A stretch of 64,000 bases of DNA from assembly GCA_965222615.1 (NCBI GenBank), contig CBDCUI010000008.1:416001-480000 (forward strand). Reading direction: 5' to 3'. A program made the position numbers and the translations under genes. Under the pieces are notes generated by a model. It had not been told where the DNA came from. It saw only the letters and a program-made list of their open reading frames with translations, and did no database searches. Positions 1 through 64,000 of this stretch are shown here, one piece after another; positions within the stretch are counted from its first letter, which is position 1, and every line of letters starts with the position of its first letter. Origin of the DNA: Gammaproteobacteria bacterium (GTDB lineage: Bacteria; Pseudomonadota; Gammaproteobacteria; UBA4575).

Positions 1-95
1 CTTGGATGTAGTTTTTCTGGCCACTTTTTTTACCTAGACAGTTGCAATATCGGTATATTTTCGTATACACAATAATTGAGCATACTTGATTATGA

Positions 96-150
96 TTGAC
101 ATATTTTTAGACCTGGTCTAAAGTAACACTAAGTTTAGACTCATTCTAAA
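96..150 (+). promoter_or_regulatory. sigma70 promoter of the rubrerythrin operon with two palindromic operator boxes (Fur-family Irr/PerR-like)
   Basis: TTGACA at 96-101, 17-bp spacer, TAAAGT at 119-124. Boxes TTTAGACCTGGTCTAAA (106-122) and TTTAGACTCATTCTAAA (134-150). Confidence 0.6.
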
Positions 151-210
151 TTATAAAAACCAGTAATTTCACACTGAAATTACCAAACATAATAGCTGGA
201 GGTAGCGATA

Positions 211-630
211 ATGTCTCTAAAAGGCAGCAAAACAGAAGAAAATTTAAAAGCCGCATTTGCGGGCGAGTCCCAGGCCAATCGTCGATATTTATATTTTGCT
301 TCGAAAGCGGATGTCGAAGGTTATAACGATGTATCCGCCGTATTTCGCTCTACTGCAGAAGGTGAAACCGGACACGCGCATGGTCACTTAGAGTACCTGG
401 AAGAGTGTGGAGACCCAGCAACAGGGCTACCGATTGGTTCAACCTCAGATAACCTTAAAGCTGCAATCGCCGGTGAAACGCATGAGTACACGGACATGTA
501 CCCAGGTATGGCTAAAACGGCTCGTGACGAAAATTTTGATGAAGTCGCGGATTGGTTTGAGACTTTAGCAAAAGCCGAACGCTCACACGCCAACCGTTTC
601 CAAAAAGCGCTAGATACACTTGACGGTTAA
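211..630 (+). CDS. rbr: rubrerythrin, short form lacking the rubredoxin domain
   Basis: [33 protein letters not shown] and KAERSHA diiron motifs; GGAGG RBS. Confidence 0.95.
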
Positions 631-708
631 TTGATGAATTTGCATTAGTACAAGTCGAACATTTTTCCGACTTGTACAGTGCACTCAACCCAAACTAAAT
701 TTATTTAA

Positions 709-2034
709 ATGAGAGAAGGTAGCTTAGAAGCGCCTACGCGGCACCCTATTGACTGGCAAGATCCAAAGTTCTATGACGAAGAGGATCTGAATGTCGAGTT
801 AGAACGTGTGTACGACATCTGTCACGGGTGTCGTCGTTGTGTAAGTCTATGTAATGCCTTCCCAACTTTGTTTGATTTGGTGGATGAGTCTTCTACAATG
901 GAAGTCGATGGTGTTGCCAAAGAAGATTACATCAAAGTTGTCGACCATTGTTATCTTTGTGATCTTTGTTTTCTAACCAAATGCCCCTACGTGCCACCGC
1001 ATGAATGGAATGTGGATTTCCCACATTTAATGCTGCGCGCCAAGGCAATTAAATACAAAAAGCATGGGGCCACCAAAAGAGACAACATGCTTAGCAATAC
1101 AGATAAGAATGGCAAATTTTTTGGTATTCCCATCGTGGCGCAAACTGTGAATGCGGTTAACAGTAATTCCGTTGCACGCAAGCAAATGCAGAAATCCTTG
1201 GGCATTCACCCTGATGCGTATTTGCCTTCTTATCAAAGTAAATCAGCAAAGAAACAGTTTGGTAATCACCAAACTTCCGTAACTTCTCCAGTTTCTATCG
1301 GCAGTACATCGAGCAAGGTTGCGATCTTTGCAACCTGTTATGGGAATCATAATGAGCCTGAGCTTGTAGGTGATCTTATAAAAATATTTGAGCATAACAA
1401 CATCGCCACTAAACTCATCAAACAAGACAAATGTTGTAGTATGCCAAAACTAGAGTTAGGCGATCTTGAAGCGGTTGCCGTGAACAAGGATCATAATGTC
1501 TCTATCATGCAAGAAGTCATCAATGATGGTTGGGATATAGTCGCACCAATTCCATCTTGTGTATTAATGTTTAAGCAAGAGCTGCCATTGATGTTTCCAA
1601 ACGATGCTGGATTGCAAAAAATACAACAATCGATCTTTGATCCATTTGAATATCTCGCTTTGAGACATAAAGAAGATCAATTACAGACTGATTTTAAAAC
1701 TTCATTGGGGAAAATTTCTTATCACGCGCCTTGCCATTTGCGTGTACAAAACATGGGTAACAAAACTAGAGATATTTTAAATCTGATCCCAGATACTGAA
1801 ATTGAACTCATTGAACGTTGCACAGGTCATGATGGCACCTATGCAGTGAAACAAGAATTTCATGAAGTCTCTATGAAAATTGCACGGCCCGTTGTTAACA
1901 AAATTAAAAAAGCCGAATCTAATTATTTTTCCAGTGATTGTCCATTGGCGGGACATCATTTGGCTAATGGCATGAGAGACAATTCAACACCGACACATCC
2001 AATTACCCTTTTACGAATGGCTTACGGTTTGTGA
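709..2034 (+). CDS. rubrerythrin-associated Fe-S oxidoreductase (GlpC/HdrD-like, CCG domains)
   Basis: CHGCRRCVSLC, CYLCDLC, CCSMP and YHAPCH motifs. Confidence 0.9.
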   Translation: MREGSLEAPTRHPIDWQDPKFYDEEDLNVELERVYDICHGCRRCVSLCNAFPTLFDLVDESSTMEVDGVAKEDYIKVVDHCYLCDLCFLTKCPYVPPHEWNVDFPHLMLRAKAIKYKKHGATKRDNMLSNTDKNGKFFGIPIVAQTVNAVNSNSVARKQMQKSLGIHPDAYLPSYQSKSAKKQFGNHQTSVTSPVSIGSTSSKVAIFATCYGNHNEPELVGDLIKIFEHNNIATKLIKQDKCCSMPKLELGDLEAVAVNKDHNVSIMQEVINDGWDIVAPIPSCVLMFKQELPLMFPNDAGLQKIQQSIFDPFEYLALRHKEDQLQTDFKTSLGKISYHAPCHLRVQNMGNKTRDILNLIPDTEIELIERCTGHDGTYAVKQEFHEVSMKIARPVVNKIKKAESNYFSSDCPLAGHHLANGMRDNSTPTHPITLLRMAYGL

Positions 2035-2618
2035 TGCAGAAACTTACTCGACAAGATTTGCATTCACTTGAAGATTACGACGCCATGCGTGATGAATTCC
2101 GTGCGCAAGTCATGCAGCATAAAAAAAGTAGAATTGTACAAGTAGGTCCTAATATCACTATGCACTTTGAAGATCGATTGATCATGCAGTATCAAATCCA
2201 AGAGATGTTGCGTGCAGAACGTATTTTTGAAAGTGATGGGATTCAAGAAGAGTTAGATGCTTATAATCCATTAATACCTGACGGTAGTAACTGGAAGGTT
2301 ACTTTTATGATTGAATTTCCGGACCCAGAGGAGCGTGCTGTAAAGTTACAAGAATTGATTGGAATTGAAGATGTCACCTGGATTCAAGTCAGTGGCTATG
2401 ACAAAGTGTTTCCAATTTGTGATGAGGACTTACCACGAGAAACTGCTGAAAAAACCTCTTCAGTACATTTTATGCGTTTTGAATTAACTCAAGAGATGAT
2501 TAAAGTATTAAAAGACGGAGCAGCATTAAGTATAGGGATTGATCATCCTAAATATCAGCACTCTATAGATGGATTGCCAGGATCTATTCGCGCAGCTTTG
2601 ATAGCAGATTTAGATTAG
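2034..2618 (+). CDS. DUF3501 family protein
   Basis: QYQIQEMLRAE, ELDAYNPLIP and KTSSVHFMRFEL motifs; overlaps the upstream stop; typical rbr-FeS-DUF3501 order. Confidence 0.88.
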   Translation: MQKLTRQDLHSLEDYDAMRDEFRAQVMQHKKSRIVQVGPNITMHFEDRLIMQYQIQEMLRAERIFESDGIQEELDAYNPLIPDGSNWKVTFMIEFPDPEERAVKLQELIGIEDVTWIQVSGYDKVFPICDEDLPRETAEKTSSVHFMRFELTQEMIKVLKDGAALSIGIDHPKYQHSIDGLPGSIRAALIADLD

Positions 2619-2649
2619 CTCTAGTATTTTCCCCAGAAGTAAACAACTA

Positions 2650-3027
2650 TTATTCAGTAGGTATTTTAGATAGCATAATTTTTGCATTATGCAACCGCTT
2701 ATAGAGGGGCGCACATTGAGGGAGTATTTGATCAGAAAATTCTGCCTGACTTAAATTGTTTTTAATGGCATATTGTTTTACCAGCCCGATATACATCTCA
2801 CATATCGCGATCTCATTTTCATATCGTTTCTCTTTTCTTGAAAGAACTGCCACTTGTTCAAAATATTTTGGAGAAGGCATAAGGCCTGAATCTTCAGCTT
2901 TTTGAATTTCATCCCTGCAATTTTTAACGACACCGTGAATGTCTATGGATGAAGATTGCATCTTTTTTGCAACTGATGAAGAAGTTTTTTCAATTACTTT
3001 TTTGAGAATAGTGTCCAGCTTACTCAT
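2650..3027 (-). CDS. hypothetical protein
   Basis: Open frame between convergent/divergent genes; ATG at 3027 preferred over TTG at 3060. Confidence 0.6.
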   Translation of the reverse strand: MSKLDTILKKVIEKTSSSVAKKMQSSSIDIHGVVKNCRDEIQKAEDSGLMPSPKYFEQVAVLSRKEKRYENEIAICEMYIGLVKQYAIKNNLSQAEFSDQILPQCAPLYKRLHNAKIMLSKIPTE

Positions 3028-3356
3028 GTCATCATGTGTTCCCTTTATGATGTAAGACAAAATTAGAACAAGTAACTATGAGAGCGACAAAATTCTCGAT
3101 AGACGGCTAATAATAATCTCCGAAATGATACTTGCTTAAGAGAAACTATAATTTATTGGCAAACTGTAAAAAAATGTAAACAACAGATTCTGTGTCTAGA
3201 TGCATGTTTTCAGTAACTTAATAAGCTTTTAATAGCAGCTTATGCCTTATTTTCATACTTTTAGGCAAACTAGTCGAAGTAATTACTTGAACCTAATGCC
3301 AATATGCGGCTCTATCAATTAGATCTACATATGCGATTTTAGTTAAGGGGTGATTT

Positions 3357-3866
3357 ATGTCTAAGCAATTTACGTTGATTATTTTTGCAATGCTATCCAT
3401 GTTTGCGTTTAATAATGCGGTAGCAGACCAACATAAAGATAAACATATCGATAAACAACAGCACAAAGAGATGAAAAAGGCCGCTAAAGACGAGCGAAAG
3501 TCACATAAAGATAACAAACATAAGAAAGACCATGATGATGAAGATGATGATCATGATCATGATAGAGATCATCATAAAGATAAAGACATGGATCGAGAGC
3601 ATGACGATGATGATCATAAAAAAGAACATCGCAAAGATAAAAAACATGAAAAACATCATGATAGAGATCATGGCGACGATGACGATGACCATGACGAGGA
3701 TTATGATGACCACGATGTGGATAAGGATAAGCACAGTAATAAAGGCTTAGAAAAACAACGCGAGAAAAAAGCCAATCAAGAGCGCAAAGAGCTAGGTAAA
3801 GGCTCAGAACAAGGTCAGGCCTCAAGGGAAGCGCACAGTAGAAAATGGTGGAAGTTTTGGGAATAG
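3357..3866 (+). CDS. secreted His/Asp/Lys-rich low-complexity protein
   Basis: Signal peptide ending AVA, H/D/K-rich core, C-terminal RKWWKFWE; GGGG RBS. Confidence 0.8.
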   Translation: MSKQFTLIIFAMLSMFAFNNAVADQHKDKHIDKQQHKEMKKAAKDERKSHKDNKHKKDHDDEDDDHDHDRDHHKDKDMDREHDDDDHKKEHRKDKKHEKHHDRDHGDDDDDHDEDYDDHDVDKDKHSNKGLEKQREKKANQERKELGKGSEQGQASREAHSRKWWKFWE

Positions 3867-4026
3867 TAAATTTGTGGGTTTAAACTAAAAACACACCTTA
3901 ATTAGGTCGTTTTTTATTGAGTAAGACAAACTTTATATTATTCTGTGAACTAGCACACTTTTTGCATTGATGCTGTTGCCTATGATATTGGCTTGGTTCT
4001 CAGCATTTTTACTATGGAAGGTTTAG

Positions 4027-4290
4027 ATGAAAAAGGATAAGCGTACAACCAAGGCAAGGCGAAAGTTTTTAAAAGCTGCGGGAAAATTTGCGGTATATAC
4101 CCCTCCGGCGCTCCTGATGATGACTAATGCAAGTGCAAAGGGATTTGTAAACTCAATGGGTAAATGTAATCAGGGTGTAGGTGCTCCTGTTGTCAATGAT
4201 GGATGTCAACCTGGCCATTCAGGGGATGTACTCAATAATGACGATTTTCCAGGTGCCGGTGCAGGTAACCCCGGCGCGCGTAACAAGTAA
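4027..4290 (+). CDS. small protein with a twin-arginine-like leader and Gly/Asn/Pro-rich C-terminus
   Basis: RRKFLK...AVYTPPALLMM...ASA leader, two Cys, GGAAGG RBS, followed by a hairpin. Confidence 0.7.
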   Translation: MKKDKRTTKARRKFLKAAGKFAVYTPPALLMMTNASAKGFVNSMGKCNQGVGAPVVNDGCQPGHSGDVLNNDDFPGAGAGNPGARNK

Positions 4291-4305
4291 TTGACTTAAA
4301 AATTA

Positions 4306-4340
4306 ATGCGCTATCTATTCAGCAGAAATAGTTGGCGCAT
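4306..4340. terminator. hairpin between convergent genes, probable terminator
   Basis: atgcgctatctatt ... aatagttggcgcat inverted repeat. Confidence 0.5.
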
Positions 4341-4389
4341 AGTTGTTCTTTCCTAAAATAAAAAAATATAAAGCTTTTTATTCGCTAGA

Positions 4390-5238
4390 TTATTCAGATT
4401 TAGGTGCATGTTTTGGCAGTGCATCAAATTCAATTTGCTCTTTTCCATTGTAAACAAGAAAGGCTTTGCCTTTGGCGCGAGCAACCATAACGATGCCTAG
4501 GTCACGTGCAAGTTCGAGGCCCATATTGGTAACGCCAGAACGCGATAGTAAAACTGGGATGCCCATACTGGCGGATTTCATGACCATCTCTGATGTTAAA
4601 CGCCCCGTAGTGTAAAAAATTTTATCATCACCTTGTTGGTGTTCTAACCACATCCAACCGGATATGGCATCGGCAGCATTGTGTCGACCTACGTCTTCTA
4701 CAAATTTTAAAATCTCAGTGTCTTTGCACAGTGCGCAGCCGTGTACTGCACCGGCTTTTTTATAAATTTCGTTATATTTTGTGATTGCAGCAAGTAATTC
4801 ATAAATTTTAGATTGTTTAAGTGAAACTCTAGGTAGTTTTGCGTCATAGAGTTTATCGATCGTACAGCTAAATACTGTACCTTGGCCACAACCTGAGGTA
4901 ACTGTACGTTTGCTTAATTTTTCTTCCCAGTCAGTAATTTCTTTGCCGGGCAAAAGTTTTACATTTACAAGCTCTTTGTCCCAATTGACATTTACCGATT
5001 CAATATCCGTAATTTCTTCTAGCAAGCGTTGATTGCGCAAGTAACCGAGCGCAAGCTCTTCTGGATGCGTGCCTAAAGTCATTAAAGTGACAATTTCTCG
5101 ATCGTTTACTTTTAATGTTAAAGGTGACTCGCCAGCTATGTGCACTTCTTTTTTGTCACCAAACTGATTGATTGCAGTTACTGCATGGGTAGGTGCTAAT
5201 CCTTCACGTGACATATGCGGGCGATAGGCTTTATCCAT
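4390..5238 (-). CDS. fdhD: formate dehydrogenase accessory sulfurtransferase FdhD
   Basis: TSGCGQG, GAVHGCAL, EDVGRHNAAD and TTGRLTSEMV motifs; start at 5238 avoids overlap with radA. Confidence 0.92.
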   Translation of the reverse strand: MDKAYRPHMSREGLAPTHAVTAINQFGDKKEVHIAGESPLTLKVNDREIVTLMTLGTHPEELALGYLRNQRLLEEITDIESVNVNWDKELVNVKLLPGKEITDWEEKLSKRTVTSGCGQGTVFSCTIDKLYDAKLPRVSLKQSKIYELLAAITKYNEIYKKAGAVHGCALCKDTEILKFVEDVGRHNAADAISGWMWLEHQQGDDKIFYTTGRLTSEMVMKSASMGIPVLLSRSGVTNMGLELARDLGIVMVARAKGKAFLVYNGKEQIEFDALPKHAPKSE

Positions 5239-5254
5239 ACTTACGTATCTATTC

Positions 5255-6607
5255 TTAAAGGGCTTGTTCGAGAGCTTGGGCAAGTTTATCTACAGCGATA
5301 ATTTCAAGATCAGGAATTTTTTCTTTAGGTTTGTTTGCACTTGGAATAATCGCTTTTTTAAAACCATGTTCTTTGGCTTCTTTCAATCTGGCTAATCCGT
5401 TATAGACGGGGCGAATTTCTCCAGTTAAGCCCACTTCACCGAATATGACTAATTTTCGGTCGAGTGCTTGATCTCTGAAACTGGAATAAGCAGCCAAGAG
5501 TACAGCTAAATCTGCACCTGTTTCTTTTAATTGTACACCGCCTACAATATTTACAAATACATCTTTATCATAAATCGCGATACCGCCATGTCGGTGTAAG
5601 ATTGCTAGCAACATAGTCAAACGATTTTGTTCAATGCCCAGTGACACACGCCGCGCATGTCCAGTGGGGTTATCGTCAACCAATGTTTGAACTTCAAGTA
5701 ATAGAGGGCGCGTTGCTTCACAAGTAACTGTAATAACGCTGCCTGGGGTATGTTCACTACGTTGCGCTAAAAAAATGGCAGATGGATTTTTAACTCCTTT
5801 GAGACCAGTATCTTGCATGGCAAATACACCCAGCTCGTTCACTGCACCAAATCGATTTTTCACAGCGCGTAACACACGATAGCGTCCACCTTCATCACCT
5901 TCAAAATACAAAACCGTGTCGACAACGTGTTCTAAAACTCTTGGTCCTGCTATAGAGCCATCTTTGGTGACATGACCAACCACAAACACAGTGGTATTCG
6001 TCTGTTTGGCAAATTGGGTAATTTGACTGGCACACTCGCGTACTTGTGAAACCGAACCAGCTGCCGAAGGTGTTTTTTCTGAGGATAAAGTTTGAATCGA
6101 GTCAATCACTATAATGTTTGGTCGTTCACGCATGGCATTCGCTAGGATTTCTTCTAAATTATTAGATGCAATAACGCGTAACTTAGATTCTTTATAACCA
6201 AGACGTTCTGCGCGTAAGGCAACTTGTTGTAAAGATTCTTCACCGGTGACATACAAGGCGCGTTCGCGGTCGAGTGAGCTCAATACTTGCAATAGTAAAG
6301 TTGATTTTCCAATACCTGGATTGCCTCCAACTAGAATCACTGATCCAGAGACAATGCCGCCTCCTAGTACACGGTCTAACTCAGCAAGAGGAGTTTTAAT
6401 ACGGTCGTGAGTTTCACAAGTGATCTCACTAATGGTCTGTACTTCATTAATATCACCGGCTAATGCAAACGAACTGGTTTTTTGTTTTTGAAAAACGGCG
6501 GCTTGTTTTTCAATAGAATTCCATGCACCACAATCAGGACATTGCCCAACCCATTTGGTGAACAAACCAGAACACTCTGTGCATATAAAACTAAGTTCTT
6601 TCGCCAT
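5255..6607 (-). CDS. radA: DNA repair protein RadA/Sms
   Basis: C4 zinc finger, GNPGIGKST Walker A, KNRFG motif, Lon-like C-terminus. Confidence 0.97.
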   Translation of the reverse strand: MAKELSFICTECSGLFTKWVGQCPDCGAWNSIEKQAAVFQKQKTSSFALAGDINEVQTISEITCETHDRIKTPLAELDRVLGGGIVSGSVILVGGNPGIGKSTLLLQVLSSLDRERALYVTGEESLQQVALRAERLGYKESKLRVIASNNLEEILANAMRERPNIIVIDSIQTLSSEKTPSAAGSVSQVRECASQITQFAKQTNTTVFVVGHVTKDGSIAGPRVLEHVVDTVLYFEGDEGGRYRVLRAVKNRFGAVNELGVFAMQDTGLKGVKNPSAIFLAQRSEHTPGSVITVTCEATRPLLLEVQTLVDDNPTGHARRVSLGIEQNRLTMLLAILHRHGGIAIYDKDVFVNIVGGVQLKETGADLAVLLAAYSSFRDQALDRKLVIFGEVGLTGEIRPVYNGLARLKEAKEHGFKKAIIPSANKPKEKIPDLEIIAVDKLAQALEQAL

Positions 6608-6731
6608 ACGAGTATTGTAATCTATTGTTCAAGCTAGTGAATTAGCCCAAGAGTACGGTATGGATAGTCCATGCTATAAAGATGGGTTAATATTTATTGT
6701 CTATTTATCAGCTGGGTATTCGAACCCAGAG

Positions 6732-6970
6732 TCGAGGAACTTTTGTTTCGGCAATAGCGAGTACAAGGAAGTACGAGTGAGAGTTCGCATTATGGATGTT
6801 GCGTTCAATTAAAGTAGCTGCTTCTTCCAAAACCATTTGCGCCGAACATCACGTATTTCCTCGAATGCTCGGTCTTTTCGGTGGCTCACGAACTCACTAC
6901 GCTCAAACATGCGCTCGCCTTTTTCCGAAAAGCCCTTGCGCTTCTCGGCGTGATGTAATGCGCGGATTAA
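6732..6970 (+). repeat. structured intergenic element (REP-like, multi-stem)
   Basis: acatcacg (6846-53) pairs with cgtgatgt (6949-56); cttttcgg (6874-81) pairs with ccgaaaag (6925-32); its tail tgatgtaatgcgcgga recurs at ~32271. Confidence 0.5.
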
Positions 6971-6991
6971 GAGCTGCTATATTTAGACCTT

Positions 6992-7035
6992 AATGACTGT
7001 TAACGACTGCCACCTCAACCGAAAGCAGTCATTCA
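6992..7035. repeat. cassette-type palindrome containing a 17-bp IS30-end-like insert
   Basis: Arms aatgactgtt ... aagcagtcatt; central gactgccacctcaaccg matches 33740-33756 at 15/17. Confidence 0.6.
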
Positions 7036-7072
7036 TGATCGAGGTTCATAAACAAAGCGCCTCTTTAACGAC

Positions 7073-7318
7073 CCCATCCAACTTGATGAGCGACATCGAA
7101 AGTAACGGTAGGTAAAACAGCCAGGGATGGCTGTTTTAGGCGTGTTGTGCCTGGATGGTATCATCATGCCGGCCAACGTTACTCGATGTCGTGAGTGAAC
7201 TCGAAGAGCAAGTTGGTAGGGTGTCTTTTCTTTTGGTTCGTTTTCTTTGGACAAGCAAAGAAAATGAACATATATACCTGAGGGGTGCTAATAAATGAAC
7301 TGAACGTTCACTTCTTGC
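7073..7318 (-). repeat. structured intergenic repeat, copy 1
   Basis: 25-bp (7294-7318) and 52-bp (7219-7270) blocks are exact reverse complements of 18263-18287 and 18311-18362. Confidence 0.85.
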
Positions 7319-7335
7319 AGGGATAAAGAAAGAAA

Positions 7336-8613
7336 CTAAGCGACTTCTTCGTGCTGTGGTAAACGAGGGCTGATACGTACTGTACGTACTGCGTTATTTT
7401 GAATTTGCACAACTTCAATGGGGTAGCCATCAATCAGCACACTAGTGCCAGGCTCTGGAATCGATTCCATATGTTCTAGCACTAAGCCATTTATAGTTTT
7501 AGGACCGTGGTCATGAAGCTCCCAGGCAAGCACTTTATTTATGTCTCGAATATGTGTGCTGCCATCGACTACATACGTGCCATCTTCTTGAGGATGAATT
7601 TCAATGTCATAAGTGGCAGGGTCATTGGTAAATTCACCCACAATTTCTTCAAGTAAGTCTTCTAAGGTAACCAGTCCTTGAATGTCTCCAAACTCATCGA
7701 CGACTAAACTAAAACGACGTTTTTTATTTTGAAACTCGAATAAAAGTTTTTTTAAGTTTGTGCCTTCGGGTATAAAGTAGGGTTCGCGTAAAGCTTGTTC
7801 AAGGTCTTCCAATTCAAGATCTTTATGAACGATGTTTAGCAAAAGTTTTCGTAAATGTAAAAAGCCCACGACATTATCGATGTTGCCACGATACACAGGT
7901 AGTCTTGTGTAAGAAATGTTTTTTAATTGTTTAACTATTTCTTCCCAACTGTCATCTAAGTCGATCCCTACGATTTCATTTTTAGGAATCATGATATCTT
8001 CAACTGTTTCTTTTTCTAAATCTAATACTCCTAACAACATTTTTTGATGTTCGCTGGATATAGATGTGCCTGTGTCATTGACTACGGTACGTAGTTCTTC
8101 ATGTGTAAGTGATGTTAATGGGTTTTCTTTGACATCGACCCCGAAAAGATGTAGCAAGGAATTCGCAAACAAATTAACCGTCCATACAAAAGGATATGCA
8201 AGAGTTAGTAAAGGCGTATAAATAATAGCAGCGGGGAGTGCAAATTTTTCAGAATGTAATGCCGCAAGTGTTTTAGGAGTAAGTTCCGCAAAAATTAGAA
8301 TCGCAAATATTAATATGAAAGTAGCGATAGCAATTCCCACATCACCATGTAAACGATATCCTATATATGCAGAAAGTTGTGCAATTAGAATATTGACAAT
8401 GTTATTGCCAAGTAAAATGAGACCAATTAAACGGTCAGGTTTTTCTAGAAGTTTTTGCGCTTGTTTAGCGCCACGATGACCAGTGCTAACTAAATGACGC
8501 AGGCGGTAACGATTAAGCGCCATTAATGCAGTTTCTGAGCCAGAAAAAAATGCAGAGAGAATAAATAAAATGAACAACACTAAAAATAGTGTGCTTATCG
8601 AATACTCGTCCAA
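7336..8613 (-). CDS. HlyC/CorC (CNNM) family transporter, YfjD-like
   Basis: SAFFSGSETALM, tandem CBS domains, VVDEFGDIQGLVTLEDLLEEIVGE, CorC domain. Confidence 0.93.
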   Translation of the reverse strand: MDEYSISTLFLVLFILFILSAFFSGSETALMALNRYRLRHLVSTGHRGAKQAQKLLEKPDRLIGLILLGNNIVNILIAQLSAYIGYRLHGDVGIAIATFILIFAILIFAELTPKTLAALHSEKFALPAAIIYTPLLTLAYPFVWTVNLFANSLLHLFGVDVKENPLTSLTHEELRTVVNDTGTSISSEHQKMLLGVLDLEKETVEDIMIPKNEIVGIDLDDSWEEIVKQLKNISYTRLPVYRGNIDNVVGFLHLRKLLLNIVHKDLELEDLEQALREPYFIPEGTNLKKLLFEFQNKKRRFSLVVDEFGDIQGLVTLEDLLEEIVGEFTNDPATYDIEIHPQEDGTYVVDGSTHIRDINKVLAWELHDHGPKTINGLVLEHMESIPEPGTSVLIDGYPIEVVQIQNNAVRTVRISPRLPQHEEVA

Positions 8614-8673
8614 GGTCTATGCGACCCTCCAGTAATAAACACACATATATTAACTGCCTTGCGGCGAAAATTG

Positions 8674-9501
8674 TCAAGTGACTGGTATGGTGGTTACCCT
8701 ATGCAGTATTATTTCTTGGACAAACATACTGCCTAAATAGGCCAAAATGAGGAATGTGAAGCCGCCTAGTGTCCAGCGTATTGCCATTCGTCCGCGCCAG
8801 CCAAATTGCCAACGGCCCCATAATAATACCGCGAATAGAACCCATGCCATACAAGATAGGATGGTCTTATGTGCAATATCTTGTTCGAACATGTTTTCTA
8901 AAAACAAAAAACCACTCGCAAGTGCGATACTTAATAAGATGAAACCCACAGTAATAGTTTGGAATAAAAATTTTTCTGTATCATGTAACGGCGGTAACGC
9001 ACGGGTAATTCCACCTATACTATGTTTGCGTAAGTGACGATCTTGAGTAAACAACAAGATAGATTGTAATGCAGAAATCGTTAATACACTGAACGCAAAT
9101 AGCGATGTTACAACATGTATCTGTAAGCCGTGTAAATTTGAAGTGGATGCAATTACTTCTGGCTTAACAATCGTCAATGCGACACCCACTATAACAATAG
9201 GTAAAATAATTAAACCTAAAAACTCTGTTTTTTTACTGATCGACAACAAAAAAATAAGCAGGGAGATGAGAAAGAGAACCATCGAAACTGAATTATAAAA
9301 GGTAAAATTCAAGCCGTGTATTGTGAAGGTTTGTGGATAAAGATGGCTGGCATGCAATAAACATGCAATGGCCCATAGAGCTAGCATTAAGCCACGTTTT
9401 TCAGAAATCCCGCTATCAGTAATTCGATGTGTGCGCCACAATATCAACACGAAAGTCAGGGCATAGAATAGGATGGTGCTGTATTTTATGATGCTTGACA
9501 T
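8674..9501 (-). CDS. cytochrome c assembly family inner-membrane protein (YpjD/CcsA-like)
   Basis: Multiple TM helices, LPPL, HKTILS, GWRGR; usual neighbour of ffh. Confidence 0.88.
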   Translation of the reverse strand: MSSIIKYSTILFYALTFVLILWRTHRITDSGISEKRGLMLALWAIACLLHASHLYPQTFTIHGLNFTFYNSVSMVLFLISLLIFLLSISKKTEFLGLIILPIVIVGVALTIVKPEVIASTSNLHGLQIHVVTSLFAFSVLTISALQSILLFTQDRHLRKHSIGGITRALPPLHDTEKFLFQTITVGFILLSIALASGFLFLENMFEQDIAHKTILSCMAWVLFAVLLWGRWQFGWRGRMAIRWTLGGFTFLILAYLGSMFVQEIILHRVTTIPVT

Positions 9502-9671
9502 TGCCAGAGTGACTTATTTCACTAAATTAAGAGATTTGTGTGATAAGAAATAGCTGAACTGGGTCAATAGTCTGAATCTCATGGCACAATATACAAATTG
9601 AAGTGAGATAGATTAGACATTTCTGCTCATTTTGCAATGATAACATTAATTGATTTTTTATTATTAATTCT

Positions 9672-10439
9672 ATGAAACTACGCGTCCTGGGTTGCAGTGG
9701 TGGTATTGGTTTAGGTCTTAAGACCACCTCGCTATTGTTAGATGATTCTGTGCTGATTGACTGTGGCACAGGCCTTGGAGAGCTGTCTCTTGAAGAAATG
9801 TCCAAGTTACAGCACGTCTTTATTACGCATAGTCACTTAGACCATATTGCAATGTTGCCTATGCTACTGGATACCATCTATGACCATCTGGTAGTTAGAC
9901 CACTTACTTTGCACTGTAAACAAGAAACTTTTAATATTTTGTCTAAGCACATTTTTAATTGGGATGTGTGGCCTAACTTTTTTGAACTGCCGAATACAAA
10001 GACCCCTGTTATCGTATATGAGTCAATGCAGCCAGGTGATTGTATAGAATTTCAAGATAAAGTCATTAAGATGGTTGAAGTTAACCATGCTGTACCAGCC
10101 TCAGCATATATTATTAATAATGGTCAGGCATCTATGGCCTTTAGTGGCGATACCTTTACAAATGATTCTCTGTGGAATGCATTGAATGAAGAACCACGCG
10201 TGGATGCAATTATTGTAGAGTGTGGATTTACCAATGAAGATGCGAATATTAGTCGCGATGCTAAACATTATTATCCAAATGCACTGGCGGAAGACCTAGC
10301 CAAGCTTAACCACCGTCCTAAAATATATATTTCTCATTTGCAGCCGGGTAATGAAGAAGAGATCGTTAAACAGCTCAAAACAGCTATATCAGATTTTGAT
10401 ATCCAACAACTCTCAAGTGGCGACGTAATTTCGCTATAA
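9672..10439 (+). CDS. metallo-beta-lactamase-fold 3',5'-cyclic-nucleotide phosphodiesterase (class II-like)
   Basis: MKLRVLGCSGGIG, THSHLDHI, FSGDT and ISHLQPG motifs. Confidence 0.85.
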   Translation: MKLRVLGCSGGIGLGLKTTSLLLDDSVLIDCGTGLGELSLEEMSKLQHVFITHSHLDHIAMLPMLLDTIYDHLVVRPLTLHCKQETFNILSKHIFNWDVWPNFFELPNTKTPVIVYESMQPGDCIEFQDKVIKMVEVNHAVPASAYIINNGQASMAFSGDTFTNDSLWNALNEEPRVDAIIVECGFTNEDANISRDAKHYYPNALAEDLAKLNHRPKIYISHLQPGNEEEIVKQLKTAISDFDIQQLSSGDVISL

Positions 10440-10502
10440 TACATTTTTAAAACTAATAACCTTTTCGTTAACCATGTTGATTAGATGCATGGTGAATAAT
10501 GT

Positions 10503-11861
10503 ATGTTTGATAATTTATCCAATCGACTATCTGGTACAGTCAAAAAACTGCGGGGTCAAGCGCGACTCACTGAAGACAATATTCAAGATACTTTACGTGA
10601 CGTACGTATGGCTTTGCTTGAAGCCGACGTAGCCTTACCAGTTGTTCGCCAGTTTATTGAAAGTGTAAAAACTAAAGCGCTTGGGCAAGAGGTATTAGGT
10701 AGTCTTACGCCTGGCCAGTCCTTTATTAAAATTGTAAATGACGAGTTGGTTCATTTGATGGGGGAAACCAATGAGTCACTAGCACTTTCTGCTCAGCCTC
10801 CTGTAGTTATACTAATCGCTGGACTGCAAGGCTCTGGTAAAACTACAAGCATTGCCAAACTTTCACGCTGGTTAAGTGAACAACAAAAAAAATCCATTGC
10901 TGTAGTGAGCTGTGATGTATACCGACCCGCGGCGATTCAACAGTTAGAAACACTTGCGAAGGAAGTGGGTGTGGAGTTTGTTCCAAGCGACACTACACAA
11001 TCGCCTGTCGATATCGCAACACATGCAATAGATTATGCGAAGAAACAATTTAAAGATGTCCTATTGATTGATACTGCAGGTCGTTTGCACGTCGATGATG
11101 AAATGATGCAGGAAATTATTGCATTGCATGCAGCAGTGCGGCCTACCGAGACATTATTTGTCGTCGATAGTATGAGTGGACAAGATGCTGCCAATTCTGC
11201 TCAGGCATTCGATCAAGCACTACCTCTAACAGGTGTCATCCTTACTAAAACGGATGGTGATGCACGTGGTGGTGCGGCTTTATCAGTTCGACAAATTACA
11301 GGTAAACCAATTAAGTTTATTGGTACCGGTGAAAAGACAACGGCTTTAGAACCTTTTTATCCTGATCGCATCGCTTCACGCATTTTGGGTATGGGTGATG
11401 TAGTAAGCTTAGTTGAAGAGGTCGAACAGAAAGTTGATCATGCTAAGGCGCAAAAACTTGCGAAGAAAATCAAAAAGGGAAAAAGCTTTGATTTAGTCGA
11501 TTTGAAAGCTCAGTTAGAGCAAATGATGAATATGGGCGGTTTGGCAGGATTGATGGATAAAATGCCGGGTACTGCCGGCTTACCGAAAAATGCCAAGGCG
11601 TTAGCAGACGATAAGGCTTTACCACGCATGATCGCCATAATTAATTCTATGACTCCACAGGAGAGACGTTTTCCAGATATCATTAAAAATACCCGTAAAC
11701 GTAGAATAGCTGCGGGTTCTGGCACACAAGTGCAAGATGTTAATCGCTTGTTAAAACAACATCTGCAAATGAAGAAAATGATGAAAAAGTTTTCCAAAAA
11801 AGGGGGTATGCAAAAGATGATGCAATCGATGGGTGGAAGGTTGCCGCCAGGATTAGGGTAA
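10503..11861 (+). CDS. ffh: signal recognition particle protein
   Basis: GLQGSGKTT, DTAGR, TKTDGDARGG, Met-rich M domain. Confidence 0.98.
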   Translation: MFDNLSNRLSGTVKKLRGQARLTEDNIQDTLRDVRMALLEADVALPVVRQFIESVKTKALGQEVLGSLTPGQSFIKIVNDELVHLMGETNESLALSAQPPVVILIAGLQGSGKTTSIAKLSRWLSEQQKKSIAVVSCDVYRPAAIQQLETLAKEVGVEFVPSDTTQSPVDIATHAIDYAKKQFKDVLLIDTAGRLHVDDEMMQEIIALHAAVRPTETLFVVDSMSGQDAANSAQAFDQALPLTGVILTKTDGDARGGAALSVRQITGKPIKFIGTGEKTTALEPFYPDRIASRILGMGDVVSLVEEVEQKVDHAKAQKLAKKIKKGKSFDLVDLKAQLEQMMNMGGLAGLMDKMPGTAGLPKNAKALADDKALPRMIAIINSMTPQERRFPDIIKNTRKRRIAAGSGTQVQDVNRLLKQHLQMKKMMKKFSKKGGMQKMMQSMGGRLPPGLG

Positions 11862-11998
11862 GCGCGCGGGCTATGGCTATGCAGGGGTTATTGCCTCCCA
11901 GGGCAAGGGTAAAAGCTTTTTTGGCTTTATTTTCGAGTGAATTTGCGTACAATGCCCGGCTCGATTTAAATTCAGGTTCATAAACTGATATTACTTGC

Positions 11999-12250
11999 AT
12001 GGTAACGATTAGATTATCTAGAGGTGGAGCCAAAAAACGGCCTTATTACCACATTGTGGTCACGGACTCGCGTAAGCGTAGGGATAGTGGTTATATTGAG
12101 CGCATTGGTTTATTTAACCCCATGTCTAAGGGGCAAGAAGTACGCTTTTCAATCGAAATGGATCGTTACGAGCATTGGCTGGGCCATGGTGCAAAACCCT
12201 CTGAGCGGGTAGCGAGTTTGGTCAAGCAACACCTCAAGCAAGCGGCTTAA
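11999..12250 (+). CDS. rpsP: 30S ribosomal protein S16
   Basis: [17 protein letters not shown]. Confidence 0.98.
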
Positions 12251-12281
12251 TCGAGATTTCCTTTCAAATTCTGTCCAAGTT

Positions 12282-12797
12282 TTGGACCAAAATTCAAATA
12301 TCCAACTTGGTTTGATTCAAGGCGTCTTTGGTATCAAAGGCTGGTTTAAGGTGTTTTCCTACTGTCGTCCTAAGGAGCAAATACTGAATTATGCCACCTG
12401 GCAATTACTCAAGGCGGAGGAAACACACACCTATCGCGTTGAAAATGGCAAACAACATGGAAATGGCATTATCACAAAGCTAAAAGGTATCGATACTCGA
12501 ACACAAGCCGAAAAGCTAGTGGGTGCAGAAATTTGGGTATCAAAAGAGGATCTACTGGAATTGTTAGAGGGGGACTATTATTGGTTTCAATTGACAGGAC
12601 TAAAAGTGTTCACTACTGATGGAGAATATTTAGGAACGGTTACTCGCTTATTAGAGACGGGTGCAAATGATGTCTTGGTGATCGCAAACGAGTCTGCCGA
12701 AGAAATTTTGATCCCATATATAAAAGATGAGGTCGTTAAAAGTGTAGACCTGAATCAGAAGTTAATTACTGTAGCTTGGCAAGCTGATTATATTTAG
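12282..12797 (+). CDS. rimM: ribosome maturation factor RimM
   Basis: GVFGIKGW, YYWFQLTG, ETGANDVL; operon position. Confidence 0.96.
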   Translation: MDQNSNIQLGLIQGVFGIKGWFKVFSYCRPKEQILNYATWQLLKAEETHTYRVENGKQHGNGIITKLKGIDTRTQAEKLVGAEIWVSKEDLLELLEGDYYWFQLTGLKVFTTDGEYLGTVTRLLETGANDVLVIANESAEEILIPYIKDEVVKSVDLNQKLITVAWQADYI

Positions 12798-12810
12798 TCG
12801 AATAAATGCT

Positions 12811-13548
12811 GTGCACATTGAAATCATAACTTTATTTCCAGAAATGGTATTAAATTTGACTACATATGGAGTCATTGGCCGAGCCATTGAGAATAAGTTA
12901 GTCGATTTAAATGTACTTAATTTGCGTGATTTTTCTGATGATTCTAACCGCCGTGTCGATGATCGACCTTACGGTGGAGGGCCTGGAATGGTGTTGCAAT
13001 ATGAACCGCTAAAAAAAGCGATTCAAAAAGCCACACAAAATACCAGTAAAAGCCATGTAGTTTGTTTTTCACCTCAAGGGAATCGCCTAGAGCAAGCTGA
13101 TGTGAAGAGATTAGGCGCTTATCCGCATGTTGTACTTGTTGCAGGGCGCTACGAGGGCATTGATGAGAGACTGGTAGAAGCTGAAATTGATGAGGAAATC
13201 TCGATAGGTGATTATGTGGTCAGTGGAGGCGAATTACCTGCTATGGTTTTAGTGGATGCCTTGCTACGACAGCTTCCTGGGGTCTTAGGGCATGAGGAAT
13301 CAGCCATACAGGATTCCTTTGTTGACGGGCTGCTCGATTGCCCGCATTATACGCGCCCGGAAAGTATAGATGGACGCAATGTGCCGAAAGTGTTGCTGCA
13401 AGGCGACCATCAGGCAATTGCTCAATGGCGCATGAAGCAATCATTGGGTCGCACCTATTTGCGCCGGCCAGATCTAATCGCTAAAGCAAAGTTAAGCGAT
13501 GAACAGCGGCGATTGCTTGAGGAATTTATACAAGAGCAGCAAGACTGA
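12811..13548 (+). CDS. trmD: tRNA (guanine37-N1)-methyltransferase
   Basis: [31 protein letters not shown]. Confidence 0.98.
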
Positions 13549-13567
13549 AATTAAAGAGATAAAGACA

Positions 13568-13912
13568 ATGGCGAACATCATTCACGAAATCAATCAACAA
13601 CAACTAAAGAAAGATATCCCCAAATTTAGTGCTGGAGATACCGTAGTAGTACAGGTAAAGGTAAAAGAAGGAAATCGTCAACGTTTACAAGCTTTTGAAG
13701 GTGTGGTGATTGCTATTCGGAATCGTGGCCTTAATTCTGCTTTTACAGTGAGAAAAATATCCCATGGTGAAGGTGTAGAACGTGTTTTTCAAACACACAG
13801 TCCAATGATCTCAAGTATTAAAGTAAAGCGAAAAGGGAATGTGCGACAAGCCAAGCTTTACTATTTGAGAGGTAGGACGGGTAAGGCTGCTAGGATCAAA
13901 GAAAAAATCTAA
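13568..13912 (+). CDS. rplS: 50S ribosomal protein L19
   Basis: [26 protein letters not shown]; ATG at 13568. Confidence 0.98.
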
Positions 13913-13914
13913 CT

Positions 13915-14037
13915 ACGAAAACTCTAATTTACTTTGATACTTTGTTAAAAAATGATCTCAAAATGCTCATTTACTAACGTGTAAATTCCGCTTTTTCGAC
14001 ATTTTTTGCCTCGCCTCAAAATAAATCAGAGCTTCCT
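13915..14037. mobile_element. MITE-like palindromic element, copy 1 (left end degenerate)
   Basis: Core tgctcatttac-N-gtaaattccgc; right end aataaatcagagcttcct identical to the right end of 53485-53700. Confidence 0.7.
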
Positions 14038-14049
14038 CAAATCATTAGT

Positions 14050-14087
14050 AAACAAAAACGCCTCGATTGACGAGGCGTTTTTGTTTT
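14050..14087. terminator. bidirectional intrinsic terminator after rplS
   Basis: aaacaaaaacgcctcg-attga-cgaggcgtttttgttt. Confidence 0.85.
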
Positions 14088-14170
14088 GACTGCAGATGTA
14101 TACATGTGAGATGAACTAAGTAAAATGCTATCCAAGTGAATAACTATTAGAGTAGATAGAAAGAGGTGTC

Positions 14171-14647
14171 ATGAATAAAATTGTTACAGCAACACCAATT
14201 GGTAAACTAGCGGTTATCTATGATAGTGATTTTGTGCTTGAAGTAAGGCAAGTATCCTCCCAAAGCCGTATTAAAAAAGGCAAAGAATCATTTGCTCAAG
14301 AAATCGATAAGCAATTACAAGCATATTTCCTAGGCGATTTACAAAAATTTGATATCCCTTTTTTGTTTGAAAACGCAACAGACTTTCAGGCTAGGGTGTG
14401 GGACCAAATCAGAAAAATTCCTTTTGGCTCAACTCAAACCTATGGCGAAATTGCGCAAAAAATTAAATCTGGACCTCGTGCTGTAGGGAATGCGTGCCGA
14501 CGCAATAAGCTATTACTGGTGGTTCCTTGTCACCGTGTTGTGAGTGCTACAGGTCTTGGTGGGTTTATGGGAGATGCAGATGGTAGTCTAGTACGTCGCA
14601 AACAATGGCTATTGAATCACGAACAGGAATATCGCCGTGCCGCTTAG
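14171..14647 (+). CDS. ogt: methylated-DNA--protein-cysteine methyltransferase
   Basis: FQARVW, IPFGSTQTYG, RAVGNAC, PCHRV active site. Confidence 0.95.
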   Translation: MNKIVTATPIGKLAVIYDSDFVLEVRQVSSQSRIKKGKESFAQEIDKQLQAYFLGDLQKFDIPFLFENATDFQARVWDQIRKIPFGSTQTYGEIAQKIKSGPRAVGNACRRNKLLLVVPCHRVVSATGLGGFMGDADGSLVRRKQWLLNHEQEYRRAA

Positions 14648-14791
14648 TAAATATAAATAATCGTTTAGGCATCATAAATCAGGATTTATGCACATAGGTT
14701 ATTTAAAGCTTGAATCGGCCAGCAACTGAGTTTAATTAAATGCATATTCACTATCTTAAGCATGAACCAGTAAGCAACCAAGTTTAGTTAG

Positions 14792-15493
14792 ATGCACGTT
14801 CATTATCTTAAGCATGTTCCATTTGAAGGCTTAGGGAGTATTGAGAATATACTTGTTAATAGAGGTTTTGCCTTGTCACATACATGCATGTATCAAGATC
14901 AGTCACTGCCATCGATTCATGATTTAGATGCACTTTTCGTGATGGGTGGACCAATGGGCGTACACGATGAAGATAAATATCCTTGGCTCACTTTGGAAAA
15001 GGGCTTTATTGAGTCGGTGATACAACGCGAAGTACCAGTAATTGGAATATGTTTAGGTGCACAGTTGATTGCCAATATTTTAGGTGCGTCAGTCAAAAAA
15101 AACACCTACGAAGAAATTGGTTGGTTTCCAGTTAAACGCACCAAAGGCTTACAAGATGAACGGGTTCAGGATCTACCCTTAAGTTTTGATGTTTTGCACT
15201 GGCATTCAGATACCTTCGATATTCCCTCAGGCGCATCAAATTTTATTGTCAGTGATGGATGTGCAAATCAGGGTTTTGTCTATGGAGATAATGTATTAGG
15301 GCTACAGTTTCACCTCGAAATGCTTCCCAGCAATGTGCACGCTATCTATCAAGAATGTGGTCAGCCTGAAAAATCAGGTACTTATATTCAAAGTCTTGAG
15401 GAAATGTTGGCGCCAACAGAAAAATTTCAGCAAGCAGGAAAAATTTTAGAAGAATTTCTGCAAGCCTTTATTTTTGCAAAAATGGCCTCATAA
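14792..15493 (+). CDS. class I glutamine amidotransferase domain protein
   Basis: HVPFEGLG, MGGPMG, GICLGAQL, LQFHLE triad motifs. Confidence 0.93.
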   Translation: MHVHYLKHVPFEGLGSIENILVNRGFALSHTCMYQDQSLPSIHDLDALFVMGGPMGVHDEDKYPWLTLEKGFIESVIQREVPVIGICLGAQLIANILGASVKKNTYEEIGWFPVKRTKGLQDERVQDLPLSFDVLHWHSDTFDIPSGASNFIVSDGCANQGFVYGDNVLGLQFHLEMLPSNVHAIYQECGQPEKSGTYIQSLEEMLAPTEKFQQAGKILEEFLQAFIFAKMAS

Positions 15494-15525
15494 AATAGTA
15501 CTACATACTTTTAATGGAGGATCTA

Positions 15526-15732
15526 ATGGAAGATAACAGTCGAAAAGATATACGTGCATTGCTCAAAACATTTGGGGTAAAAGCGGATGAAGCCATAGTC
15601 GGTCACCTGGCGAAACACCCTGATGTATCTAAGCTTAATCTAAAAGTAACGCTTGAAGATTTAACAGATTATGGTACTTCAGCCCCTGGTGAAAAACTGT
15701 CTCTAGAAATTAATGGTGAAATTGATCGATAA
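15526..15732 (+). CDS. small hypothetical protein
   Basis: GGAGG RBS before ATG 15526; co-oriented, 24 bp before htpG. Confidence 0.7.
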   Translation: MEDNSRKDIRALLKTFGVKADEAIVGHLAKHPDVSKLNLKVTLEDLTDYGTSAPGEKLSLEINGEIDR

Positions 15733-15756
15733 CGCAAATACCAATAACAATACATT

Positions 15757-17649
15757 ATGAGTACGGAAACACAGAAACAAACCTTACAATTTGAAACAGA
15801 AGTTGCGCAACTTCTACATTTAATGATTCATTCTCTTTATTCAAATAAAGAGATTTTTTTACGCGAGTTGATCTCTAATGGTTCAGACGCATGTGACAAA
15901 TTACGTTTTGAAGCCATTTCTGACGATTCATTACTAAATAAAGACAGCGAGCTCAAAATTCAAGTTGAGTTTGATAAAGATGATCGCACGATTACTGTTC
16001 GTGATAACGGTATCGGAATGAGTCGAGATGAAGTAATTCAAAACATTGGTACCATTGCAAAATCAGGTACTAAAGAGTTTTTGGCGCAGCTAACTGGTGA
16101 CCAAAGTAAAGACGCGCATCTGATTGGCCAATTTGGAGTGGGTTTTTATTCTGCATTTATTGTTGCTGATAAAGTCACGCTTATTACGCGCAGAGCGAGT
16201 CTTGCAAAAGATCAGGCAGTGCGTTGGGAATCTGAAGGAACGGGTTCATATACCATAGAAGAAATAGAACGGGAAAAACGTGGTATGGAAGTGATTCTGC
16301 ATTTGAAAAAAGAAGAAGATGAATTGCTAAATGGTTGGCGTTTACGTTCGATTATTTCAAAGTACTCAGATCATGTACCTTTGCCAATCGAGATGCGTGA
16401 AGAAAATGATAAAGGTGAGCCAACCGCGAAATGGGAGACAGTTAATCAGGCTTCGGCGCTCTGGGTACGACCTAAAAATGAGATTAGTGAGGAAGAATAT
16501 AAAGAATTCTATAAACATGTTGGGCATGATTTTGCGGAACCCTTGGTCTGGACACACAATCGTGTTGAAGGAAAAACCGAGTACATCTCACTTTTATATA
16601 TCCCTAAACAAGCCCCATTCGATTTGTTTGAGCCAAACCCGGCACATGGTGTGAAGCTCTATATTCAGCGTGTATTCATCATGGATGATGCGGAGAAGTT
16701 ATTACCTCGTTATTTACGATTTGTGCGGGGTGTTATCGATTCAAATGATTTGCCTTTAAACATTTCAAGAGAAATTTTGCAAAGCAATAAAGTCATCGAC
16801 AGCATACGCTCTGGTTCGGTCAAGAAAATTCTTGGCTTGCTTGAGAATCTTGCCAAGAACGAGTCTGTCAAATATCAGGAATTTTGGTCTGTATTCGGCA
16901 AAGTGCTGAAAGAAGGGCCAGGTGAAGATTTTGCCAACAAGGAACAAATTGCAAAATTACTTAGGTTTTCTTCAACACATAATAAAGATGATGCGCAGAC
17001 AGTTTCGCTAGAAGACTATATCGCGCGTATGAAGCCTGAACAGGAGAAAATCTATTACATCACAGCTGATAATTATGCTGCTGCAAAAAATAGTCCGCAT
17101 CTAGAAATCTTTCAAGATAAAGATATAGAAGTGTTATTACTTTTTGATCGTGTCGACGAATGGTTAATGAGTCACTTAACAGAATTTCAAGAAAAATCTT
17201 TTGCCTCGGTTGCCAAAGGTGAACTAGATTTAGGAAAAATGGGCAGTGAGGAAGATAAAGAGCAACAAAAGAAAATAGAGAAAGAAGCAAAAGACTTAAT
17301 CAGGCGCATTAAAGATGTACTTGAAGATAAAGTTGAAGATGTGCGCGTGTCTAGTCGTCTTAAATCATCGCCAGCATGTATTGTTTTAAGTGAACATGAG
17401 ATGGCCTTATATATGCAACATTTAATGCGTCAAGCGGGACATGATATGCCATCTACTAAGCCAGTATTAGAAGTTAACCCAAGTCATGCCCTAGTAAAAC
17501 GTATGGAAAATGAACAGGCTGAAGATAGATTTGCGGATTGGGCAAAAATTTTATTTGATCAAGCTATTCTTGCCGAAGGTGGGCAGCTTGAAGATCCTGC
17601 CTCCTTCGTAAACCGTTTGAACCAAATGATCAACGAAATTGCTGGTTAA
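15757..17649 (+). CDS. htpG: chaperone HtpG (Hsp90)
   Basis: [33 protein letters not shown]. Confidence 0.98.
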
Positions 17650-17771
17650 GGAACCCCTGATTTCTCCTAATTCGGCGTTAAAAAATTGCTTTGAAATGCT
17701 CATTTACTAATTTGTAAACTCCGCTTTCCAAACAATTTTTTGCCTAGTATTAGAAAAAATCAGAGATTCTT
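17649..17771. mobile_element. MITE-like palindromic element, copy 2, starting at the htpG TAA stop
   Basis: Ends aggaacccctgattt / aaatcagagattctt; core tgctcatttac-N-gtaaactccgc. Confidence 0.7.
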
Positions 17772-17804
17772 TTAGTCCGACCAATTATTCAACCTTAATT
17801 GAAT

Positions 17805-18239
17805 ATGTCTAAAAAACAATTTTGGGAATCTAAATCACTTGATGAAATGTCTCAGAAGGAATGGGAATCACTTTGTGATGGTTGTGGGAAATGTTGTTTA
17901 ATTAAATTAGAAGACTCCGACACAAAAGAGTTGTTTTATACAGATGTGGCTTGTCACCTTTTAAATGCTAAAACCTGTAGATGTAAAAATTATTCTAAAC
18001 GAAAAGAATTTGTCGATGATTGTTTGCAGTTAGTTGCGGATGATGTAGAAGAATTTAAATGGCTGCCAAAGACATGTGCGTATCGTTTGCTATACGAGGG
18101 TAAGGAGTTACCGGATTGGCATTATTTAATAAGTGGTGATAAGAAGACTGTGCATAGTCAGAACATGTCAGTTAAAGATCGGGTTGTAAGTGAAGCTGAT
18201 GTGTTAGAAATAGCAGAACATATTGTTTATTGGATCTGA
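17805..18239 (+). CDS. YcgN family cysteine-cluster protein
   Basis: WESLCDGCGKCCLIKLED, WLPKTCAYR. Confidence 0.92.
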   Translation: MSKKQFWESKSLDEMSQKEWESLCDGCGKCCLIKLEDSDTKELFYTDVACHLLNAKTCRCKNYSKRKEFVDDCLQLVADDVEEFKWLPKTCAYRLLYEGKELPDWHYLISGDKKTVHSQNMSVKDRVVSEADVLEIAEHIVYWI

Positions 18240-18262
18240 TTTTTCTAATTTTTTTATACACC

Positions 18263-18520
18263 GCAAGAAGTGAACGTTCAGTTCATTGGCTGACAATAAT
18301 TAGGTTTGTTTGTTCATTTTCTTTGCTTGTCCAAAGAAAACGAACCAAAAGAAAAGACACCCAAATACCTTGATTTGCAGCTACGCTGCAAATTTCCTGC
18401 AAAGAATCCTTGTTTTAATCGGCACGCTGCGAATCGACATCCTGTCTCACGCAGCTTGGTAAACATCCTTGTTTACAAACCAACAAACAAGAATTCTTAT
18501 CAGCAAGGCATAATGGGAGA
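18263..18520 (+). repeat. structured intergenic repeat, copy 2
   Basis: Two blocks identical to 7219-7318 (reverse complement); long stem aagaatccttgttt/aaacaagaattctt enclosing two CATCC hairpins. Confidence 0.85.
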
Positions 18521-18535
18521 ATAAGAAGCGTGCAG

Positions 18536-18568
18536 TGAATGATCGCTACGGCCTATAGCGGTCATTCA
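18536..18568. repeat. cassette-type palindrome A1
   Basis: tgaatgatcgcta-cggccta-tagcggtcattca; contains the TGA stop of 18562..18906. Confidence 0.7.
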
Positions 18569-18906
18569 TACGGCTGAGTAGATAATGAATTTTGGAGTCG
18601 CTGTTGTTTTTTTTCTAGTTGGTAACCTATTTTTCCATGTATATGACTAATCGCTACTACTGTAATTAAAATAATTATATTAGCGATAGTGATAAGCGTT
18701 GTTTCTGGTTTGCTAATATATTCTCGATTTAGGTAAATCATGAAAGGGGCAATAATTATCTCAATACAACCAATTATTGCGAGCACTAATATCAACAAAA
18801 TAAACCCAGAGAATACCGAAGATTCAAAAACACTCCAATATATGAAAGATGCCAATAAAAAAAATGCTGTTAGAATAAAGATCTTAGAAACTATAGATAG
18901 ACGCAC
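18562..18906 (-). CDS. hypothetical membrane protein (about 3 TM segments), cassette-like gene
   Basis: Hydrophobic segments, AT-rich, bracketed by palindromes A1 and A2. Confidence 0.6.
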   Translation of the reverse strand: MRLSIVSKIFILTAFFLLASFIYWSVFESSVFSGFILLILVLAIIGCIEIIIAPFMIYLNREYISKPETTLITIANIIILITVVAISHIHGKIGYQLEKKQQRLQNSLSTQPYE

Positions 18907-18921
18907 GTTGATGTTTCTGTT

Positions 18922-18954
18922 TGAATGCCTGTTTTGGGTCGTTTGCAGCCATAA
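18922..18954. repeat. cassette-type palindrome A2
   Basis: tgaatgcctgttttgggtcgtttgcagccataa, same orientation as A1. Confidence 0.55.
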
Positions 18955-18969
18955 ATATATAAAGGCTAA

Positions 18970-19626
18970 TTACAAAATACTTGCTAAATGTCCGTTTTGG
19001 CCTTTGATTTTGTTGGTGTAATGTAGTTCAAAGTCGTCGATTATGGATTTTTGCACAGAATCTAAATTTAGTAGATTGTGTTTCCACTTATTTAGCTTGG
19101 GAAAGTCGTTCCAGTCTAATAACTTCAGTTTCTCGTTCATGAAATCTAGTCGAATTAATAACGGTGCATAAGCAGCATCGATTAAAGCCAGCTCTTCACC
19201 ATTAAAGTAAGTTGAATGGTCTAATGTATCTTCGACACGCTGTAAACGTTTCACACATTCACTCATTTGAGTTTTCATATCTTTTTCATCTTTATGATTA
19301 GCGATCATATAAAGATCAGCTAAACAAGTACCGCCATATTCAATCCAAGCCCGATTTTTTGCCAGTGTAAGCGGATCAGAGGGCTTTAACGTCCCTGGGG
19401 TTACATCGTCAATAAACTCATTAATTACTGCGGATTCAAATAACACTTCGTGGTCATCTACTTTCAATACAGGTACTTTGCCTAATGGTGAAATCTTCGA
19501 GAACCAATCGGGAGGGCTATTTAAATCAATAAAGGTAATTTTATAGTCGCAGTTTTTGTGGTTTAGTGTAATAACACTGCGTTGCACAAACGGACATACA
19601 TTAAAGCTGATTAGTTCTAAGTCCAT
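18970..19626 (-). CDS. glutathione S-transferase family protein
   Basis: CPFVQR, SPLGKVPVL, LFESAVINEF. Confidence 0.95.
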   Translation of the reverse strand: MDLELISFNVCPFVQRSVITLNHKNCDYKITFIDLNSPPDWFSKISPLGKVPVLKVDDHEVLFESAVINEFIDDVTPGTLKPSDPLTLAKNRAWIEYGGTCLADLYMIANHKDEKDMKTQMSECVKRLQRVEDTLDHSTYFNGEELALIDAAYAPLLIRLDFMNEKLKLLDWNDFPKLNKWKHNLLNLDSVQKSIIDDFELHYTNKIKGQNGHLASIL

Positions 19627-19687
19627 AATTATTAGTATGAATGATTCACAAGTGCGGCATTATACGCAATACAAGTAGAATAGAAAT

Positions 19688-20077
19688 ATGAGTGCAGGCG
19701 AAAAAATTCGAATAGACAAATGGCTATGGGCCGCACGATTTTTCAAGACGCGGGCATTAGCCTCAAATGCTGTAAATGGCGGTAAGGTGCATGCAAATGG
19801 GAAACGAGTTAAATCTTCGCGGTCGGTGTGTGTTGGAGATAAATTAGAAATTAGTCGTAGCCACTCCCATGTCACTGTAATGGTAAAAGCTTTAAGCGAA
19901 AAACGTGGCCCTGCAAAACAAGCGCAAATGCTTTATGAGGAAACTAGTGAAAGTATAGAGAAACGTGAGTTAAATGCTCAGCAAAGAAAATTGCTAAATG
20001 CGGGACTGCCACAAACAAAAACTAGACCGGATAAACGTCAAAGACGCCAATTACGCAAAGTAAGCGGTAAGCTGTAA
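19688..20077 (+). CDS. hslR: ribosome-associated heat shock protein Hsp15 (S4 domain)
   Basis: RIDKWLWAARFFKTR, RGPAKQAQMLYEET, RPDKRQRR. Confidence 0.95.
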   Translation: MSAGEKIRIDKWLWAARFFKTRALASNAVNGGKVHANGKRVKSSRSVCVGDKLEISRSHSHVTVMVKALSEKRGPAKQAQMLYEETSESIEKRELNAQQRKLLNAGLPQTKTRPDKRQRRQLRKVSGKL

Positions 20078-20348
20078 TAAAAATATAATCGATAATTCAT
20101 TTGTCACATAAGTAGTTAATAATAACCTACTAATCTTTAATTAAATTATTGCCGTAACTAAAGATATATTGATTATTTTTGTGTAATAAACTTCACTTGA
20201 CGCAAAGATGACGTTAAGAGCAATATGGAAAAAAACAAAAAGGTCGTGTTTCGATCAAGAAAACCATGTTTCAAATATGGTTATAAGTAAATTGTTCTGA
20301 ATGCGATAAGTTTTAGTATAAATACATTCAAAAAAACAAAGGCAGTCG

Positions 20349-20948
20349 GTGAATTTTGTGAGTTGGGTAAACAGTTCATTGCATATCAATAAACTTTTAT
20401 TTGCGTGGTTAATTTTTCTGTATGGTACATGCCTTTGTGCCGACTTCAGTGGTACGACTCAGTTCAAAGCCTATACAACTGAGTCTCTGAAACCTGGGTA
20501 CAAACTGTACACCGATAAGCAAGATCGATTCAGTGCAGCGCAACCGCTTGGATGGGATGTTAATTTTCCAAGTCCTCCCTCGGATGGAGTGATTTTCTCC
20601 ATACAACCCTCTACTGATAGCAATGAAAATGTTGCGGTAAACGTTTTGGTTACACCTCCAGCAACAAATATTATCGAAGTTGCAGAAGCGACTGAAAACT
20701 ACTTGATTAATCAATCTGGTGTTGAAAAATTTGAACTGAAAAATGATCAAGATATTTCGCTATCAGGAGCAATAGGTGTTGAGCGAAGCGTTACCTTTGA
20801 ATTAAATGGTATACCGCTCTATGTGCGTACTTTGTATTTGCAACATTCTGCATACACGTTTGCACTAAGTTTTACTACTGGGGCAGATAATGTTGATAAT
20901 ATGAATTCTACTTTTGAACACATAATTCGGAATTTCACAATCATGTAA
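20349..20948 (+). CDS. exported PsbP/DcrB (DUF1795)-like protein
   Basis: N-terminal hydrophobic segment; Y..FS..P.GW start and F..II.NF end typical of the PsbP-like fold; start uncertain. Confidence 0.6.
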   Translation: MNFVSWVNSSLHINKLLFAWLIFLYGTCLCADFSGTTQFKAYTTESLKPGYKLYTDKQDRFSAAQPLGWDVNFPSPPSDGVIFSIQPSTDSNENVAVNVLVTPPATNIIEVAEATENYLINQSGVEKFELKNDQDISLSGAIGVERSVTFELNGIPLYVRTLYLQHSAYTFALSFTTGADNVDNMNSTFEHIIRNFTIM

Positions 20949-20956
20949 TTTAGTTT

Positions 20957-21169
20957 ATGAATACTGGTTATATTATTGGTCGCATAGTTGGTTTATTTAT
21001 TTTTCCTTTAATAGTTATGGGAATAATAGGTTTATTTCAATATGTGCGAACTAAAGATAAACAGCTTGCTAAGCGAACCATGTTTTCATGGTGGTCAATA
21101 GGATTGGGTATTGTGTTGCTAGTACTTGGGGTAATTGGCCAGATGGCAAATAATGTTGGGGAATTGTAG
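20957..21169 (+). CDS. small 2-TM membrane protein
   Basis: Two hydrophobic helices; 8 bp after the upstream gene. Confidence 0.7.
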   Translation: MNTGYIIGRIVGLFIFPLIVMGIIGLFQYVRTKDKQLAKRTMFSWWSIGLGIVLLVLGVIGQMANNVGEL

Positions 21170-21213
21170 AAAGCATTTTGAAAAATTTATTTTATTAAGA
21201 TTATACGAAGATT

Positions 21214-21702
21214 ATGAAGGTTGATTTTCTAGAATCGCAATCAAACGTTGGTTATCTGAATATGCCTATTCCTATGGAACGAGATAATCAAATTGCAGAA
21301 GTAGTTGGAGCAATAGATTCAGTTGAAGATTTTGCGCGAGTTAATTCGACGATTGAGAATCAACACGACAAGGTTTTGCGTGTATTCGCTGAAAGAATGG
21401 CGATGCGAGCAGTGCGGGAAAACAACCCATCCTATATTAAGCTAGGTTTTCTCGCAGTTGTACTTAGTTGTAACTCTTATGAAGAACGTGAAGCACAACT
21501 GATCCTACCATTGCTTTCTAGAGCAGCAGAGTTAATAGATCTCAATCCCGATTCAATTACTGAGGAGGTCATTAGTTTAGTAGACGGAGAGGCTCAGCAG
21601 TTTTTGCAGTCTTTTTTATCACGTAAGGACAAGTCTATTGAGTCAATGGGGTACTGTGAAAAAATGGATGATGATGGGTTCAAGTTTGTACGGCAGTGGT
21701 GA
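21214..21702 (+). CDS. putative toxin immunity protein
   Basis: Acidic, helical 162-aa protein directly upstream of the toxin. FAERMAMRAVRE and SIESMGY...GFKF resemble genes I recall next to Rhs-type toxins (unverified). Confidence 0.55.
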   Translation: MKVDFLESQSNVGYLNMPIPMERDNQIAEVVGAIDSVEDFARVNSTIENQHDKVLRVFAERMAMRAVRENNPSYIKLGFLAVVLSCNSYEEREAQLILPLLSRAAELIDLNPDSITEEVISLVDGEAQQFLQSFLSRKDKSIESMGYCEKMDDDGFKFVRQW

Positions 21703-21724
21703 TCAATCAATAGTCAACAAAAAA

Positions 21725-23353
21725 ATGATTTTAGTTAAAAGCAAACATCGAAACCTAGGCACCGTCAGCGTTGAGTATTCATTGGTGATGGCGATTACAC
21801 TTACAATCGTAATTGCTGCAGCTCAAGCGATGAATCCAAATATGGAGAGTTTCTTTGAGGCCGCTGCGACTAAAATAGAAAACTTTCTTGGTGGTGGTAG
21901 TAGCAATGTTAATTCTACTCCAGATTTAGATACAGAAACCTATGACTATGAAGTTAAAGCCGCCGATGCCAGGGCGCTAGAGCAACAAAGATTAGAAGCG
22001 GCTCAAGGTGGACAAGACACTGGTGGGGGTGGTGGATTCTGGAGTAAAGCTTGGGGGGCTACCAAACAAGTTGGTGGTTTTTTCAAAGGTGTTGGTGAAC
22101 AAGGTTGGGATACCGTAGTAGGTCTTGGAACACTTGCCTACGATGTACAGAGATTAACAGGGCCTACAGCACTTATATACGAAGTTTTCGATCCGGAAGG
22201 CCAGGCTGCTCTTAGGAATAAATACGCTCAGGTAGGGCAGGCAATTTGGAATAATCCTGGAGATGTAGCCTATGCCATTGTCGAACCTATTGTTACCGAC
22301 TGGAAAAATGGTAACTATGGTGAAGCCATCGGCCGTGGTACTTTTGAAGTGGCTACTGCCATATTTACGCCTACCAAACTCGGCAAAGCCGGAAAGATCG
22401 GTGATGCGGTCGAAGACATTGCCGGTGCCGCCAATGCCGTAGATAACGTTGTTACCAAGGCGGATGACATCAGTGATGCGGGACAGGTTGCGGGTAAAGT
22501 TGACGATGTAGGTAGGCTGAATGTCGATGATCTTTTAGGTAATCCAGATGACATTGTAGTGCTTGGTCGCCAGCCAGATACTGCAGTGGCTAAAGACTGG
22601 CCTGGTCATGTAATTTTAGATGTTCCGGCAGATCAATGGTCTATCGCACTAAATGATGCGTTTATCGAAGCTGCCATTAAACAACGTCGACGTATATACA
22701 TTGGAAGTCCAACTACTCGCCCAAATCTATACGATGATGTTGCTGAACGTCCTACAGTATTTGGTCGCGAGATGGAGCAATTACGCAACGCGGGTTATCG
22801 GCAAGTTGGCGATTATATGGAACCTCCAGATACTGGGGGTGTTGCATCTAGAATTGATAATTCTTTAACGGATGAAGCTTTACCTACTGATCCGCCCTAT
22901 AACCCACGAGAAACAAGAGACGCATTAGAAGAGCGATATGGTGCTGAAAATGTAGAATCTACTACTGTTCCAAATGCTAACGCCAAGAATGTAGAGCTTG
23001 CTGGTCAAAGACATCCTGAAACGGGGATTGTGTTTGATCAACGTGGTTTTCCAATATTTGATGATGTAGCAAAGTACGATACTCGTCTGTCAGCTGATGA
23101 GTTTTCTTCTGCAAGTTATAGAGGTCAAATGCGTATGGCTACTCGCGAGCTTCGTGATGCGATTGATAATGGACAAATTCCTGCTTCTCAGTTTACTAAT
23201 GTGCAGTTGAGAGCAATTCGAGCAGGGAAAGATAAAATTCCAGGCTATACTTGGCACCATCACCAAGATATTGGAAGAATGCAACTAGTGCCTGAAGATA
23301 TTCATCGTAGAACTGGTCATATAGGTGGAGAAAGGATGGCTCAAGGAAACTAA
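21725..23353 (+). CDS. polymorphic toxin with N-terminal Flp/Tad prepilin-like segment and C-terminal WHH (HNH/EndoVII) nuclease
   Basis: KHRNLG|TVSVEY plus hydrophobic helix; Gly/Ala-rich pre-toxin region; FDQRGFPIFD and GYTWHHHQD...MQLV...H...GH.GG; ATG 21725 follows the upstream stop. Confidence 0.85.
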   Translation: MILVKSKHRNLGTVSVEYSLVMAITLTIVIAAAQAMNPNMESFFEAAATKIENFLGGGSSNVNSTPDLDTETYDYEVKAADARALEQQRLEAAQGGQDTGGGGGFWSKAWGATKQVGGFFKGVGEQGWDTVVGLGTLAYDVQRLTGPTALIYEVFDPEGQAALRNKYAQVGQAIWNNPGDVAYAIVEPIVTDWKNGNYGEAIGRGTFEVATAIFTPTKLGKAGKIGDAVEDIAGAANAVDNVVTKADDISDAGQVAGKVDDVGRLNVDDLLGNPDDIVVLGRQPDTAVAKDWPGHVILDVPADQWSIALNDAFIEAAIKQRRRIYIGSPTTRPNLYDDVAERPTVFGREMEQLRNAGYRQVGDYMEPPDTGGVASRIDNSLTDEALPTDPPYNPRETRDALEERYGAENVESTTVPNANAKNVELAGQRHPETGIVFDQRGFPIFDDVAKYDTRLSADEFSSASYRGQMRMATRELRDAIDNGQIPASQFTNVQLRAIRAGKDKIPGYTWHHHQDIGRMQLVPEDIHRRTGHIGGERMAQGN

Positions 23354-23354
23354 A

Positions 23355-23828
23355 TTGCGTGACGATATAATTTGGGATTCATATTACGGTGAAGGAGATA
23401 TTGGTCTAGTTCAAGACTTTGAAAAGAGTATCAATCAAGTATTACCTACCGAGTATAAAAAAATTGTTAGTAAATACAATGGTGCAGTTCCTGAGCCGGA
23501 TGCACTTAAGTTTTACAGTCGCCTTGTAAAAAAAGAAGTGGTTATTGGTGTTGGGGTATTTCTAGCTTACGGCAATATTGAGTCACCATCTGAAACCATG
23601 GAATGGAGCTACACGAATCGACCAGAAAACTTTCCTAAGAATTTTATTGCGTTTTCTCTTGTTGGAAATGGTGACATGATTTGTTTTGATTATAATGACG
23701 TGAGCCAAAATCAAGAACCGAAAATTGTGATATGGCATCATGAAGCAAGTCAACCTGAAGAGCTCTTTTCACCATTAGCGGATAATTTTTCTAAATTTCT
23801 GGATGTGATATTTTTTGAGGAGGATTAA
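23355..23828 (+). CDS. SMI1/KNR4 (SUKH) family immunity protein
   Basis: FEK...LPTEYK...YNG, GNGDMICFDY...PKIVIWHHE, LADNFSKFL; directly after the toxin (TTG 23355, alternative GTG 23325). Confidence 0.92.
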   Translation: MRDDIIWDSYYGEGDIGLVQDFEKSINQVLPTEYKKIVSKYNGAVPEPDALKFYSRLVKKEVVIGVGVFLAYGNIESPSETMEWSYTNRPENFPKNFIAFSLVGNGDMICFDYNDVSQNQEPKIVIWHHEASQPEELFSPLADNFSKFLDVIFFEED

Positions 23829-24107
23829 TCGGGAACTTCGTATCCAAAGGTAAAAAAACTTATGCGCTTTTTAAAGTGTTCAATGGGCTGACTACAGATG
23901 GAAATCTCGCATGTTATGCGGCTGCACCGTTAATCAATGAGGATTTCGATCTAAGCTATTATTTTGAATTGTAGTAGCTTGGTAGGTTATATGTGTTAAC
24001 TAATATGGTAGTACTAGTAGCCAGACGAGCATTAATGTCGAAAGACATCTGAGATAATAGGTTTAGTAAACGTAAATTGAGAGGGTAGGGTCTAAAGACC
24101 AGTCAAT

Positions 24108-24941
24108 TTATTCAAGTATTTTAAATTGAATAACAGATTTTTTGCCATCTCTTACGGGTTCCCCCATACACATCACACCATCAGAGATAAGAGTTTGTTC
24201 GTTTTTAGACACATGAATTTTTTGACCGTTATTAAATTTTATATATGTGCCATTGTAGCTTTCATCTTGAAGCAGGAATTTGCCTTCTTTACGTATAATT
24301 TTTGCATGTGCTCTAGAGACATATTTGCCTTGTACGATAATGTCACAGCTTGGGTCTCTGCCTACGTGGAAAACATCTTGTTCCTCAGATAGTACGTGTT
24401 TGTCACCTTTAAAGGATAGTTCAATGGTGGCTTTATTTTTTTTCTCCTTCTCCTTCTCCTTCTCCTTCTCCTTCTCTATTTCTAGAGGTGGTAAATTTTC
24501 TTTAGCTATAGGTTCAGCATCCAGTTGTTCAGGTTGTTTGGTTTCGATGGCATTTTTATTGGCATTCGTTTGTTTTTCCTTAGCATCAGAACTATCAGTA
24601 TCATCTGTTTGAGTAAGAATCTGAGATTCTAGGTCTTTTATAGAAGCATCGATTTGAGACGCTGGGCCTTTTTCTTCCTGAAGTGCTTCTTCCAGTTCTT
24701 GCACCTTGGATTCACTAATATCTAAAGAGGGTTGTACATCACTTAAAGTTGGCGGTATAGGGCGCTTTGAGGACTTAGAATTTTCCCCTGCAGCTTTTTC
24801 TTGTTCTGTATCAGTTTTTGCGATGCGACGATCTACAAGTCTGCGACGATTTTTTGTAACAAGGACCCCGTCACTATCAATAAAAGGATAGGTGACTTTT
24901 CTGCCCCACTTGCGTCGTTCACTATTTCTACGTTCAGCCAT
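24108..24941 (-). CDS. FHA domain protein with Arg-rich N-terminal module
   Basis: VGRDPSCDI, VSRAHA, DESYNGT FHA motifs; acidic linker with EK repeat. Confidence 0.88.
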   Translation of the reverse strand: MAERRNSERRKWGRKVTYPFIDSDGVLVTKNRRRLVDRRIAKTDTEQEKAAGENSKSSKRPIPPTLSDVQPSLDISESKVQELEEALQEEKGPASQIDASIKDLESQILTQTDDTDSSDAKEKQTNANKNAIETKQPEQLDAEPIAKENLPPLEIEKEKEKEKEKEKKNKATIELSFKGDKHVLSEEQDVFHVGRDPSCDIIVQGKYVSRAHAKIIRKEGKFLLQDESYNGTYIKFNNGQKIHVSKNEQTLISDGVMCMGEPVRDGKKSVIQFKILE

Positions 24942-25122
24942 GGTGCTTTAAAGTATATAGAAAAGCTTACAAAGTATGCGGAATCGGCTAACAGTTTAAA
25001 TACCTTAAATTACACATATAGCCAGATGGTAGAAATCTACCGATAATGCGATATGCAGATGGCTATATTTTGAGAATTAACCATTCTGGAGTTTAGCAGT
25101 TTGAAGAATCTGGCGAATAGAG

Positions 25123-25623
25123 CTAAGGACAGAAATAGTGGATAAAATCTTTCTCTACGTACTCGATTGGGGTGCCTAGGCTTACAATGCCACTACCATG
25201 TAAGGTTAATTTTTCACCCATTAAAAATATTTCACCTTCGTCGTTTTTTATATAAGTACCGTTTGTACTGTGATCGGTAACCGTAAATTCTTCATTATCG
25301 TATTCAAATCTTGCATGTTGGCGAGATGTATAGCGGTTTTGAAAGACTAGCTCACAATTTGAAGCTCGACCAACGATTACAGAAGGGGAATCAATTAATA
25401 ACTCACACACGTCATCTTTGTACCAAAGAAATAAGCGCGATTTTGTTGTATCACTTTTCTCGCCACTATGAATTTCTATATTATTAATCCTGCGATCAGG
25501 TATTCGACGCCTATCTTCTCTGACTAAGGTTTGCTCACTATCAAAAAAAGGAAAAGCTGGGCTGTGCATCTGTGCACGGCGATCGCCATGTGTCCTACGT
25601 TCGATTCTTACTTGTGAGCTCAT
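25123..25623 (-). CDS. FHA domain protein with Arg-rich N-terminal module
   Basis: VGRASNCEL, TSRQHA, DHSTNGT FHA motifs. Confidence 0.88.
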   Translation of the reverse strand: MSSQVRIERRTHGDRRAQMHSPAFPFFDSEQTLVREDRRRIPDRRINNIEIHSGEKSDTTKSRLFLWYKDDVCELLIDSPSVIVGRASNCELVFQNRYTSRQHARFEYDNEEFTVTDHSTNGTYIKNDEGEIFLMGEKLTLHGSGIVSLGTPIEYVEKDFIHYFCP

Positions 25624-26170
25624 ATTTGGTCCGCAATCGTGAACTGAATTTTATTGTTGGTATAGATAAATTATACAGACACACCACACTTCGTAAAGTA
25701 TACGAAGAGACGATTATTTGGTTGAATTATAGTTATGTGATGATCAACAGTGACTGGGTAAGCTGGGGTGCCCAAATTTTGAACATTGCATACCCGTATG
25801 TAGTTAGACCTAGAAGTAGCCAAATGGCTAGTAACACTACAGGGGAAATGCGTTGTTCTACAAAACTCGGGATACCTACGCTCTCAACAAGCTGTGTCAT
25901 CGATCTTCCTCTAAAGCTGTATATTGTAAAAATATGTTAAGAATTTTAACACGTTAAACATTAACTTGGTATTAAAGAAAAGTGCATTTTCTGTTCATTG
26001 CTATGCTTTTAGAATAAGGTAAATATTAATAAAGTATGTGATTATGACGTTTGATCTTGCTAATGCGCTGAAAGAAATTCCAGTTCAAACTACAGAAACT
26101 AGATATAAATGTTATTATAACCCAAAGATATTATTAAATAATTTATACAATATTAGTTCCAGCTACAGCA

Positions 26171-27460
26171 ATGAAATGGATTAAAGATAATAAGGGAATA
26201 TTCGACTCTAAGCTTGCTGCAGCAACCTCTATCGATCCAACACAAATTAGCCTGGGCGCAATGCAAGTAATTTCTGTACTTCATAAAGCTGGGTTTCAAG
26301 CCTATCTAGTAGGCGGGAGTGTTAGAGATTTATTGCTAGATTTGCACCCAAAAGACTTTGATATTGCCACTGATGCTCATCCCGAAGATGTGCGTGGACT
26401 ATTTGAAAATAGTCGTATAATCGGTCGGCGTTTTCGTATCGTGCATGTTTATTTTCCTGAAGGCTATATTGAAGTTGCAACGTTTCGTGCATCAGATCGA
26501 GCAGATGTAAATCAATCGGGTCGTATTATCACTGACAACACCTATGGAAGTATCGAAGAAGATGCATTTCGACGGGATTTTACAGTGAATGCCTTATTCT
26601 ATGACTCCGATTCTAATCAAGTGCTGGACTTGGTTAATGGTAGGCAGGATATAGCAGCAAAGTTACTGCGTGTCATCGGTGATCCTGATTTACGTTTTCG
26701 TGAAGATCCTGTGCGAATGTTACGTGCAATAAGATTAGCTAATAAACTCGGTTTCAATATTGAGCAGCAAGCACAGGATGCGATATATCGTTTGGGTCAT
26801 CTGCTATCTGAAGTACCTTCAGCTCGTTTGTTTGATGAAATGCTTAAGTTATTTCATGGTGGTTTTGCAGTGCAGACATTTAATTCATTGCGTAAATTTA
26901 CGTTATTTCAATATATGTTCCCATTTACTGAAAAGATACTAAATGATAGTTCATCGGACACTTTCTCAAAACTTGTACAGTGCGCACTCCAAAATACTGA
27001 TGATCGTATTCATTCAGGAAAGTCTGTAACCCCTGCATTTTTATATGCTATTTTTTTATGGGGTCCAATGCGTAAGCTATCAAGACAATTAGAGTTAGAA
27101 GGTTTATCGCCTAAGGTTGCGCATGAAGCAGCAACAGAGGATACGATACTTTCGCAATTACAATATACTTCGATTCCCAAACGATTTGGATATCCGATGC
27201 GCGACATATGGAATCTTCAATATCGGTTTTATCGTAGACGAGGTAGACAGGTTTTTCGTCTATGCGAGCATCCACGTTTTCGTGCCGGGTACGACTTCTT
27301 ATGTCTGCGTGCTGCAGCAGGTGAACCAGTAGATGAATTATGTGAATGGTGGACAGTCTTTCAAGATGTAGATCAAGATACGCAAAGAAAAATGTCAAAA
27401 ACCGCAAAGAATAAAAACAGCAGAATGCAACATCGACCTAACAAGAAAACTTATCACTAG
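26171..27460 (+). CDS. pcnB: poly(A) polymerase I
   Basis: VGGSVRD, PKDFDIAT, IIGRRFRIVHV, RRDFTVNAL, EDPVRMLRA. Confidence 0.96.
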   Translation: MKWIKDNKGIFDSKLAAATSIDPTQISLGAMQVISVLHKAGFQAYLVGGSVRDLLLDLHPKDFDIATDAHPEDVRGLFENSRIIGRRFRIVHVYFPEGYIEVATFRASDRADVNQSGRIITDNTYGSIEEDAFRRDFTVNALFYDSDSNQVLDLVNGRQDIAAKLLRVIGDPDLRFREDPVRMLRAIRLANKLGFNIEQQAQDAIYRLGHLLSEVPSARLFDEMLKLFHGGFAVQTFNSLRKFTLFQYMFPFTEKILNDSSSDTFSKLVQCALQNTDDRIHSGKSVTPAFLYAIFLWGPMRKLSRQLELEGLSPKVAHEAATEDTILSQLQYTSIPKRFGYPMRDIWNLQYRFYRRRGRQVFRLCEHPRFRAGYDFLCLRAAAGEPVDELCEWWTVFQDVDQDTQRKMSKTAKNKNSRMQHRPNKKTYH

Positions 27461-27491
27461 GTTATTGGTCAAATAATTGAATTAATAATAC

Positions 27492-27983
27492 ATGCAGGAG
27501 GTAGTTGCATATATTGGTTTTGGCAGCAACTTGCAAAATCCTAAATTGCAAATAGAGAAAGCCTTTGTTGAATTGCAAGAGTTAGATAGCACAAGGCTCT
27601 TAGTAACGTCTAGTCTGTACAAAACTAAACCAATGGGACCAACAGATCAGCCTGATTTTATTAATGCTGTAGCAAAAATTTTAACTTCATTGTCTCCAAA
27701 AGAATTATTAACAGAACTGCAAGAAATTGAGGCGCGGCACCGTCGCCAACGAGGCACTCAACGCTGGGGACCCAGAACCTTAGATTTGGATATTCTGCTC
27801 TATGGAAATCTACAAATGGATACTAAACAGCTGCGAATACCTCATTATGGTATTGCAGAACGTGAATTTGTATTAATCCCTTTACAAGAGATAGAAGCTG
27901 ACCTCATTATTCCAGGTAAAGGGATATTGAGCGAGCTGATTGAACAATTACCTCAGTATGAGATGATGAAAATTGAAACATAA
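27492..27983 (+). CDS. folK: 2-amino-4-hydroxy-6-hydroxymethyldihydropteridine diphosphokinase
   Basis: IGFGSN, QPDFINAV, WGPRTLDLDIL. Confidence 0.97.
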   Translation: MQEVVAYIGFGSNLQNPKLQIEKAFVELQELDSTRLLVTSSLYKTKPMGPTDQPDFINAVAKILTSLSPKELLTELQEIEARHRRQRGTQRWGPRTLDLDILLYGNLQMDTKQLRIPHYGIAEREFVLIPLQEIEADLIIPGKGILSELIEQLPQYEMMKIET

Positions 27984-28634
27984 ATGTCGAGTCATAAGCT
28001 TAAATATATAGTGGTAGAAGGTCCAATTGGGGTAGGAAAAACTAGCCTTGCTCAACGTCTTGCAGATGAATTTGGTTCTTCATTGTTGTTGGAGCAAGTA
28101 GAAGAGAACCCCTTTCTTGAACGTTTTTACCAAAATCCACGAGAAGCCGCACTATCAACACAGTTATATTTTTTGTTGCGACGTACAAAACAACTGCAAG
28201 AATTTAAACAAGCCGATATATTTTCACCTGTAAAGGTTGCTGATTTTTTGATTGAAAAAGATCGTTTATTTGCGCAAGTTACGTTAAATGCAAGTGAATA
28301 TGAGTTATATGATCAAGTTTATTCACATCTAACGATCGATGCGCCTATACCTGATCTGGTGGTTTATTTGCAAGCACCTGTAGAAGTATTATTACAGCGC
28401 ATTCGCAAACGAGGTCGTGGATTTGAGCGCTTAATTGAATCGGCTTATTTGGAACAACTTAATGAAGCCTATGCAAGATTTTTTTATGATTATTCAGATG
28501 CACCGTGCTTGATTGTAAATGCGAGTGATATTGATTTTATTAATAACGAAAAAGATTACGAGCAGCTATTGCATGAAATTGTAAATACTGAAGCAGGGAA
28601 GCGTTACTTTAATCCACTGCCATTCGTAAGTTAA
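27984..28634 (+). CDS. deoxynucleoside kinase
   Basis: VVEGPIGVGKTSL, ENPFLERFY, PDLVVYLQA. Confidence 0.93.
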   Translation: MSSHKLKYIVVEGPIGVGKTSLAQRLADEFGSSLLLEQVEENPFLERFYQNPREAALSTQLYFLLRRTKQLQEFKQADIFSPVKVADFLIEKDRLFAQVTLNASEYELYDQVYSHLTIDAPIPDLVVYLQAPVEVLLQRIRKRGRGFERLIESAYLEQLNEAYARFFYDYSDAPCLIVNASDIDFINNEKDYEQLLHEIVNTEAGKRYFNPLPFVS

Positions 28635-28656
28635 CGCACCTAATTAAAGCATTTTT

Positions 28657-29454
28657 ATGAGTATTCAAGCACACCGCAAAAATATTACGCTTTCGCGTTT
28701 ACATGCAATGAAAACTAATAATGAAAAAATTGCATGTCTTACTGCATATGATTCAAGTTTTGCGGCGTTATTAGACCAAGCAGGTGTTGAAGTAATATTG
28801 GTTGGTGATTCTTTGGGCATGGTGGTGCAAGGCCAAGACAGCACTGTATCCGTGACAATGGAAGATATGATCTACCATAGCCAATGTGTAAGCTCTACAG
28901 TTAAACAAGCCTTTATCATGACCGATATGCCATTTATGTCATACACCAACATAGATCAAGCACTGAATAATGCCACCGATTTGATTCAGTTGGGGGGTGC
29001 GCAGATGGTTAAGTTAGAAGCCTCAACACGCCAGGTCAGTATTGTTCAGGAGTTAAGCGAATGTGGCATACCTATTTGCGCACATTTAGGTTTACGGCCT
29101 CAATATATACATAAATTGGGTGGCTATTCCATGCAGGGCAATGATGAGGCAAGTGCCAAAGAGTTGTTTGATAGTGCAGAAAATTTACAAGCAGCCGGTG
29201 CCGATATGCTGTTACTTGAGTGTGTGCCGAATGATTTGGCAAAAAAGATTACTCAAAATTGTTCAATACCGGTGATAGGGATTGGTGCGGGAGCAGATTG
29301 TGATGGGCAGATTTTGGTGTTACATGATGTGTTAGGAATTACTCAAGGGGTGAAACCAAAATTTGCCAAGGATTTTCTAGCCGATGCAAAAGATATTTCT
29401 TCAGCCATTACGTCTTATGTGCAAGATGTAAAAAATCAGCGCTTTCCCAATTAG
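28657..29454 (+). CDS. panB: 3-methyl-2-oxobutanoate hydroxymethyltransferase
   Basis: LTAYD, LVGDSLGM, VKLE, IGIGAG. Confidence 0.97.
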   Translation: MSIQAHRKNITLSRLHAMKTNNEKIACLTAYDSSFAALLDQAGVEVILVGDSLGMVVQGQDSTVSVTMEDMIYHSQCVSSTVKQAFIMTDMPFMSYTNIDQALNNATDLIQLGGAQMVKLEASTRQVSIVQELSECGIPICAHLGLRPQYIHKLGGYSMQGNDEASAKELFDSAENLQAAGADMLLLECVPNDLAKKITQNCSIPVIGIGAGADCDGQILVLHDVLGITQGVKPKFAKDFLADAKDISSAITSYVQDVKNQRFPN

Positions 29455-29479
29455 AGTTAAAATTATATAAATTATTTAT

Positions 29480-30331
29480 ATGCAAACGATTGCTACGGTT
29501 GCCGCACTTCGTGAGCAAATTTCTGGGTGGAAACAAAACGGAGAAAAAATAATTTTTGTTCCGACCATGGGTAATTTACATGCGGGACACTTGGCACTTG
29601 TCAATTTTGCGAAAACACTTGGTGGAAAAGTCATTTGTAGTATTTTTGTCAATGCTCTGCAGTTTGATCGTGAGGATGATTTACAAGCGTATCCGCGTAC
29701 ACCACAACGTGATATAGCTATTTTAGAGAAGGTTGGTGTTGATCTAGTATTCATGCCTGAGCATGAAGAAATCTATTCCGAGCAAATCAAAAGTCAGATT
29801 AGTGCTCCTGAAAACCCATTAAATCAGCAATTTTGTGGAAAATTTCGGCCTGGTTTTTTCCAAGGTATTGTCGAAGTTGTTACCAGGCTGTTTCACATCG
29901 TGAAACCCGATGTTGCAATATTTGGCGAAAAAGACTACCAGCAATTAGTCATCATCAAGCAACTGGTTAAAACTCTTGGATTACCTGTACAAATTGAACA
30001 AGTCGCAACTCAGCGTGAAGGAGATGGTTTAGCATTAAGTTCGCGGAATTCATACTTGACTGAAGCAGAACGCCATATAGCCCCACGTTTGTACTCAGTA
30101 CTGTTAGGAATTAGCAAACAGATCGAAGAAGGTTGTCGGGATTTTGCCGAATTAGAAGCTCGGGCTGCAAAGCAGCTTACCAAGGTTGGATTTCAACCAG
30201 ATTATATTGCGATTCGAGATGCGAAAAATCTTGAAGAGGTTACTTATGACACTGATTTTATTGTGATTTTAGCAGCAGCCTGGTTAGGCAAGGCGCGTCT
30301 CATTGATAATGTGCTGTTACAAAATCCTTAA
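29480..30331 (+). CDS. panC: pantoate--beta-alanine ligase
   Basis: VPTMGNLHAGH, FGEKDYQQ, GLALSSRN, RLIDN. Confidence 0.97.
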   Translation: MQTIATVAALREQISGWKQNGEKIIFVPTMGNLHAGHLALVNFAKTLGGKVICSIFVNALQFDREDDLQAYPRTPQRDIAILEKVGVDLVFMPEHEEIYSEQIKSQISAPENPLNQQFCGKFRPGFFQGIVEVVTRLFHIVKPDVAIFGEKDYQQLVIIKQLVKTLGLPVQIEQVATQREGDGLALSSRNSYLTEAERHIAPRLYSVLLGISKQIEEGCRDFAELEARAAKQLTKVGFQPDYIAIRDAKNLEEVTYDTDFIVILAAAWLGKARLIDNVLLQNP

Positions 30332-30376
30332 ATCAGTATACTTTATGCAAAGAGTTATGTTCGTAAGGAGACAAAT

Positions 30377-30505
30377 ATGTGGGTCTTAGTCGTACTTTGC
30401 TTTGCGTTGGTGTTTATCATTACTGTAATTGGCCAATTAAGCGTATTTAATATGAGTGTTACCGAGCTTATAACATTCAAACGTGTGACGGATGAAAATT
30501 CCTAA
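30377..30505 (+). CDS. 42-aa single-TM small protein (absent from the ORF track)
   Basis: AAGGAG RBS 6 nt before ATG; MWVLVVLCFALVFIITVIGQLSVFNMSVTELITFKRVTDENS; followed by a terminator. Confidence 0.6.
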   Translation: MWVLVVLCFALVFIITVIGQLSVFNMSVTELITFKRVTDENS

Positions 30506-30526
30506 CCAATAAACAACGCATATTAT

Positions 30527-30557
30527 AAAGGGCGCTTTACTAGCGCCCTTATTTTTT
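30527..30557 (+). terminator. intrinsic terminator
   Basis: aagggcgct-ttact-agcgccctt followed by a T run. Confidence 0.8.
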
Positions 30558-30578
30558 GTGCATTACTATTGTTTTATT

Positions 30579-32156
30579 ATGCGCAAACCACTTCCTCAAT
30601 TAGTTAGTTACCAATCTTTGCGCCAACATGCGCTTGAAATTAAGTCGCAAACATTGCGCGAGATGTTTGCACAAGATTCAAATCGTTTTAGTTCATTTTC
30701 ACAAGAATTTAACCAGCTATTGTTAGATTATTCTAAAAACAGAATTACAAACGAAACGATTGAAAAACTCATTTTGTTATTAGAGGAATGTGAATTTGAT
30801 GCGTGGCGAGCAAAAATGTTTGCAGGAGAGGCAATCAATTTCACTGAAAATCGTGGTGTACAACATGCAGCTTTAAGAAATTTAGATGATCATTCATCTT
30901 CTTGGGGTAAAAAACAGCATGAAGTTTTGCAACAGATGCAAAAATTCGTTGATGAGGTTCATGCTGAGAATTTTACAGATGTTGTTAACCTAGGTATTGG
31001 AGGTTCGCATCTGGGGCCTATGATGGTCTGTGATGCCCTAGTCGATTTCGCCAAGCCTGGGCTAAATGTTCACTTCGTGGCAAATGTGGATGCCACTGAA
31101 ATCAACCGAGTGTTAAATAAACTCAATCCAGCTACGACGCTTTTCATAGTAACTTCAAAAAGTTTCACTACCCAGGAAACACTGGCTAATGCAAATACTG
31201 CAAAACAATGGTTGTGTAGTGATGAGCAAATAAAAAATGATCTAGCTAAACACTTTGTTGCCGTATCAGCGAATGTGGATAAGGCAAAGTCATTTGGAAT
31301 TTCACAAGAAAAAATATTTCCCATGTGGGATGAAGTTGGCGGACGATTCTCGTTATGGTCTGCGGTAGGCTTATCCATTGCTCTTTATATAGGGATGTCT
31401 AGCTTTAAAGAATTATTACGAGGTGCCAATGCAATGGACACGCATTTTAAAAATACCTCTGCAAAAGAGAATATACCTGTGTTACTGGCATTGTTAGAAA
31501 TTTGGAATCAGCATTTTTTAGATGCTTCAGTGAATGCTGTTTTACCTTACGATGTACGGTTGACATATTTACCGGCTTTTTTGCAGCAACTTGTTATGGA
31601 AAGTAACGGTAAATATGTAGATCGAGAAGGAAATGCCCTAGAAGTTCCAAGTTCACCCATCGTATTTGGAGATGTTGGCACAAATTCACAACATAGTTTT
31701 TTTCAACTTTTACATCAAGGCACACATAGCATAAGTTGTGATTTTATAGGGATTGCAAAAGCGAATCACAGTAATGAACATCAGCACAATATGCTATTGG
31801 CGAATATGATTGGGCAAACCCAAGCATTAATGCTGGGACAAACTCAAGAAGAAGTGCTCACACAGGGTGAAGAACAGTATCCCGCACATAAATTTTTTCC
31901 AGGCAATCGCGTTAGTAACATCATTTTATTGAAAGAACTAACGCCTCATACATTGGGACTATTGATCGCGATGTATGAACATAAAGTGTTTGTACAAGGG
32001 ATTATTCTAAATATAAATTCTTTTGATCAGATGGGTGTTGAACTGGGTAAAAGACTTGCAAATAAGTTGTTAGAAAAAATGCAAGATGAGGGAGAAGTTA
32101 CTGATCAAGACTCTTCCACAAATGGCCTCATAAATTTTTATAAGAAATACTCTTAA
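30579..32156 (+). CDS. pgi: glucose-6-phosphate isomerase
   Basis: GIGGSHLG, SKSFTTQET, WDEVGGRFSLWS, QQLVMESNGK, FDQMGVELGK. Confidence 0.97.
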   Translation: MRKPLPQLVSYQSLRQHALEIKSQTLREMFAQDSNRFSSFSQEFNQLLLDYSKNRITNETIEKLILLLEECEFDAWRAKMFAGEAINFTENRGVQHAALRNLDDHSSSWGKKQHEVLQQMQKFVDEVHAENFTDVVNLGIGGSHLGPMMVCDALVDFAKPGLNVHFVANVDATEINRVLNKLNPATTLFIVTSKSFTTQETLANANTAKQWLCSDEQIKNDLAKHFVAVSANVDKAKSFGISQEKIFPMWDEVGGRFSLWSAVGLSIALYIGMSSFKELLRGANAMDTHFKNTSAKENIPVLLALLEIWNQHFLDASVNAVLPYDVRLTYLPAFLQQLVMESNGKYVDREGNALEVPSSPIVFGDVGTNSQHSFFQLLHQGTHSISCDFIGIAKANHSNEHQHNMLLANMIGQTQALMLGQTQEEVLTQGEEQYPAHKFFPGNRVSNIILLKELTPHTLGLLIAMYEHKVFVQGIILNINSFDQMGVELGKRLANKLLEKMQDEGEVTDQDSSTNGLINFYKKYS

Positions 32157-32310
32157 TTTTTAGTATTGCTCAATTAAGGCAAGAAATGAGCGTTCAGTTT
32201 ATTCATTAATTTTCATCAGAATTATTTTTTTACTTAGCGTTTTATTAAAAAGACAATGTGCCCTTTAGCATGATGTGATGCGCGGATAAGTGTTGCTATA
32301 TTGGATTTTG

Positions 32311-32338
32311 ATGATTGCTCGAGCCCAAAGTGGACACT
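32311..32338. repeat. cassette-type palindrome D1
   Basis: atgattgctcgagcccaaagtggacact; shares caaagtggaca with C1; TGCTATATT upstream at 32294. Confidence 0.55.
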
Positions 32339-32500
32339 CAACTTGAGAGCTTTTTGAAAATAAACTGATCTTGCTCCCAAAAACAGTGAGGTAATTTTCA
32401 TATCTGACTCATATTGAAACTTTTTCACTTAACATTAACTCAAATGAAATGTAATACCCTAGCCACGGCATTAAAGCTCAAAATTAAAAAGGAAATACCA

Positions 32501-33235
32501 ATGTTGAAAATTTGTTTGAAATTTACCTTTACATTATTGTTTGTTGGGTTGATATTTGGGTTGAATGGTTGCGCTAGCTATACAACGCCAGGGGGAGGAG
32601 TACAGATAAACGAACTCGCAGAAGCAGACATCAACGAATTAATGTCTAAAGAACCAGCAGCAATTTTTCCTGCTAATATTTCAGTTGCACGTGTTCAAGC
32701 AGCAAATTACAGATCACATACTGCTGATAGCTTTGGAACAGGAAGATATAGTGTAGTAACTACCCGTGACGTAGAGTATGAAGAAGACTTCGTATATTTA
32801 TCAAAATTACTTAAAGTGAAAGGTATTGCGCCTGTAGGCCGCATTCTTTTGTCTAAAAATCTGGATAGAATTAAATCATTGAGGGAAGCATCAGCGAGAC
32901 TGAAAGCAGACATTCTTTTACTTTATACGTTTGATACTACTTTCCATGCTGGCGAGCAAAAATTCCTACCACTGAATGTAATTGCTTTAGGTTTTCTAAA
33001 AAATAAGCGAGTATCTGTAACCACAACAGCATCAGCAGCATTATTTGATATACGAACAGAATATTTGTATGGACTAGCTGAAGCAACTTCTAAGGAAAGC
33101 AAATTAGCAAGTGTGTGGAGTTCCGAAAATGCTGTTGATGATTTAAGGCTTACAGCAGAAAGAAGCGCGTTTGAAAAACTTTTACCAGAAATAGAAAAAA
33201 CATGGGGAGGAGTAGTCACTGAATATTCTAAGTAA
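32501..33235 (+). CDS. hypothetical lipoprotein, cassette-like gene
   Basis: AAGGA RBS, signal peptide with LNGC lipobox. Confidence 0.75.
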   Translation: MLKICLKFTFTLLFVGLIFGLNGCASYTTPGGGVQINELAEADINELMSKEPAAIFPANISVARVQAANYRSHTADSFGTGRYSVVTTRDVEYEEDFVYLSKLLKVKGIAPVGRILLSKNLDRIKSLREASARLKADILLLYTFDTTFHAGEQKFLPLNVIALGFLKNKRVSVTTTASAALFDIRTEYLYGLAEATSKESKLASVWSSENAVDDLRLTAERSAFEKLLPEIEKTWGGVVTEYSK

Positions 33236-33250
33236 TTTCGTTTAGACTTT

Positions 33251-33306
33251 CCCATCCAACTTGGTGAGCAACATTGGCCGGCATGTTGCTCACCAAGTTG
33301 GATGGG
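33251..33306. repeat. perfect 24-bp inverted repeat related to the 7073-7218 element
   Basis: cccatccaacttggtgagcaacat-tggccggc-atgttgctcaccaagttggatggg. Confidence 0.9.
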
Positions 33307-33338
33307 TGTCATTAGGAGGTGCTATATTTTAATTTTTT

Positions 33339-33367
33339 ATTGTCGACAGAGACTCAAAGTGGACATA
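33339..33367. repeat. cassette-type palindrome C1
   Basis: attgtcgacagagactcaaagtggacata; TGCTATATT upstream at 33320. Confidence 0.55.
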
Positions 33368-33427
33368 ATTAGATAATCAGTTTGCTAATTTTGTTATGCG
33401 ATTAATTACAAGTATTAGGAAAATAGA

Positions 33428-33718
33428 ATGGAATATAAATTTCAAGTAGAAAATATCAGATGCGGTGGATGTGCAAATACCATTACAAAAAAATTGAGAG
33501 AAATAAACGGGGTAAAGGACGTACATGTAAATGTTGAAGACAAACAGGTTATTGTTACTACCGAGCCAACTATCGATGCCGAAATTCATCATATTCTTAG
33601 TGAAAAACTTGTTAAATTAGGCTACCCAGAAGTAGGAACAATAGGGTCAAATAGTCTCAAGACCAAGGCGACTTCTGTGGTCAGCTGCGCCATAGGCAAA
33701 GTTTCAAACAAAAGTTAA
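33428..33718 (+). CDS. heavy-metal-associated (HMA/CopZ-like) domain protein
   Basis: VENIRCGGCANTI CxxC motif, LGYP, C-terminal VSCAIG. Confidence 0.88.
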   Translation: MEYKFQVENIRCGGCANTITKKLREINGVKDVHVNVEDKQVIVTTEPTIDAEIHHILSEKLVKLGYPEVGTIGSNSLKTKATSVVSCAIGKVSNKS

Positions 33719-33749
33719 GTATGTAAAATGACCGCTAGTGACTGCTACC

Positions 33750-33851
33750 TTAACCGATCGAAGCAACACATTGGCTAAATCGTTCTGCTGGTGTTTCAAA
33801 ATCTAAAGTTTGCCTGGGTCGTTCAATCAATTGCCTAGTGACGTGATTTAA
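33750..33851 (-). pseudogene. IS30-family transposase C-terminal remnant with adjacent IS end
   Basis: Translates LNHVTRQLIERPRQTLDFETPAERFSQCVASIG*, matching the IS30 C-terminal LN.RPRK.L.F.TP.E motif; no start or N-terminal part. Confidence 0.8.
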
Positions 33852-33870
33852 AATTCATAACATTATTAAT

Positions 33871-34935
33871 TTATATAGCGCTGTGTTGTTCTAGCGCCCA
33901 TTCCACATGTTCGCGTACTAATTCACTTGGATGGTTCTGTTTTTCCTTTAAGGCATTAATTACTTCAGTTGTATGAGGTGCGTTACCCAGCGCAACAGCA
34001 ATATTTCTCAGCCAGCATTCATAGCTGATACGACGAATTGCTGAACCTTCTGTGTTCTTTAGAAACTTTTGTTCACTCCATTTAAATAACTCAATCAGAT
34101 TTGGTGCATCTAAATTGTTGCGCGTAACAAAATCTGCAAGCTCGCTTTTTTTCTCGAATCGATTCCAGGGGCAATAGAGTTGGCAGTCATCACAGCCATA
34201 AATACGATTTCCCATCGCCTTTCTAAACTCAACCGGGATGGCTTCTTTCAACTCAATGGTGTGATAGGAGATGCAACGTCGCGCATCTAATTTGTATGGC
34301 CCGATGATGGCCTGTGTGGGACAGACATCCATGCATGTGCTACATGTGCCACAATGATTTTCAACTGGTTCGTCAATGGGCAAAGGCAAGTCTGTGTAGA
34401 GTTCGCCTAGAAAAAACCAAGAACCACATTCGCGACTGATTAAGTTGGTGTGTTTTCCAATCCAACCAAGTCCAGCTTTTTCTGCCAAGGCTTTTTCTAA
34501 AACAGGTGCGCTATCTACAAAGGCTCGATAGCCAAATGTACCGACTTTGGCTTCGACACGTTCAGCCAATTTTTGTAAACGCTTGCGAATAACTTTGTGA
34601 TAATCACGTCCTAATGCATAGCGCGAAATATAAGCTTGGTTTTTGTTTGCTAATACCTCTTCTTCATTTTTTGCATCTGGCGCTTGATAATTGATGCGAG
34701 CAGAAATGATGCGAATCGTACCAGGAATTAATTTTTCTGGTTGAGAACGTTTTGTGCCATGTTTGCTCATATAGTCCATGCTTCCATGGTGATTGGCTGC
34801 TAACCAATTTAGTAAATGCGTTTCATGGTCATTCAACTTAGTATCCGTAATACCAAGTTCATCAAATCCAAGTGCTTTCCCCCAGGATTTTATTTGTTGG
34901 GCTAATTCGGAAAAATCTGAAATCGATGGGTTCAT
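33871..34935 (-). CDS. queG: epoxyqueuosine reductase
   Basis: SRYALGRDYH, VDSAPVLE, CGTCSTCMDVCPT, YGCDDCQLYCPWN. Confidence 0.97.
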   Translation of the reverse strand: MNPSISDFSELAQQIKSWGKALGFDELGITDTKLNDHETHLLNWLAANHHGSMDYMSKHGTKRSQPEKLIPGTIRIISARINYQAPDAKNEEEVLANKNQAYISRYALGRDYHKVIRKRLQKLAERVEAKVGTFGYRAFVDSAPVLEKALAEKAGLGWIGKHTNLISRECGSWFFLGELYTDLPLPIDEPVENHCGTCSTCMDVCPTQAIIGPYKLDARRCISYHTIELKEAIPVEFRKAMGNRIYGCDDCQLYCPWNRFEKKSELADFVTRNNLDAPNLIELFKWSEQKFLKNTEGSAIRRISYECWLRNIAVALGNAPHTTEVINALKEKQNHPSELVREHVEWALEQHSAI

Positions 34936-34987
34936 TTACCTAAATGTTGCATTTATGCTTCTGACTATGCTTACGTAGTATTCAATT

Positions 34988-36478
34988 ATGTACGACATTC
35001 CTAAAGAAATTTATCTCGCAAAACAAGTCCGTGAACTGGATTGCATTGCTATTGAGCAGTTTCAGGTACCTAGTTTTACCCTAATGCATCGAGCCGGGCA
35101 GGCTGCCTTTGAGGTAATACAGGAAATTTGGCCAAATACTCAAGAAATTATCGTATTAGCTGGAGCAGGCAATAATGGTGGGGATGGCTATGTCATTGCC
35201 AGCTTGGCGCTGACGGCAAATATTCGAGTAACGGTTGTCCAAGTAGGCGATCATACAAGGCTTCAAGGAGATGCCAAACAAGCTCACGACCTATATGTTG
35301 AACAAGGCGGTCAATGCAATACGTTTAAACACCAGCCGTTACCGGATTGCGATCTAATCGTGGATGCCTTGTTGGGCACGGGGATTACTCGTTCTGTGAA
35401 AGATGATTTTAAGGCAGCAATCCAATTGGCTAATGAGCATAGTGCCCCAGTTTTAAGTGCAGACATTCCCTCCGGTTTGGATGCGAATCGTGGAATTCCA
35501 CTTGGAGATGCAATAATTGCCGATGCCACGGTTAGTTTTGTTGGTATGAAGTTAGGCTTGCTTACCGGAGCAGGCAGGAAATACTCAGGTAAAATATATT
35601 TTAGTGATTTACAAATTCCAAAAGAAGTTTATCAGTCTATGAGCGCAACCTGCCATAACATCGATCTTGCCGATTTGCATGAAAAACTAGGTCCGCGTAG
35701 TGCAAGTGCACACAAGGGAGATTTTGGTCATGTAGTATTGATTGGGGGCAATCAAGGTTACGCTGGTTCTATCATGTTGACTGCAGAAGCGGCATTAAGA
35801 GTAGGAAGTGGTTTGGTATCTGTGGCTACACATCCAGCAAATGCAGCTGGGGCACAGCATTCATGCCGAGAAGTAATGGCGCATGCTGTCTCGAATGTAC
35901 GAGAACTCGATGCATTATTAAAACGTGCGACGGTAATCGCAATTGGTCCAGGGCTTGGACAAGACCAATGGGCACGAGATTTATTTATGCGTGTTTTAGA
36001 TTTTGATTTGCCGTTAATACTAGATGCCGATGCCCTAAATTTATTGGCACAAGAACCGCTGCAAAAAGATAATTGGGTGTTAACTCCCCATCCGGGTGAA
36101 GCGGCTCGCTTATTACAAAAAGAAACAACAGAAATTCAACAACAGCGCCTTGAATCAGTTCAACAACTGCAACAACAGTATGGTGGTATCGGCGTATTAA
36201 AAGGTAGTGGTACGTTAATTGCCTGTAGCGAACAGGTTTCTATATGTACGGCAGGTAATCCAGGTATGGCCACTGGCGGTATGGGTGATGTGCTAACAGG
36301 TGTTATTGCTGGGTTAGCTGCACAAGGTCTCAATACTTATGATGCAGCGAGATTAGCTGTGCAATTGCATGCACAGAGTGCAGATATAGCAGCACAACAA
36401 GGCATGCGTGGAATACTTGCCAGTGATTTGTTTTCACCTTTGCGTACCCTTGTTAATGTTAATGCACCATGCAATTAA
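34988..36478 (+). CDS. nnr: bifunctional NAD(P)HX epimerase/dehydratase
   Basis: GAGNNGGDG, DIPSG, HKGDFG, LTPHPGEAARL, GGMGDVLTG. Confidence 0.96.
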   Translation: MYDIPKEIYLAKQVRELDCIAIEQFQVPSFTLMHRAGQAAFEVIQEIWPNTQEIIVLAGAGNNGGDGYVIASLALTANIRVTVVQVGDHTRLQGDAKQAHDLYVEQGGQCNTFKHQPLPDCDLIVDALLGTGITRSVKDDFKAAIQLANEHSAPVLSADIPSGLDANRGIPLGDAIIADATVSFVGMKLGLLTGAGRKYSGKIYFSDLQIPKEVYQSMSATCHNIDLADLHEKLGPRSASAHKGDFGHVVLIGGNQGYAGSIMLTAEAALRVGSGLVSVATHPANAAGAQHSCREVMAHAVSNVRELDALLKRATVIAIGPGLGQDQWARDLFMRVLDFDLPLILDADALNLLAQEPLQKDNWVLTPHPGEAARLLQKETTEIQQQRLESVQQLQQQYGGIGVLKGSGTLIACSEQVSICTAGNPGMATGGMGDVLTGVIAGLAAQGLNTYDAARLAVQLHAQSADIAAQQGMRGILASDLFSPLRTLVNVNAPCN

Positions 36479-36912
36479 TTGGGCCAAGTGCCACTGAAGC
36501 CTTAGGTGCAAAGGTCGCAAAATATTGCTCACCTCCTGTGATTATTTATTTGATTGGTGAATTAGGCAGTGGTAAAACGACTTTCGCGCGTGGATTTATT
36601 CATTCACTTGGCCATACCGGCAATGTCAAAAGTCCCACGTTTACTTTAGCCGAAACCTACAACCTTAACGGCGTAACGCTTTATCACTTTGACTTGTATC
36701 GTCTGCAGGATCCAACAGAACTAGAGTATTTAGGCATACGAGATATCGCAGCAGAGCCGGATACAATTTGCCTCATCGAATGGCCACAGCACGGTGGTGA
36801 GGGTGTACCCAAGGCCGATTTATTGTTTACCTTTGAGCACCAAGGAGAGAATCGATCAGCGTCGTTCCAGGCCAAATCCTCTCGTGGACAGTCCATTATC
36901 AGCCAATTATAA
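36469..36912 (+). CDS. tsaE: tRNA t6A biosynthesis ATPase TsaE
   Basis: GELGSGKTTF, VKSPTFTL, HFDLYRL, IEWP. Confidence 0.96.
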   Translation: MQLIGPSATEALGAKVAKYCSPPVIIYLIGELGSGKTTFARGFIHSLGHTGNVKSPTFTLAETYNLNGVTLYHFDLYRLQDPTELEYLGIRDIAAEPDTICLIEWPQHGGEGVPKADLLFTFEHQGENRSASFQAKSSRGQSIISQL

Positions 36913-37032
36913 GGTCAGACTATAAAAAATTGCCCTAGGTCATTAGTTTTATTAAAGTTGTTGTTGCAATTTTATAAAAATTTGTCACACTTTCTCCACG
37001 GTTTCAGGATCTTAGGTCGCTCACCTTCAAAT

Positions 37033-38436
37033 ATGCAGCCATTCAAAAACCTAAATTTGCCTACAAATTGGGTACACCAGCGTTATCGGCTTTGGTTTCA
37101 ATTACTAGCTTTATTGTTGTGCTTGACTAGTTATTCAGTTCTTGCGGCCACTGGAATCACAAAAATAAACGATGTGCGCATCGCCGATCGCCAAGAGAAT
37201 ACGCGAATCGTTTTTGATTTATCATCCGCTACCGATCATCACGTATTTGTACTTAGAAATCCTGATCGAGTCGTACTTGATATTGATAATTGCAGTGCCA
37301 ATGGCAAGTTAAATACGACTCGAGTTGCAGGAACTTTGTTAAAAGAAATGCGCTATGCACAAAAGTCGGGTGAGAAATTACGCGTGGTATTTGATTTAAA
37401 TAAAGCGGTAGTTCCAAAGAGTTTTTTGCTGGCACCCTCTAGCAACAATAATCATCGTTTAGTAATAGATTTAACCGCGGCTAATGCAGCACCAGGTACA
37501 AGTAAATCAGTCATATCTGCAAAAACTGCTCCAGTCATTGAGGCTAAAGCGATTCCAGAAAATTTCCGTGATGTTGTTATCGCGATTGATGCTGGGCATG
37601 GCGGTAAAGATCCTGGTGCAATTGGTCGTGGTGGAACGCGCGAAAAAGACATTGTGCTGTCGATATCAAAACGACTTAAATCTCTTATCGATAAAGAAAA
37701 AGGTATGCGCGCTGTCTTAATTCGAAGTAATGATTCTTTTATTCCTTTAAGAGGCCGAATTAAAAAGGCAAACAAAGTGAGTGCAGATGTATTCATCTCT
37801 ATTCATGCCGATGCTGCAGTAAATCGTAATGCGCGTGGCTCGTCGGTATATGTATTGTCACAACATGGCGCAACCAGTGAAGCAGCACGGATCTTGGCAC
37901 AGCGTGAAAATGAAGCCGACAAAATTGGTGGTGTGAGTCTGGAAGATAAAGATGCGGTCCTCAAATCGGTATTAGTCGATTTATCTCAGACGGCAACGAT
38001 TGATGCCAGTATTGATTTGGCAGAAGACATTCTCACAGAGTTGGGTCAAGTGGGGAGAGTGTTACGTAATCGTGTGGAGCAAGCGGGTTTCGCAGTATTA
38101 AAGTCCCCGGATATTCCATCGGTGTTAGTCGAAACGGCCTTCATTTCTAACCCACAAGAAGAAAAGCGCCTTAAAAACAGTAAACATCAACAAGACTTAG
38201 CACAGGCAGTGTTAAAGGGCTTGCGCCGTTACCTGAAAGATCACTCTCCTAGTGACGCATTGCTAGCGAATTTAGGTAGGAGTAGTCGACATACCATACG
38301 ACGTGGCGAGACCTTATCTGGAATTGCAAATCGTTATCAAGTGAGTATTGTCACCTTGCGCAAAGTAAACGAACTTAAGTCAGATGTAATTCGAGTAGGG
38401 CAAGTGTTGATGATCCCACCTTCGACAGGCACTTAG
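37033..38436 (+). CDS. amiB: N-acetylmuramoyl-L-alanine amidase (AMIN + Amidase_3 + LysM)
   Basis: IDAGHGGKDPGA, SIHADA, VLKSPDIPSVLVET, C-terminal LysM; start uncertain. Confidence 0.92.
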   Translation: MQPFKNLNLPTNWVHQRYRLWFQLLALLLCLTSYSVLAATGITKINDVRIADRQENTRIVFDLSSATDHHVFVLRNPDRVVLDIDNCSANGKLNTTRVAGTLLKEMRYAQKSGEKLRVVFDLNKAVVPKSFLLAPSSNNNHRLVIDLTAANAAPGTSKSVISAKTAPVIEAKAIPENFRDVVIAIDAGHGGKDPGAIGRGGTREKDIVLSISKRLKSLIDKEKGMRAVLIRSNDSFIPLRGRIKKANKVSADVFISIHADAAVNRNARGSSVYVLSQHGATSEAARILAQRENEADKIGGVSLEDKDAVLKSVLVDLSQTATIDASIDLAEDILTELGQVGRVLRNRVEQAGFAVLKSPDIPSVLVETAFISNPQEEKRLKNSKHQQDLAQAVLKGLRRYLKDHSPSDALLANLGRSSRHTIRRGETLSGIANRYQVSIVTLRKVNELKSDVIRVGQVLMIPPSTGT

Positions 38437-38451
38437 TTTCCGCTGATAGAA

Positions 38452-38483
38452 AATGTCTGTTCGCGGCTGATAGTAGTTATTCA
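38452..38483. repeat. cassette-type palindrome B1
   Basis: aatgtctgttcgcggctgatagtagttattca, 11 nt beyond the globin stop. Confidence 0.55.
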
Positions 38484-38494
38484 AGTAACTTGAA

Positions 38495-39280
38495 TTAGCT
38501 TTTCTTTTTTGCTCTTTGAAGCTGCATGGATTCGATCATGGTTGAAAATTTCTGGTTTAACTCATTTTTTAGATCATCCTCAATTCCTACATTGGTCATG
38601 GCGATATTCATACAGTGCAGCCACTGTTGTTTGTTTCTTTCGCTTAATTCGAATCTACGATGACGTAATTCTAACCAGGTAATATTTACATACTGTTCTC
38701 CAAATAGTTCAGGTCCACCCAGCCAGTGAGTGATAAATTTAGCTAAGGCTTTTTTTGACATAAATAAGTTTTTCGGATGTAAGTCTCGCAACTCTTTTGC
38801 AAAAGGCTCTTTTTCCATTGTATCGTAAAACTCACTCGTTAATTCTTGCACCTTGGATAAACTACCAATTTTCTCAAACAACGATTCCTTTTTAACTGAC
38901 GCTTCCCCTGTTTCAACTATATCGGTTTTTGTGCTTTCGAATAAATCTAAAATCTCTTCTCGTTCTCTACTAGGAACCTTATGTCTATCCAATGTGTCTG
39001 CAACATAGGTGATAAAGATAAGCCAATCTTTTTGGGTAATACCCATGTCCTTATGCGCAGTCTTATTATCGCGTCCTGTATAATGCTCTGGTCCACCGGT
39101 ACTTGAGCACAAATAGTCAAGAAGGTATTCTTTATTTTTATTTATTCCATCTTCACATTTGCATTCCCAGTACTTACTCAATTCAGGGTCTGCTATAATT
39201 TGTGAGAATAAATTATTTGTGATTGTAGAAATCGTTTCACGACCACCTAATCTTGAATATAAAGTGCTGTCGTTGCTCAT
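38495..39280 (-). CDS. tandem truncated hemoglobin (group I-like + group II-like domains)
   Basis: TLYSRLGG...TGGPEHYTGRD..TAHKDMGIT, then SLFEKIG...FYDTM...WLGGP...LRHRRF...WLHCM. Confidence 0.85.
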   Translation of the reverse strand: MSNDSTLYSRLGGRETISTITNNLFSQIIADPELSKYWECKCEDGINKNKEYLLDYLCSSTGGPEHYTGRDNKTAHKDMGITQKDWLIFITYVADTLDRHKVPSREREEILDLFESTKTDIVETGEASVKKESLFEKIGSLSKVQELTSEFYDTMEKEPFAKELRDLHPKNLFMSKKALAKFITHWLGGPELFGEQYVNITWLELRHRRFELSERNKQQWLHCMNIAMTNVGIEDDLKNELNQKFSTMIESMQLQRAKKKS

Positions 39281-39313
39281 TACCAGTATTCCTTACGTTT
39301 CTATGATAATAGG

Positions 39314-39344
39314 AATGTCTACTTTGGACCGCAAGTAGTCGTTA
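39314..39344. repeat. cassette-type palindrome B2
   Basis: aatgtctactttggaccgcaagtagtcgtta, same orientation as B1. Confidence 0.6.
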
Positions 39345-39476
39345 AATTGCGACAATGTATTTGCGGCATGGGCCAAAAATAATCATCCTGAATCAGATCG
39401 CATTTTCTAAGATACGATTCTTGCTCGCATATCCGTGTATTCATACTTTGTGTGGATAGCGGTTATTAAGAATTTA

Positions 39477-40502
39477 TCAAAACAGCTTAGAATCTTGTTC
39501 TTTCTGCTGCCAAGAAAAAGACAATTTATCCAACGTAGTATGTACGGATGTTGCAATTCGTTCACTAATTGTTTTAGGCACCGTGTAAGTCACTTCATAG
39601 ATATCTGCATCGTTACTTGCATTTAATAAATAATCATCACTGGTGATTAACTCGTCAACTAAATTAAGTGAGAGTGCACGGCTGGCAAGCCAGTGTTCAC
39701 CAGTTGCAACTTGATCGATATCCAAATTAGGACGGTTATCTTTAACAAATTCTTTAAACAGTGCGTGAGTATCTTCAAGCTGTTCATTAAAGTGCTCGCG
39801 ATCTTCAGGGGTGTTTTTGCCAAACATAGTGATGGTGCGTTTCAGCTCACCAGCTTTCATCAGTTCAAAGTCAACTCCATGCTTATCGAGCATGCGATTA
39901 AAGTTAGGTATTTGAGCGAGTACACCGATAGAACCGACGATTGCAAATGGTGCCGCTAAGATTTTATCGGCAACACACGCCATCATATAGCCACCACTTG
40001 CAGCTACCTTGTCGACTGCAATTGTAAGTGGGATGTCTTTTTGTTTAATGCGTTGCAACTGTGATGCGGCAAAGCCGTGTTCATGCACTAGACCACCCGC
40101 ATTTTCAAGACAGACTACGACTTCATCATTTTTAGTCGCTACCGACAATATTGCAGTAATTTCTTTGCGCAAGTGACGTACAGCGGTCGCCTTTATATTG
40201 CCTAAGAAGTTTAGTACGAAAATTCGTTTTCTATCTTTGCTTGTGGCAGTTTTCTTTTCTAGCTTAGTTTCTTTTTTGCGCTGTTTCTTAGCTTTTTTTA
40301 ATTCCTTTTTTGGCAGTAAAGAAAAACGTAAGGTGTCTGCCATAGATTTGTACTTTTCATTAAGATTGGTAATTTCGAAATGGTCATCTGACCTAGCCTT
40401 CTTTGAAAATGAGAAGACTAAGCTTGCAAGCAACCAGATGAATATTAAAATTGTAATCGCTTTTGCTAAAAATAAACCGTAATCCGTTATAAATTCAAGC
40501 AT
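39477..40502 (-). CDS. sohB: S49 family protease SohB
   Basis: YGLFLAK, VDKVAASGGYMMACVA, GSIGV, VATGEHW. Confidence 0.95.
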   Translation of the reverse strand: MLEFITDYGLFLAKAITILIFIWLLASLVFSFSKKARSDDHFEITNLNEKYKSMADTLRFSLLPKKELKKAKKQRKKETKLEKKTATSKDRKRIFVLNFLGNIKATAVRHLRKEITAILSVATKNDEVVVCLENAGGLVHEHGFAASQLQRIKQKDIPLTIAVDKVAASGGYMMACVADKILAAPFAIVGSIGVLAQIPNFNRMLDKHGVDFELMKAGELKRTITMFGKNTPEDREHFNEQLEDTHALFKEFVKDNRPNLDIDQVATGEHWLASRALSLNLVDELITSDDYLLNASNDADIYEVTYTVPKTISERIATSVHTTLDKLSFSWQQKEQDSKLF

Positions 40503-40526
40503 GTTAAATCTATCCTATCTCTTTTA

Positions 40527-41360
40527 TTAATTATATGAGCACGTGTAGCTACTAAAAAATTGCCCATAACTATTTTCTGAAATCTCATCATAAAATAATG
40601 TATTCAATTGGAGTCGACAGTTAGTTAATAGTTCTCCATCTAATAACGTTCCAAATACTTCTCCACCGAGAAATTGATGTGAGCTGGTTAAATACAATTT
40701 ATCTAATTGTTGGTCTTGCACCATAGTATGCAACATCTTTGGGCCCGCAATGAGATAAATGTGTTTATAGCCGTACTTAGTTAGTGCCTCTATCAAAGGG
40801 GCACCTTCTACATAAGTTGTTTTGCCGGCAGTTAGTATTTCATATCCTTGTTGTTGCCATTTTGCCAGCAAACTCTCGTGAGTCTTTTGGCCGGTAGCAA
40901 TATAGGTCTTTTGTCCATTTTCTTGAATGGATGGGTGCATGGGAAAGTCTAGCGTTGAACTTGCGATCACAATATCTGGGTTTGGACTCAGCCCTTTTTG
41001 TTTACGCCATTCATGTAGGGCAGTAAATTCTTTATCGTCACGTAGCTGCAGTATATTGCCAAGTTTATTGCTTGCTAAGTTGCGCATATAGCCTGCATGG
41101 GTAATCAAACAATCTGCTTGTGTGTAGAGTTCCAAAAACAATCGAAAATCTTCTTTGCTGGTTAAAGATTCAGGTAAGTGTAGATCTGAATCGGCATCTT
41201 TGCTTAATGCAATACGGCCATCGAGGCTAGTGACAAAGTTAGCCGCAACCACAGGTTTTGTTCTATTGGGCTGGTACCAGCCGTGATGGTGTAAATATAG
41301 GTTCTCCAAATCAAATGTAGTAGATGGATGCGGAAATAAGCGTAAGATTTGCTTTGACAT
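40527..41360 (-). CDS. RibD C-terminal (reductase) domain protein
   Basis: ANFVTSLDGRIA, AGPKMLHTM, LDKLYLT. Confidence 0.82.
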   Translation of the reverse strand: MSKQILRLFPHPSTTFDLENLYLHHHGWYQPNRTKPVVAANFVTSLDGRIALSKDADSDLHLPESLTSKEDFRLFLELYTQADCLITHAGYMRNLASNKLGNILQLRDDKEFTALHEWRKQKGLSPNPDIVIASSTLDFPMHPSIQENGQKTYIATGQKTHESLLAKWQQQGYEILTAGKTTYVEGAPLIEALTKYGYKHIYLIAGPKMLHTMVQDQQLDKLYLTSSHQFLGGEVFGTLLDGELLTNCRLQLNTLFYDEISENSYGQFFSSYTCSYN

Positions 41361-41423
41361 GTATGTGAACGAATAATTTTAGTTGAAAATTTGTATTATC
41401 CTAGCACGAGCATTTCTAAACTT

Positions 41424-41792
41424 ATGCAAAAACCAGGTATTTCCACTGCAATTCCAAAGCAACGCTATAAGTTTGGGGCATATACGATTGTTGCGCTTGA
41501 AGAAATTACTTCAAATGATGGATTGGAATACGAGTATTTGCTTGCAGCTATCAAAGACGGGCACAATGAGCCTGAAGTGTTTATTACCTGCGAAAAAGCT
41601 CTTGATACCGAGGTTGATAACGGTTCTCACATCGTACGCGTATTTGCCGATCAGTTGGGTGACGATGAATCTGGGAAGATCATTGATCAATCCAACTCTT
41701 GGTCAAATAAGACTGCATTTGTTACTTATGCGCTCTCGGGTTTTCAGCAGATGCTGCAGCTGCAAGACGAGCAGCCAATTCCTTTAACTTAA
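41424..41792 (+). CDS. hypothetical protein
   Basis: Open frame ending 11 bp before mutL; ATG at 41424. Confidence 0.7.
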   Translation: MQKPGISTAIPKQRYKFGAYTIVALEEITSNDGLEYEYLLAAIKDGHNEPEVFITCEKALDTEVDNGSHIVRVFADQLGDDESGKIIDQSNSWSNKTAFVTYALSGFQQMLQLQDEQPIPLT

Positions 41793-41803
41793 GTCACGTA
41801 GTT

Positions 41804-43618
41804 ATGAAACCTATTCAACAGTTATCTACACACCTCATTAATCAAATTGCTGCGGGGGAAGTGATTGAAAGACCTGCATCGGTATTAAAAGAGTTATTGG
41901 AAAATGCCTTAGATGCAAAAGCCACAAAAATTTCGGTTGAATTGGATCAAGGTGGCATTACTACGATTCGGGTTAGTGACAATGGGCATGGCATCCCAAA
42001 AGATGAAATTCCTCTAGCTTTAGCGCGACATGCAACGAGTAAAATTTCGTCACTAGAAGATTTAGAACAAATTACTTCTCTTGGTTTTAGAGGTGAGGCC
42101 CTTCCAAGTATTGCATCGGTTTCTAGATTTAAAATTGCATCTAATGTAAATGTAGAAGGAAACGCAGGTTGGTGTGTGACAGGTGAAGGAGGTGAATTTT
42201 CACAAGATCCTGTGCCTGCGCGCCAAGAGTGTGGTACTACAGTTGAGGTAAAAGATATATTTTTTAATGTGCCTGCACGTAAAAAATTTCTACGTACAGA
42301 GAGAACCGAATTACAACACTGTGAAGCGATATTACGCAAAATCGCATTAAGTCGTTTTGATGTAAATTTGACAGCAAAGCATAATGGGCGCGAGAGTTTT
42401 GATTTTCGTTCAGCCAACTCCGAACATGATCGCACACTTCGTTTAGGAAAGATTTGTGGGCGGCAGTTTTCTGAACAAAGTATCTATTTAGAAAATATAG
42501 CTCAGGATGTAAGTATTCGTGGTTGGATTAGTCTGCCGACATTTTCGCGTAGTCAAGCGGATTTACAATATTTTTATGTTAATGGTCGAGTCATTCGTGA
42601 CAAGGTCATAGCGCATGCTATCAAGCAGGCTTACAAAGATGTTTTATATCAAGGCAGATTTCCAGCTTTTGTTTTGTTCTTAGAAATTGATCCTACTCAG
42701 GTTGATGTAAATGCGCATCCAACCAAACACGAAGTACGTTTTCGCCAAGCAAGGTATGTGCATGACTTTATACGCCACACTATTGCCAAAGCCATTGCCG
42801 AGACCATGCCTAAAGTTGAACAACAAGCGGCTCAGCAGTATCGAGAAGTAGTGGATGATTATATCCGTGCAGCACAAGCGCAGAGTTCTTTGCCGCAATA
42901 TGATTATTCTAACGCATCAACGCAAGCACATAGCCAAGTACATGAGGTCGATACAGACTACACAACTACTACACTGCCTGATCCAGTTTTAGAAACCAGT
43001 ACAACAGAGATTGGCTTACCTACTGCAGAACAAGCGCCGCCACTTGGATATGCCATTGCGCAACTGCATGGTATTTATATCCTTGCACAAAATGCAAGTG
43101 GCTTAATTATTGTTGATATGCATGCTGCGCATGAACGGATTGTGTATGAACAACTAAAATGTCAACACCAACAAGGTGAATTAGCTACTCAACCATTATT
43201 AATGCCGCTGACTATAAATGTGAGTCAACAAGAAGCTGATTTATCTGAGCAGTATCAAGATTTATTTTCTAAATTTGGATTTCATATTGAACGCTTTGGA
43301 AATGAAAGCATCGTAGTGCGCGAGATTCCATCACTATTACAGCAGGGCGATGTAAATGAATTGATTAGGGATGTATTGACAGATTTAAATATGTTTGGTT
43401 CATCTGAAAAACTTGAACAGGCAAATAATCAATTGCTTGCAACCATGGCCTGTTATGGTTCGGTTCGTGCACATCGAAAATTGACTATAACGGAAATGAA
43501 TGCCTTATTGCGTGAGATGGAAACCACGGAAAGAAGCGCACAATGTAATCATGGGCGCCCAACCTGGGTGCAATTAAGTGTGGAACAGTTAGATAAATTG
43601 TTTAAACGTGGCCAATGA
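41804..43618 (+). CDS. mutL: DNA mismatch repair protein MutL
   Basis: NQIAAGEVIERP, GFRGEALPSI, DMHAAHER endonuclease motif, CNHGRP. Confidence 0.98.
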   Translation: MKPIQQLSTHLINQIAAGEVIERPASVLKELLENALDAKATKISVELDQGGITTIRVSDNGHGIPKDEIPLALARHATSKISSLEDLEQITSLGFRGEALPSIASVSRFKIASNVNVEGNAGWCVTGEGGEFSQDPVPARQECGTTVEVKDIFFNVPARKKFLRTERTELQHCEAILRKIALSRFDVNLTAKHNGRESFDFRSANSEHDRTLRLGKICGRQFSEQSIYLENIAQDVSIRGWISLPTFSRSQADLQYFYVNGRVIRDKVIAHAIKQAYKDVLYQGRFPAFVLFLEIDPTQVDVNAHPTKHEVRFRQARYVHDFIRHTIAKAIAETMPKVEQQAAQQYREVVDDYIRAAQAQSSLPQYDYSNASTQAHSQVHEVDTDYTTTTLPDPVLETSTTEIGLPTAEQAPPLGYAIAQLHGIYILAQNASGLIIVDMHAAHERIVYEQLKCQHQQGELATQPLLMPLTINVSQQEADLSEQYQDLFSKFGFHIERFGNESIVVREIPSLLQQGDVNELIRDVLTDLNMFGSSEKLEQANNQLLATMACYGSVRAHRKLTITEMNALLREMETTERSAQCNHGRPTWVQLSVEQLDKLFKRGQ

Positions 43619-43623
43619 TCGTT

Positions 43624-43762
43624 CTAAAAATGTACTTTTTTCGCGATAGTTACATCAGCACTGTGCTTAAATTCTCATATAACACTACACTGCACCTACG
43701 TTAAATATTTTCGTCCGCATAGTGCTTCCTTAATTCTCACAAAAAAATTACTATTTTTAAAG
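43624..43762. mobile_element. degenerate MITE-like palindromic element, copy 4
   Basis: Imperfect terminal IR ctaaaaatgtactttttt / aaaaaaattactatttttaaag; inner agcactgtgc / gcatagtgct. Confidence 0.4.
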
Positions 43763-43808
43763 ACTCCTAAAAAATATAATTTTAGATTTAACTAACAATA
43801 GAAATCGA

Positions 43809-44738
43809 TTGAGCGCTATTCCGGTAGTTTTTTTAATGGGCCCAACGGCTTGTGGCAAAACTGAACTCGCATTTAAAATTTATGAGCAGTTTTCATGTGA
43901 AATAATCAGCGTCGATTCCGTAATGGTATACCGTGGTTTGGACATTGGTTCTGCCAAACCAAGTAAAGAAGTATTACAAAATTATCCGCATCATTTAATT
44001 GACATTCTTGACCCAAGTGAGTCGTATTCAGCAGCTTGTTTTCGAGCGGATGCCTTGCAGTTAATCAGGGAAATCCATGCCAGAAACAATATGGCATTGT
44101 TGGTGGGTGGCACGATGTTGTACTTTAGTGTGCTGCAATGGGGCTTGTCACAAATGCCCAGTGCAAATGCCGCAGTGCGTAAAATGTTAAGTGAACAAGC
44201 AGAGCTAAAAGGCTGGGAATCCATGCATGCTCGACTTAATGAAGTTGATCCGCAAGCTGCTGCACGGATTCATCCAAATGATCCTCAACGTATTCAACGG
44301 GCATTAGAAGTTTATGAATTAACAGGTATGCCGATAAGTACCTGGCATGCAAAACATAAAAAGCCTGTTCAGTCGTTGAATGCACTAAAGATAGCTTTGC
44401 TACCCGCCAGCCGAAGCTTGCTGCACCAGCGTATCGAATATCGCTTTCAATGTATGCTTGAAGAGGGTTTTATGGATGAGATGAAGTGGTTTTATCAGCG
44501 TGATGACATGCATCCCGAGCTTCCCGCAATGCGCTCAGTGGGCTATCGACAAGCTTGGAGACACCTAGATGGTGAGTATGATTACAAAACAATGTGTGAA
44601 AAAGTGGTAATCGCGACACGACAACTTGCTAAACGACAGCTTACTTGGTTGAAAAATGAAGTTGGTCTGACGAGTATTTCTGCTGAGAAGTACGATATTC
44701 ATGACGTTTGTCATAAAATTCACTCACATATAGACTGA
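43809..44738 (+). CDS. miaA: tRNA dimethylallyltransferase
   Basis: MGPTACGKT, SVDSVMVYRGLDIGSAKP, TRQLAKRQLTW. Confidence 0.97.
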   Translation: MSAIPVVFLMGPTACGKTELAFKIYEQFSCEIISVDSVMVYRGLDIGSAKPSKEVLQNYPHHLIDILDPSESYSAACFRADALQLIREIHARNNMALLVGGTMLYFSVLQWGLSQMPSANAAVRKMLSEQAELKGWESMHARLNEVDPQAAARIHPNDPQRIQRALEVYELTGMPISTWHAKHKKPVQSLNALKIALLPASRSLLHQRIEYRFQCMLEEGFMDEMKWFYQRDDMHPELPAMRSVGYRQAWRHLDGEYDYKTMCEKVVIATRQLAKRQLTWLKNEVGLTSISAEKYDIHDVCHKIHSHID

Positions 44739-44833
44739 TCGAGCTGGTACACTATCATTTTTGAGTGGTAGACATAGTAATGTTGGTAACTCAATAATAG
44801 ACAAAAATAACAATAACTAGAGGTGTTACAGTA

Positions 44834-45067
44834 ATGTCAAAAGGCCAAACTCTCCAAGAGCCCTTTCTTAATGCATTGCGAAAAGAAAAAATCCCGGTCG
44901 CAATATATCTGGTAAATGGAATTAAACTACAAGGCCAGGTTGATTCATTCGATCAATTTGTTGTGTTGCTTAAAAATAGTGTAAACCAAATGGTGTACAA
45001 GCATGCCATTTCTACAATAGTACCTTCAAGGATGGTTAAAATACCCTTTGATGAGCAGCCTGAATAA
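44834..45067 (+). CDS. hfq: RNA chaperone Hfq
   Basis: [30 protein letters not shown]. Confidence 0.99.
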
Positions 45068-45106
45068 GTATATTTTTAGTATTGCACTTTTCACTGGAGT
45101 GACTGT

Positions 45107-46390
45107 TTGTTTGAGCGTCCAGATATAGGTCAACGCGCAATTCTTGTTCATGTACGTTTTCGCAGTGCGTCCAATAATCAAGAGATCAACGAGTTTAAGG
45201 AATTAGTTAAATCTACAGGCGCAGAAATTGCTACGGTTATCACCGTACAAAGGAACACACCAGATGCCAAGCTTTTGATTGGAAGTGGTAAAGTAGCGGA
45301 AATTGGTGGCCTGGCACGTTCCCTAGATGCAGATATCATTATCTTTAATTATTCATTATCACCAAGTCAGGAACGTAATGTAGAAAAAATATGTAAGAGA
45401 CGCGTATTAGATAGAACGGGATTGATACTGGATATTTTTGCTCAACGAGCACGATCTTATGAGGGTAAATTACAAGTAGAGCTGGCACAATTAAAATATT
45501 TATCTACTCGGCTTGTGCGTGGTTGGAGTCACTTGGAGCGCCAAAAAGGTGGCATCGGTCTGCGTGGACCAGGTGAAAAACAACTTGAATCAGATCGACG
45601 TTTACTTCGACAACGTATAAAACAAATTTCTAAACGCTTGGATAAGCTGCGTGCACAACGCGATCAAAGTCGAGCAGCAAGAAGGAAAACAACAACTCCT
45701 ACTGTTGCAATCGTAGGTTACACCAATGCAGGCAAGTCTACACTGTTTAATACATTAACTAACTCTAGTGTTTATTCGGCAGATAAATTATTTGCAACCT
45801 TGGATCCAACATTACGTCGATTACAAATATCTAAGGGACAATATGTAGTGCTGGCTGATACAGTAGGATTTATTCAAGATTTACCGCATGATTTGATCGA
45901 ATCCTTTCATGCTACTTTGCTAGAAACTCAAGAAGCAGATTTGATTTTACATATCGTTGATGCAAGCGATGAAAATCGTGACAATAATATTGAAGAAGTT
46001 GAGTCTGTACTTAAACAAATCAATGCTTCTGAAATTCCTCAAATTTTGATTTATAACAAGATAGATCAAATCAATATGCTGTCCAATGTGCAATTGGATC
46101 AAACTGGAAACATACAGCAAGTTTGGATTTCAGCGTTACGAAGTCAAGGTTTGGACCTTTTAATTAAAGCGCTTCGGCAGAATTTTGATTTCAAAACGAA
46201 ACGAATTTGGCTACGACTACCACCTTCAGCAGGCTATTTGCGTAGCGATTTATATGATAAAGATGAAGTTGTACAAGAATTTGCAGATGATGAGGGATAT
46301 TGGCAGATTGAAGCTGAAATTCCCATGCATAGGCTTAAAAGATTTGTGGGATTTCAAATTCCTCCACAGTCAAAGCAACTTGCTAGCTAA
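45107..46390 (+). CDS. hflX: ribosome rescue GTPase HflX
   Basis: RGPGEKQLE, VGYTNAGKST, LFATLDPT, DTVGFI. Confidence 0.97.
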   Translation: MFERPDIGQRAILVHVRFRSASNNQEINEFKELVKSTGAEIATVITVQRNTPDAKLLIGSGKVAEIGGLARSLDADIIIFNYSLSPSQERNVEKICKRRVLDRTGLILDIFAQRARSYEGKLQVELAQLKYLSTRLVRGWSHLERQKGGIGLRGPGEKQLESDRRLLRQRIKQISKRLDKLRAQRDQSRAARRKTTTPTVAIVGYTNAGKSTLFNTLTNSSVYSADKLFATLDPTLRRLQISKGQYVVLADTVGFIQDLPHDLIESFHATLLETQEADLILHIVDASDENRDNNIEEVESVLKQINASEIPQILIYNKIDQINMLSNVQLDQTGNIQQVWISALRSQGLDLLIKALRQNFDFKTKRIWLRLPPSAGYLRSDLYDKDEVVQEFADDEGYWQIEAEIPMHRLKRFVGFQIPPQSKQLAS

Positions 46391-46474
46391 CTAGCTGATT
46401 TTTTCTAGTGACTTGATAGAATGCTAGGCAGCATAAATAAAAATTAATTCTGAAAACGTTCTCGGAGTAAAGCC

Positions 46475-47617
46475 ATGCCTTGGAATAGCCCAGGAGGCAA
46501 TAAAGACAATGACCCTTGGAGTCAGAATTCTGGCAATCAGGGTCCCCCAGATTTAGACGAAATATTTCGAAATTTAACTAAGAAGTTTGGCGGAATTTTT
46601 GGTTCGGGTTCATCCGGTGGTAGTAGTGGTAGCAAGGGAAGACCCAGTGCGTCCATGCTGTCATTTATTGTGATAGCGGGGCTTGCGGCTTGGGCCCTTA
46701 CGGGATTTTACACCGTGCAACAGCCCGAAAGAGGTGTAGAACTCAAATTTGGGAAATACAAACGAACCACTACGGCTGGTTTAAATTGGCATTGGCCGTT
46801 TCCGATCGAGAAAGTTGAAAAAGTAAATGTGGATGTCGTGCGGGAAGTATCACACAGAACTTCAATGCTGACACAAGATGAGAATATTGTTGAAGTTTCA
46901 TTAGAAGCGCAATACAAAATTAAAAGCGCTGAAGATTATAAATTTAATTTAAGAGATCCAGATGTTACCGTTAAGGATGCAATGGAAAGTGCCGTACGCG
47001 AGATTGTTGGGAAAAGTACTATTGATTTTGTACTGTTTGAAGGGCGGGAACAGATATCAAGTGCAACGCGAGAACTTCTACAAGGAATTATGGATGTATA
47101 TGGTGCAGGGATTTACATTCAAAAAGTAAACTTAGAGGAATCCCAACCGCCGGAGCAAGTGAAAGCCGCGTTTTCAGATGCAATTAAATCACGTGAAGAT
47201 CGTGACCGGTTTATCAAAGAGGCGGAAGCCTATGAAAATAGTATCATCCCGCAGGCACGTGGTGAGGCGTCAAGAATTTTGCAGGAAGCTCAAGCGTACC
47301 GTGATCGAGTAGTTGCAAATTCTGAAGGTGAAGCCAAACGCTTTTTGAAATTATTAACAGAATATGAGAAGGCACCCGAAGTGACGCGCGAACGTTTATA
47401 CCTTGAAGCAGTAGAATCGGTATTTTCTAACAGCAATAAAGTATTAATGGACGTCGAAGGAGGGAATAATTTACTTTATTTACCGCTTGATCAAATAATG
47501 AAGCCGCGTTCGATGAGTCCAAATGCTGCCCAAGATGTATTTACTTCTGACAAATTTGGCTTAAGCAATAAACAAAATAGTTCGGGGCGACCCGAGCGTG
47601 GTAGAGAGGGTCGCTAA
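46475..47617 (+). CDS. hflK: FtsH modulator HflK
   Basis: MPWN, GPPDLDE, SPFH domain, APEVTRERLY. Confidence 0.96.
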   Translation: MPWNSPGGNKDNDPWSQNSGNQGPPDLDEIFRNLTKKFGGIFGSGSSGGSSGSKGRPSASMLSFIVIAGLAAWALTGFYTVQQPERGVELKFGKYKRTTTAGLNWHWPFPIEKVEKVNVDVVREVSHRTSMLTQDENIVEVSLEAQYKIKSAEDYKFNLRDPDVTVKDAMESAVREIVGKSTIDFVLFEGREQISSATRELLQGIMDVYGAGIYIQKVNLEESQPPEQVKAAFSDAIKSREDRDRFIKEAEAYENSIIPQARGEASRILQEAQAYRDRVVANSEGEAKRFLKLLTEYEKAPEVTRERLYLEAVESVFSNSNKVLMDVEGGNNLLYLPLDQIMKPRSMSPNAAQDVFTSDKFGLSNKQNSSGRPERGREGR

Positions 47618-47618
47618 T

Positions 47619-48482
47619 ATGAATATAAAAATAATTATAGGAATACTCATAGCGATCATTATCGCGTCTTGGGCTTTTGTTTTCCAAGTGGATCAAAGAC
47701 AAAAAGCAATTAAATTGCAATTTGGTGAAATAAAAGACGCAACACTTGCGCCAGGGCTGCATTTTAAATTACCCGTTGTAAATACTATAGAAAAGTACGA
47801 TTCACGTATTCTTACCTTAGATGTTCCGCCAACCGAATTTCCTACCAGTGAGAAAAAATACGTTAAAGTAGATTTTTACGCGAAATGGCGAATTTCGGAT
47901 GTAGAGGAATATTTCAAGGCAACAAGCGGGCAGGAGTCACAAGCCAATCAGCGTTTAGAATTGATTCTTGTTAATGGGTTAAAGAACGAATTTGGTAAGC
48001 GTACTATACAAGAGGTTGTATCAGGGGAGCGCAGTGAAATTATGGATGTCATTCAAATTCAATCGAATGAAGATTCTAAAAACTTTGGTATAGAAGTAGT
48101 TGACGTTCGAGTCAGTAAAATTGATCTTCCTGATGATGTGAGTGAATCTGTATTTAATCGAATGCGTGCGGAACGAGATCGTGTAGCTAAAGATTTTCGT
48201 GCACGAGGAAAAGAACAGGCTGAAATCATTCGTGCAAAATCAGATAAGGAACGAACAGTAATTCTAGCGAATGCTTACAATGAAGCGGAACAGATTCGCG
48301 GTGATGGAGATGCGCGATCCGCAAAGATTTATGCTGATGCTTATACTAAAAACGAAGAATTCTACAGTTTTACTCGGAGTTTAAAGGCATATACCAATAC
48401 CTTTAATCAAAATGGTGATGTGTTGGTTATTGAGCCGGACTCTGATTTTTTCCGATATTTTAAGAAATCAGAACAAGAATAA
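47619..48482 (+). CDS. hflC: FtsH modulator HflC
   Basis: PGLHFKLP, RMRAER, FYSFTRSL; ATG at 47619. Confidence 0.96.
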   Translation: MNIKIIIGILIAIIIASWAFVFQVDQRQKAIKLQFGEIKDATLAPGLHFKLPVVNTIEKYDSRILTLDVPPTEFPTSEKKYVKVDFYAKWRISDVEEYFKATSGQESQANQRLELILVNGLKNEFGKRTIQEVVSGERSEIMDVIQIQSNEDSKNFGIEVVDVRVSKIDLPDDVSESVFNRMRAERDRVAKDFRARGKEQAEIIRAKSDKERTVILANAYNEAEQIRGDGDARSAKIYADAYTKNEEFYSFTRSLKAYTNTFNQNGDVLVIEPDSDFFRYFKKSEQE

Positions 48483-48506
48483 TCATCCCTTAGCTAGCTT
48501 GAATTC

Positions 48507-48701
48507 ATGTGGAATGACATACTGGTTGCAGTTGCACTTGTGCTGGTGTTTGAAGGTATTATTCCATTTCTAGTTCCAGATAAATTCAGGCAAGCACTCG
48601 CTCAACTCAGTCAATTACCAGATCAAGCGCTTCGTGTAATGGGTTTGGTGAGTATGATACTCGGGATCATTTTTCTTTATATTCTTAGGCTTGTTAACTA
48701 A
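48507..48701 (+). CDS. DUF2065 (YjeT-like) membrane protein
   Basis: ALVLVFEGIIPFL.P...LR..G; position after hflC. Confidence 0.9.
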   Translation: MWNDILVAVALVLVFEGIIPFLVPDKFRQALAQLSQLPDQALRVMGLVSMILGIIFLYILRLVN

Positions 48702-48704
48702 TTT

Positions 48705-49889
48705 ATGAGTAGAGAAGATCGTTGGTTATTACCTGAAGGAATAGAAGAGTCGTTGCCTGATGAGGCGGCATGGCTTGAACATTATCGTCGCACATTGCTC
48801 GATATGTTTTCCACTTGGGGCTATGAATTGGTCATAACGCCATTAATAGAGTATTTAGATTCATTATTGATTGGTCCAAGTGATGATTTAGATTTACAAA
48901 CTTTTAAATTGACCGATCAGCTTACCGGGCGAATGATGGGTGTGCGTGCCGATATGACATCACAAGTTGCGCGTATTGATGCACACATGTTAAAACGAGA
49001 TGCGCCCACGCGTTTTTGTTATTTAGGTACTGTGTTGCATACGCGCCCAAGTGGTCGTGATTTAACACGCAGTCCACTTCAGCTTGGTGTTGAACTATAT
49101 GGTCATTCTGGGATAGATAGTGATTTAGAAGTTATTGCCTTAATGCTCGAGGCATTAAAGCTTGTTGGTATCAAAAATATTTGTTTGGATTTAGGCCATG
49201 TTGGAATTTTTACTGGCTTAGTGCAACAGGCTGGTTTAAATGAGAATCAGCAAAAAACATTACAAACATTGTTACAACAAAAAGCTTTACCTGAGTATGA
49301 ACATTATTTATCTAAATGTGCGTTAACAGAAGAGTGGCAAGAAATATTAGTGTCACTTTCAGATCTCAGTGGTGATGTAGGCATAGTTGAACATGCGAAA
49401 AAAGTTTTACAAAAAACTAATGACTCTGTAATTGAAAATATAAATTATGTTGAAGAGCTTGCTAAGCGTGTGCACCAACTTTACTCAGATATTCAATTAC
49501 ATTTTGATTTTGCTGCATTAAGTGGTTATCGCTATCAAAATGGAGCAGTTTTTGCGGCATATATATCTGGTCAGGGTGAGCAAATAGCGCGTGGTGGGCG
49601 TTATGACATGATTGGCGAAGTATTTGGACGTTCTCGCCCCGCGACTGGATTTAGTTTAGATTTAAAAGAACTTGCAAAAATTTCGCCCAATACATGTAAA
49701 ACCATACGAGGCATATATGCACCGAACGTAAATGATGAAGAATTACGTAATAAAATAGCTCAACTAAGAGGGCAGGGTGAACGAGTAATCTGTGAATTAC
49801 AGAATCAGCATGGTGATGCAGCAAACATGAATTGCGATCGTGTTTTAGAAAAAGAAAATCAACAATGGATAGTCAAAGAAGTAAAATAA
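48705..49889 (+). CDS. hisZ: ATP phosphoribosyltransferase regulatory subunit
   Basis: WLLPEGI, RADMTSQVARID, GGRYD, RPATGFSLDL. Confidence 0.95.
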   Translation: MSREDRWLLPEGIEESLPDEAAWLEHYRRTLLDMFSTWGYELVITPLIEYLDSLLIGPSDDLDLQTFKLTDQLTGRMMGVRADMTSQVARIDAHMLKRDAPTRFCYLGTVLHTRPSGRDLTRSPLQLGVELYGHSGIDSDLEVIALMLEALKLVGIKNICLDLGHVGIFTGLVQQAGLNENQQKTLQTLLQQKALPEYEHYLSKCALTEEWQEILVSLSDLSGDVGIVEHAKKVLQKTNDSVIENINYVEELAKRVHQLYSDIQLHFDFAALSGYRYQNGAVFAAYISGQGEQIARGGRYDMIGEVFGRSRPATGFSLDLKELAKISPNTCKTIRGIYAPNVNDEELRNKIAQLRGQGERVICELQNQHGDAANMNCDRVLEKENQQWIVKEVK

Positions 49890-51700
<1,811 letters not shown>

Positions 51701-51702
<2 letters not shown>

Positions 51703-52690
51703 GGGCCTGAATAATAAAACATTTTTAATTGTTGGTGGTGCAGGTTATATTGGCTCACATATGACACTTATGCTTCATGAGTTGGGTCATCAAGTAATCG
51801 TTGTGGATAATTTGTCTACTGGCTTTGAGGATGCAGTAATCGGCGCTGAATTAATTTGCGCTGATATTCAAGACTATGCAATGCTCGATCAGCTTTTTAA
51901 GGGGCGCGATATTGATGTCGTGATGCACTTTGCGGCACATATCGATGTGGGCGAATCCGTTCGCGATCCATTTAAATATTACCGTAACAATGTAGTCGCG
52001 ACACAGACTTTGCTGGAATGCATGGTTGCCAACGAGATAAATAATTTTGTGTTCTCATCTACCGCGGCAATTTTTGGTGAACCTGAATATGTGCCTATTG
52101 ATGAGACTCATCCTAAATCTCCAATCAATCCATATGGGCATAGCAAGCTCATTGTTGAGCAGATGTTGGAGAGCTACGATCAAGCCTATGGACTTAAATC
52201 GATATGTCTGCGTTATTTCAATGCAGCCGGAGCAGATCCAAAAACCAGATTAGGTGAAAGGCATGATCCGGAAACACATTTAATTCCTTTAGTGTTGCAA
52301 GCCGCATCAGGAAGGCGTGAATCCATTAGCATATTTGGTGACGACTACGACACGATGGATGGTACTTGTGTGCGAGACTACATTCATATCCTAGATTTGT
52401 GTAAGGCGCATTTACTGGCAACTGAATACATGTTGCAAAAGAGTGCAAGTGGGCAATTTAACTTAGGTAATGGAAGTGGCTATACAGTCAAACAAGTAAT
52501 CGACACGGTGAAAAAAGTAACCAATAAAAATTTAAATGTGAATTTAGCAACTAGGCGAGATGGTGATCCTGCAAAACTCGTAGCTGATGCAACGCTTGCC
52601 AAGCAAACGCTTAATTGGTCAACGGATTACCCTGCTTTAGAAGAAATAGTAGAGCATGCATGGAAATGGGAGCTTAAATATAGGGCTTAG
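51701..52690 (+). CDS. galE: UDP-glucose 4-epimerase
   Basis: GGAGYIGSH, FSSTAA, YGHSK, LRYFNAAGA, DGTCVRDYIH. Confidence 0.96.
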
Positions 52691-52940
52691 CCTTTGATAA
52701 ATAAAAATCAAACCATAAAAAATTACCTATATTTAACAACTGCTTATATACAATCGAATAATTCCTTCCTTATTTTTTCCATAATTGGAATGGGAATCTT
52801 TGGCTCGATAGCTGAGTCTCAACCTCTAACACAGATATATTTTGAATAATTCTATGTAGACAACATAACTGTGTAAACGAAACACGTTATTGAACGTTTT
52901 AATGATTAATCAGTACTAATTTATTGTGGAGGGATTTGTC

Positions 52941-53408
52941 ATGTATAGGAATTTGATGTTATCTATCATTTTTGCTGGCAGTGTATTTTTAAGTGGTTGT
53001 GCAACCTATCATCCGCCGAATAAAGAAACGCAAGCCACTGTAGCAGGTGGTGTTATCGGTGGAGTGTTAGGCTCTACCATTGGCGATGGGCGAGGGCAGG
53101 TATGGGCTGCGGCAACAGGTACTTTAATTGGTGCACTTGTGGGCGCACATGTTGGACGACAACTGGATGAGCTGGATCGTCGTCGTGCAGGATATACGTT
53201 AGAAACTGCACGTACCGGTACTTCAAAAGGATGGGTCAATCCAGACTCTGGAACTGAATATAGAGTGACTCCTACGCGTACTTATGACTCAGGTTATGGA
53301 ACCCCGTGTCGTGAATTTACTATGGATGCGGAAGTTGGAGGCCGAGTAGAACAGGTCTATGGAACTGCCTGTCGACAAGCCGATGGTAGTTGGAAGATGC
53401 AAGCATAA
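52941..53408 (+). CDS. 17-kDa surface-antigen-type lipoprotein with glycine zipper
   Basis: LSGC lipobox, Gly zipper, WVNPDSG, CREF, YGTACRQADGSW. Confidence 0.9.
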   Translation: MYRNLMLSIIFAGSVFLSGCATYHPPNKETQATVAGGVIGGVLGSTIGDGRGQVWAAATGTLIGALVGAHVGRQLDELDRRRAGYTLETARTGTSKGWVNPDSGTEYRVTPTRTYDSGYGTPCREFTMDAEVGGRVEQVYGTACRQADGSWKMQA

Positions 53409-53451
53409 CTGAGGAAAGCCCAGTAACATGGGCAAATGACATGGAGTGTTT

Positions 53452-53480
53452 AAAAAGCCCCGCATAGGCGGGGCTTTTTT
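53452..53480 (+). terminator. intrinsic terminator
   Basis: aaaaagccccgc-atag-gcggggcttttt. Confidence 0.9.
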
Positions 53481-53484
53481 ATCT

Positions 53485-53700
53485 AAGGAAGTTCTGATTT
53501 ATTCTGATATGTCCCTAAAAAATTGATTATGGAAAATGTCTCGAGGTGCTCATGTATTTGCCTATACATTCCGCATTGACTCGCACCTTCCTGGTGCTCG
53601 GCCTACGGCTAGTAAAGCTTCCCAAATCTGCTCCCGGCAGATTTGTCTCGACATTTTTTGCCTAATTTCAGTCACTACGTTAATAAATCAGAGCTTCCTT
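53485..53700. mobile_element. MITE-like element, copy 3, with a nested ~73-bp hairpin insertion
   Basis: Terminal IR aaggaagttctgatttatt / aataaatcagagcttcctt (18/19); core tgctcatgta...tacattccgc. Confidence 0.75.
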
Positions 53701-53736
53701 TAAGTGTAGAAGCAGAAATAGGTTTTGTTATAGAGT

Positions 53737-54291
53737 TTAAATTGTGTCTTGTTTCATGTGTTGGGCAAGCCAGGATTTAATTGCCCAAGGATATACTTCT
53801 TCAGACTTCGTTATGTCACTCCATCCATGCTCTATGTAATACTGATACACATCTGTGTCATGAATACATTGTACTTGAGTGGGTTTATTGCTTTGATTGA
53901 TACCAGTAGTATCAGATTCAACACGAAATGCATAAAGATCTGGTGAAGTTTGATCCTCTTGGTCTTTATACACAATAGTTAAATACGAGAACTCAGCATC
54001 TTTACGATGCAGTAATTTGTAGTCATTTATTTCCCACTTTTCTGCAGAATCATTTGCACTATTCTCCGTGATCATTGTGTCTTCTTTTTCGAATTGTTTG
54101 AAATAGTTACTAAACTCATCATCAGGTAAGTCGGATACAGAAAGCTCCAAGCCTTCTGTCCTGCGATCACCTTTCAAACGTCGATTTTTCTCAACGGTTT
54201 TACCATTATTATCTTTCAATGGAAAAGACACATTTTGACTATCATCTGTACGCCGGTCTTTTCCAGAGCGCCGATCATATTTAAGTTCCAT
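53737..54291 (-). CDS. hypothetical protein with Arg-rich N-terminal module
   Basis: DRRSGKDRR...FPLKD...NRRLKGDRR; AAGG RBS. Confidence 0.75.
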   Translation of the reverse strand: MELKYDRRSGKDRRTDDSQNVSFPLKDNNGKTVEKNRRLKGDRRTEGLELSVSDLPDDEFSNYFKQFEKEDTMITENSANDSAEKWEINDYKLLHRKDAEFSYLTIVYKDQEDQTSPDLYAFRVESDTTGINQSNKPTQVQCIHDTDVYQYYIEHGWSDITKSEEVYPWAIKSWLAQHMKQDTI

Positions 54292-54361
54292 ATCTTTTCG
54301 CCTTAGTAATATTCACCACAACAAAAGTACGTAAAATAATACCAGTCAAGCAAACATTAAG

Positions 54362-54377
54362 TGTGAACTCATTCACA
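54362..54377. promoter_or_regulatory. CRP/Vfr-type binding site
   Basis: TGTGA-actcat-TCACA, 70 bp upstream of 53737..54291. Confidence 0.55.
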
Positions 54378-54511
54378 TCAGGTAATCCATTTAGCTGGGT
54401 AATTACACCTTTAGGAACTACAAGTCGTATTGTCGTTCAAAGTCGAGTTGGGTTATAAAGAAACTCATTTCTTTAAAATTTAAGTAATGAGATAAATCAG
54501 TGATGTACAAA

Positions 54512-57328
54512 CTATGAGGCCAAAGCGGTTGGATGGTCATTATCAAAGGGAAGCTGAGTTTCAGTTTGAGATATTTTTTGCGCATCACTCGCTTGTTCAC
54601 TAGCACTAAAAAAAGCTACCAGCTGATAGAGTTCTTTGGCTTGCTGTGCTAAATCCTCGCTAGCAGCTGTTGCTTCTTCGGCCATTGCTGCATTTTGACT
54701 AGTCAAAGATTGCAAGTGCCCCATTGCTTGATGGACTTGATTGACACCAAGTGATTGTTCATCCGCTGCAGTAGAAATTTCACCAACAATGGTTGTCACT
54801 TTTTCCACACCATTTACAATTTCACTGAGGGTTTCTCCCGATCTTGTTACTAACTTAGAACCACATTGTACTTTCTGTACACTGTCTTCAATTAATTCCT
54901 TGATTTCTTTTGCTGCAGTAGCACTGCGCTCGGCAAGATTTCTTACTTCATTTGCTACGACAGCAAAACCGCGTCCTTCAGTACCTGCTCGTGCAGCCTC
55001 AACCGAGGCATTTAGGGCTAGCAAATTAGTCTGAAACGCGATTTCATCAATTACACCTATGATTTCAGCAATTTGGTTGCTCGCTAGGCTTATCTGTTCC
55101 ATCGCATCGACTGCTTCTTTCACTACGTCGCCTCCATGAATTGCACATTCACGTGCTTCACACGCTAAATTTTTTGCTCGATTGGCATTGGAAGCTGTAT
55201 GTTGAACTGTAGAGGTAATCTCATTCATACTTGCAGCTGTTTCTTCTAGGTTTGTCGCTTGTTTTTCGGTGCGGCCGCTCAAATTGTTATTTCCTTCTGC
55301 GATGCTTGCAACTTTAATATTGACAGAAGCGGATGCTTGCTGAATTTTATTCACTACTTCCGTTAATTTTGCAACGGTTGCATTGGCATCTTTTTTTAAT
55401 TTTTCAAACGCACCTTCAAAATCATCGGCAATGCTTTCATTAAGATTTCCATGAGATACAGCTTCAAGCACACGACCTGTAGCAGAAAATACTTTGGTTA
55501 TCATATCCAGTGATGAATTAAGATTAGTTTTCATTTCCCCCAATTGACCAGGTAAATCATTCTCAACACGTGAATCAAGGTTGCCCTTGGCAACCATTGA
55601 CATTACTTGATGAATGCTACTTAGAGCATCATCAATGGATTGCATGGAACGATTGACGTGTTGTCCAAATTTATTGAACTCTCCTTTTAGTTCAGATGTC
55701 ATTCGGCGTTTGAAATCTCCTCGAACCAATGCATCCATTAATTCATTCAAAGAATCCATAGTTTTATCGATAGAATCCGCAGAAGTATTTACACTATTTT
55801 TGAGTTTTTCTAAATCGCCGTGCACGTTAGAAATTACTCGCCGACTAAAATCGCCTTGTGCAATACCACTTACAACCTCATTTACATCATGAATAGTTTT
55901 CTCTAAGTTGTTTAACAAGTCATTAAAACTATCTGCCGATTGGCCAATCTCGTCATTACTTGCAATGGCAACTCGCCGACTGAAATCGCCGGTAGTGATG
56001 ATATCTACCATAGTTTTTCTCATCGCTTCTATTGGTTTTGCAATCCCCTTAGCAAATTTTAATGCAGCCATGACTAATATAATCACTACGATTAGAGACA
56101 ACCCAGCAATTTGAAATTTGATTCTGTTTAACGATGCAAATGCTTCTTTAGCCTCTATATCAACCACCAATGCCCAGTTAAGTGGACCAAAACTAACTGG
56201 ACCATAACTTGAAAGCACCTCTGTACCAGCATAATTTTTTGACTCTAATACACCTGTTTCAGCAATTCCCTTGCGAATCGTTTCACTAACTATTTTTATA
56301 TTCTTTTTAAAAGATGTTTCGACTGAGTACAATTTTGGGTTTTTATAGGAATCAGATCGTAATAAACCGTCAGATCCTACAAGATAAGCCTCTCCAGTTT
56401 CTCCCATCCCGGAGCGCGTATTCATAATTGCTGATATTTTGTCTAAGGGCATCTGAAATATCAGTGCGCCTACCTTCTTATTGCCGTCAAATATGGGCGT
56501 TGCAATAAAACTGGCTGGTGATGCATAAGAAGGTAAATAGGGTGCATAATCTAGTAGTATAAATTCATCGTTTGATGTTAATTGATTGGCTTGTTTAAAA
56601 GCCTCAGCTAAGCCTGTGTCTGCAAATGGCCCATTAATTAGACTAGTGGCATAGTCTAGTTCTTTAAAGACAGAATACACGACCCTGCCTTGTTCGTTGT
56701 CCACTAAAAATATATCGTAATATCCAAATGCCTTAAGAAATTTTCTTAGACTTGGATGAATCAAAGCATGTGCAGCATCGTAATTTGTGTTTAACGAGGA
56801 AGCATCTTGATTATCTTTATTACCTAACGAAGCTGAATTGTTATAGATGTATGCATGCTGTAAAGCGATGGCTTCAGGACTTAGTTTGTCGAGAAGCTTA
56901 TCTACATCGATATCTTGTTGTTCGTTTAGTTCTTTGAATTGACGTAGAAATTCATTACGATAATAAAGCGAAAGCTCTTTCTTTAGTTTTGGTACATTAT
57001 CAAGGTCGTTTGAATCTTGTAAAAATTTTTCATATCCAACTTGAATTTTCTGAATGCCATCAATTAGTTCGCGACTTGAAGATAAAGTCAATACTTGTTG
57101 GATAATTGTGTCGCTATAGTTTTCGACTGCTTGTATTTTGCTATCACGTAAAGACTCAAGCTGACTATAAGCTTGGTTGGTTATATTATTGTGTGATTGC
57201 CAAACAGCGATGCATGCAGTAATTAACATTGGGATCATACCAATGGGAATAAATGCCGTAACAAGTTTATGTTTAAGACTGCTTTTTACAAGTGCCTTTA
57301 GTGAGCCAGATTGATTTCTAGTGATCAT
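54512..57328 (-). CDS. methyl-accepting chemotaxis protein (Cache sensor, poly-HAMP, signalling domain)
   Basis: Two TM helices, GYYDIFL...YSVFKELDYAT, GETGEAYLVG, IAFQTNLLALNASVEAARAG. Confidence 0.95.
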   Translation of the reverse strand: MITRNQSGSLKALVKSSLKHKLVTAFIPIGMIPMLITACIAVWQSHNNITNQAYSQLESLRDSKIQAVENYSDTIIQQVLTLSSSRELIDGIQKIQVGYEKFLQDSNDLDNVPKLKKELSLYYRNEFLRQFKELNEQQDIDVDKLLDKLSPEAIALQHAYIYNNSASLGNKDNQDASSLNTNYDAAHALIHPSLRKFLKAFGYYDIFLVDNEQGRVVYSVFKELDYATSLINGPFADTGLAEAFKQANQLTSNDEFILLDYAPYLPSYASPASFIATPIFDGNKKVGALIFQMPLDKISAIMNTRSGMGETGEAYLVGSDGLLRSDSYKNPKLYSVETSFKKNIKIVSETIRKGIAETGVLESKNYAGTEVLSSYGPVSFGPLNWALVVDIEAKEAFASLNRIKFQIAGLSLIVVIILVMAALKFAKGIAKPIEAMRKTMVDIITTGDFSRRVAIASNDEIGQSADSFNDLLNNLEKTIHDVNEVVSGIAQGDFSRRVISNVHGDLEKLKNSVNTSADSIDKTMDSLNELMDALVRGDFKRRMTSELKGEFNKFGQHVNRSMQSIDDALSSIHQVMSMVAKGNLDSRVENDLPGQLGEMKTNLNSSLDMITKVFSATGRVLEAVSHGNLNESIADDFEGAFEKLKKDANATVAKLTEVVNKIQQASASVNIKVASIAEGNNNLSGRTEKQATNLEETAASMNEITSTVQHTASNANRAKNLACEARECAIHGGDVVKEAVDAMEQISLASNQIAEIIGVIDEIAFQTNLLALNASVEAARAGTEGRGFAVVANEVRNLAERSATAAKEIKELIEDSVQKVQCGSKLVTRSGETLSEIVNGVEKVTTIVGEISTAADEQSLGVNQVHQAMGHLQSLTSQNAAMAEEATAASEDLAQQAKELYQLVAFFSASEQASDAQKISQTETQLPFDNDHPTALAS

Positions 57329-58180
57329 ATATGTTTAATTAGTTCATCGAATGAATTTATTTATTAAACATTTATGTTTGCGCAGAAATAAAATTTGCCT
57401 TCTGCACTGCCCGATTTGACTAAGGCAGTGATATAAAAATTTAGTATATATAATGTATATGACGGCAATTATTGTTTTATATGCATTCGGATTGTCGGTT
57501 TAAAAATGATTTTCATCAAAAAAATACAAATTCCTTTCTGCATTGCACACGTTTATATTGTTGATTACGTTTCTGGTATCTAGTTGATATATCAACTTTT
57601 ATTTGAAATTTTTAGTAAACCGTATGCTCAGATATTGACTTTAGCAGTGCTAATATTGCATCAGTGAGTTTTAGTTGGCTCAATAGGATTAGACCCAACT
57701 AGCTTATCTACTAAATATGGAAAATATATTGTGTGATTTGCTAAATTCTTAGCAGAAAATTTAGAGAAATATTTATTGAACTATTTACTATTACTTATAT
57801 GTAATTAGTCTTGTTCATATAAGCAATCGATAAACTCTGTTGACTCTTCGTTTAGTATTTCAATGTTCCATATTTGGTTGGATAATCTACTTTCTAGAAG
57901 AAAAGTATTTTCACTCAGTTTTGTAAGGAAGTATAAATGTGACAACTGTTTATCTACTTCTAAATTCATGAAGAATTCCTGTATTAATCTGAGATAACCT
58001 AATACACACCGTAGCAAACATTTTTTTACGAAAGTGTTAAATAGGTCTATTCTAATAGACCGTTTACACCGCTGATTTCACCCATTGAGAAATTTCTGCA
58101 GAGAAAAAATAAAATCCCTTAAACAGAAGTCACAATAATCTTTTTTCTTATACGGTATTTATCATCCACAGTTTAGAAAA

Positions 58181-58641
58181 AAGGTGTCGCTTCGCGACAG
58201 ATCCATTTGCGTGTACTACCAGGTCACATCCATAGTAGGTTGTTAGAACTGCTAGGTAACATGTGACCTATTTTTTTGGGTGAGAAAAGAACATGTGTTA
58301 CTTGCGTGACAACTTCTATTTGGGTGGGATACTCAAGTTATACTGGTTTTGTGTGCCTTCGGCACAATTAATTTGCAGGCAATAGCCGCCTAATTTGAAA
58401 AGGAATCGCTACGCGATATTTGATTTGCGCATAATACCCATGCGCACGTGTGATACCGAGGAGAGGATTGAACCAGGTCGCACCCACTAAAATAAAGAAA
58501 TGAGAAATTCTATCGTGCGACCTATTACTGCTTAGTCAAAAAAATTTCAGGAGTATTTGGAGGTAGGTCTTCTCTTCGTATACAGCATATTCTATTTTGA
58601 GAAGGTGTCGCTTCGCGACAGATCCATTTGCGTGTAATACC
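58181..58641. repeat. three ~200-220-bp-spaced repeats downstream of tRNA-Leu, one with a degenerate tRNA 3' end
   Basis: aaggtgtcgcttcgcgacagatccatttgcgtgta at 58181 and 58602; diverged copy at 58400 followed by gtgtgataccgaggagaggattgaacc. Confidence 0.8.
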
Positions 58642-58653
58642 CACACGCAAGTG

Positions 58654-58740
58654 TGGTGCCGAGGAGAGGACTTGAACCTCCACGGGATTGCTCCCACTAG
58701 CACCTGAAGCTAGCGCGTCTACCAATTTCGCCACCTCGGC
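58654..58740 (-). tRNA. tRNA-Leu(CAG)
   Basis: GCCGAGG acceptor stem, anticodon arm CTAGC-TTCAGGT-GCTAG, long variable arm, GGTTCAAGTCC, encoded CCA. Confidence 0.97.
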
Positions 58741-58896
58741 TTTTGAACGATTTTCGATCAGATAGACCGGAAAGGTGTCGAACTCTAGCGAAGGGCAACT
58801 TCCTTTGTCAACGCAGTATAAATTTGTCCTTATGTGTCTGGATGAAATGTATTGGATTTTCAGTTGTGTTTAGAAAAGGGTAAAGTGCGTTCACCC

Positions 58897-61122
58897 ATGG
58901 CACGCAAGAATAAGAAAAGATTTAAAGACCCATACGCCAAACGAGAAGCGGCGAAGTACGAACACCCAATAGCAAGTCGTGAGCTCATTCTTGAGATATT
59001 GGAAACTAGTGAAGGACCACTGTCCTTGTCGGCGTTACATGAAGCGTTAGAAGTCGATTCAGATGAGGTTGTTGATGCCCTAGCGCGACGTCTAGGTGCA
59101 ATGGAACGCGATGGTCAAATCATTCGTAATCGGCAAAACCACTATTTACCCATTAATAAAGTTGATTTGGTACGTGGACGAGTGGTGGGTCATCCTGAAG
59201 GGTTTGGGTTTTTGATACCTGACGAAGGTGGGGAAGATCTTTTTTTACCTCCTTATGAAATGCGAGTTTTAATGCATGGTGACCGTGCAATTGTTCGGCC
59301 TGCAGGAAAGTCTAAGCGCGGTAAATTACAGGGCAAGCTCGTTGAAATTATTGAACGCCACAATAAACAAATTGTAGGCAGGTATTATAAAGAAGCTGGA
59401 ATAGGTTTTGTGGTGCCAGATAATAAACGCCTGAATCAAGATGTCATGATTCCGGCAGACCAATCTAATGCGGCGTCAAATGGCCAATTTGTAGTAGTAG
59501 CTATTATCGAGCAACCAAACAAATCTCGACAACCGATTGGCAAAGTGATCGAAGTATTAGGGGATCATTTAGCACCTGGGATGGAGATTGATGTCGCTAT
59601 TCGTTCTTATGACCTTCCATACCAGTGGCCAAAACAAGTACTGCAAGAAGCTGAGCAGTTTAATGCAGACTCGATTCAACAGCAGCTAAATAATCGAAAA
59701 GATTTGCGTGACTTAGCATTTGTAACCATAGACGGTATTGATGCAAAGGATTTTGATGATGCAATATATTGCGAACCACGTGAAAATGGTTGGCGTTTGT
59801 GGGTGGCTATTGCAGATGTCTCGCATTATGTGCAAGCAGATTCGGCACTAGACCAAGAAGCACGCAAACGTGGCACCTCTGTATATTTTCCAGAGCGAGT
59901 TATTCCGATGTTGCCAGAACAACTTTCCAACGAGCTATGCTCACTAAAACCTGATGTCGATCGACTTTGTATGATCTGTGAGATGTTTGTTTCTAAAGAC
60001 GGTGAGTTAAAAAGACATGCGTTTTATGATGCGATTATGTGTTCTGCCGCCAGGCTTACTTATGATGAAGTATATCAAATACTTTATGAAAAAAATAAAC
60101 AGGCGCGTGAGAAACATCATAATTTATTATCTGATCTAGAAAATTTACAAAAGACATATAATGCATTACGCAAACAACGCACGAAGCGTAGTGCAATTGA
60201 TTTTGAAACTAAAGAAACCATTTTTAAATTTGATGAAAATAAAAAAATAAAAACAATTCTTCCGCGCAAACGCAATCAAGCACATATGATTATTGAAGAA
60301 TGTATGATCAGTGCTAATGTTGCAGCGGCAAAATTCATTACAAAGCGTAAATTACCCACTTTATATCGAGTGCACGATGGACCAACCGAAGAAAAACAAA
60401 GAGATTTAAGAGAATTTCTACAATCGTTAGGTGTGGGTTTTACTAAAGCAAACAAAGTCAAGCCAAGTGACTACATGGCGGTAATGAAAAAAATTGCGCA
60501 TAGAAAAGATAAGCATATTATTGAAATTATTTTATTACGTTCTATGGCTCAAGCCGTATACAGCTCAGATAATATTGGTCATTTTGGTTTAGCATTGCCA
60601 CTGTACACCCATTTTACTTCACCGATTCGACGTTATCCTGATCTTATTGTGCATCGCGCGATTCGTCATTTGTTAGATGAAAGAAATAAGAATTCATTTC
60701 CTTTATCACGTAATGATTTGCTTCTTTTGGGCGAAGAATGTTCGATGTGTGAGCGTCGTGCCGATGATGCGACGCGTGATGTAGATGCGTGGCTTAAGTG
60801 TGAGTTTATGCTGGATAAATTAGGGCAACATTTTACTGGCGTGATCAACTCTGTTACTGCGTTTGGATTTTTTGTGATACTTGATGATGTTTTTGTAGAA
60901 GGGCTCGTGCATGTAACTGCACTGAAAAATGATTATTATCATTATGACGAGCAATCACATTGTTTATTTGGTGAAAAAAGCAAAATACGTTATAGCCTAG
61001 GAGACACAGTGGATGTGATTGTGGCTCGTGTAAGTCTGGATGAAAGGAAAATAGATTTTGTTTTAAATGAGTCTGCTAGTAAACAAAGCAAAAAAAAATA
61101 TAAAAGACGCAAAAAACATTAA
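58897..61122 (+). CDS. rnr: ribonuclease R
   Basis: TIDGIDAKDFDDA, RGTSVYFP, YTHFTSPIRRYPD, S1 domain. Confidence 0.97.
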   Translation: MARKNKKRFKDPYAKREAAKYEHPIASRELILEILETSEGPLSLSALHEALEVDSDEVVDALARRLGAMERDGQIIRNRQNHYLPINKVDLVRGRVVGHPEGFGFLIPDEGGEDLFLPPYEMRVLMHGDRAIVRPAGKSKRGKLQGKLVEIIERHNKQIVGRYYKEAGIGFVVPDNKRLNQDVMIPADQSNAASNGQFVVVAIIEQPNKSRQPIGKVIEVLGDHLAPGMEIDVAIRSYDLPYQWPKQVLQEAEQFNADSIQQQLNNRKDLRDLAFVTIDGIDAKDFDDAIYCEPRENGWRLWVAIADVSHYVQADSALDQEARKRGTSVYFPERVIPMLPEQLSNELCSLKPDVDRLCMICEMFVSKDGELKRHAFYDAIMCSAARLTYDEVYQILYEKNKQAREKHHNLLSDLENLQKTYNALRKQRTKRSAIDFETKETIFKFDENKKIKTILPRKRNQAHMIIEECMISANVAAAKFITKRKLPTLYRVHDGPTEEKQRDLREFLQSLGVGFTKANKVKPSDYMAVMKKIAHRKDKHIIEIILLRSMAQAVYSSDNIGHFGLALPLYTHFTSPIRRYPDLIVHRAIRHLLDERNKNSFPLSRNDLLLLGEECSMCERRADDATRDVDAWLKCEFMLDKLGQHFTGVINSVTAFGFFVILDDVFVEGLVHVTALKNDYYHYDEQSHCLFGEKSKIRYSLGDTVDVIVARVSLDERKIDFVLNESASKQSKKKYKRRKKH

Positions 61123-61134
61123 GTTTATTAGATT

Positions 61135-61878
61135 GTGCAAAATATTATTTATGGGTTTCATAGTTGTCTCGCTGCAATACAGCAGAAATCATTTTATATA
61201 CGAGAGGTTTGCTTGTTAGAGTCACGAGAAGATAAACGTATACAGCGAATTCAATCTGAGATTCTTGAAAGGAAAATAACGCATCGATTTGTTACCAAAC
61301 AAGAAATTGAACAAATCTGTGGTGATGCTAACCATCAAGGTGTAGTAGTCATTTGCAACAATCGACAAACTGCAAGTGAAGCAGATTTGCTTGAATACTG
61401 TATGCAGGCACAATCTCCTTTATTGTTACTTGTGCTAGATCAAATAGTAGATCCACATAATTTGGGTGCATGTTTGCGAACCGCAGAAGCCGCTGGCACA
61501 AATGCCGTAATTTGTTCTGCAAGAAAATCGGCAGCACTTACCCCAACAGTGCGTAAAGTTTCTTGTGGGGCATCCGAACGCATACCGCTGGTTATTGCAA
61601 AAAATCTTGTTCGTTATCTAAAAGAATTAAAGCAGTTAGGTATTTGGGTCTATGGAACGCAACCAGATGCAGAGAAGTTGATCTACACGGCTGATTTTAG
61701 TCGCTCTGTGGCATTGGTAATAGGCGCGGAGTCTACAGGCATGCGTCGGCTCACCGCTGAAGCCTGTGATGAATTGCTAAGAATGCCTATGTCAGGTGAT
61801 ATGGCCAGTTTGAATGTATCGGTTGCAGCGGGAATTGGATTATTCGAGGCCGTTCGTCAACGCACTTGTATAGATTGA
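61135..61878 (+). CDS. rlmB: 23S rRNA (G2251-2'-O)-methyltransferase
   Basis: NHQGVV, DPHNLGACLRTA, GAESTGMR, SLNVSVA. Confidence 0.96.
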   Translation: MQNIIYGFHSCLAAIQQKSFYIREVCLLESREDKRIQRIQSEILERKITHRFVTKQEIEQICGDANHQGVVVICNNRQTASEADLLEYCMQAQSPLLLLVLDQIVDPHNLGACLRTAEAAGTNAVICSARKSAALTPTVRKVSCGASERIPLVIAKNLVRYLKELKQLGIWVYGTQPDAEKLIYTADFSRSVALVIGAESTGMRRLTAEACDELLRMPMSGDMASLNVSVAAGIGLFEAVRQRTCID

Positions 61879-61954
61879 TTCTAAAGGGATAATAGGTGAG
61901 AGCTTGCCTGTTGATGTAGCTTCACGTAGACTGCGCTGCTCTTAAAAATACATA

Positions 61955-62006
61955 TGCTCCTTGCTTCACTAGTCTATGTGCTAGGAGGCATATATTCATA
62001 AGGAGA
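61955..62006 (+). promoter_or_regulatory. probable S6:S18 autoregulatory leader of rpsF
   Basis: ctcctt can pair with the AAGGAG RBS; inner gcttc..ctag / ctag.gaggc stem; expected location. Confidence 0.45.
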
Positions 62007-62011
62007 ACTAA

Positions 62012-62485
62012 ATGCGTCACTACGAAATAGTGTTTCTGGTGCATCCTGACCAGAGTGATCAAGTGCCTGCAATGATTGAGCGCTACCGTTCTATCATTGA
62101 GAATCAAGGTAACGGCAAAGTCCACAGATTAGAAGACTGGGGGCGTTTGCAACTTTCATATCCTATACAAAAAGTCCATAAAGCACATTATGTGTTGATG
62201 AACATAGAGTGTGATCAAGAAGTCTTAAATGAAATGACTAGTGCTTTTCGGTTTAACGACGCCGTAATCCGCAATATGGTCATAGCGATGAAAAAAGCAG
62301 TGACAGAAGCTTCGCCAATGATGAAGATTATAGAGAAAGAAAATGCTGAAAGTGAAAAGCAGAGTTCTTTGAAATCTTCAAAGTCATTGGATGAAAGCGA
62401 TAATCCTGGGCAATTAGAAGATTCGTTTCAATCTAAAGATGCAGAAACAGAACAAGAACCCGCTGAGTCGCAGGTATTAGAATAA
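62012..62485 (+). CDS. rpsF: 30S ribosomal protein S6 with acidic C-terminal extension
   Basis: [36 protein letters not shown]. Confidence 0.98.
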
Positions 62486-62529
62486 AGTATAGATGAATAT
62501 GGTATTGAAAAACTATAGAGGTATTTGAT

Positions 62530-62754
62530 ATGGCACATTATTTCCGTAGAAGAAGATATTGCCGCTTTACAGAAGAAGGTATTGAAGAAATCGATTATAA
62601 AGATATTGAGTTGCTAAAAGACTTTATTACTGAGACGGGTAAAATTGTTCCAAGTAGAGTGACTGGCACAAAAGCAAAGTATCAGCGCCAACTATCAACG
62701 GCAATTAAACGTGCGCGATATGTTGCATTGTTGCCATATTGTGATCAACACTAA
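62530..62754 (+). CDS. rpsR: 30S ribosomal protein S18
   Basis: [26 protein letters not shown]. Confidence 0.98.
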
Positions 62755-62931
62755 GAACCAATCTCAAAATGCATTTAGCACGTTGATAACGTGTTGTAGA
62801 CCTTTCTCAGGTATTTTCTGTTGTCATGTGAGCTCTACTTTTCAGGGGCTCTGTGCCTTGTCTAAGTACACTATTTACTATTTTGGAATGGACTCTAACT
62901 TTAGTGACGGAGTATTTTTCAATAATTAATC

Positions 62932-63846
62932 ATGCGTTCACTGGCTCGTTACTTATTAACCGGACCTATTCAAGCCACTATAGTTATATTTGGTTTTGCT
63001 GTGTTGTCTTTTCCATTTCCCATTTTGCTTATTTTTAGTGGTGGGGCACTTGTCTTAGTAATGCTCCAACAAGGCTTTAGGCAAGGAGTGAGTGTTTTAG
63101 CTATCTGTATACTGCTTATGGTGGTTAGCGGTCTTTTAGTTTTTGGAAAATTGGTGGTTGAGCCATTAACAGTTTGGATAACAATCATGGTGATTGCAAC
63201 GATTTACCTTAATTCCAAGTCCCTTAATGTAACATTGCAATTATTAACGCTAATTGGTTTGTTTTTAGTATTACTGATTTCGATTATATTTCCTGATTTA
63301 TCCAATCGATGGCTTACGTTTTTACAAAATATTTTGCAAGCAGCAAGTAAGGATCCATCATTTAATTCTATGCTGCAAAGTGCAAGACTAAGCAGTGAAA
63401 AGATTGAACAATATTTGCCAATAATCGCTTCAGTGATTACGGGTGGGCTCATTGCGTTGTATTTGCTTGTGTCAAGCCTAATGCTGTTTTTTGGTCGCTG
63501 GTGGCAAGAGATTTATACTAATACCCAGGCTTTTCGTAAGGAGTTTATTTCCTTAAAGCTTGGTAAAGTGCTAGCTATACTAGCAATTTTATTTGTATTC
63601 GCTGGATTGGTTGTTAAACATGCAATTCTCTGGCAGTTAGCGATCGTATGTCTTAGCATGTTCTCGATTCAGGGAATGGCAATAGTTCATGCTCTAGTTG
63701 GGCAACTATCTAGTCCTATATTTGGGTTTATAGCTGTGTATGGGCTACTTTTTATCGTTCCACAGGTAGCTTTTGTGTTATCTGCCTTGGGAGTATTGGA
63801 TTCATTTATTAATTTTCGAATAAAACTTACAAAGTCAAATACATAA
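62932..63846 (+). CDS. DUF2232 (YybS-like) membrane protein
   Basis: Multi-TM, GRWWQ...FRKEF, QGMAIVH, G.LDSF.NFR; lies between rpsR and rplI. Confidence 0.85.
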   Translation: MRSLARYLLTGPIQATIVIFGFAVLSFPFPILLIFSGGALVLVMLQQGFRQGVSVLAICILLMVVSGLLVFGKLVVEPLTVWITIMVIATIYLNSKSLNVTLQLLTLIGLFLVLLISIIFPDLSNRWLTFLQNILQAASKDPSFNSMLQSARLSSEKIEQYLPIIASVITGGLIALYLLVSSLMLFFGRWWQEIYTNTQAFRKEFISLKLGKVLAILAILFVFAGLVVKHAILWQLAIVCLSMFSIQGMAIVHALVGQLSSPIFGFIAVYGLLFIVPQVAFVLSALGVLDSFINFRIKLTKSNT

Positions 63847-63891
63847 TTATCAAGAAAATATTTTTTTATAAATTTTTAAAAGAGAAAGAAA

Positions 63892-64000
63892 ATGGAAGTT
63901 ATTTTATTAACTAAAATTGAAAATCTAGGTGATCTTGGTGAAAAAGTCAAAGTGCGACCTGGATATGCACGTAATTTTCTTATACCAAGTGGTAAAGCTA
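63892..64000 (+). CDS. rplI: 50S ribosomal protein L9 (5' part, truncated by the window edge)
   Basis: [36 protein letters not shown]. Confidence 0.97.

Follow-up and report, generated by a model that had tools for sequence, protein, structure and literature searches.

Short palindromes resembling decayed REP/BIME repeats may bound accessory-gene modules in a family of uncultured gammaproteobacteria

We analysed a 64,000-nt stretch of a gammaproteobacterial genome (GCA_965222615.1, contig CBDCUI010000008.1, positions 416,001-480,000 of the forward strand; hereafter the window, whose positions are used below). Its short palindromes may be a decayed REP/BIME-like repeat, common to a family of uncultured gammaproteobacteria, that bounds accessory-gene modules, a reading to which we give about an even chance of being right. 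The layout is cassette-like, the system is not an integron, and the mechanism given below is a proposal. An initial annotation had described the sites as integron-like recombination sites bracketing single genes; the sequences it listed are present at 6992, 18536, 18922, 32311, 33339, 33727 (a half site), 38452 and 39314, and the sites and the globin and HMA genes are confirmed, whereas its AATG hairpin pattern, its direct-repeat claim and general folding did not hold in the form given.

To recognize the family, we used a covariance model, R1, trained on 21 copies, four of them from the window. At E ≤ 10, R1 gives 54 matches in the genome, collapsing to 39 places, and recovers all seven full window sites (E 2.6e-6 to 0.93), four of which fit by construction because they belong to the training set. 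This genome scan, foreseen by the initial annotation, places seven of the 39 sites in the window against 0.81 expected (Poisson P 2e-5), and none of the 39 site centres falls within an ORF of at least 90 aa, though such ORFs make up 87% of the genome. The repeat unit has arms of ~11 nt (AATGWCCGCTW) separated by an asymmetric loop of 8-10 nt, which is of two types, B (AACGACCCAAAG) and A (ATTGGCCGAAAG). Hairpins of the form AATG...CATT, searched for strictly with 11-nt arms and no more than two mismatches, number 55 genome-wide, no excess over other 4-mers; the family is identifiable by its sequence and not by that pattern. At E ≤ 0.01, R1 matches occur in at least 37 of the 56 family genomes (the best 112 candidates per genome being scored), with at least 28 in G000, at least 28 in G001, and some in all 15 genomes of genus g7; a first look had given up to ~1000 candidates per genome.

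Covariation in the R1 stem does not exceed that of shuffles, and only two of the seven window sites fold as DNA better than shuffled sequences: the site at 18536, the strongest hairpin of the window (-10 kcal/mol, z -4.85), and the site at 6992 (-6 kcal/mol, z -2.84). The remaining five range from z -0.99 to +0.98. None of the seven passes an intrinsic terminator scan (stem plus T-run), which argues against the alternative, raised from the start, that the sites are mere terminators.

Table 1. Palindromes, cargo genes and associated features of the window
Feature	Position	Strand	Evidence
Gene-free long-loop palindrome	6992..7035	+	R1 6985-7040 E 0.062; nhmmer E 0.005
A-type palindrome, just 3' of 114-aa ORF	18536..18568	+	R1 18531-18573(+) E 7.4e-5
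114-aa hydrophobic ORF, cargo of module 1	18562..18906	-	ORF list
B-type palindrome, upstream of 114-aa ORF	18922..18955	-	R1 18917-18960(-) E 4.0e-6
B-type site, upstream of lipoprotein-like ORF	32309..32341	+	R1 32303-32345(+) E 0.0068
273-aa lipoprotein-like ORF, cargo	32414..33235	+	lipobox-like LNGC after hydrophobic stretch
Weak B-type site, between lipoprotein-like ORF and HMA gene	33337..33369	+	R1 33332-33374(+) E 0.93
HMA (heavy-metal-associated) protein gene, cargo	33428..33718	+	PF00403 E 5.9e-14
Palindrome left half (33727-33742) plus IS30-family end fragment	33727..33824	+	sequence identity
Decayed A-type site, downstream of tandem globin gene	38450..38483	+	R1 38445-38488(+) E 0.074
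Tandem truncated-globin gene, 261 aa, cargo	38495..39280	-	PF01152, two stretches
B-type palindrome, upstream of globin gene	39312..39345	-	R1 39307-39350(-) E 2.6e-6; weak fold z -0.69
Possible decayed half site plus second spacer kind (hairpins, ACGGAT-like loops)	39400..39476	-	by eye

The sites enclose cargo at three loci of the window (Table 1). Between a CxxCxxCC gene and a GST gene, the right arm of the site at 18536 contains the stop codon of the 114-aa ORF, as annotated, and the B-type site at 18922 lies 17 nt from the GST stop, its fold lost (z +0.92). Pfam and NCBIfam give no family for this ORF, the 55 other family genomes hold no credible homologue (the single match, E 2.4e-4, has four internal stops), and the ORF is missing from the same interval in G001, G006, G007 and G014. 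Between pgi and queG, the site at 32309, which has also lost its fold, has TGCTATATT upstream; the site at 33337 has CAAAGTGGACA and the upstream TGCTATATT in common with it. Of the lipoprotein and HMA genes annotated here, the latter stands, while the former shows the lipobox-like motif and matches no family in Pfam or NCBIfam. A 78% identical HMA gene occurs in G007 at a different locus, with the nearest site ~1.4 kb off, so the link between genes and sites is not constant. Between the amidase gene and sohB, a pair of sites encloses the tandem globin gene, an identity that Pfam backs; the A-type site, without a fold, lies 16 nt past the stop of the amidase (AmiB/AmiC-type). G043 has a homologue, 69% identical, at a different locus beside a second globin gene, and this two-globin unit is likewise flanked by palindromes. 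The feature between the sohB stop and the B-type site, which carries no model score, was likened to a second spacer type in the doublet alignment.

The window modules obey one order, B upstream, then the gene, then A downstream, which bears out the same polarity relative to the enclosed gene that had been claimed. The accompanying direct-repeat claim holds for the R1 matches at 32303 and 33332 but not for 18531/18917 and 38445/39307, which are inverted by model strand. In palindrome-rich relatives, A-spacer-B doublets stand between small accessory genes: A comes after the stop of one gene, then a spacer with a promoter-like TTGGA-N17-19-TAAAAT, then B, at most ~60 nt ahead of the following gene's start codon, which places each gene within a B-gene-A module. 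The motif TTGGA-N17-19-[TC]WWAATG is found in 14 of 23 doublets, and its -10-like box overlaps B's left arm. At the relatives' loci, which were chosen for holding R1 matches and whose counts are therefore not unbiased, 107 of the 119 sites are outside ORFs, a same-strand start follows within 60 nt at 25 of 50 B sites vs 4 of 26 A sites, and of 42 cases of A, 20 lie within 40 nt of a gene 3' end. The largest array, in G043, has 25 sites among ~22 small genes over ~13 kb, with siteless core genes on both sides.

Comparison with five relatives shows that the three loci are insertions: in the relatives the convergent core genes are separated by 4-150 bp, or by other inserts. The CxxCxxCC/GST gap, 730 bp here, measures 7, 20, 4 and ~150 bp in G001, G007, G006 and G014; the pgi/queG interval, 1741 bp here, is 31, 5, 14, 20 and 110 bp in the five; and the amidase/sohB interval, 1028 bp here, is 33, 42 and 127 bp (in G002, G006 and G014), 1.3 kb and 6.2 kb. 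The 6.2-kb insert, in G001, has intergenic R1 matches of its own (four at E ≤ 0.0053, three at E 0.87-4.2). In four relatives lpxH and DUF455 are 40-75 bp apart, and in G007 484 bp, against 4.56 kb here. Within genus g7, the xerD-RDD/lptG interval varies from 16 bp without a site (G014) to 2.7 kb with five sites (G032), ~6 kb with two (G007) and ~13 kb with 25 (G043), and the inserts have no cargo in common. The cassette-like layout originally proposed is supported by these insertions, by the B-gene-A order of arrays of up to 25 sites and by an exact module duplicate (see below). The same proposal had expected relatives without the genes to keep a single hybrid site, and its absence to speak against recombination between sites. 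Gaps of 4-42 bp are too short for a 30-bp site and give no R1 match, and the 110-150-bp gaps of G014 contain at most one weak match (E 0.1-0.69); the finding thus goes against an attC x attC model, and the first insertion at a hot spot, at least, needs no resident site.

Exact module limits are seen in G006, in which a 496-bp stretch is present, 100% identical, at two places ~42 kb apart with unrelated flanks, and ends at the outer edges of two successive palindromes. An MBL gene and its downstream palindrome are 88% identical between G000 and G002, the flanking core genes being 72-77% identical, and a GNAT gene, taken together with the palindrome downstream of it, has an 81% identical copy at a different locus of G001; between genomes, homology ends at the downstream palindrome. 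Evidence of recent module movement amounts to one duplication in one metagenome-assembled genome, a point against the mechanism proposed below. So is the finding that, in the genome of the window, segments between neighbouring sites have extra copies only with IS/MITE sequence or a separate 110-bp repeat, except for one 77% paralogous stretch.

B-gene-A modules gather at hot spots between conserved core genes, most of them convergent, where their content turns over completely from species to species. We propose that the palindromes would be the module ends, at which DNA preferentially breaks and rejoins as modules are gained, copied or lost, and that they may additionally serve as expression punctuation. 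An active role of the palindromes in moving modules, through some enzyme, is what we infer. Against this explanation, five of the seven window sites have no stable hairpin, and the conservation could equally stem from selection by a host factor that binds DNA or RNA and has nothing to do with mobility.

The search for a cognate enzyme covered several families. Pfam finds no integrase in the window, as already stated by the initial annotation, which had suggested looking for a co-distributed tyrosine or HUH recombinase. In G032, a complete genome rich in palindromes, just three tyrosine recombinases occur, two XerC- and XerD-like by score and length and the third a 411-aa frame, and the sole tyrosine recombinase adjoining the G043 array is a XerD-like gene beside dsbC. 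Y1 transposases occur in 8 of the 56 genomes (Y1_Tnp in one of the 15 of g7) and, among the palindrome-rich genomes checked, in one, without flanking palindromes; at the six Y1 loci examined, no palindrome lies closer than ~1.5 kb, even when matches up to E ≤ 0.5 are counted. The Y1 gene of the present genome scores 71 bits vs the NCBIfam RAYT cut-off of 80. IS110 transposases, also in 8 of 56 genomes, are absent from the rich G006, G007, G014, G032, G043, G002 and G009. The rich G032, G007, G014 and G043 have no match to rve, DDE_Tnp_1, TnpB or IS110, and G006 has, among these, only some rve matches. A scan for canonical dif, based on an arm motif, gave nothing clear.

Three other explanations were weighed. 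The sites could be expression punctuation only, promoter/operator and 3'-end signals for a conserved host factor with no DNA-moving role, adjoining small accessory genes because each is expressed singly, while modules move by recombination of flanking core genes. We consider this unlikely. The promoter-like spacers with the -10-like box over B, the A sites close to gene ends, the siteless empty alleles and the conservation of arms and loop across genera, in genomes without recognisable transposases, all favour it, but it does not account for a duplicate ending exactly at outer palindrome edges or for homology stopping at the downstream palindrome, none of the window sites resembles an intrinsic terminator, and the candidate numbers of the first look would be far above a usual regulon.

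Selfish REPIN-type repeats, originally mobilised by a Y1 (RAYT-type) or other transposase that most lineages have since lost, would pile up in dispensable accessory-gene spacers because insertions are tolerated there. The doublets do look like REPINs and BIMEs, copy number varies widely among genera (0 to at least 112 scored matches), the Y1 gene falls just below the RAYT cut-off and the sites in G000 look decayed. We nevertheless find this origin improbable, given the repeat in every g7 genome vs Y1_Tnp in one, the Y1 loci without palindromes, near-identical copies in rich genomes with no enzyme in sight, and the G043 array, where the lack of sites in the flanking core-gene spacers is stricter than simple tolerance would predict. 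The integron-like system of the initial annotation, with a dedicated site-specific recombinase excising and integrating cassettes at short sites, fares worst and is very improbable. It would fit the array layout, the consistent polarity, the joint conservation of gene and downstream site and the duplicated module; yet the window has no integrase and G032 only its three tyrosine recombinases, the arrays occupy many loci rather than one beside attI (the recombinase adjoining that of G043 being XerD-like), short empty alleles have no site, and, by direct reading, the 30-bp sites lack GTTRRRY cores.

Like the REP and BIME elements of enterobacteria and pseudomonads, and REPINs with their RAYT transposases, the repeat consists of short, imperfect palindromes outside genes, numbering tens to hundreds. 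BIMEs pair Y and Z palindromic units, much as the two variants here are joined into doublets by a conserved linker. REP tags read GTAG or CGTC, whereas the arms here begin with AATG, and unlike REPINs the sites have no cognate RAYT, with Y1 genes in 8 of 56 genomes and no flanking palindromes at the six loci examined. REP elements are targets of IS110/IS1111-type and other insertion sequences in the passages of PMC11187229 cited here, and an IS110-family element targets the present sites. These are concentrated in accessory-gene arrays, in contrast to Pseudomonas, whose strain-specific regions are 'REP deserts' in the cited part of PMC3390384.

Integron cassettes, including integrase-less clusters, similarly hold small unrelated, mostly same-strand genes with an imperfect palindrome after each, and gene and 3' site form a homology unit. 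However, attC sites are 55-141 bp long, and those here have 30 bp and no R''/R' cores, IntI or attI, their spacers look promoter-bearing, and they form arrays at many loci. In Acinetobacter plasmids, accessory modules are bounded by pdif XerC/XerD sites (PMC6449649, PMC10132070, PMC13141974 and PMC7399989). As here, the modules are discrete, their sites are imperfect palindromes of ~28-30 bp whose arms enclose a central spacer and whose orientation alternates, a dedicated recombinase is not encoded nearby, and some insertion sequences target the sites. Ours differ in lying on the chromosome, at many separate hot spots, and in frequently forming doublets around a promoter-like spacer. Their arms are unlike dif, whose spacer is 6 nt rather than 8-10 nt. 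Neisserial dRS3/NIME repeats are short inverted-repeat units in intergenic arrays, targeted by IS110-like recombinases, and neisserial 'minimal mobile elements' are variable genes between fixed core flanks; compared by general description, all three traits recur here, with another sequence and in another bacterial family. The unit here brackets a protein-coding gene, not a non-coding repeat unit as in NIME arrays.

In the genome of the window, the palindromes are landing sites for IS110-family, IS30-family and MITE copies. All five full copies of an IS110-family element lie between CCCAA and AGCGGACATT, and palindrome halves immediately flank two IS30-family copies (transposase assigned by NCBIfam NF033563, 295 bits) and six copies of a 285-bp MITE. 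With ~39 sites, five of seven unfolded in the window, serving mainly as landing pads for insertion sequences, the repeat system of this genome looks largely spent. Within the window, ~100 bp at the 33727 half site are 81-90% identical to IS30-family ends at C7:815424 and C9:258065 and to a fragment at C9:331341, and the loop of the site at 6992 contains ~14 nt like the start of an IS30-family element end, as aligned with IS/MITE junction copies.

A count of strict hairpins (AATG start, 11-nt arms, at most two mismatches) gave 55 in the genome that carries the window at C8:416001-480000 (G000; 3.1 Mb, 9 contigs, 39% G+C), no higher than the counts for other 4-mers, and was discarded as a recogniser; profile and covariance models were used in its place. 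In single-sequence nhmmer searches, sites 33727 and 6992 resembled more than 20 places elsewhere in G000, whose common outer part is AATGWCCGCTWWCGRC. Inward of it, the aligned places run into the termini of two mobile elements, an IS30-family element present twice (~1.26 kb) and a 285-bp MITE present six times (one copy partial), indicating that the palindrome halves flank insertions. The intact unit is approximately AATGACCGCTAACGACCCAAAGCGGACATT (example at C9:80511), and the site spans ~30 bp, AATGWCCGCTW-loop-WAGCGGWCATT (alignment A1), with arms and loop of 11, 8–10 and 11 nt. The covariance model R1, built from 21 aligned intact copies including four from the window, matched G000 54 times (39 places after collapsing) and recovered all seven full window sites with E-values from 2.6e-6 to 0.93. 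The window holds 7 sites in 64 kb versus 0.81 expected (P 2e-5). None of the 39 site centres falls within an ORF; ORFs, as crude calls rather than gene predictions, make up 87% of the genome. Stem covariation did not exceed that of shuffles, and we therefore do not claim a selected RNA structure; among the seven window sites, just two still outperform shuffled sequence in folding, and no known RNA family in Rfam matches at the sites. A literature search returned no description of this repeat, which does not establish that none exists. Overall, the palindrome family is real, and its members in the window are mostly worn copies, recognised by sequence.

The sequence at all eight window sites is as the initial annotation had described it. 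These sites occupy three intervals, each between convergent core genes; the window genes are core genes in an E. coli-like order (ffh, rimM, trmD, rplS, htpG, pcnB, folK and panBC, then pgi, queG, nnr, tsaE, an amidase, sohB, mutL and miaA). Two loop variants, A-type and B-type, are arranged around the four cargo genes as listed in the table, and the HMA gene is followed by an IS-disrupted half site; this arrangement follows the same grammar, B palindrome, gene, A palindrome, as the arrays of relatives. The paired sites had been taken for direct repeats; by R1 strand, a call made from few asymmetric positions, the sites flanking a gene are in inverted orientation, on opposite strands for the pairs 18531/18917 and 38445/39307.

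This grammar is most extensively displayed between xerD-RDD and lptG-lptF of a relative, G043, where a 13-kb stretch carries ~22 small genes (globin, OsmC, HSP20, GNAT, M48 peptidase, Na/H exchanger and many without family) and 25 sites, with no site in the core genes on either side. In gene sense, each spacer reads stop codon, A palindrome (loop ATTGGCCGAAAG), ~45 nt containing TTGGA-N17–19-TAAAAT, B palindrome (loop AACGACCCAAAG) and, ~15–50 nt further, the next start codon. Among A-spacer-B doublets collected from relatives' loci, 14 of 23 have promoter-like spacing, and a same-strand start lies at most 60 nt downstream of 25/50 B sites versus 4/26 A sites, in loci picked for having sites; G000 itself has three doublets. 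At E ≤ 0.01, R1 matches 37 of the 56 genomes of the family, including all 15 of genus g7, with at least 112 matches in several genomes and 28 each in G000 and G001. An exact-pattern scan of the species collection yielded 54 loci, in records nearly all titled as metagenome-assembled Gammaproteobacteria, Thiotrichales or Pseudomonadales.

Comparison of the intervals with those of five relatives of the same family indicates that all three “cassettes” are lineage-specific insertions (table). The amidase/sohB interval is filled by other genes in G007 (1.3 kb) and in G001 (6.2 kb); the spaces between the genes of the G001 insert hold four R1 matches at E ≤ 0.0053 and three weak ones (E 0.87–4.2). 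Empty alleles keeping one site, as a cassette system would leave, did not emerge: at the three window loci, the gaps of 4–42 bp in G001, G002, G006 and G007 leave no room for one, and those of 110–150 bp in G014 contain at most one weak R1 match (E 0.1–0.69). With one genome per species underlying these comparisons, the lpxH/DUF455-gene interval behaves similarly, carrying a 4.56-kb insert with four sites in G000 and measuring 40–75 bp in four relatives and 484 bp in G007, as does the dapE/exonuclease interval, which ranges from 99 bp to 4.9 kb across relatives. The xerD-RDD/lptG hot spot measures 16 bp (G014), 2.7 kb, ~6 kb and ~13 kb in four congeneric species, which share no cargo.

One trace of module movement is found in G006, where two places ~42 kb apart share a 496-bp stretch with a DUF488 gene at 100% identity; the match extends from the first base of one palindrome to the final base of the following one, the flanks are unrelated, and there is no target duplication. 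The module of a metallo-beta-lactamase-fold (MBL) gene and the palindrome downstream of it shows 88% identity between G000 and G002, members of two genera whose flanking core genes are 72–77% identical, which hints at a recent transfer of this module; for a GNAT gene and its downstream palindrome, identity to a copy elsewhere in G001 is 81%. For both, homology stops where the palindrome ends on its far side. G043 has the nearest homologue of the tandem globin (69% protein identity), which has other neighbours and adjoins a second globin gene, this pair unit being likewise palindrome-flanked. Against movement count the HMA homologue of G007, which has no adjoining site, and the absence of a duplicated palindrome-bounded module in G000, where the other copies of segments between sites are only IS/MITE sequence, a separate 110-bp repeat and one 77% paralogous stretch. 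Nor did the excised or empty forms anticipated in sequencing runs appear: among metagenome contigs, apparently of the same strain, none convincingly joins across a cassette and no alternative alleles were seen. The contigs of run X3 match the window exactly where listed, and a single contig joint, 32219 to 33249, with 26 letters on its shorter side, is of doubtful kind and unexplained by any repeat.

The palindromes are also entered by insertion sequences. The palindrome loop holds IS30-family elements (NF033563, 295 bits), with end sequences probably similar to the inverted repeat of IS30, and the MITE of these elements. One IS110-family element (312 bits on NF033542, cut-off 140) lies between CCCAA and AGCGGACA(TT) of the palindrome in all five full copies and in one partial copy at a contig end, the right-hand palindrome flank of the five full copies being AGCGGACATT. 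By this insertion at the same position, the palindromes are target sites of an IS110/IS1111-type transposase in G000; targeting of REP sequences by such elements is described in the literature (PMC11187229). In G000, IS110-family matches number 11 and fall into three types, IS30-family elements fall into two, and the 285-bp MITE is also present; IS pile up at three places, and the lineage of G000 seems to have undergone a recent spread of IS into the palindromes.

The initial annotation had proposed an integron-like cassette system and had remarked that the window lacks a recombinase; indeed, none is found among its 40 proteins. Integron attC sites are 55–141 bp long, with R''/L'' and L'/R' boxes and a GTTRRRY core; the palindromes are ~30 bp and lack this box and core structure, and the proposal fails on the integrase, the site structure, the many dispersed loci and the empty alleles. 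As simple terminators the sites fare no better: no window site (0/7) figures among the terminator-like sites of a consensus scan for the G+C-rich stem-loop and T run of intrinsic (Rho-independent) terminators, the scan's stem at 39338–39353 being a different hairpin that overlaps the edge of site 39312. A DNA uptake sequence was rejected, the 9-mer half site occurring 54 and 62 times per strand versus ~39 expected in G000 and, in relatives, mostly within palindromes (33/48). Dif modules come closer. Their sites are 28 bp long (11-6-11), with arms like chromosomal dif; the palindrome arms look, by eye, unlike dif arms and the architecture is 11, 8–10, 11, and a scan of G000 with an 11-nt arm motif gave nothing clear for a canonical dif. 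The likeness lies in the alternating site orientation, in the two window pairs as in the G043 array, and in the occurrence of one module in different contexts, the 496 bp of G006. Acinetobacter plasmid dif modules have short Xer sites in alternating orientation, no dedicated enzyme and site-targeting IS (PMC6449649, PMC10132070, PMC13141974, PMC7399989), and provide the nearest working analogy, though the palindromes do not look like dif.

With REP, REPIN and BIME sequences the palindromes share their number, their short imperfect form, their confinement to extragenic DNA and their pairing in doublets (23 in relatives' loci). They differ in the cognate, repeat-flanked, co-distributed Y1 (RAYT) transposase, on which the REP/RAYT model fails: Y1 transposases (PF01797) occur in 8 of the 56 genomes and in 1/15 of g7, not co-distributed with the repeat, and palindromes are absent from the ~1.5 kb around each of six Y1 loci. 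The placement of the palindromes is also the opposite of that of classic Pseudomonas REPs, which avoid strain-specific DNA (PMC3390384). IS110 genes are present in 8/56 genomes, none of them among the palindrome-rich genomes that were checked, and rve, DDE_Tnp_1 and TnpB have no match in G032, G007, G014 or G043; RAYT, IS110, rve, DDE_Tnp_1 and TnpB were thus rejected as mobiliser, their distribution not tracking the repeat. G032, a complete genome with at least 112 R1 matches, has PF00589 matches in three frames (319, 337 and 411 aa), and G010, which is without the repeat, likewise has three; a XerD-like gene adjoining dsbC borders the G043 array. None of the enzymes checked accounts for the repeat itself.

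The sites are best read as a REP/BIME-like repeat bordering small modules of accessory genes, which are gathered in hot spots between convergent core genes. From the one exact duplication, the homology stopping at palindromes and the IS insertions, the palindromes would be module ends and favoured points of joining; the doublet spacer may act as a portable promoter. We consider possible, though rather unlikely, the stronger proposal that the palindrome-gene-palindrome module is mobile as a unit, forming a family-wide chromosomal cassette system without integron integrase, RAYT or recognisable transposase, whose driver would be a housekeeping enzyme (in the manner of XerCD with dif modules) or an enzyme of an unfamiliar kind, with junction elements whose own promoter would let each captured gene be expressed independently. 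Were the palindromes ends of mobile modules, they would constitute a third way, beside integrons and dif modules, of filing single accessory genes behind short palindromes, on the chromosome, at many hot spots and in genomes almost IS-free, and gene exchange in small genomes without mobile-element enzymes would become a testable question. On the more modest reading, the repeat marks accessory DNA in a poorly known family, offers a natural target set for IS110-type RNA-guided transposases and is a candidate portable promoter-plus-3'-end element.

Features of G000 (contigs C7–C9; L, extracted loci; window positions count from its start) and their counterparts in relatives
Feature	Position or length in G000	Counterpart or context
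B-type sites	window 18922, 39314, 32311, 33339	upstream of the four cargo genes
A-type sites	window 18536, 38452	downstream of two of the four cargo genes
Doublets	C9:82081-82207, C7:818935-819061, C9:833009-833134	
MBL gene + downstream palindrome	C9:833516-834363 (L053:5016-5863)	G002:C90:4798-5645, two genera
CxxCxxCC gene / GST interval	730 bp	G001 (same genus) 7, G007 20, G006 4, G014 ~150 bp
pgi / queG interval	1741 bp	five relatives 31, 5, 14, 20, 110 bp
amidase / sohB interval	1028 bp	G002 33, G006 42, G014 127 bp
IS pile-ups	C7:813-822.9 kb, C9:253-260 kb, C8:0.4-4.7 kb	
110-bp repeat	window 18246-18385, 7219-7331; C9:954659, C9:800024, C7:773961, C7:117416, C7:115106, C7:790846, partial copies	
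TwoAYGGAY-like match	window 7064-7229 (+)	between palindrome and 110-bp repeat
TwoAYGGAY-like match	L046:1740-1860 (-) = C7:115239-115359	between palindrome and 110-bp repeat
Perfect-stem hairpin	window 33250-33310	
Reverse transcriptase	C7:115555-117069 (L046:2056-3570)	among palindromes, 110-bp repeat and TwoAYGGAY-like element
Y1 transposase-like gene	C8:549466-550158 (L040:1462-2154)	
Nuclease-domain protein and SUKH gene	window 21638-23828	
FHA-domain proteins	window 24108-25623 (-)	downstream of the nuclease/SUKH pair
~60-bp repeat	L054:3549-3612 = C9:927049-927112	beside exonuclease gene

Several other elements were observed in G000. The separate ~110-bp repeat (GCAAGAAGTGAACGTTCAGTTCATT ... 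TTTCTTTGCTTGTCCAAAGAAAACGAACCAAAAGAAAAGACACCC), with at least eight fuller copies in G000, copies also in G001, G002 and G009 and no Rfam match, lies 170–400 bp from a palindrome at several loci. The two matches to the TwoAYGGAY RNA motif are sub-threshold (41.1 and 36.2 bits, gathering score 43), and the hairpin of the table, with a 24-bp perfect stem, has ACCAAGTTGGATGGG in common with the TwoAYGGAY-like copy on C7. An extended −10-like box, TGCTATATT, precedes four G000 palindromes, three of them in the window. The 504-aa reverse transcriptase resembles antiviral Drt4 and Drt3b models, below their cut-offs; a group II intron beside the palindromes at C7:115 kb was discarded, no Rfam intron model matching there. 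The Y1 transposase-like gene of G000 (230 aa, 71 bits on the NCBIfam RAYT model, cut-off 80) has as neighbours an IS30-family transposase of 328 aa and a small pair of toxin-antitoxin-like genes, with no palindromes of this family near it.

Within the window, a 571-aa protein carries a colicin-DNase/WHH nuclease domain at its C terminus, and the gene after it belongs to the SUKH family (SMI1/KNR4), a pair resembling a polymorphic toxin and its immunity gene; the two adjoining FHA-domain proteins measure 277 and 166 aa. The ~60-bp repeat beside the exonuclease gene has dozens of copies, at 80–92% identity, in G007 and G014.

What the first reader, a model, noticed from the sequence alone, without database searches (positions are those of the whole stretch)
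21725..23828. Flp/Tad-pilin-headed polymorphic toxin: possible pilus-delivered antibacterial system
Seen: the toxin starts with a short basic leader, then G|TVSVEY and a ~22-residue hydrophobic helix ending NMESFFEAAATKI. A Gly/Ala-rich pre-toxin region and a C-terminal WHH nuclease follow, then an SMI1/KNR4 gene. Known: G|xxxxEY with E+5/Y+6 is the Flp (type IVc) prepilin signature cleaved by TadV/CpaA, and WHH + SUKH is a standard toxin-immunity pair. No PAAR, VgrG, Rhs, FHA-repeat or LXG trafficking domain is visible. Inference: the toxin may be processed by prepilin peptidase and displayed or exported through a Tad pilus, a delivery route I do not know as established in Gammaproteobacteria.
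Basis: partly seen in the sequence, partly recalled or inferred. Interest (0 to 1): 0.88.

Follow-up and report, generated by a model that had tools for sequence, protein, structure and literature searches.

The report
Pilin-headed antibacterial toxin, likely pilus-delivered
A bacterial DNA-cutting toxin gene begins with a complete copy of the small subunit of the cell's own Tad adhesion pilus, and dozens of relatives keep that head while swapping the toxin, which suggests that Tad pili can carry toxins to neighbouring cells.

Summary
ORF 21725-23353 (542 aa) starts with a 12-residue basic leader, then G|TVSVEY. Residues 8-56 are 53% identical (E 1e-18) to the genome's only bona fide Flp pilin, up to that pilin's last residue. 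That Flp sits in a Tad locus on another contig.

After the head come:
- a Gly-rich linker;
- a family-less "pretoxin" module;
- a Colicin-DNase/WHH nuclease.

A SUKH immunity gene follows. The upstream ORF 21214-21702 looks like the immunity gene for the second domain.

In the proteins collected, 46 relatives keep a Flp-type head and the pretoxin module but carry at least 15 different C-terminal toxin families. The same pretoxin module sits behind WXG100, PAAR-like, eCIS, SpvB/TcdB and Rhs heads. The Flp head therefore occupies the slot of a trafficking domain.

Two contexts tie toxins to Tad genes: a Flp-headed toxin beside a tad operon (L016), and a TadE-Rhs fusion (L033) whose Rhs body matches the Rhs-WHH gene next to tadE in this genome's Tad locus.

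Tad-dependent export is inferred, not shown. The genome has no dedicated TadV, only PilD. The only printed mention I found is one passing line in a 2025 paper. This scan's earlier notes hold no toxin-bearing pilin.

The parts
21214..21702 (+). 162-aa ORF that ends 22 bp before the toxin start. It is the candidate immunity protein for the second (middle) toxin domain.
   Evidence: It is 25% identical over 128 aa (E 2e-9, pairwise) to the ORF that directly follows a toxin ending in the same middle-type domain in L037. It has no Pfam or NCBIfam family.
21725..21760 (+). Class III (prepilin-type) leader, MILVKSKHRNLG, ending in the Gly at -1.
   Evidence: Read from the translation. Relatives have basic leaders of 9-44 residues that end in Gly (the Gly was required by the search pattern).
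21761..21892 (+). Complete Flp-pilin module (residues 13-56): TVSVEY, a hydrophobic helix, then the amphipathic helix ESFFEAAATKIENFLG.
   Evidence: BLASTP gives 53% identity over 49 aa, E 1e-18, to the genome's Flp (C9:127791-128036), running to that Flp's last residue. That Flp passes the Pfam Flp_Fap cut-off (33.9 bits against 32.2). hhalign of A3 against the Flp gives probability 98.1%. AF2 predicts helices 15-36 and 41-55, at low confidence.
21893..22024 (+). Gly/Ser-rich and variable linker (residues 57-100).
   Evidence: These columns are poorly conserved between the head and the pretoxin module in alignment A1.
22025..22429 (+). Conserved 'pretoxin' module (residues about 101-235; motifs QVGGFFKG, EPIVTDWKNGNYGEAIGRGTFE). 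It is predicted helical and has no Pfam family.
   Evidence: A profile search found 766 cluster representatives at E <= 1e-3. The invariant columns are listed in A1. The module is shared with toxins that have WXG100, PAAR-like, eCIS_core, SpvB/TcdB or Rhs heads.
22547..22834 (+). Second toxin-type domain (residues about 275-370; motifs GRQPDTAVAKDWPGH and FGREMEQLRNAGY), an alpha/beta fold. It is absent from the otherwise similar P0004.
   Evidence: It forms the extreme C-terminus of P0170, P0013 (Rhs), P0020 and L037 (WXG100 head) and P0033 (Flp head). The AF2 model has pLDDT about 90 over residues 10-100 of the model. No convincing fold match was found.
23030..23350 (+). Colicin-DNase/WHH (HNH-EndoVII) nuclease domain, with TWHHHQD at residues 508-514. 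The stop codon is at 23351-23353.
   Evidence: Pfam PF12639 scores 76.2 bits and PF14414 scores 57.8 bits, both above their cut-offs.
23325..23828 (+). SUKH (SMI1/KNR4) immunity gene. The start is either the GTG at 23325, which overlaps the toxin, or the in-frame TTG at 23355. The TTG lies 7 nt after an AAGGA at 23343-23347.
   Evidence: Pfam SMI1_KNR4 1e-18 and SUKH_6 1.1e-17. The start options were read from the sequence.

Best explanation
This is a two-warhead antibacterial polymorphic toxin whose trafficking domain is a whole Flp (type IVc, Tad) pilin.

**Shown.**
- The gene encodes, in order: leader, Flp module, linker, shared pretoxin module, a second toxin-type domain, and a WHH DNase.
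- A candidate immunity gene lies upstream and a SUKH immunity gene lies downstream.
- The head is a paralogue of the genome's own Flp.
- Relatives form a polymorphic family with a constant Flp head and pretoxin module and variable toxins.
- The same pretoxin module is otherwise attached to heads of known toxin-export systems.

**Inferred.**
1. The protein inserts in the inner membrane by its pilin helix, with the cargo in the periplasm.
2. Its leader is cut after Gly12. Here the only candidate enzyme is PilD.
3. The Tad machine encoded on contig C9 lifts it into a growing Flp filament as a rare or tip subunit.
4. The cargo hangs from the Flp C-terminus, which lies on the filament surface.
5. 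The cargo therefore passes the secretin and is presented to a touched neighbour.
6. The pretoxin module helps entry, and the nuclease and the second domain kill cells that lack the two immunity proteins.
For: **The head is a pilin.**
- BLASTP gives 53% identity and E 1e-18 over the full mature Flp.
- hhalign gives probability 98.1%.
- That Flp passes the Pfam cut-off and lies among Tad genes: RcpC, secretin, a TadZ-TadA fusion, T2SSF proteins, and TadE/TadG-like genes.

**Family evidence.**
- Of 167 collected relatives, 47 have a Flp-type head after I removed 5 false pattern hits (P0090, P0099, P0111, P0120, P0152). The 47 include the window's own protein.
- By my reading, 41 of the 150 listed profile hits match from profile position 14 or earlier. 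Of these, 40 have Gly(-1) and Glu or Gln at +5. P0012 is the exception.
- Among the 46 Flp-headed relatives, Pfam names 15 C-terminal toxin families in 22 proteins. These are WHH, DddA-like, DUF2380, Ntox46, Endonuclea_NS_2, LHH, EndoU, HNH, Ribonuclease, Toxin-deaminase, MafB19-deam, AHH, Tox-SHH, RNAse_A_bac and CdiA_C_tRNase.
- 10 of the 46 carry the self-cleaving PT-HINT domain.

**The slot argument.** Of 96 non-Flp relatives scanned (24 others were not scanned), the heads were as follows:

| Head | Proteins |
|---|---|
| WXG100 | 19 |
| Tox-PAAR-like | 18 |
| eCIS_core | 7 |
| SpvB/TcdB | 2 |
| Rhs only | 2 |
| none named | 48 |

**Genomic context.**
- In L016, a Flp-headed AHH toxin with its Imm11 gene lies 3.4 kb upstream of RcpC, TadZ, TadE, CpaF, TadB and TadC, on the same strand. 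This rests on genome G042, which is flagged unpublished.
- L033 is a single ORF of TadE (35.6 bits), DUF6531, RHS and the pretoxin module.
- The Rhs body of L033 is 37% identical over 1202 aa to the Rhs-WHH gene that directly follows tadE in this genome's Tad locus.
- No TssC was found in the genome, which is 99.8% complete, so a T6SS route is unlikely.

**Structural feasibility.** In the Caulobacter Tad pilus structure the C-terminal half of Flp forms the filament surface (PMC10710030, passages seen).
Against: - No experiment or expression data exist.
- Pfam Flp_Fap does not score the head. Among the relatives only P0052 matches it, at 24.8 bits, below the cut-off.
- No dedicated TadV/CpaA was found. 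The one A24 peptidase is PilD, in a pilC-pilD-coaE arrangement. From recall, in Pseudomonas aeruginosa Flp needs its own peptidase, FppA.
- The toxin gene is not in the Tad locus; it is on contig C8 and the locus is on C9.
- Two of the three Flp-headed loci with flanks (L009, L034) show no tad gene within the DNA held.
- Genome G041 gave no TadE match.
- A folded cargo of about 490 residues on a 45-50 Angstrom filament has no precedent for Flp pilins.
- The full-length structure model is poor (pLDDT 46).
Confidence: 0.58

Rival explanations
1. The pilin-like head is only a membrane signal-anchor. It targets the toxin to the inner membrane or periplasm through SRP/Sec. The toxin then leaves the cell by lysis, vesicles or an unrelated route, or it acts on cells only after release. 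No pilus is involved.
For: The head does not pass the Pfam Flp_Fap model. No TadV was found. The gene is unlinked to the Tad locus. Zhang et al. 2012 hold none of the words pilin, pilus or prepilin in the 300,000 characters held, and they list 'T2SS' among the export routes of Tox-WHH, so heads of this kind may have been filed under a general secretory route before.
Against: A plain anchor would not need to keep the whole mature pilin, including the C-terminal amphipathic helix, at 53% identity to the resident Flp. It would also not need Gly(-1) and Glu(+5) across phyla. The slot is otherwise filled by dedicated export heads. L016 and L033 link such toxins physically to Tad genes.
Confidence: 0.2
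2. The toxin is handled by another type IV filament machine of the cell, not by the classical Tad module. One candidate is the type IVa pilus system that owns PilD. Another is the second ATPase/platform set in the C9 locus: an MshEN-type T2SSE ATPase, a T2SSF protein, three FHA proteins and a Ser/Thr kinase, which might act as a secretion piston.
For: PilD is the only prepilin peptidase found. The C9 locus holds two ATPases and two T2SSF proteins. The second set is contiguous with tadE and the Rhs-WHH toxin.
Against: The head is Flp-like, not T4a-like. It has no Phe/Met at +1, it is the size of a mature Flp, and its best match is the resident Flp. In L016 the neighbouring operon is a plain Tad operon.
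Confidence: 0.14
3. The gene is an inactive, recently imported cassette. Its head is a leftover from a donor with a matching Tad system, and it has no delivery function in this host.
For: The gene was not found in 40 relatives, including the same genus, nor in 399 other genomes of the class. The segment 20070-24100 has no DNA match in the same-genus genome G001, whose matching site holds a transposase-like ORF (my reading of its sequence; no family search). GC rises to 46-47.5% inside the gene, against about 36-38% in the flanks.
Against: The ORF is intact over 542 codons. Both candidate immunity genes are intact. The head resembles the host's own Flp. Patchy distribution is normal for polymorphic toxins.
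Confidence: 0.06

Closest known systems
Polymorphic toxin systems (Zhang, de Souza, Anantharaman, Iyer, Aravind 2012, PMC3482391), for example WXG100/LXG (T7SS) or PAAR-like (T6SS) toxins with a WHH nuclease and SUKH immunity
   Same: The layout is the same: trafficking head, central or pretoxin region, variable C-terminal toxin, and an adjacent immunity gene. Tox-WHH with Imm-SUKH is a listed pair. The same pretoxin module occurs behind WXG100, PAAR-like, eCIS_core, SpvB/TcdB and Rhs heads.
   Different: Here the head is a Flp pilin. Neither pilin nor prepilin occurs in the 300,000 characters of that paper that are held. A 2025 list of trafficking domains (PMC11796102, passage seen) names VgrG, PAAR, LXG, DUF4157, WXG100, SpvB, TANFOR, Phage_Mu_F and FhaB, and does not name Flp. 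This toxin also carries two toxin-type domains in tandem, with one immunity candidate upstream.
Flp/Fap pilins of Tad (type IVc) pili (Pfam PF04964; Caulobacter PilA, Aggregatibacter Flp1)
   Same: It has a basic leader, G|xxxxEY, a hydrophobic helix and a short amphipathic C-terminal helix. It is 53% identical to a bona fide Flp in the same genome.
   Different: Flp pilins are 40-60 residues long when mature and lack any C-terminal domain (PMC10710030, abstract and passages). This protein continues for about 490 residues of toxin cargo and does not reach the Pfam threshold.
Modular type IV pilins (Streptococcus sanguinis PilB and PilC; review PMC10191384) and large Tad minor pilins at pilus 'Tips' (Myxococcus Kil system, PMC12075869)
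   Same: A pilin module carries an unrelated functional domain grafted on by a short linker, and this domain is displayed on or at the tip of the filament (passages seen).
   Different: The described grafts are adhesive or recognition modules on T4a or TadE/TadG-type minor pilins. Here a nuclease toxin with immunity genes is grafted on a major-pilin-type Flp. The Kil papers state that the toxin of that system is still unknown (PMC8460266, discussion passages).
ARC (CD38-like) polymorphic toxins reported with 'Flp pilins' among associated elements (PMC12605009, J Biol Chem 2025)
   Same: This is the only printed mention I found of a toxin domain joined to a Flp pilin (section 8 read).
   Different: [quoted passage not shown] The paper has no analysis of the head, of a family or of Tad dependence. 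Its figure and supplements were not seen.

Membership tests
Flp/Fap pilin (type IVc pilin, Pfam PF04964) | Match to the Flp_Fap profile above the gathering score (32.2 bits) | tested here: not met
   There was no Flp_Fap hit for the full protein at E <= 1 or for the first 70 residues at E <= 10. The whole-genome family search did not list this site at E <= 10. The relative P0052 reaches 24.8 bits.
Flp/Fap pilin (type IVc pilin, Pfam PF04964) | Basic leader ending in Gly, Glu at +5 and Tyr at +6 (G/XXXXEY), followed by a hydrophobic helix of about 20 residues | tested here: met
   The sequence reads KHRNLG|TVSVEYSLVMAITLTIVIAAAQA. Only 4 N-terminal sites of this kind exist in the genome.
Flp/Fap pilin (type IVc pilin, Pfam PF04964) | Sequence homology to an accepted Flp encoded in a tad locus | tested here: met
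   BLASTP gives 53% identity over 49 aa, E 1e-18. hhalign gives 98.1%. The partner passes Pfam (33.9 bits) and lies among RcpC, secretin, TadZ-TadA and TadE/G genes.
Flp/Fap pilin (type IVc pilin, Pfam PF04964) | Small mature size (40-60 residues) with no C-terminal domain | tested here: not met
   The mature protein would be 530 residues. The size criterion is taken from PMC10710030.
Flp/Fap pilin (type IVc pilin, Pfam PF04964) | Leader cleaved by a TadV/CpaA-type prepilin peptidase, and the subunit polymerised by the Tad machine | not testable with these tools
   Only PilD was found. Cleavage and assembly need experiments.
Polymorphic toxin system | Conserved N-terminal and central part with C-terminal toxin domains that differ between relatives | tested here: met
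   The 46 Flp-headed relatives carry 15 named C-terminal families in 22 proteins. P0004 (WHH), P0005 (DddA-like) and P0006 (unnamed) share 70-73% or 44% identical fronts with the query.
Polymorphic toxin system | Cognate immunity gene immediately next to the toxin | tested here: met
   A SUKH gene at 23325-23828 overlaps or abuts the toxin stop. The binding of toxin and immunity was not tested.
WHH nuclease (HNH/EndoVII superfamily, PF14414) within Colicin-DNase (PF12639) | Profile match above the cut-off, with the WHH signature present | tested here: met
   PF14414 scores 57.8 bits (cut-off 25.1) and PF12639 scores 76.2 bits (cut-off 25). TWHHHQD is in the sequence. Nuclease activity was not tested.
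Myxococcus Kil-type (Tad-like) contact-killing apparatus | A Tad core with many FHA-domain proteins, its own prepilin peptidase KilA, and Tip minor-pilin sets | tested here: inconclusive
   The C9 locus has three FHA proteins and a Ser/Thr kinase beside the Tad core genes. No KilA-type peptidase was found. No orthology test against Kil proteins was run. The features are taken from PMC8460266 passages.

The most novel reading that the evidence does not exclude
Tad (type IVc) pili are a widespread toxin-delivery route across phyla that has gone unrecognised. In this reading, Flp or TadE pilin modules serve as the trafficking domain of polymorphic toxins, so that the pilus itself carries nucleases, deaminases and other warheads to touched cells. 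This would also point to the kind of effector that is still missing for Tad-like killing machines such as Kil. In this genome, both the Flp-headed toxin and the Rhs-WHH gene next to tadE would be ammunition for one FHA/kinase-regulated Tad machine.
Probability: 0.42. Interest if true: 0.85.

Novelty: new variant of a known kind. Interest (0 to 1): 0.72.

Why it matters
Polymorphic toxins are sorted by the export system that their N-terminal head addresses: T5SS, T6SS, T7SS, eCIS, Tc and others. A pilin head would add the Tad pilus to that list.

Tad pili are widely distributed among prokaryotes (at least one kil/tad gene homologue in 21,258 of 38,791 complete genomes; PMC12075869) and are known mainly for adhesion and surface sensing. 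The Myxococcus Tad-like Kil system kills prey on contact, yet its toxin is still unknown (PMC8460266).

A family of at least 46 cluster representatives with Flp heads and interchangeable warheads gives a concrete candidate mechanism, and a TadE-Rhs fusion adds to it. Both supply ready test objects.

The finding also yields two unnamed modules:
- a pretoxin module found in 766 cluster representatives;
- a small alpha/beta toxin-type domain with its candidate immunity family.

Tried and rejected
- **Pfam and NCBIfam on the head.** There was no Flp_Fap hit; the only hits were Class_IIIsignal at E 0.29 and SteA-like_C at E 0.11.
- **Full-length AlphaFold model.** It was too poor to use (pLDDT 46).
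- **Fold of the middle domain.**
  - Foldseek against PDB gave nothing at E <= 1e-3.
  - VIA-align wide gave a best Z of 4.4. Tied rows included TIR domains, nucleoside deoxyribosyltransferases, MilB and the Pantoea ARC toxin 9ro8.
  - The ESM Atlas listed an ADP-ribosyl-cyclase cluster at 0.80.
  - All of these are leads only. I do not file the domain under any fold.
- **ESM Atlas on the pretoxin module.** It returned unnamed clusters at 0.94 and 0.91.
- **Complex prediction of the middle domain with ORF 21214-21702.** It gave no verdict (score 0.18, mark 0.32).
- **Metagenome scan with A3.** It returned 1 locus, which I did not examine further.
- **Sequencing runs.** No RNA holder is listed. 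The laid contigs added nothing on variants; X4 is only fragmentary cover.
- **Promoter and terminator scan.** It found no more sites than in shuffled sequence.
- **The two WHH-SUKH pairs in the genome.** I considered that one might be a recent copy of the other and rejected it. The WHH domains share 38% identity over 52 aa only, and the SUKH proteins do not align.
- **FHA genes beside the toxin.** I considered that they belong to the system and rejected it. They are conserved in G001, which has neither the toxin nor RcpC.
- **Literature searches that found no description of Flp-headed toxins.** Subscription journals and bioRxiv supplements are not covered.
Full report
**What is in the sequence**

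The + strand ORF 21725-23353 encodes 542 residues. It opens with MILVKSKHRNLG, then TVSVEY, a 20-residue hydrophobic stretch, and ESFFEAAATKIENFLG followed by GGSS.

Pfam finds only two families, both in the C-terminal quarter: Colicin-DNase (residues 436-534, 3.7e-21) and WHH (502-541, 9e-16). No PAAR, VgrG, Rhs or LXG family matched at E <= 1. NCBIfam finds nothing.

The next ORF, 23325-23828, is a SUKH/SMI1_KNR4 protein (1e-18). Its start is either the overlapping GTG at 23325 or the in-frame TTG at 23355, which follows an AAGGA (read).

**Is the head really a pilin?**

Pfam's Flp_Fap model does not score the head, either in the whole protein or in the first 70 residues at E <= 10.

The genome, however, holds exactly one ORF that passes that model. 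It is an 81-aa Flp on contig C9 (34.2 bits; 33.9 bits). The toxin's residues 8-56 align to that Flp without gaps from five residues before the cleavage Gly to the pilin's last residue, at 53% identity and E 1e-18. A profile of the toxin's seven closest relatives matches the same Flp with hhalign probability 98.1% over 50 columns.

The toxin therefore carries a complete Flp module, not just a motif, joined to its cargo by a Gly-rich linker. A pattern scan of all open frames of the genome found such an N-terminus only in the Flp, a second 63-aa Flp-like ORF, a TadE-like protein and this toxin.

**The Tad locus**

Around the Flp on C9 lie the following genes:
- RcpC/CpaB;
- a secretin;
- a 709-aa fusion of a TadZ-like ParA domain with a TadA-type ATPase;
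- a TPR-T2SSF protein;
- TadG-like and TadE-like genes.

They are followed by a second set:
- an MshEN-type T2SSE ATPase and a T2SSF protein;
- three FHA proteins and a Ser/Thr kinase;
- a TadE gene;
- directly after it, a 1457-aa Rhs protein ending in a WHH nuclease, followed by a SUKH gene.

The genome is 99.8% complete and gave no TssC match, so a type VI system is unlikely.

One expected part is missing. The only A24 prepilin peptidase is a 296-aa PilD in a pilC-pilD-coaE arrangement, and a permissive tblastn with it found no paralogue. Whatever matures the resident Flp must also serve the toxin, and PilD is the only candidate.

**Relatives**

A word-indexed search with residues 1-430 gave 27 proteins. 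A profile search of 1.84 billion cluster representatives with alignment A1 gave 766 at E <= 1e-3 and 320 at E <= 1e-10.

The closest relatives share the head:

| Protein | Identity to the query (aligned front) | C-terminal end |
|---|---|---|
| P0004 | 73% | WHH nuclease |
| P0005 | 70% | DddA-like deaminase |
| P0006 | 44% | unnamed domain |

Of the 167 proteins in hand, a pattern for a prepilin-type N-terminus marked 52. I removed five whose match lay inside the pretoxin module or was not an N-terminal head (P0090, P0099, P0111, P0120, P0152). That leaves 47, including the window's own protein.

By my reading, 41 of the 150 listed profile hits align from profile position 14 or earlier, and 40 of them have Gly(-1) with Glu or Gln at +5. 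P0012 is the exception. The Gly and the Glu/Gln are partly imposed by the pattern. Position +6 is not imposed, and there 27 of 47 are aromatic (Tyr 13, Trp 13, Phe 1), with Ala 9 and Lys 8.

Pfam on the 46 Flp-headed relatives names 15 different C-terminal toxin families in 22 proteins. It finds the self-cleaving PT-HINT domain in 10, and no family in 20. This is the signature of a polymorphic toxin family.

**The slot argument**

The conserved middle part has the motifs QVGGFFKG and EPIVTDWKNGNYGEAIGRGTFE and has no Pfam family. It is not specific to pilin heads. I scanned 96 non-Flp relatives; 24 more were not scanned.

| Head family | Proteins (of 96) |
|---|---|
| WXG100 | 19 |
| Tox-PAAR-like | 18 |
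| eCIS_core (DUF4157) | 7 |
| SpvB/TcdB | 2 |
| Rhs only | 2 |
| no named head | 48 |

The 33 loci from species genomes show the same spread. One module thus links toxins to T7SS, T6SS, eCIS, Tc and Rhs heads, and in the largest single class in my sample to Flp heads. That places the Flp module where export addresses normally sit.

**Physical links to Tad genes elsewhere**

- In L016, an Actinomycetota MAG, a Flp-headed AHH toxin and its Imm11 gene lie 3.4 kb upstream of RcpC, TadZ, TadE, CpaF, TadB and TadC on the same strand. This rests on genome G042, which the tool flags as unpublished.
- L033, from a Pseudomonadales MAG, is one 1698-aa open frame made of TadE (35.6 bits, above the cut-off), DUF6531, RHS repeats and the pretoxin module. 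It is cut by the contig end.
- The Rhs body of L033 is 37% identical over 1202 residues to the Rhs-WHH protein that follows tadE in this genome. What is fused there is adjacent here.

Against this, L009 and L034 show no tad genes in the DNA held. Whole-genome searches found TadE in 3 of 4 and an A24 peptidase in 3 of 4 of these MAGs, with different genomes missing in the two searches.

**A second warhead and a second immunity gene**

Residues about 275-370 are absent from P0004. The same domain forms the extreme C-terminus of P0170, P0013 (an Rhs protein), P0020 and the L037 protein (WXG100 heads) and P0033 (Flp head). It therefore behaves as a toxin domain.

It folds with good confidence as a small alpha/beta domain but has no convincing structural match.

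The gene after the L037 toxin is 25% identical over 128 residues (E 2e-9) to the window's ORF 21214-21702, which ends 22 bp before the toxin. The locus is therefore probably: immunity gene, toxin with two warheads, immunity gene.

**Mobility**

- The toxin was not found in 40 relatives, including the same genus, nor in 399 other genomes of the class.
- RcpC was found in 7 of the 40 relatives and not in the same-genus genome.
- Against that genome, window 20070-24100 has no DNA match, and the site there holds a transposase-like ORF (my reading of its sequence; no family search) and a small ORF that I read as a lipoprotein.
- GC rises to 46-47.5% in the toxin, against about 36-38% in the flanks.

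**How it most likely works**

Shown: the architecture, the homology of the head, the polymorphism of the family, and the immunity candidates.

Inferred:
1. The pilin helix inserts the protein in the inner membrane.
2. The leader is removed after Gly12.
3. The Tad machine incorporates the subunit rarely, or at the tip, of an Flp filament.
4. The cargo hangs from the surface-exposed Flp C-terminus. The surface exposure is taken from the Caulobacter structure (PMC10710030, passages).
5. The filament carries the cargo through the secretin to a touched cell.

I put this at about 0.58. The main rivals are:
- a plain membrane anchor with another exit route (0.20);
- handling by another type IV filament machine of the cell (0.14);
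- an inert import (0.06).

**Comparison with print**

- Zhang et al. 2012 do not use the words pilin, pilus or prepilin in the 300,000 characters held.
- A 2025 catalogue of trafficking domains does not list Flp (PMC11796102, passage).
- The Kil papers describe Tad-dependent contact killing with interchangeable minor-pilin tips and state that the toxin is unknown (PMC8460266 and PMC12075869, passages and section 16).
- Modular pilins with grafted adhesive domains are known (PMC10191384, passages).
- One sentence in PMC12605009 lists 'Flp pilins' among elements found joined to ARC toxin domains (section 8). Its figure and supplements were not seen and may show such an architecture.
- My seven literature searches found no analysis of a Flp-headed toxin family or of Tad-dependent toxin export.
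- Earlier notes of this scan describe Flp or TadE pilins fused to lectins, hydrolases and adhesins, but none fused to a toxin.

**Verdict**

I rate it a new variant of a known kind, with interest 0.72.

Noticed in passing
G000 contig C9 about 120-146 kb (L004 10126-17679; L005 1574-18693): The Tad locus has two ATPase/platform sets, three FHA proteins and a Ser/Thr kinase. A 1457-aa Rhs-WHH toxin with a SUKH gene follows directly after a tadE gene. The genome shows no TssC, so this Rhs toxin has no obvious T6SS.
   Followed up: partly
L033 11-5104: A single 1698-aa open frame in a Pseudomonadales MAG fuses a TadE-like pseudopilin head to DUF6531, RHS repeats and the pretoxin module. Its Rhs body is 37% identical over 1202 aa to the Rhs next to tadE in this genome.
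   Followed up: partly
window 22547-22834 and 21214-21702: This is an unnamed small alpha/beta toxin-type domain with an invariant Glu and a GAGY-like motif. It is found at the C-terminus of Rhs-, WXG100- and Flp-headed toxins. A family-less partner ORF is its probable immunity protein.
   Followed up: partly
window 24108-24941(-) and 25123-25623(-): Two FHA-domain proteins have Arg-rich N-termini (ERRxxERRKWGR...DRR). The first is 257 aa long in the same-genus genome G001, and the second lies within the DNA that matches G001. They are therefore not part of the toxin cassette.
   Followed up: partly
window 20349-21169: A PsbP/DcrB-like exported protein (199 aa) and a 70-aa two-helix membrane protein lie in the same non-syntenic segment as the toxin, on the same strand. 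Their relation to the toxin is unknown.
   Followed up: no
L046 2062-2772(-) (G001): At the matching site the same-genus genome carries a 236-aa ORF that I read as an IS200/RayT-like transposase, where this genome has the toxin cassette. The site is variable. The family name is my reading of the sequence and does not come from a search.
   Followed up: no
G000 C8:369919-370809 (L006 1363-2253, -): PilD, in a pilC-pilD-coaE arrangement, is the only A24 prepilin peptidase in a genome that also encodes a full Tad core and two Flp-type pilins.
   Followed up: yes
window 18306-18524: A short stretch just downstream of the first syntenic block matches other places of G001 at 86% identity over about 100 bases (query 3264-3363). 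Two further short repeat-like matches (74-76% identity) map to about window 17650-17753, inside the first syntenic block. I did not examine any of them.
   Followed up: no
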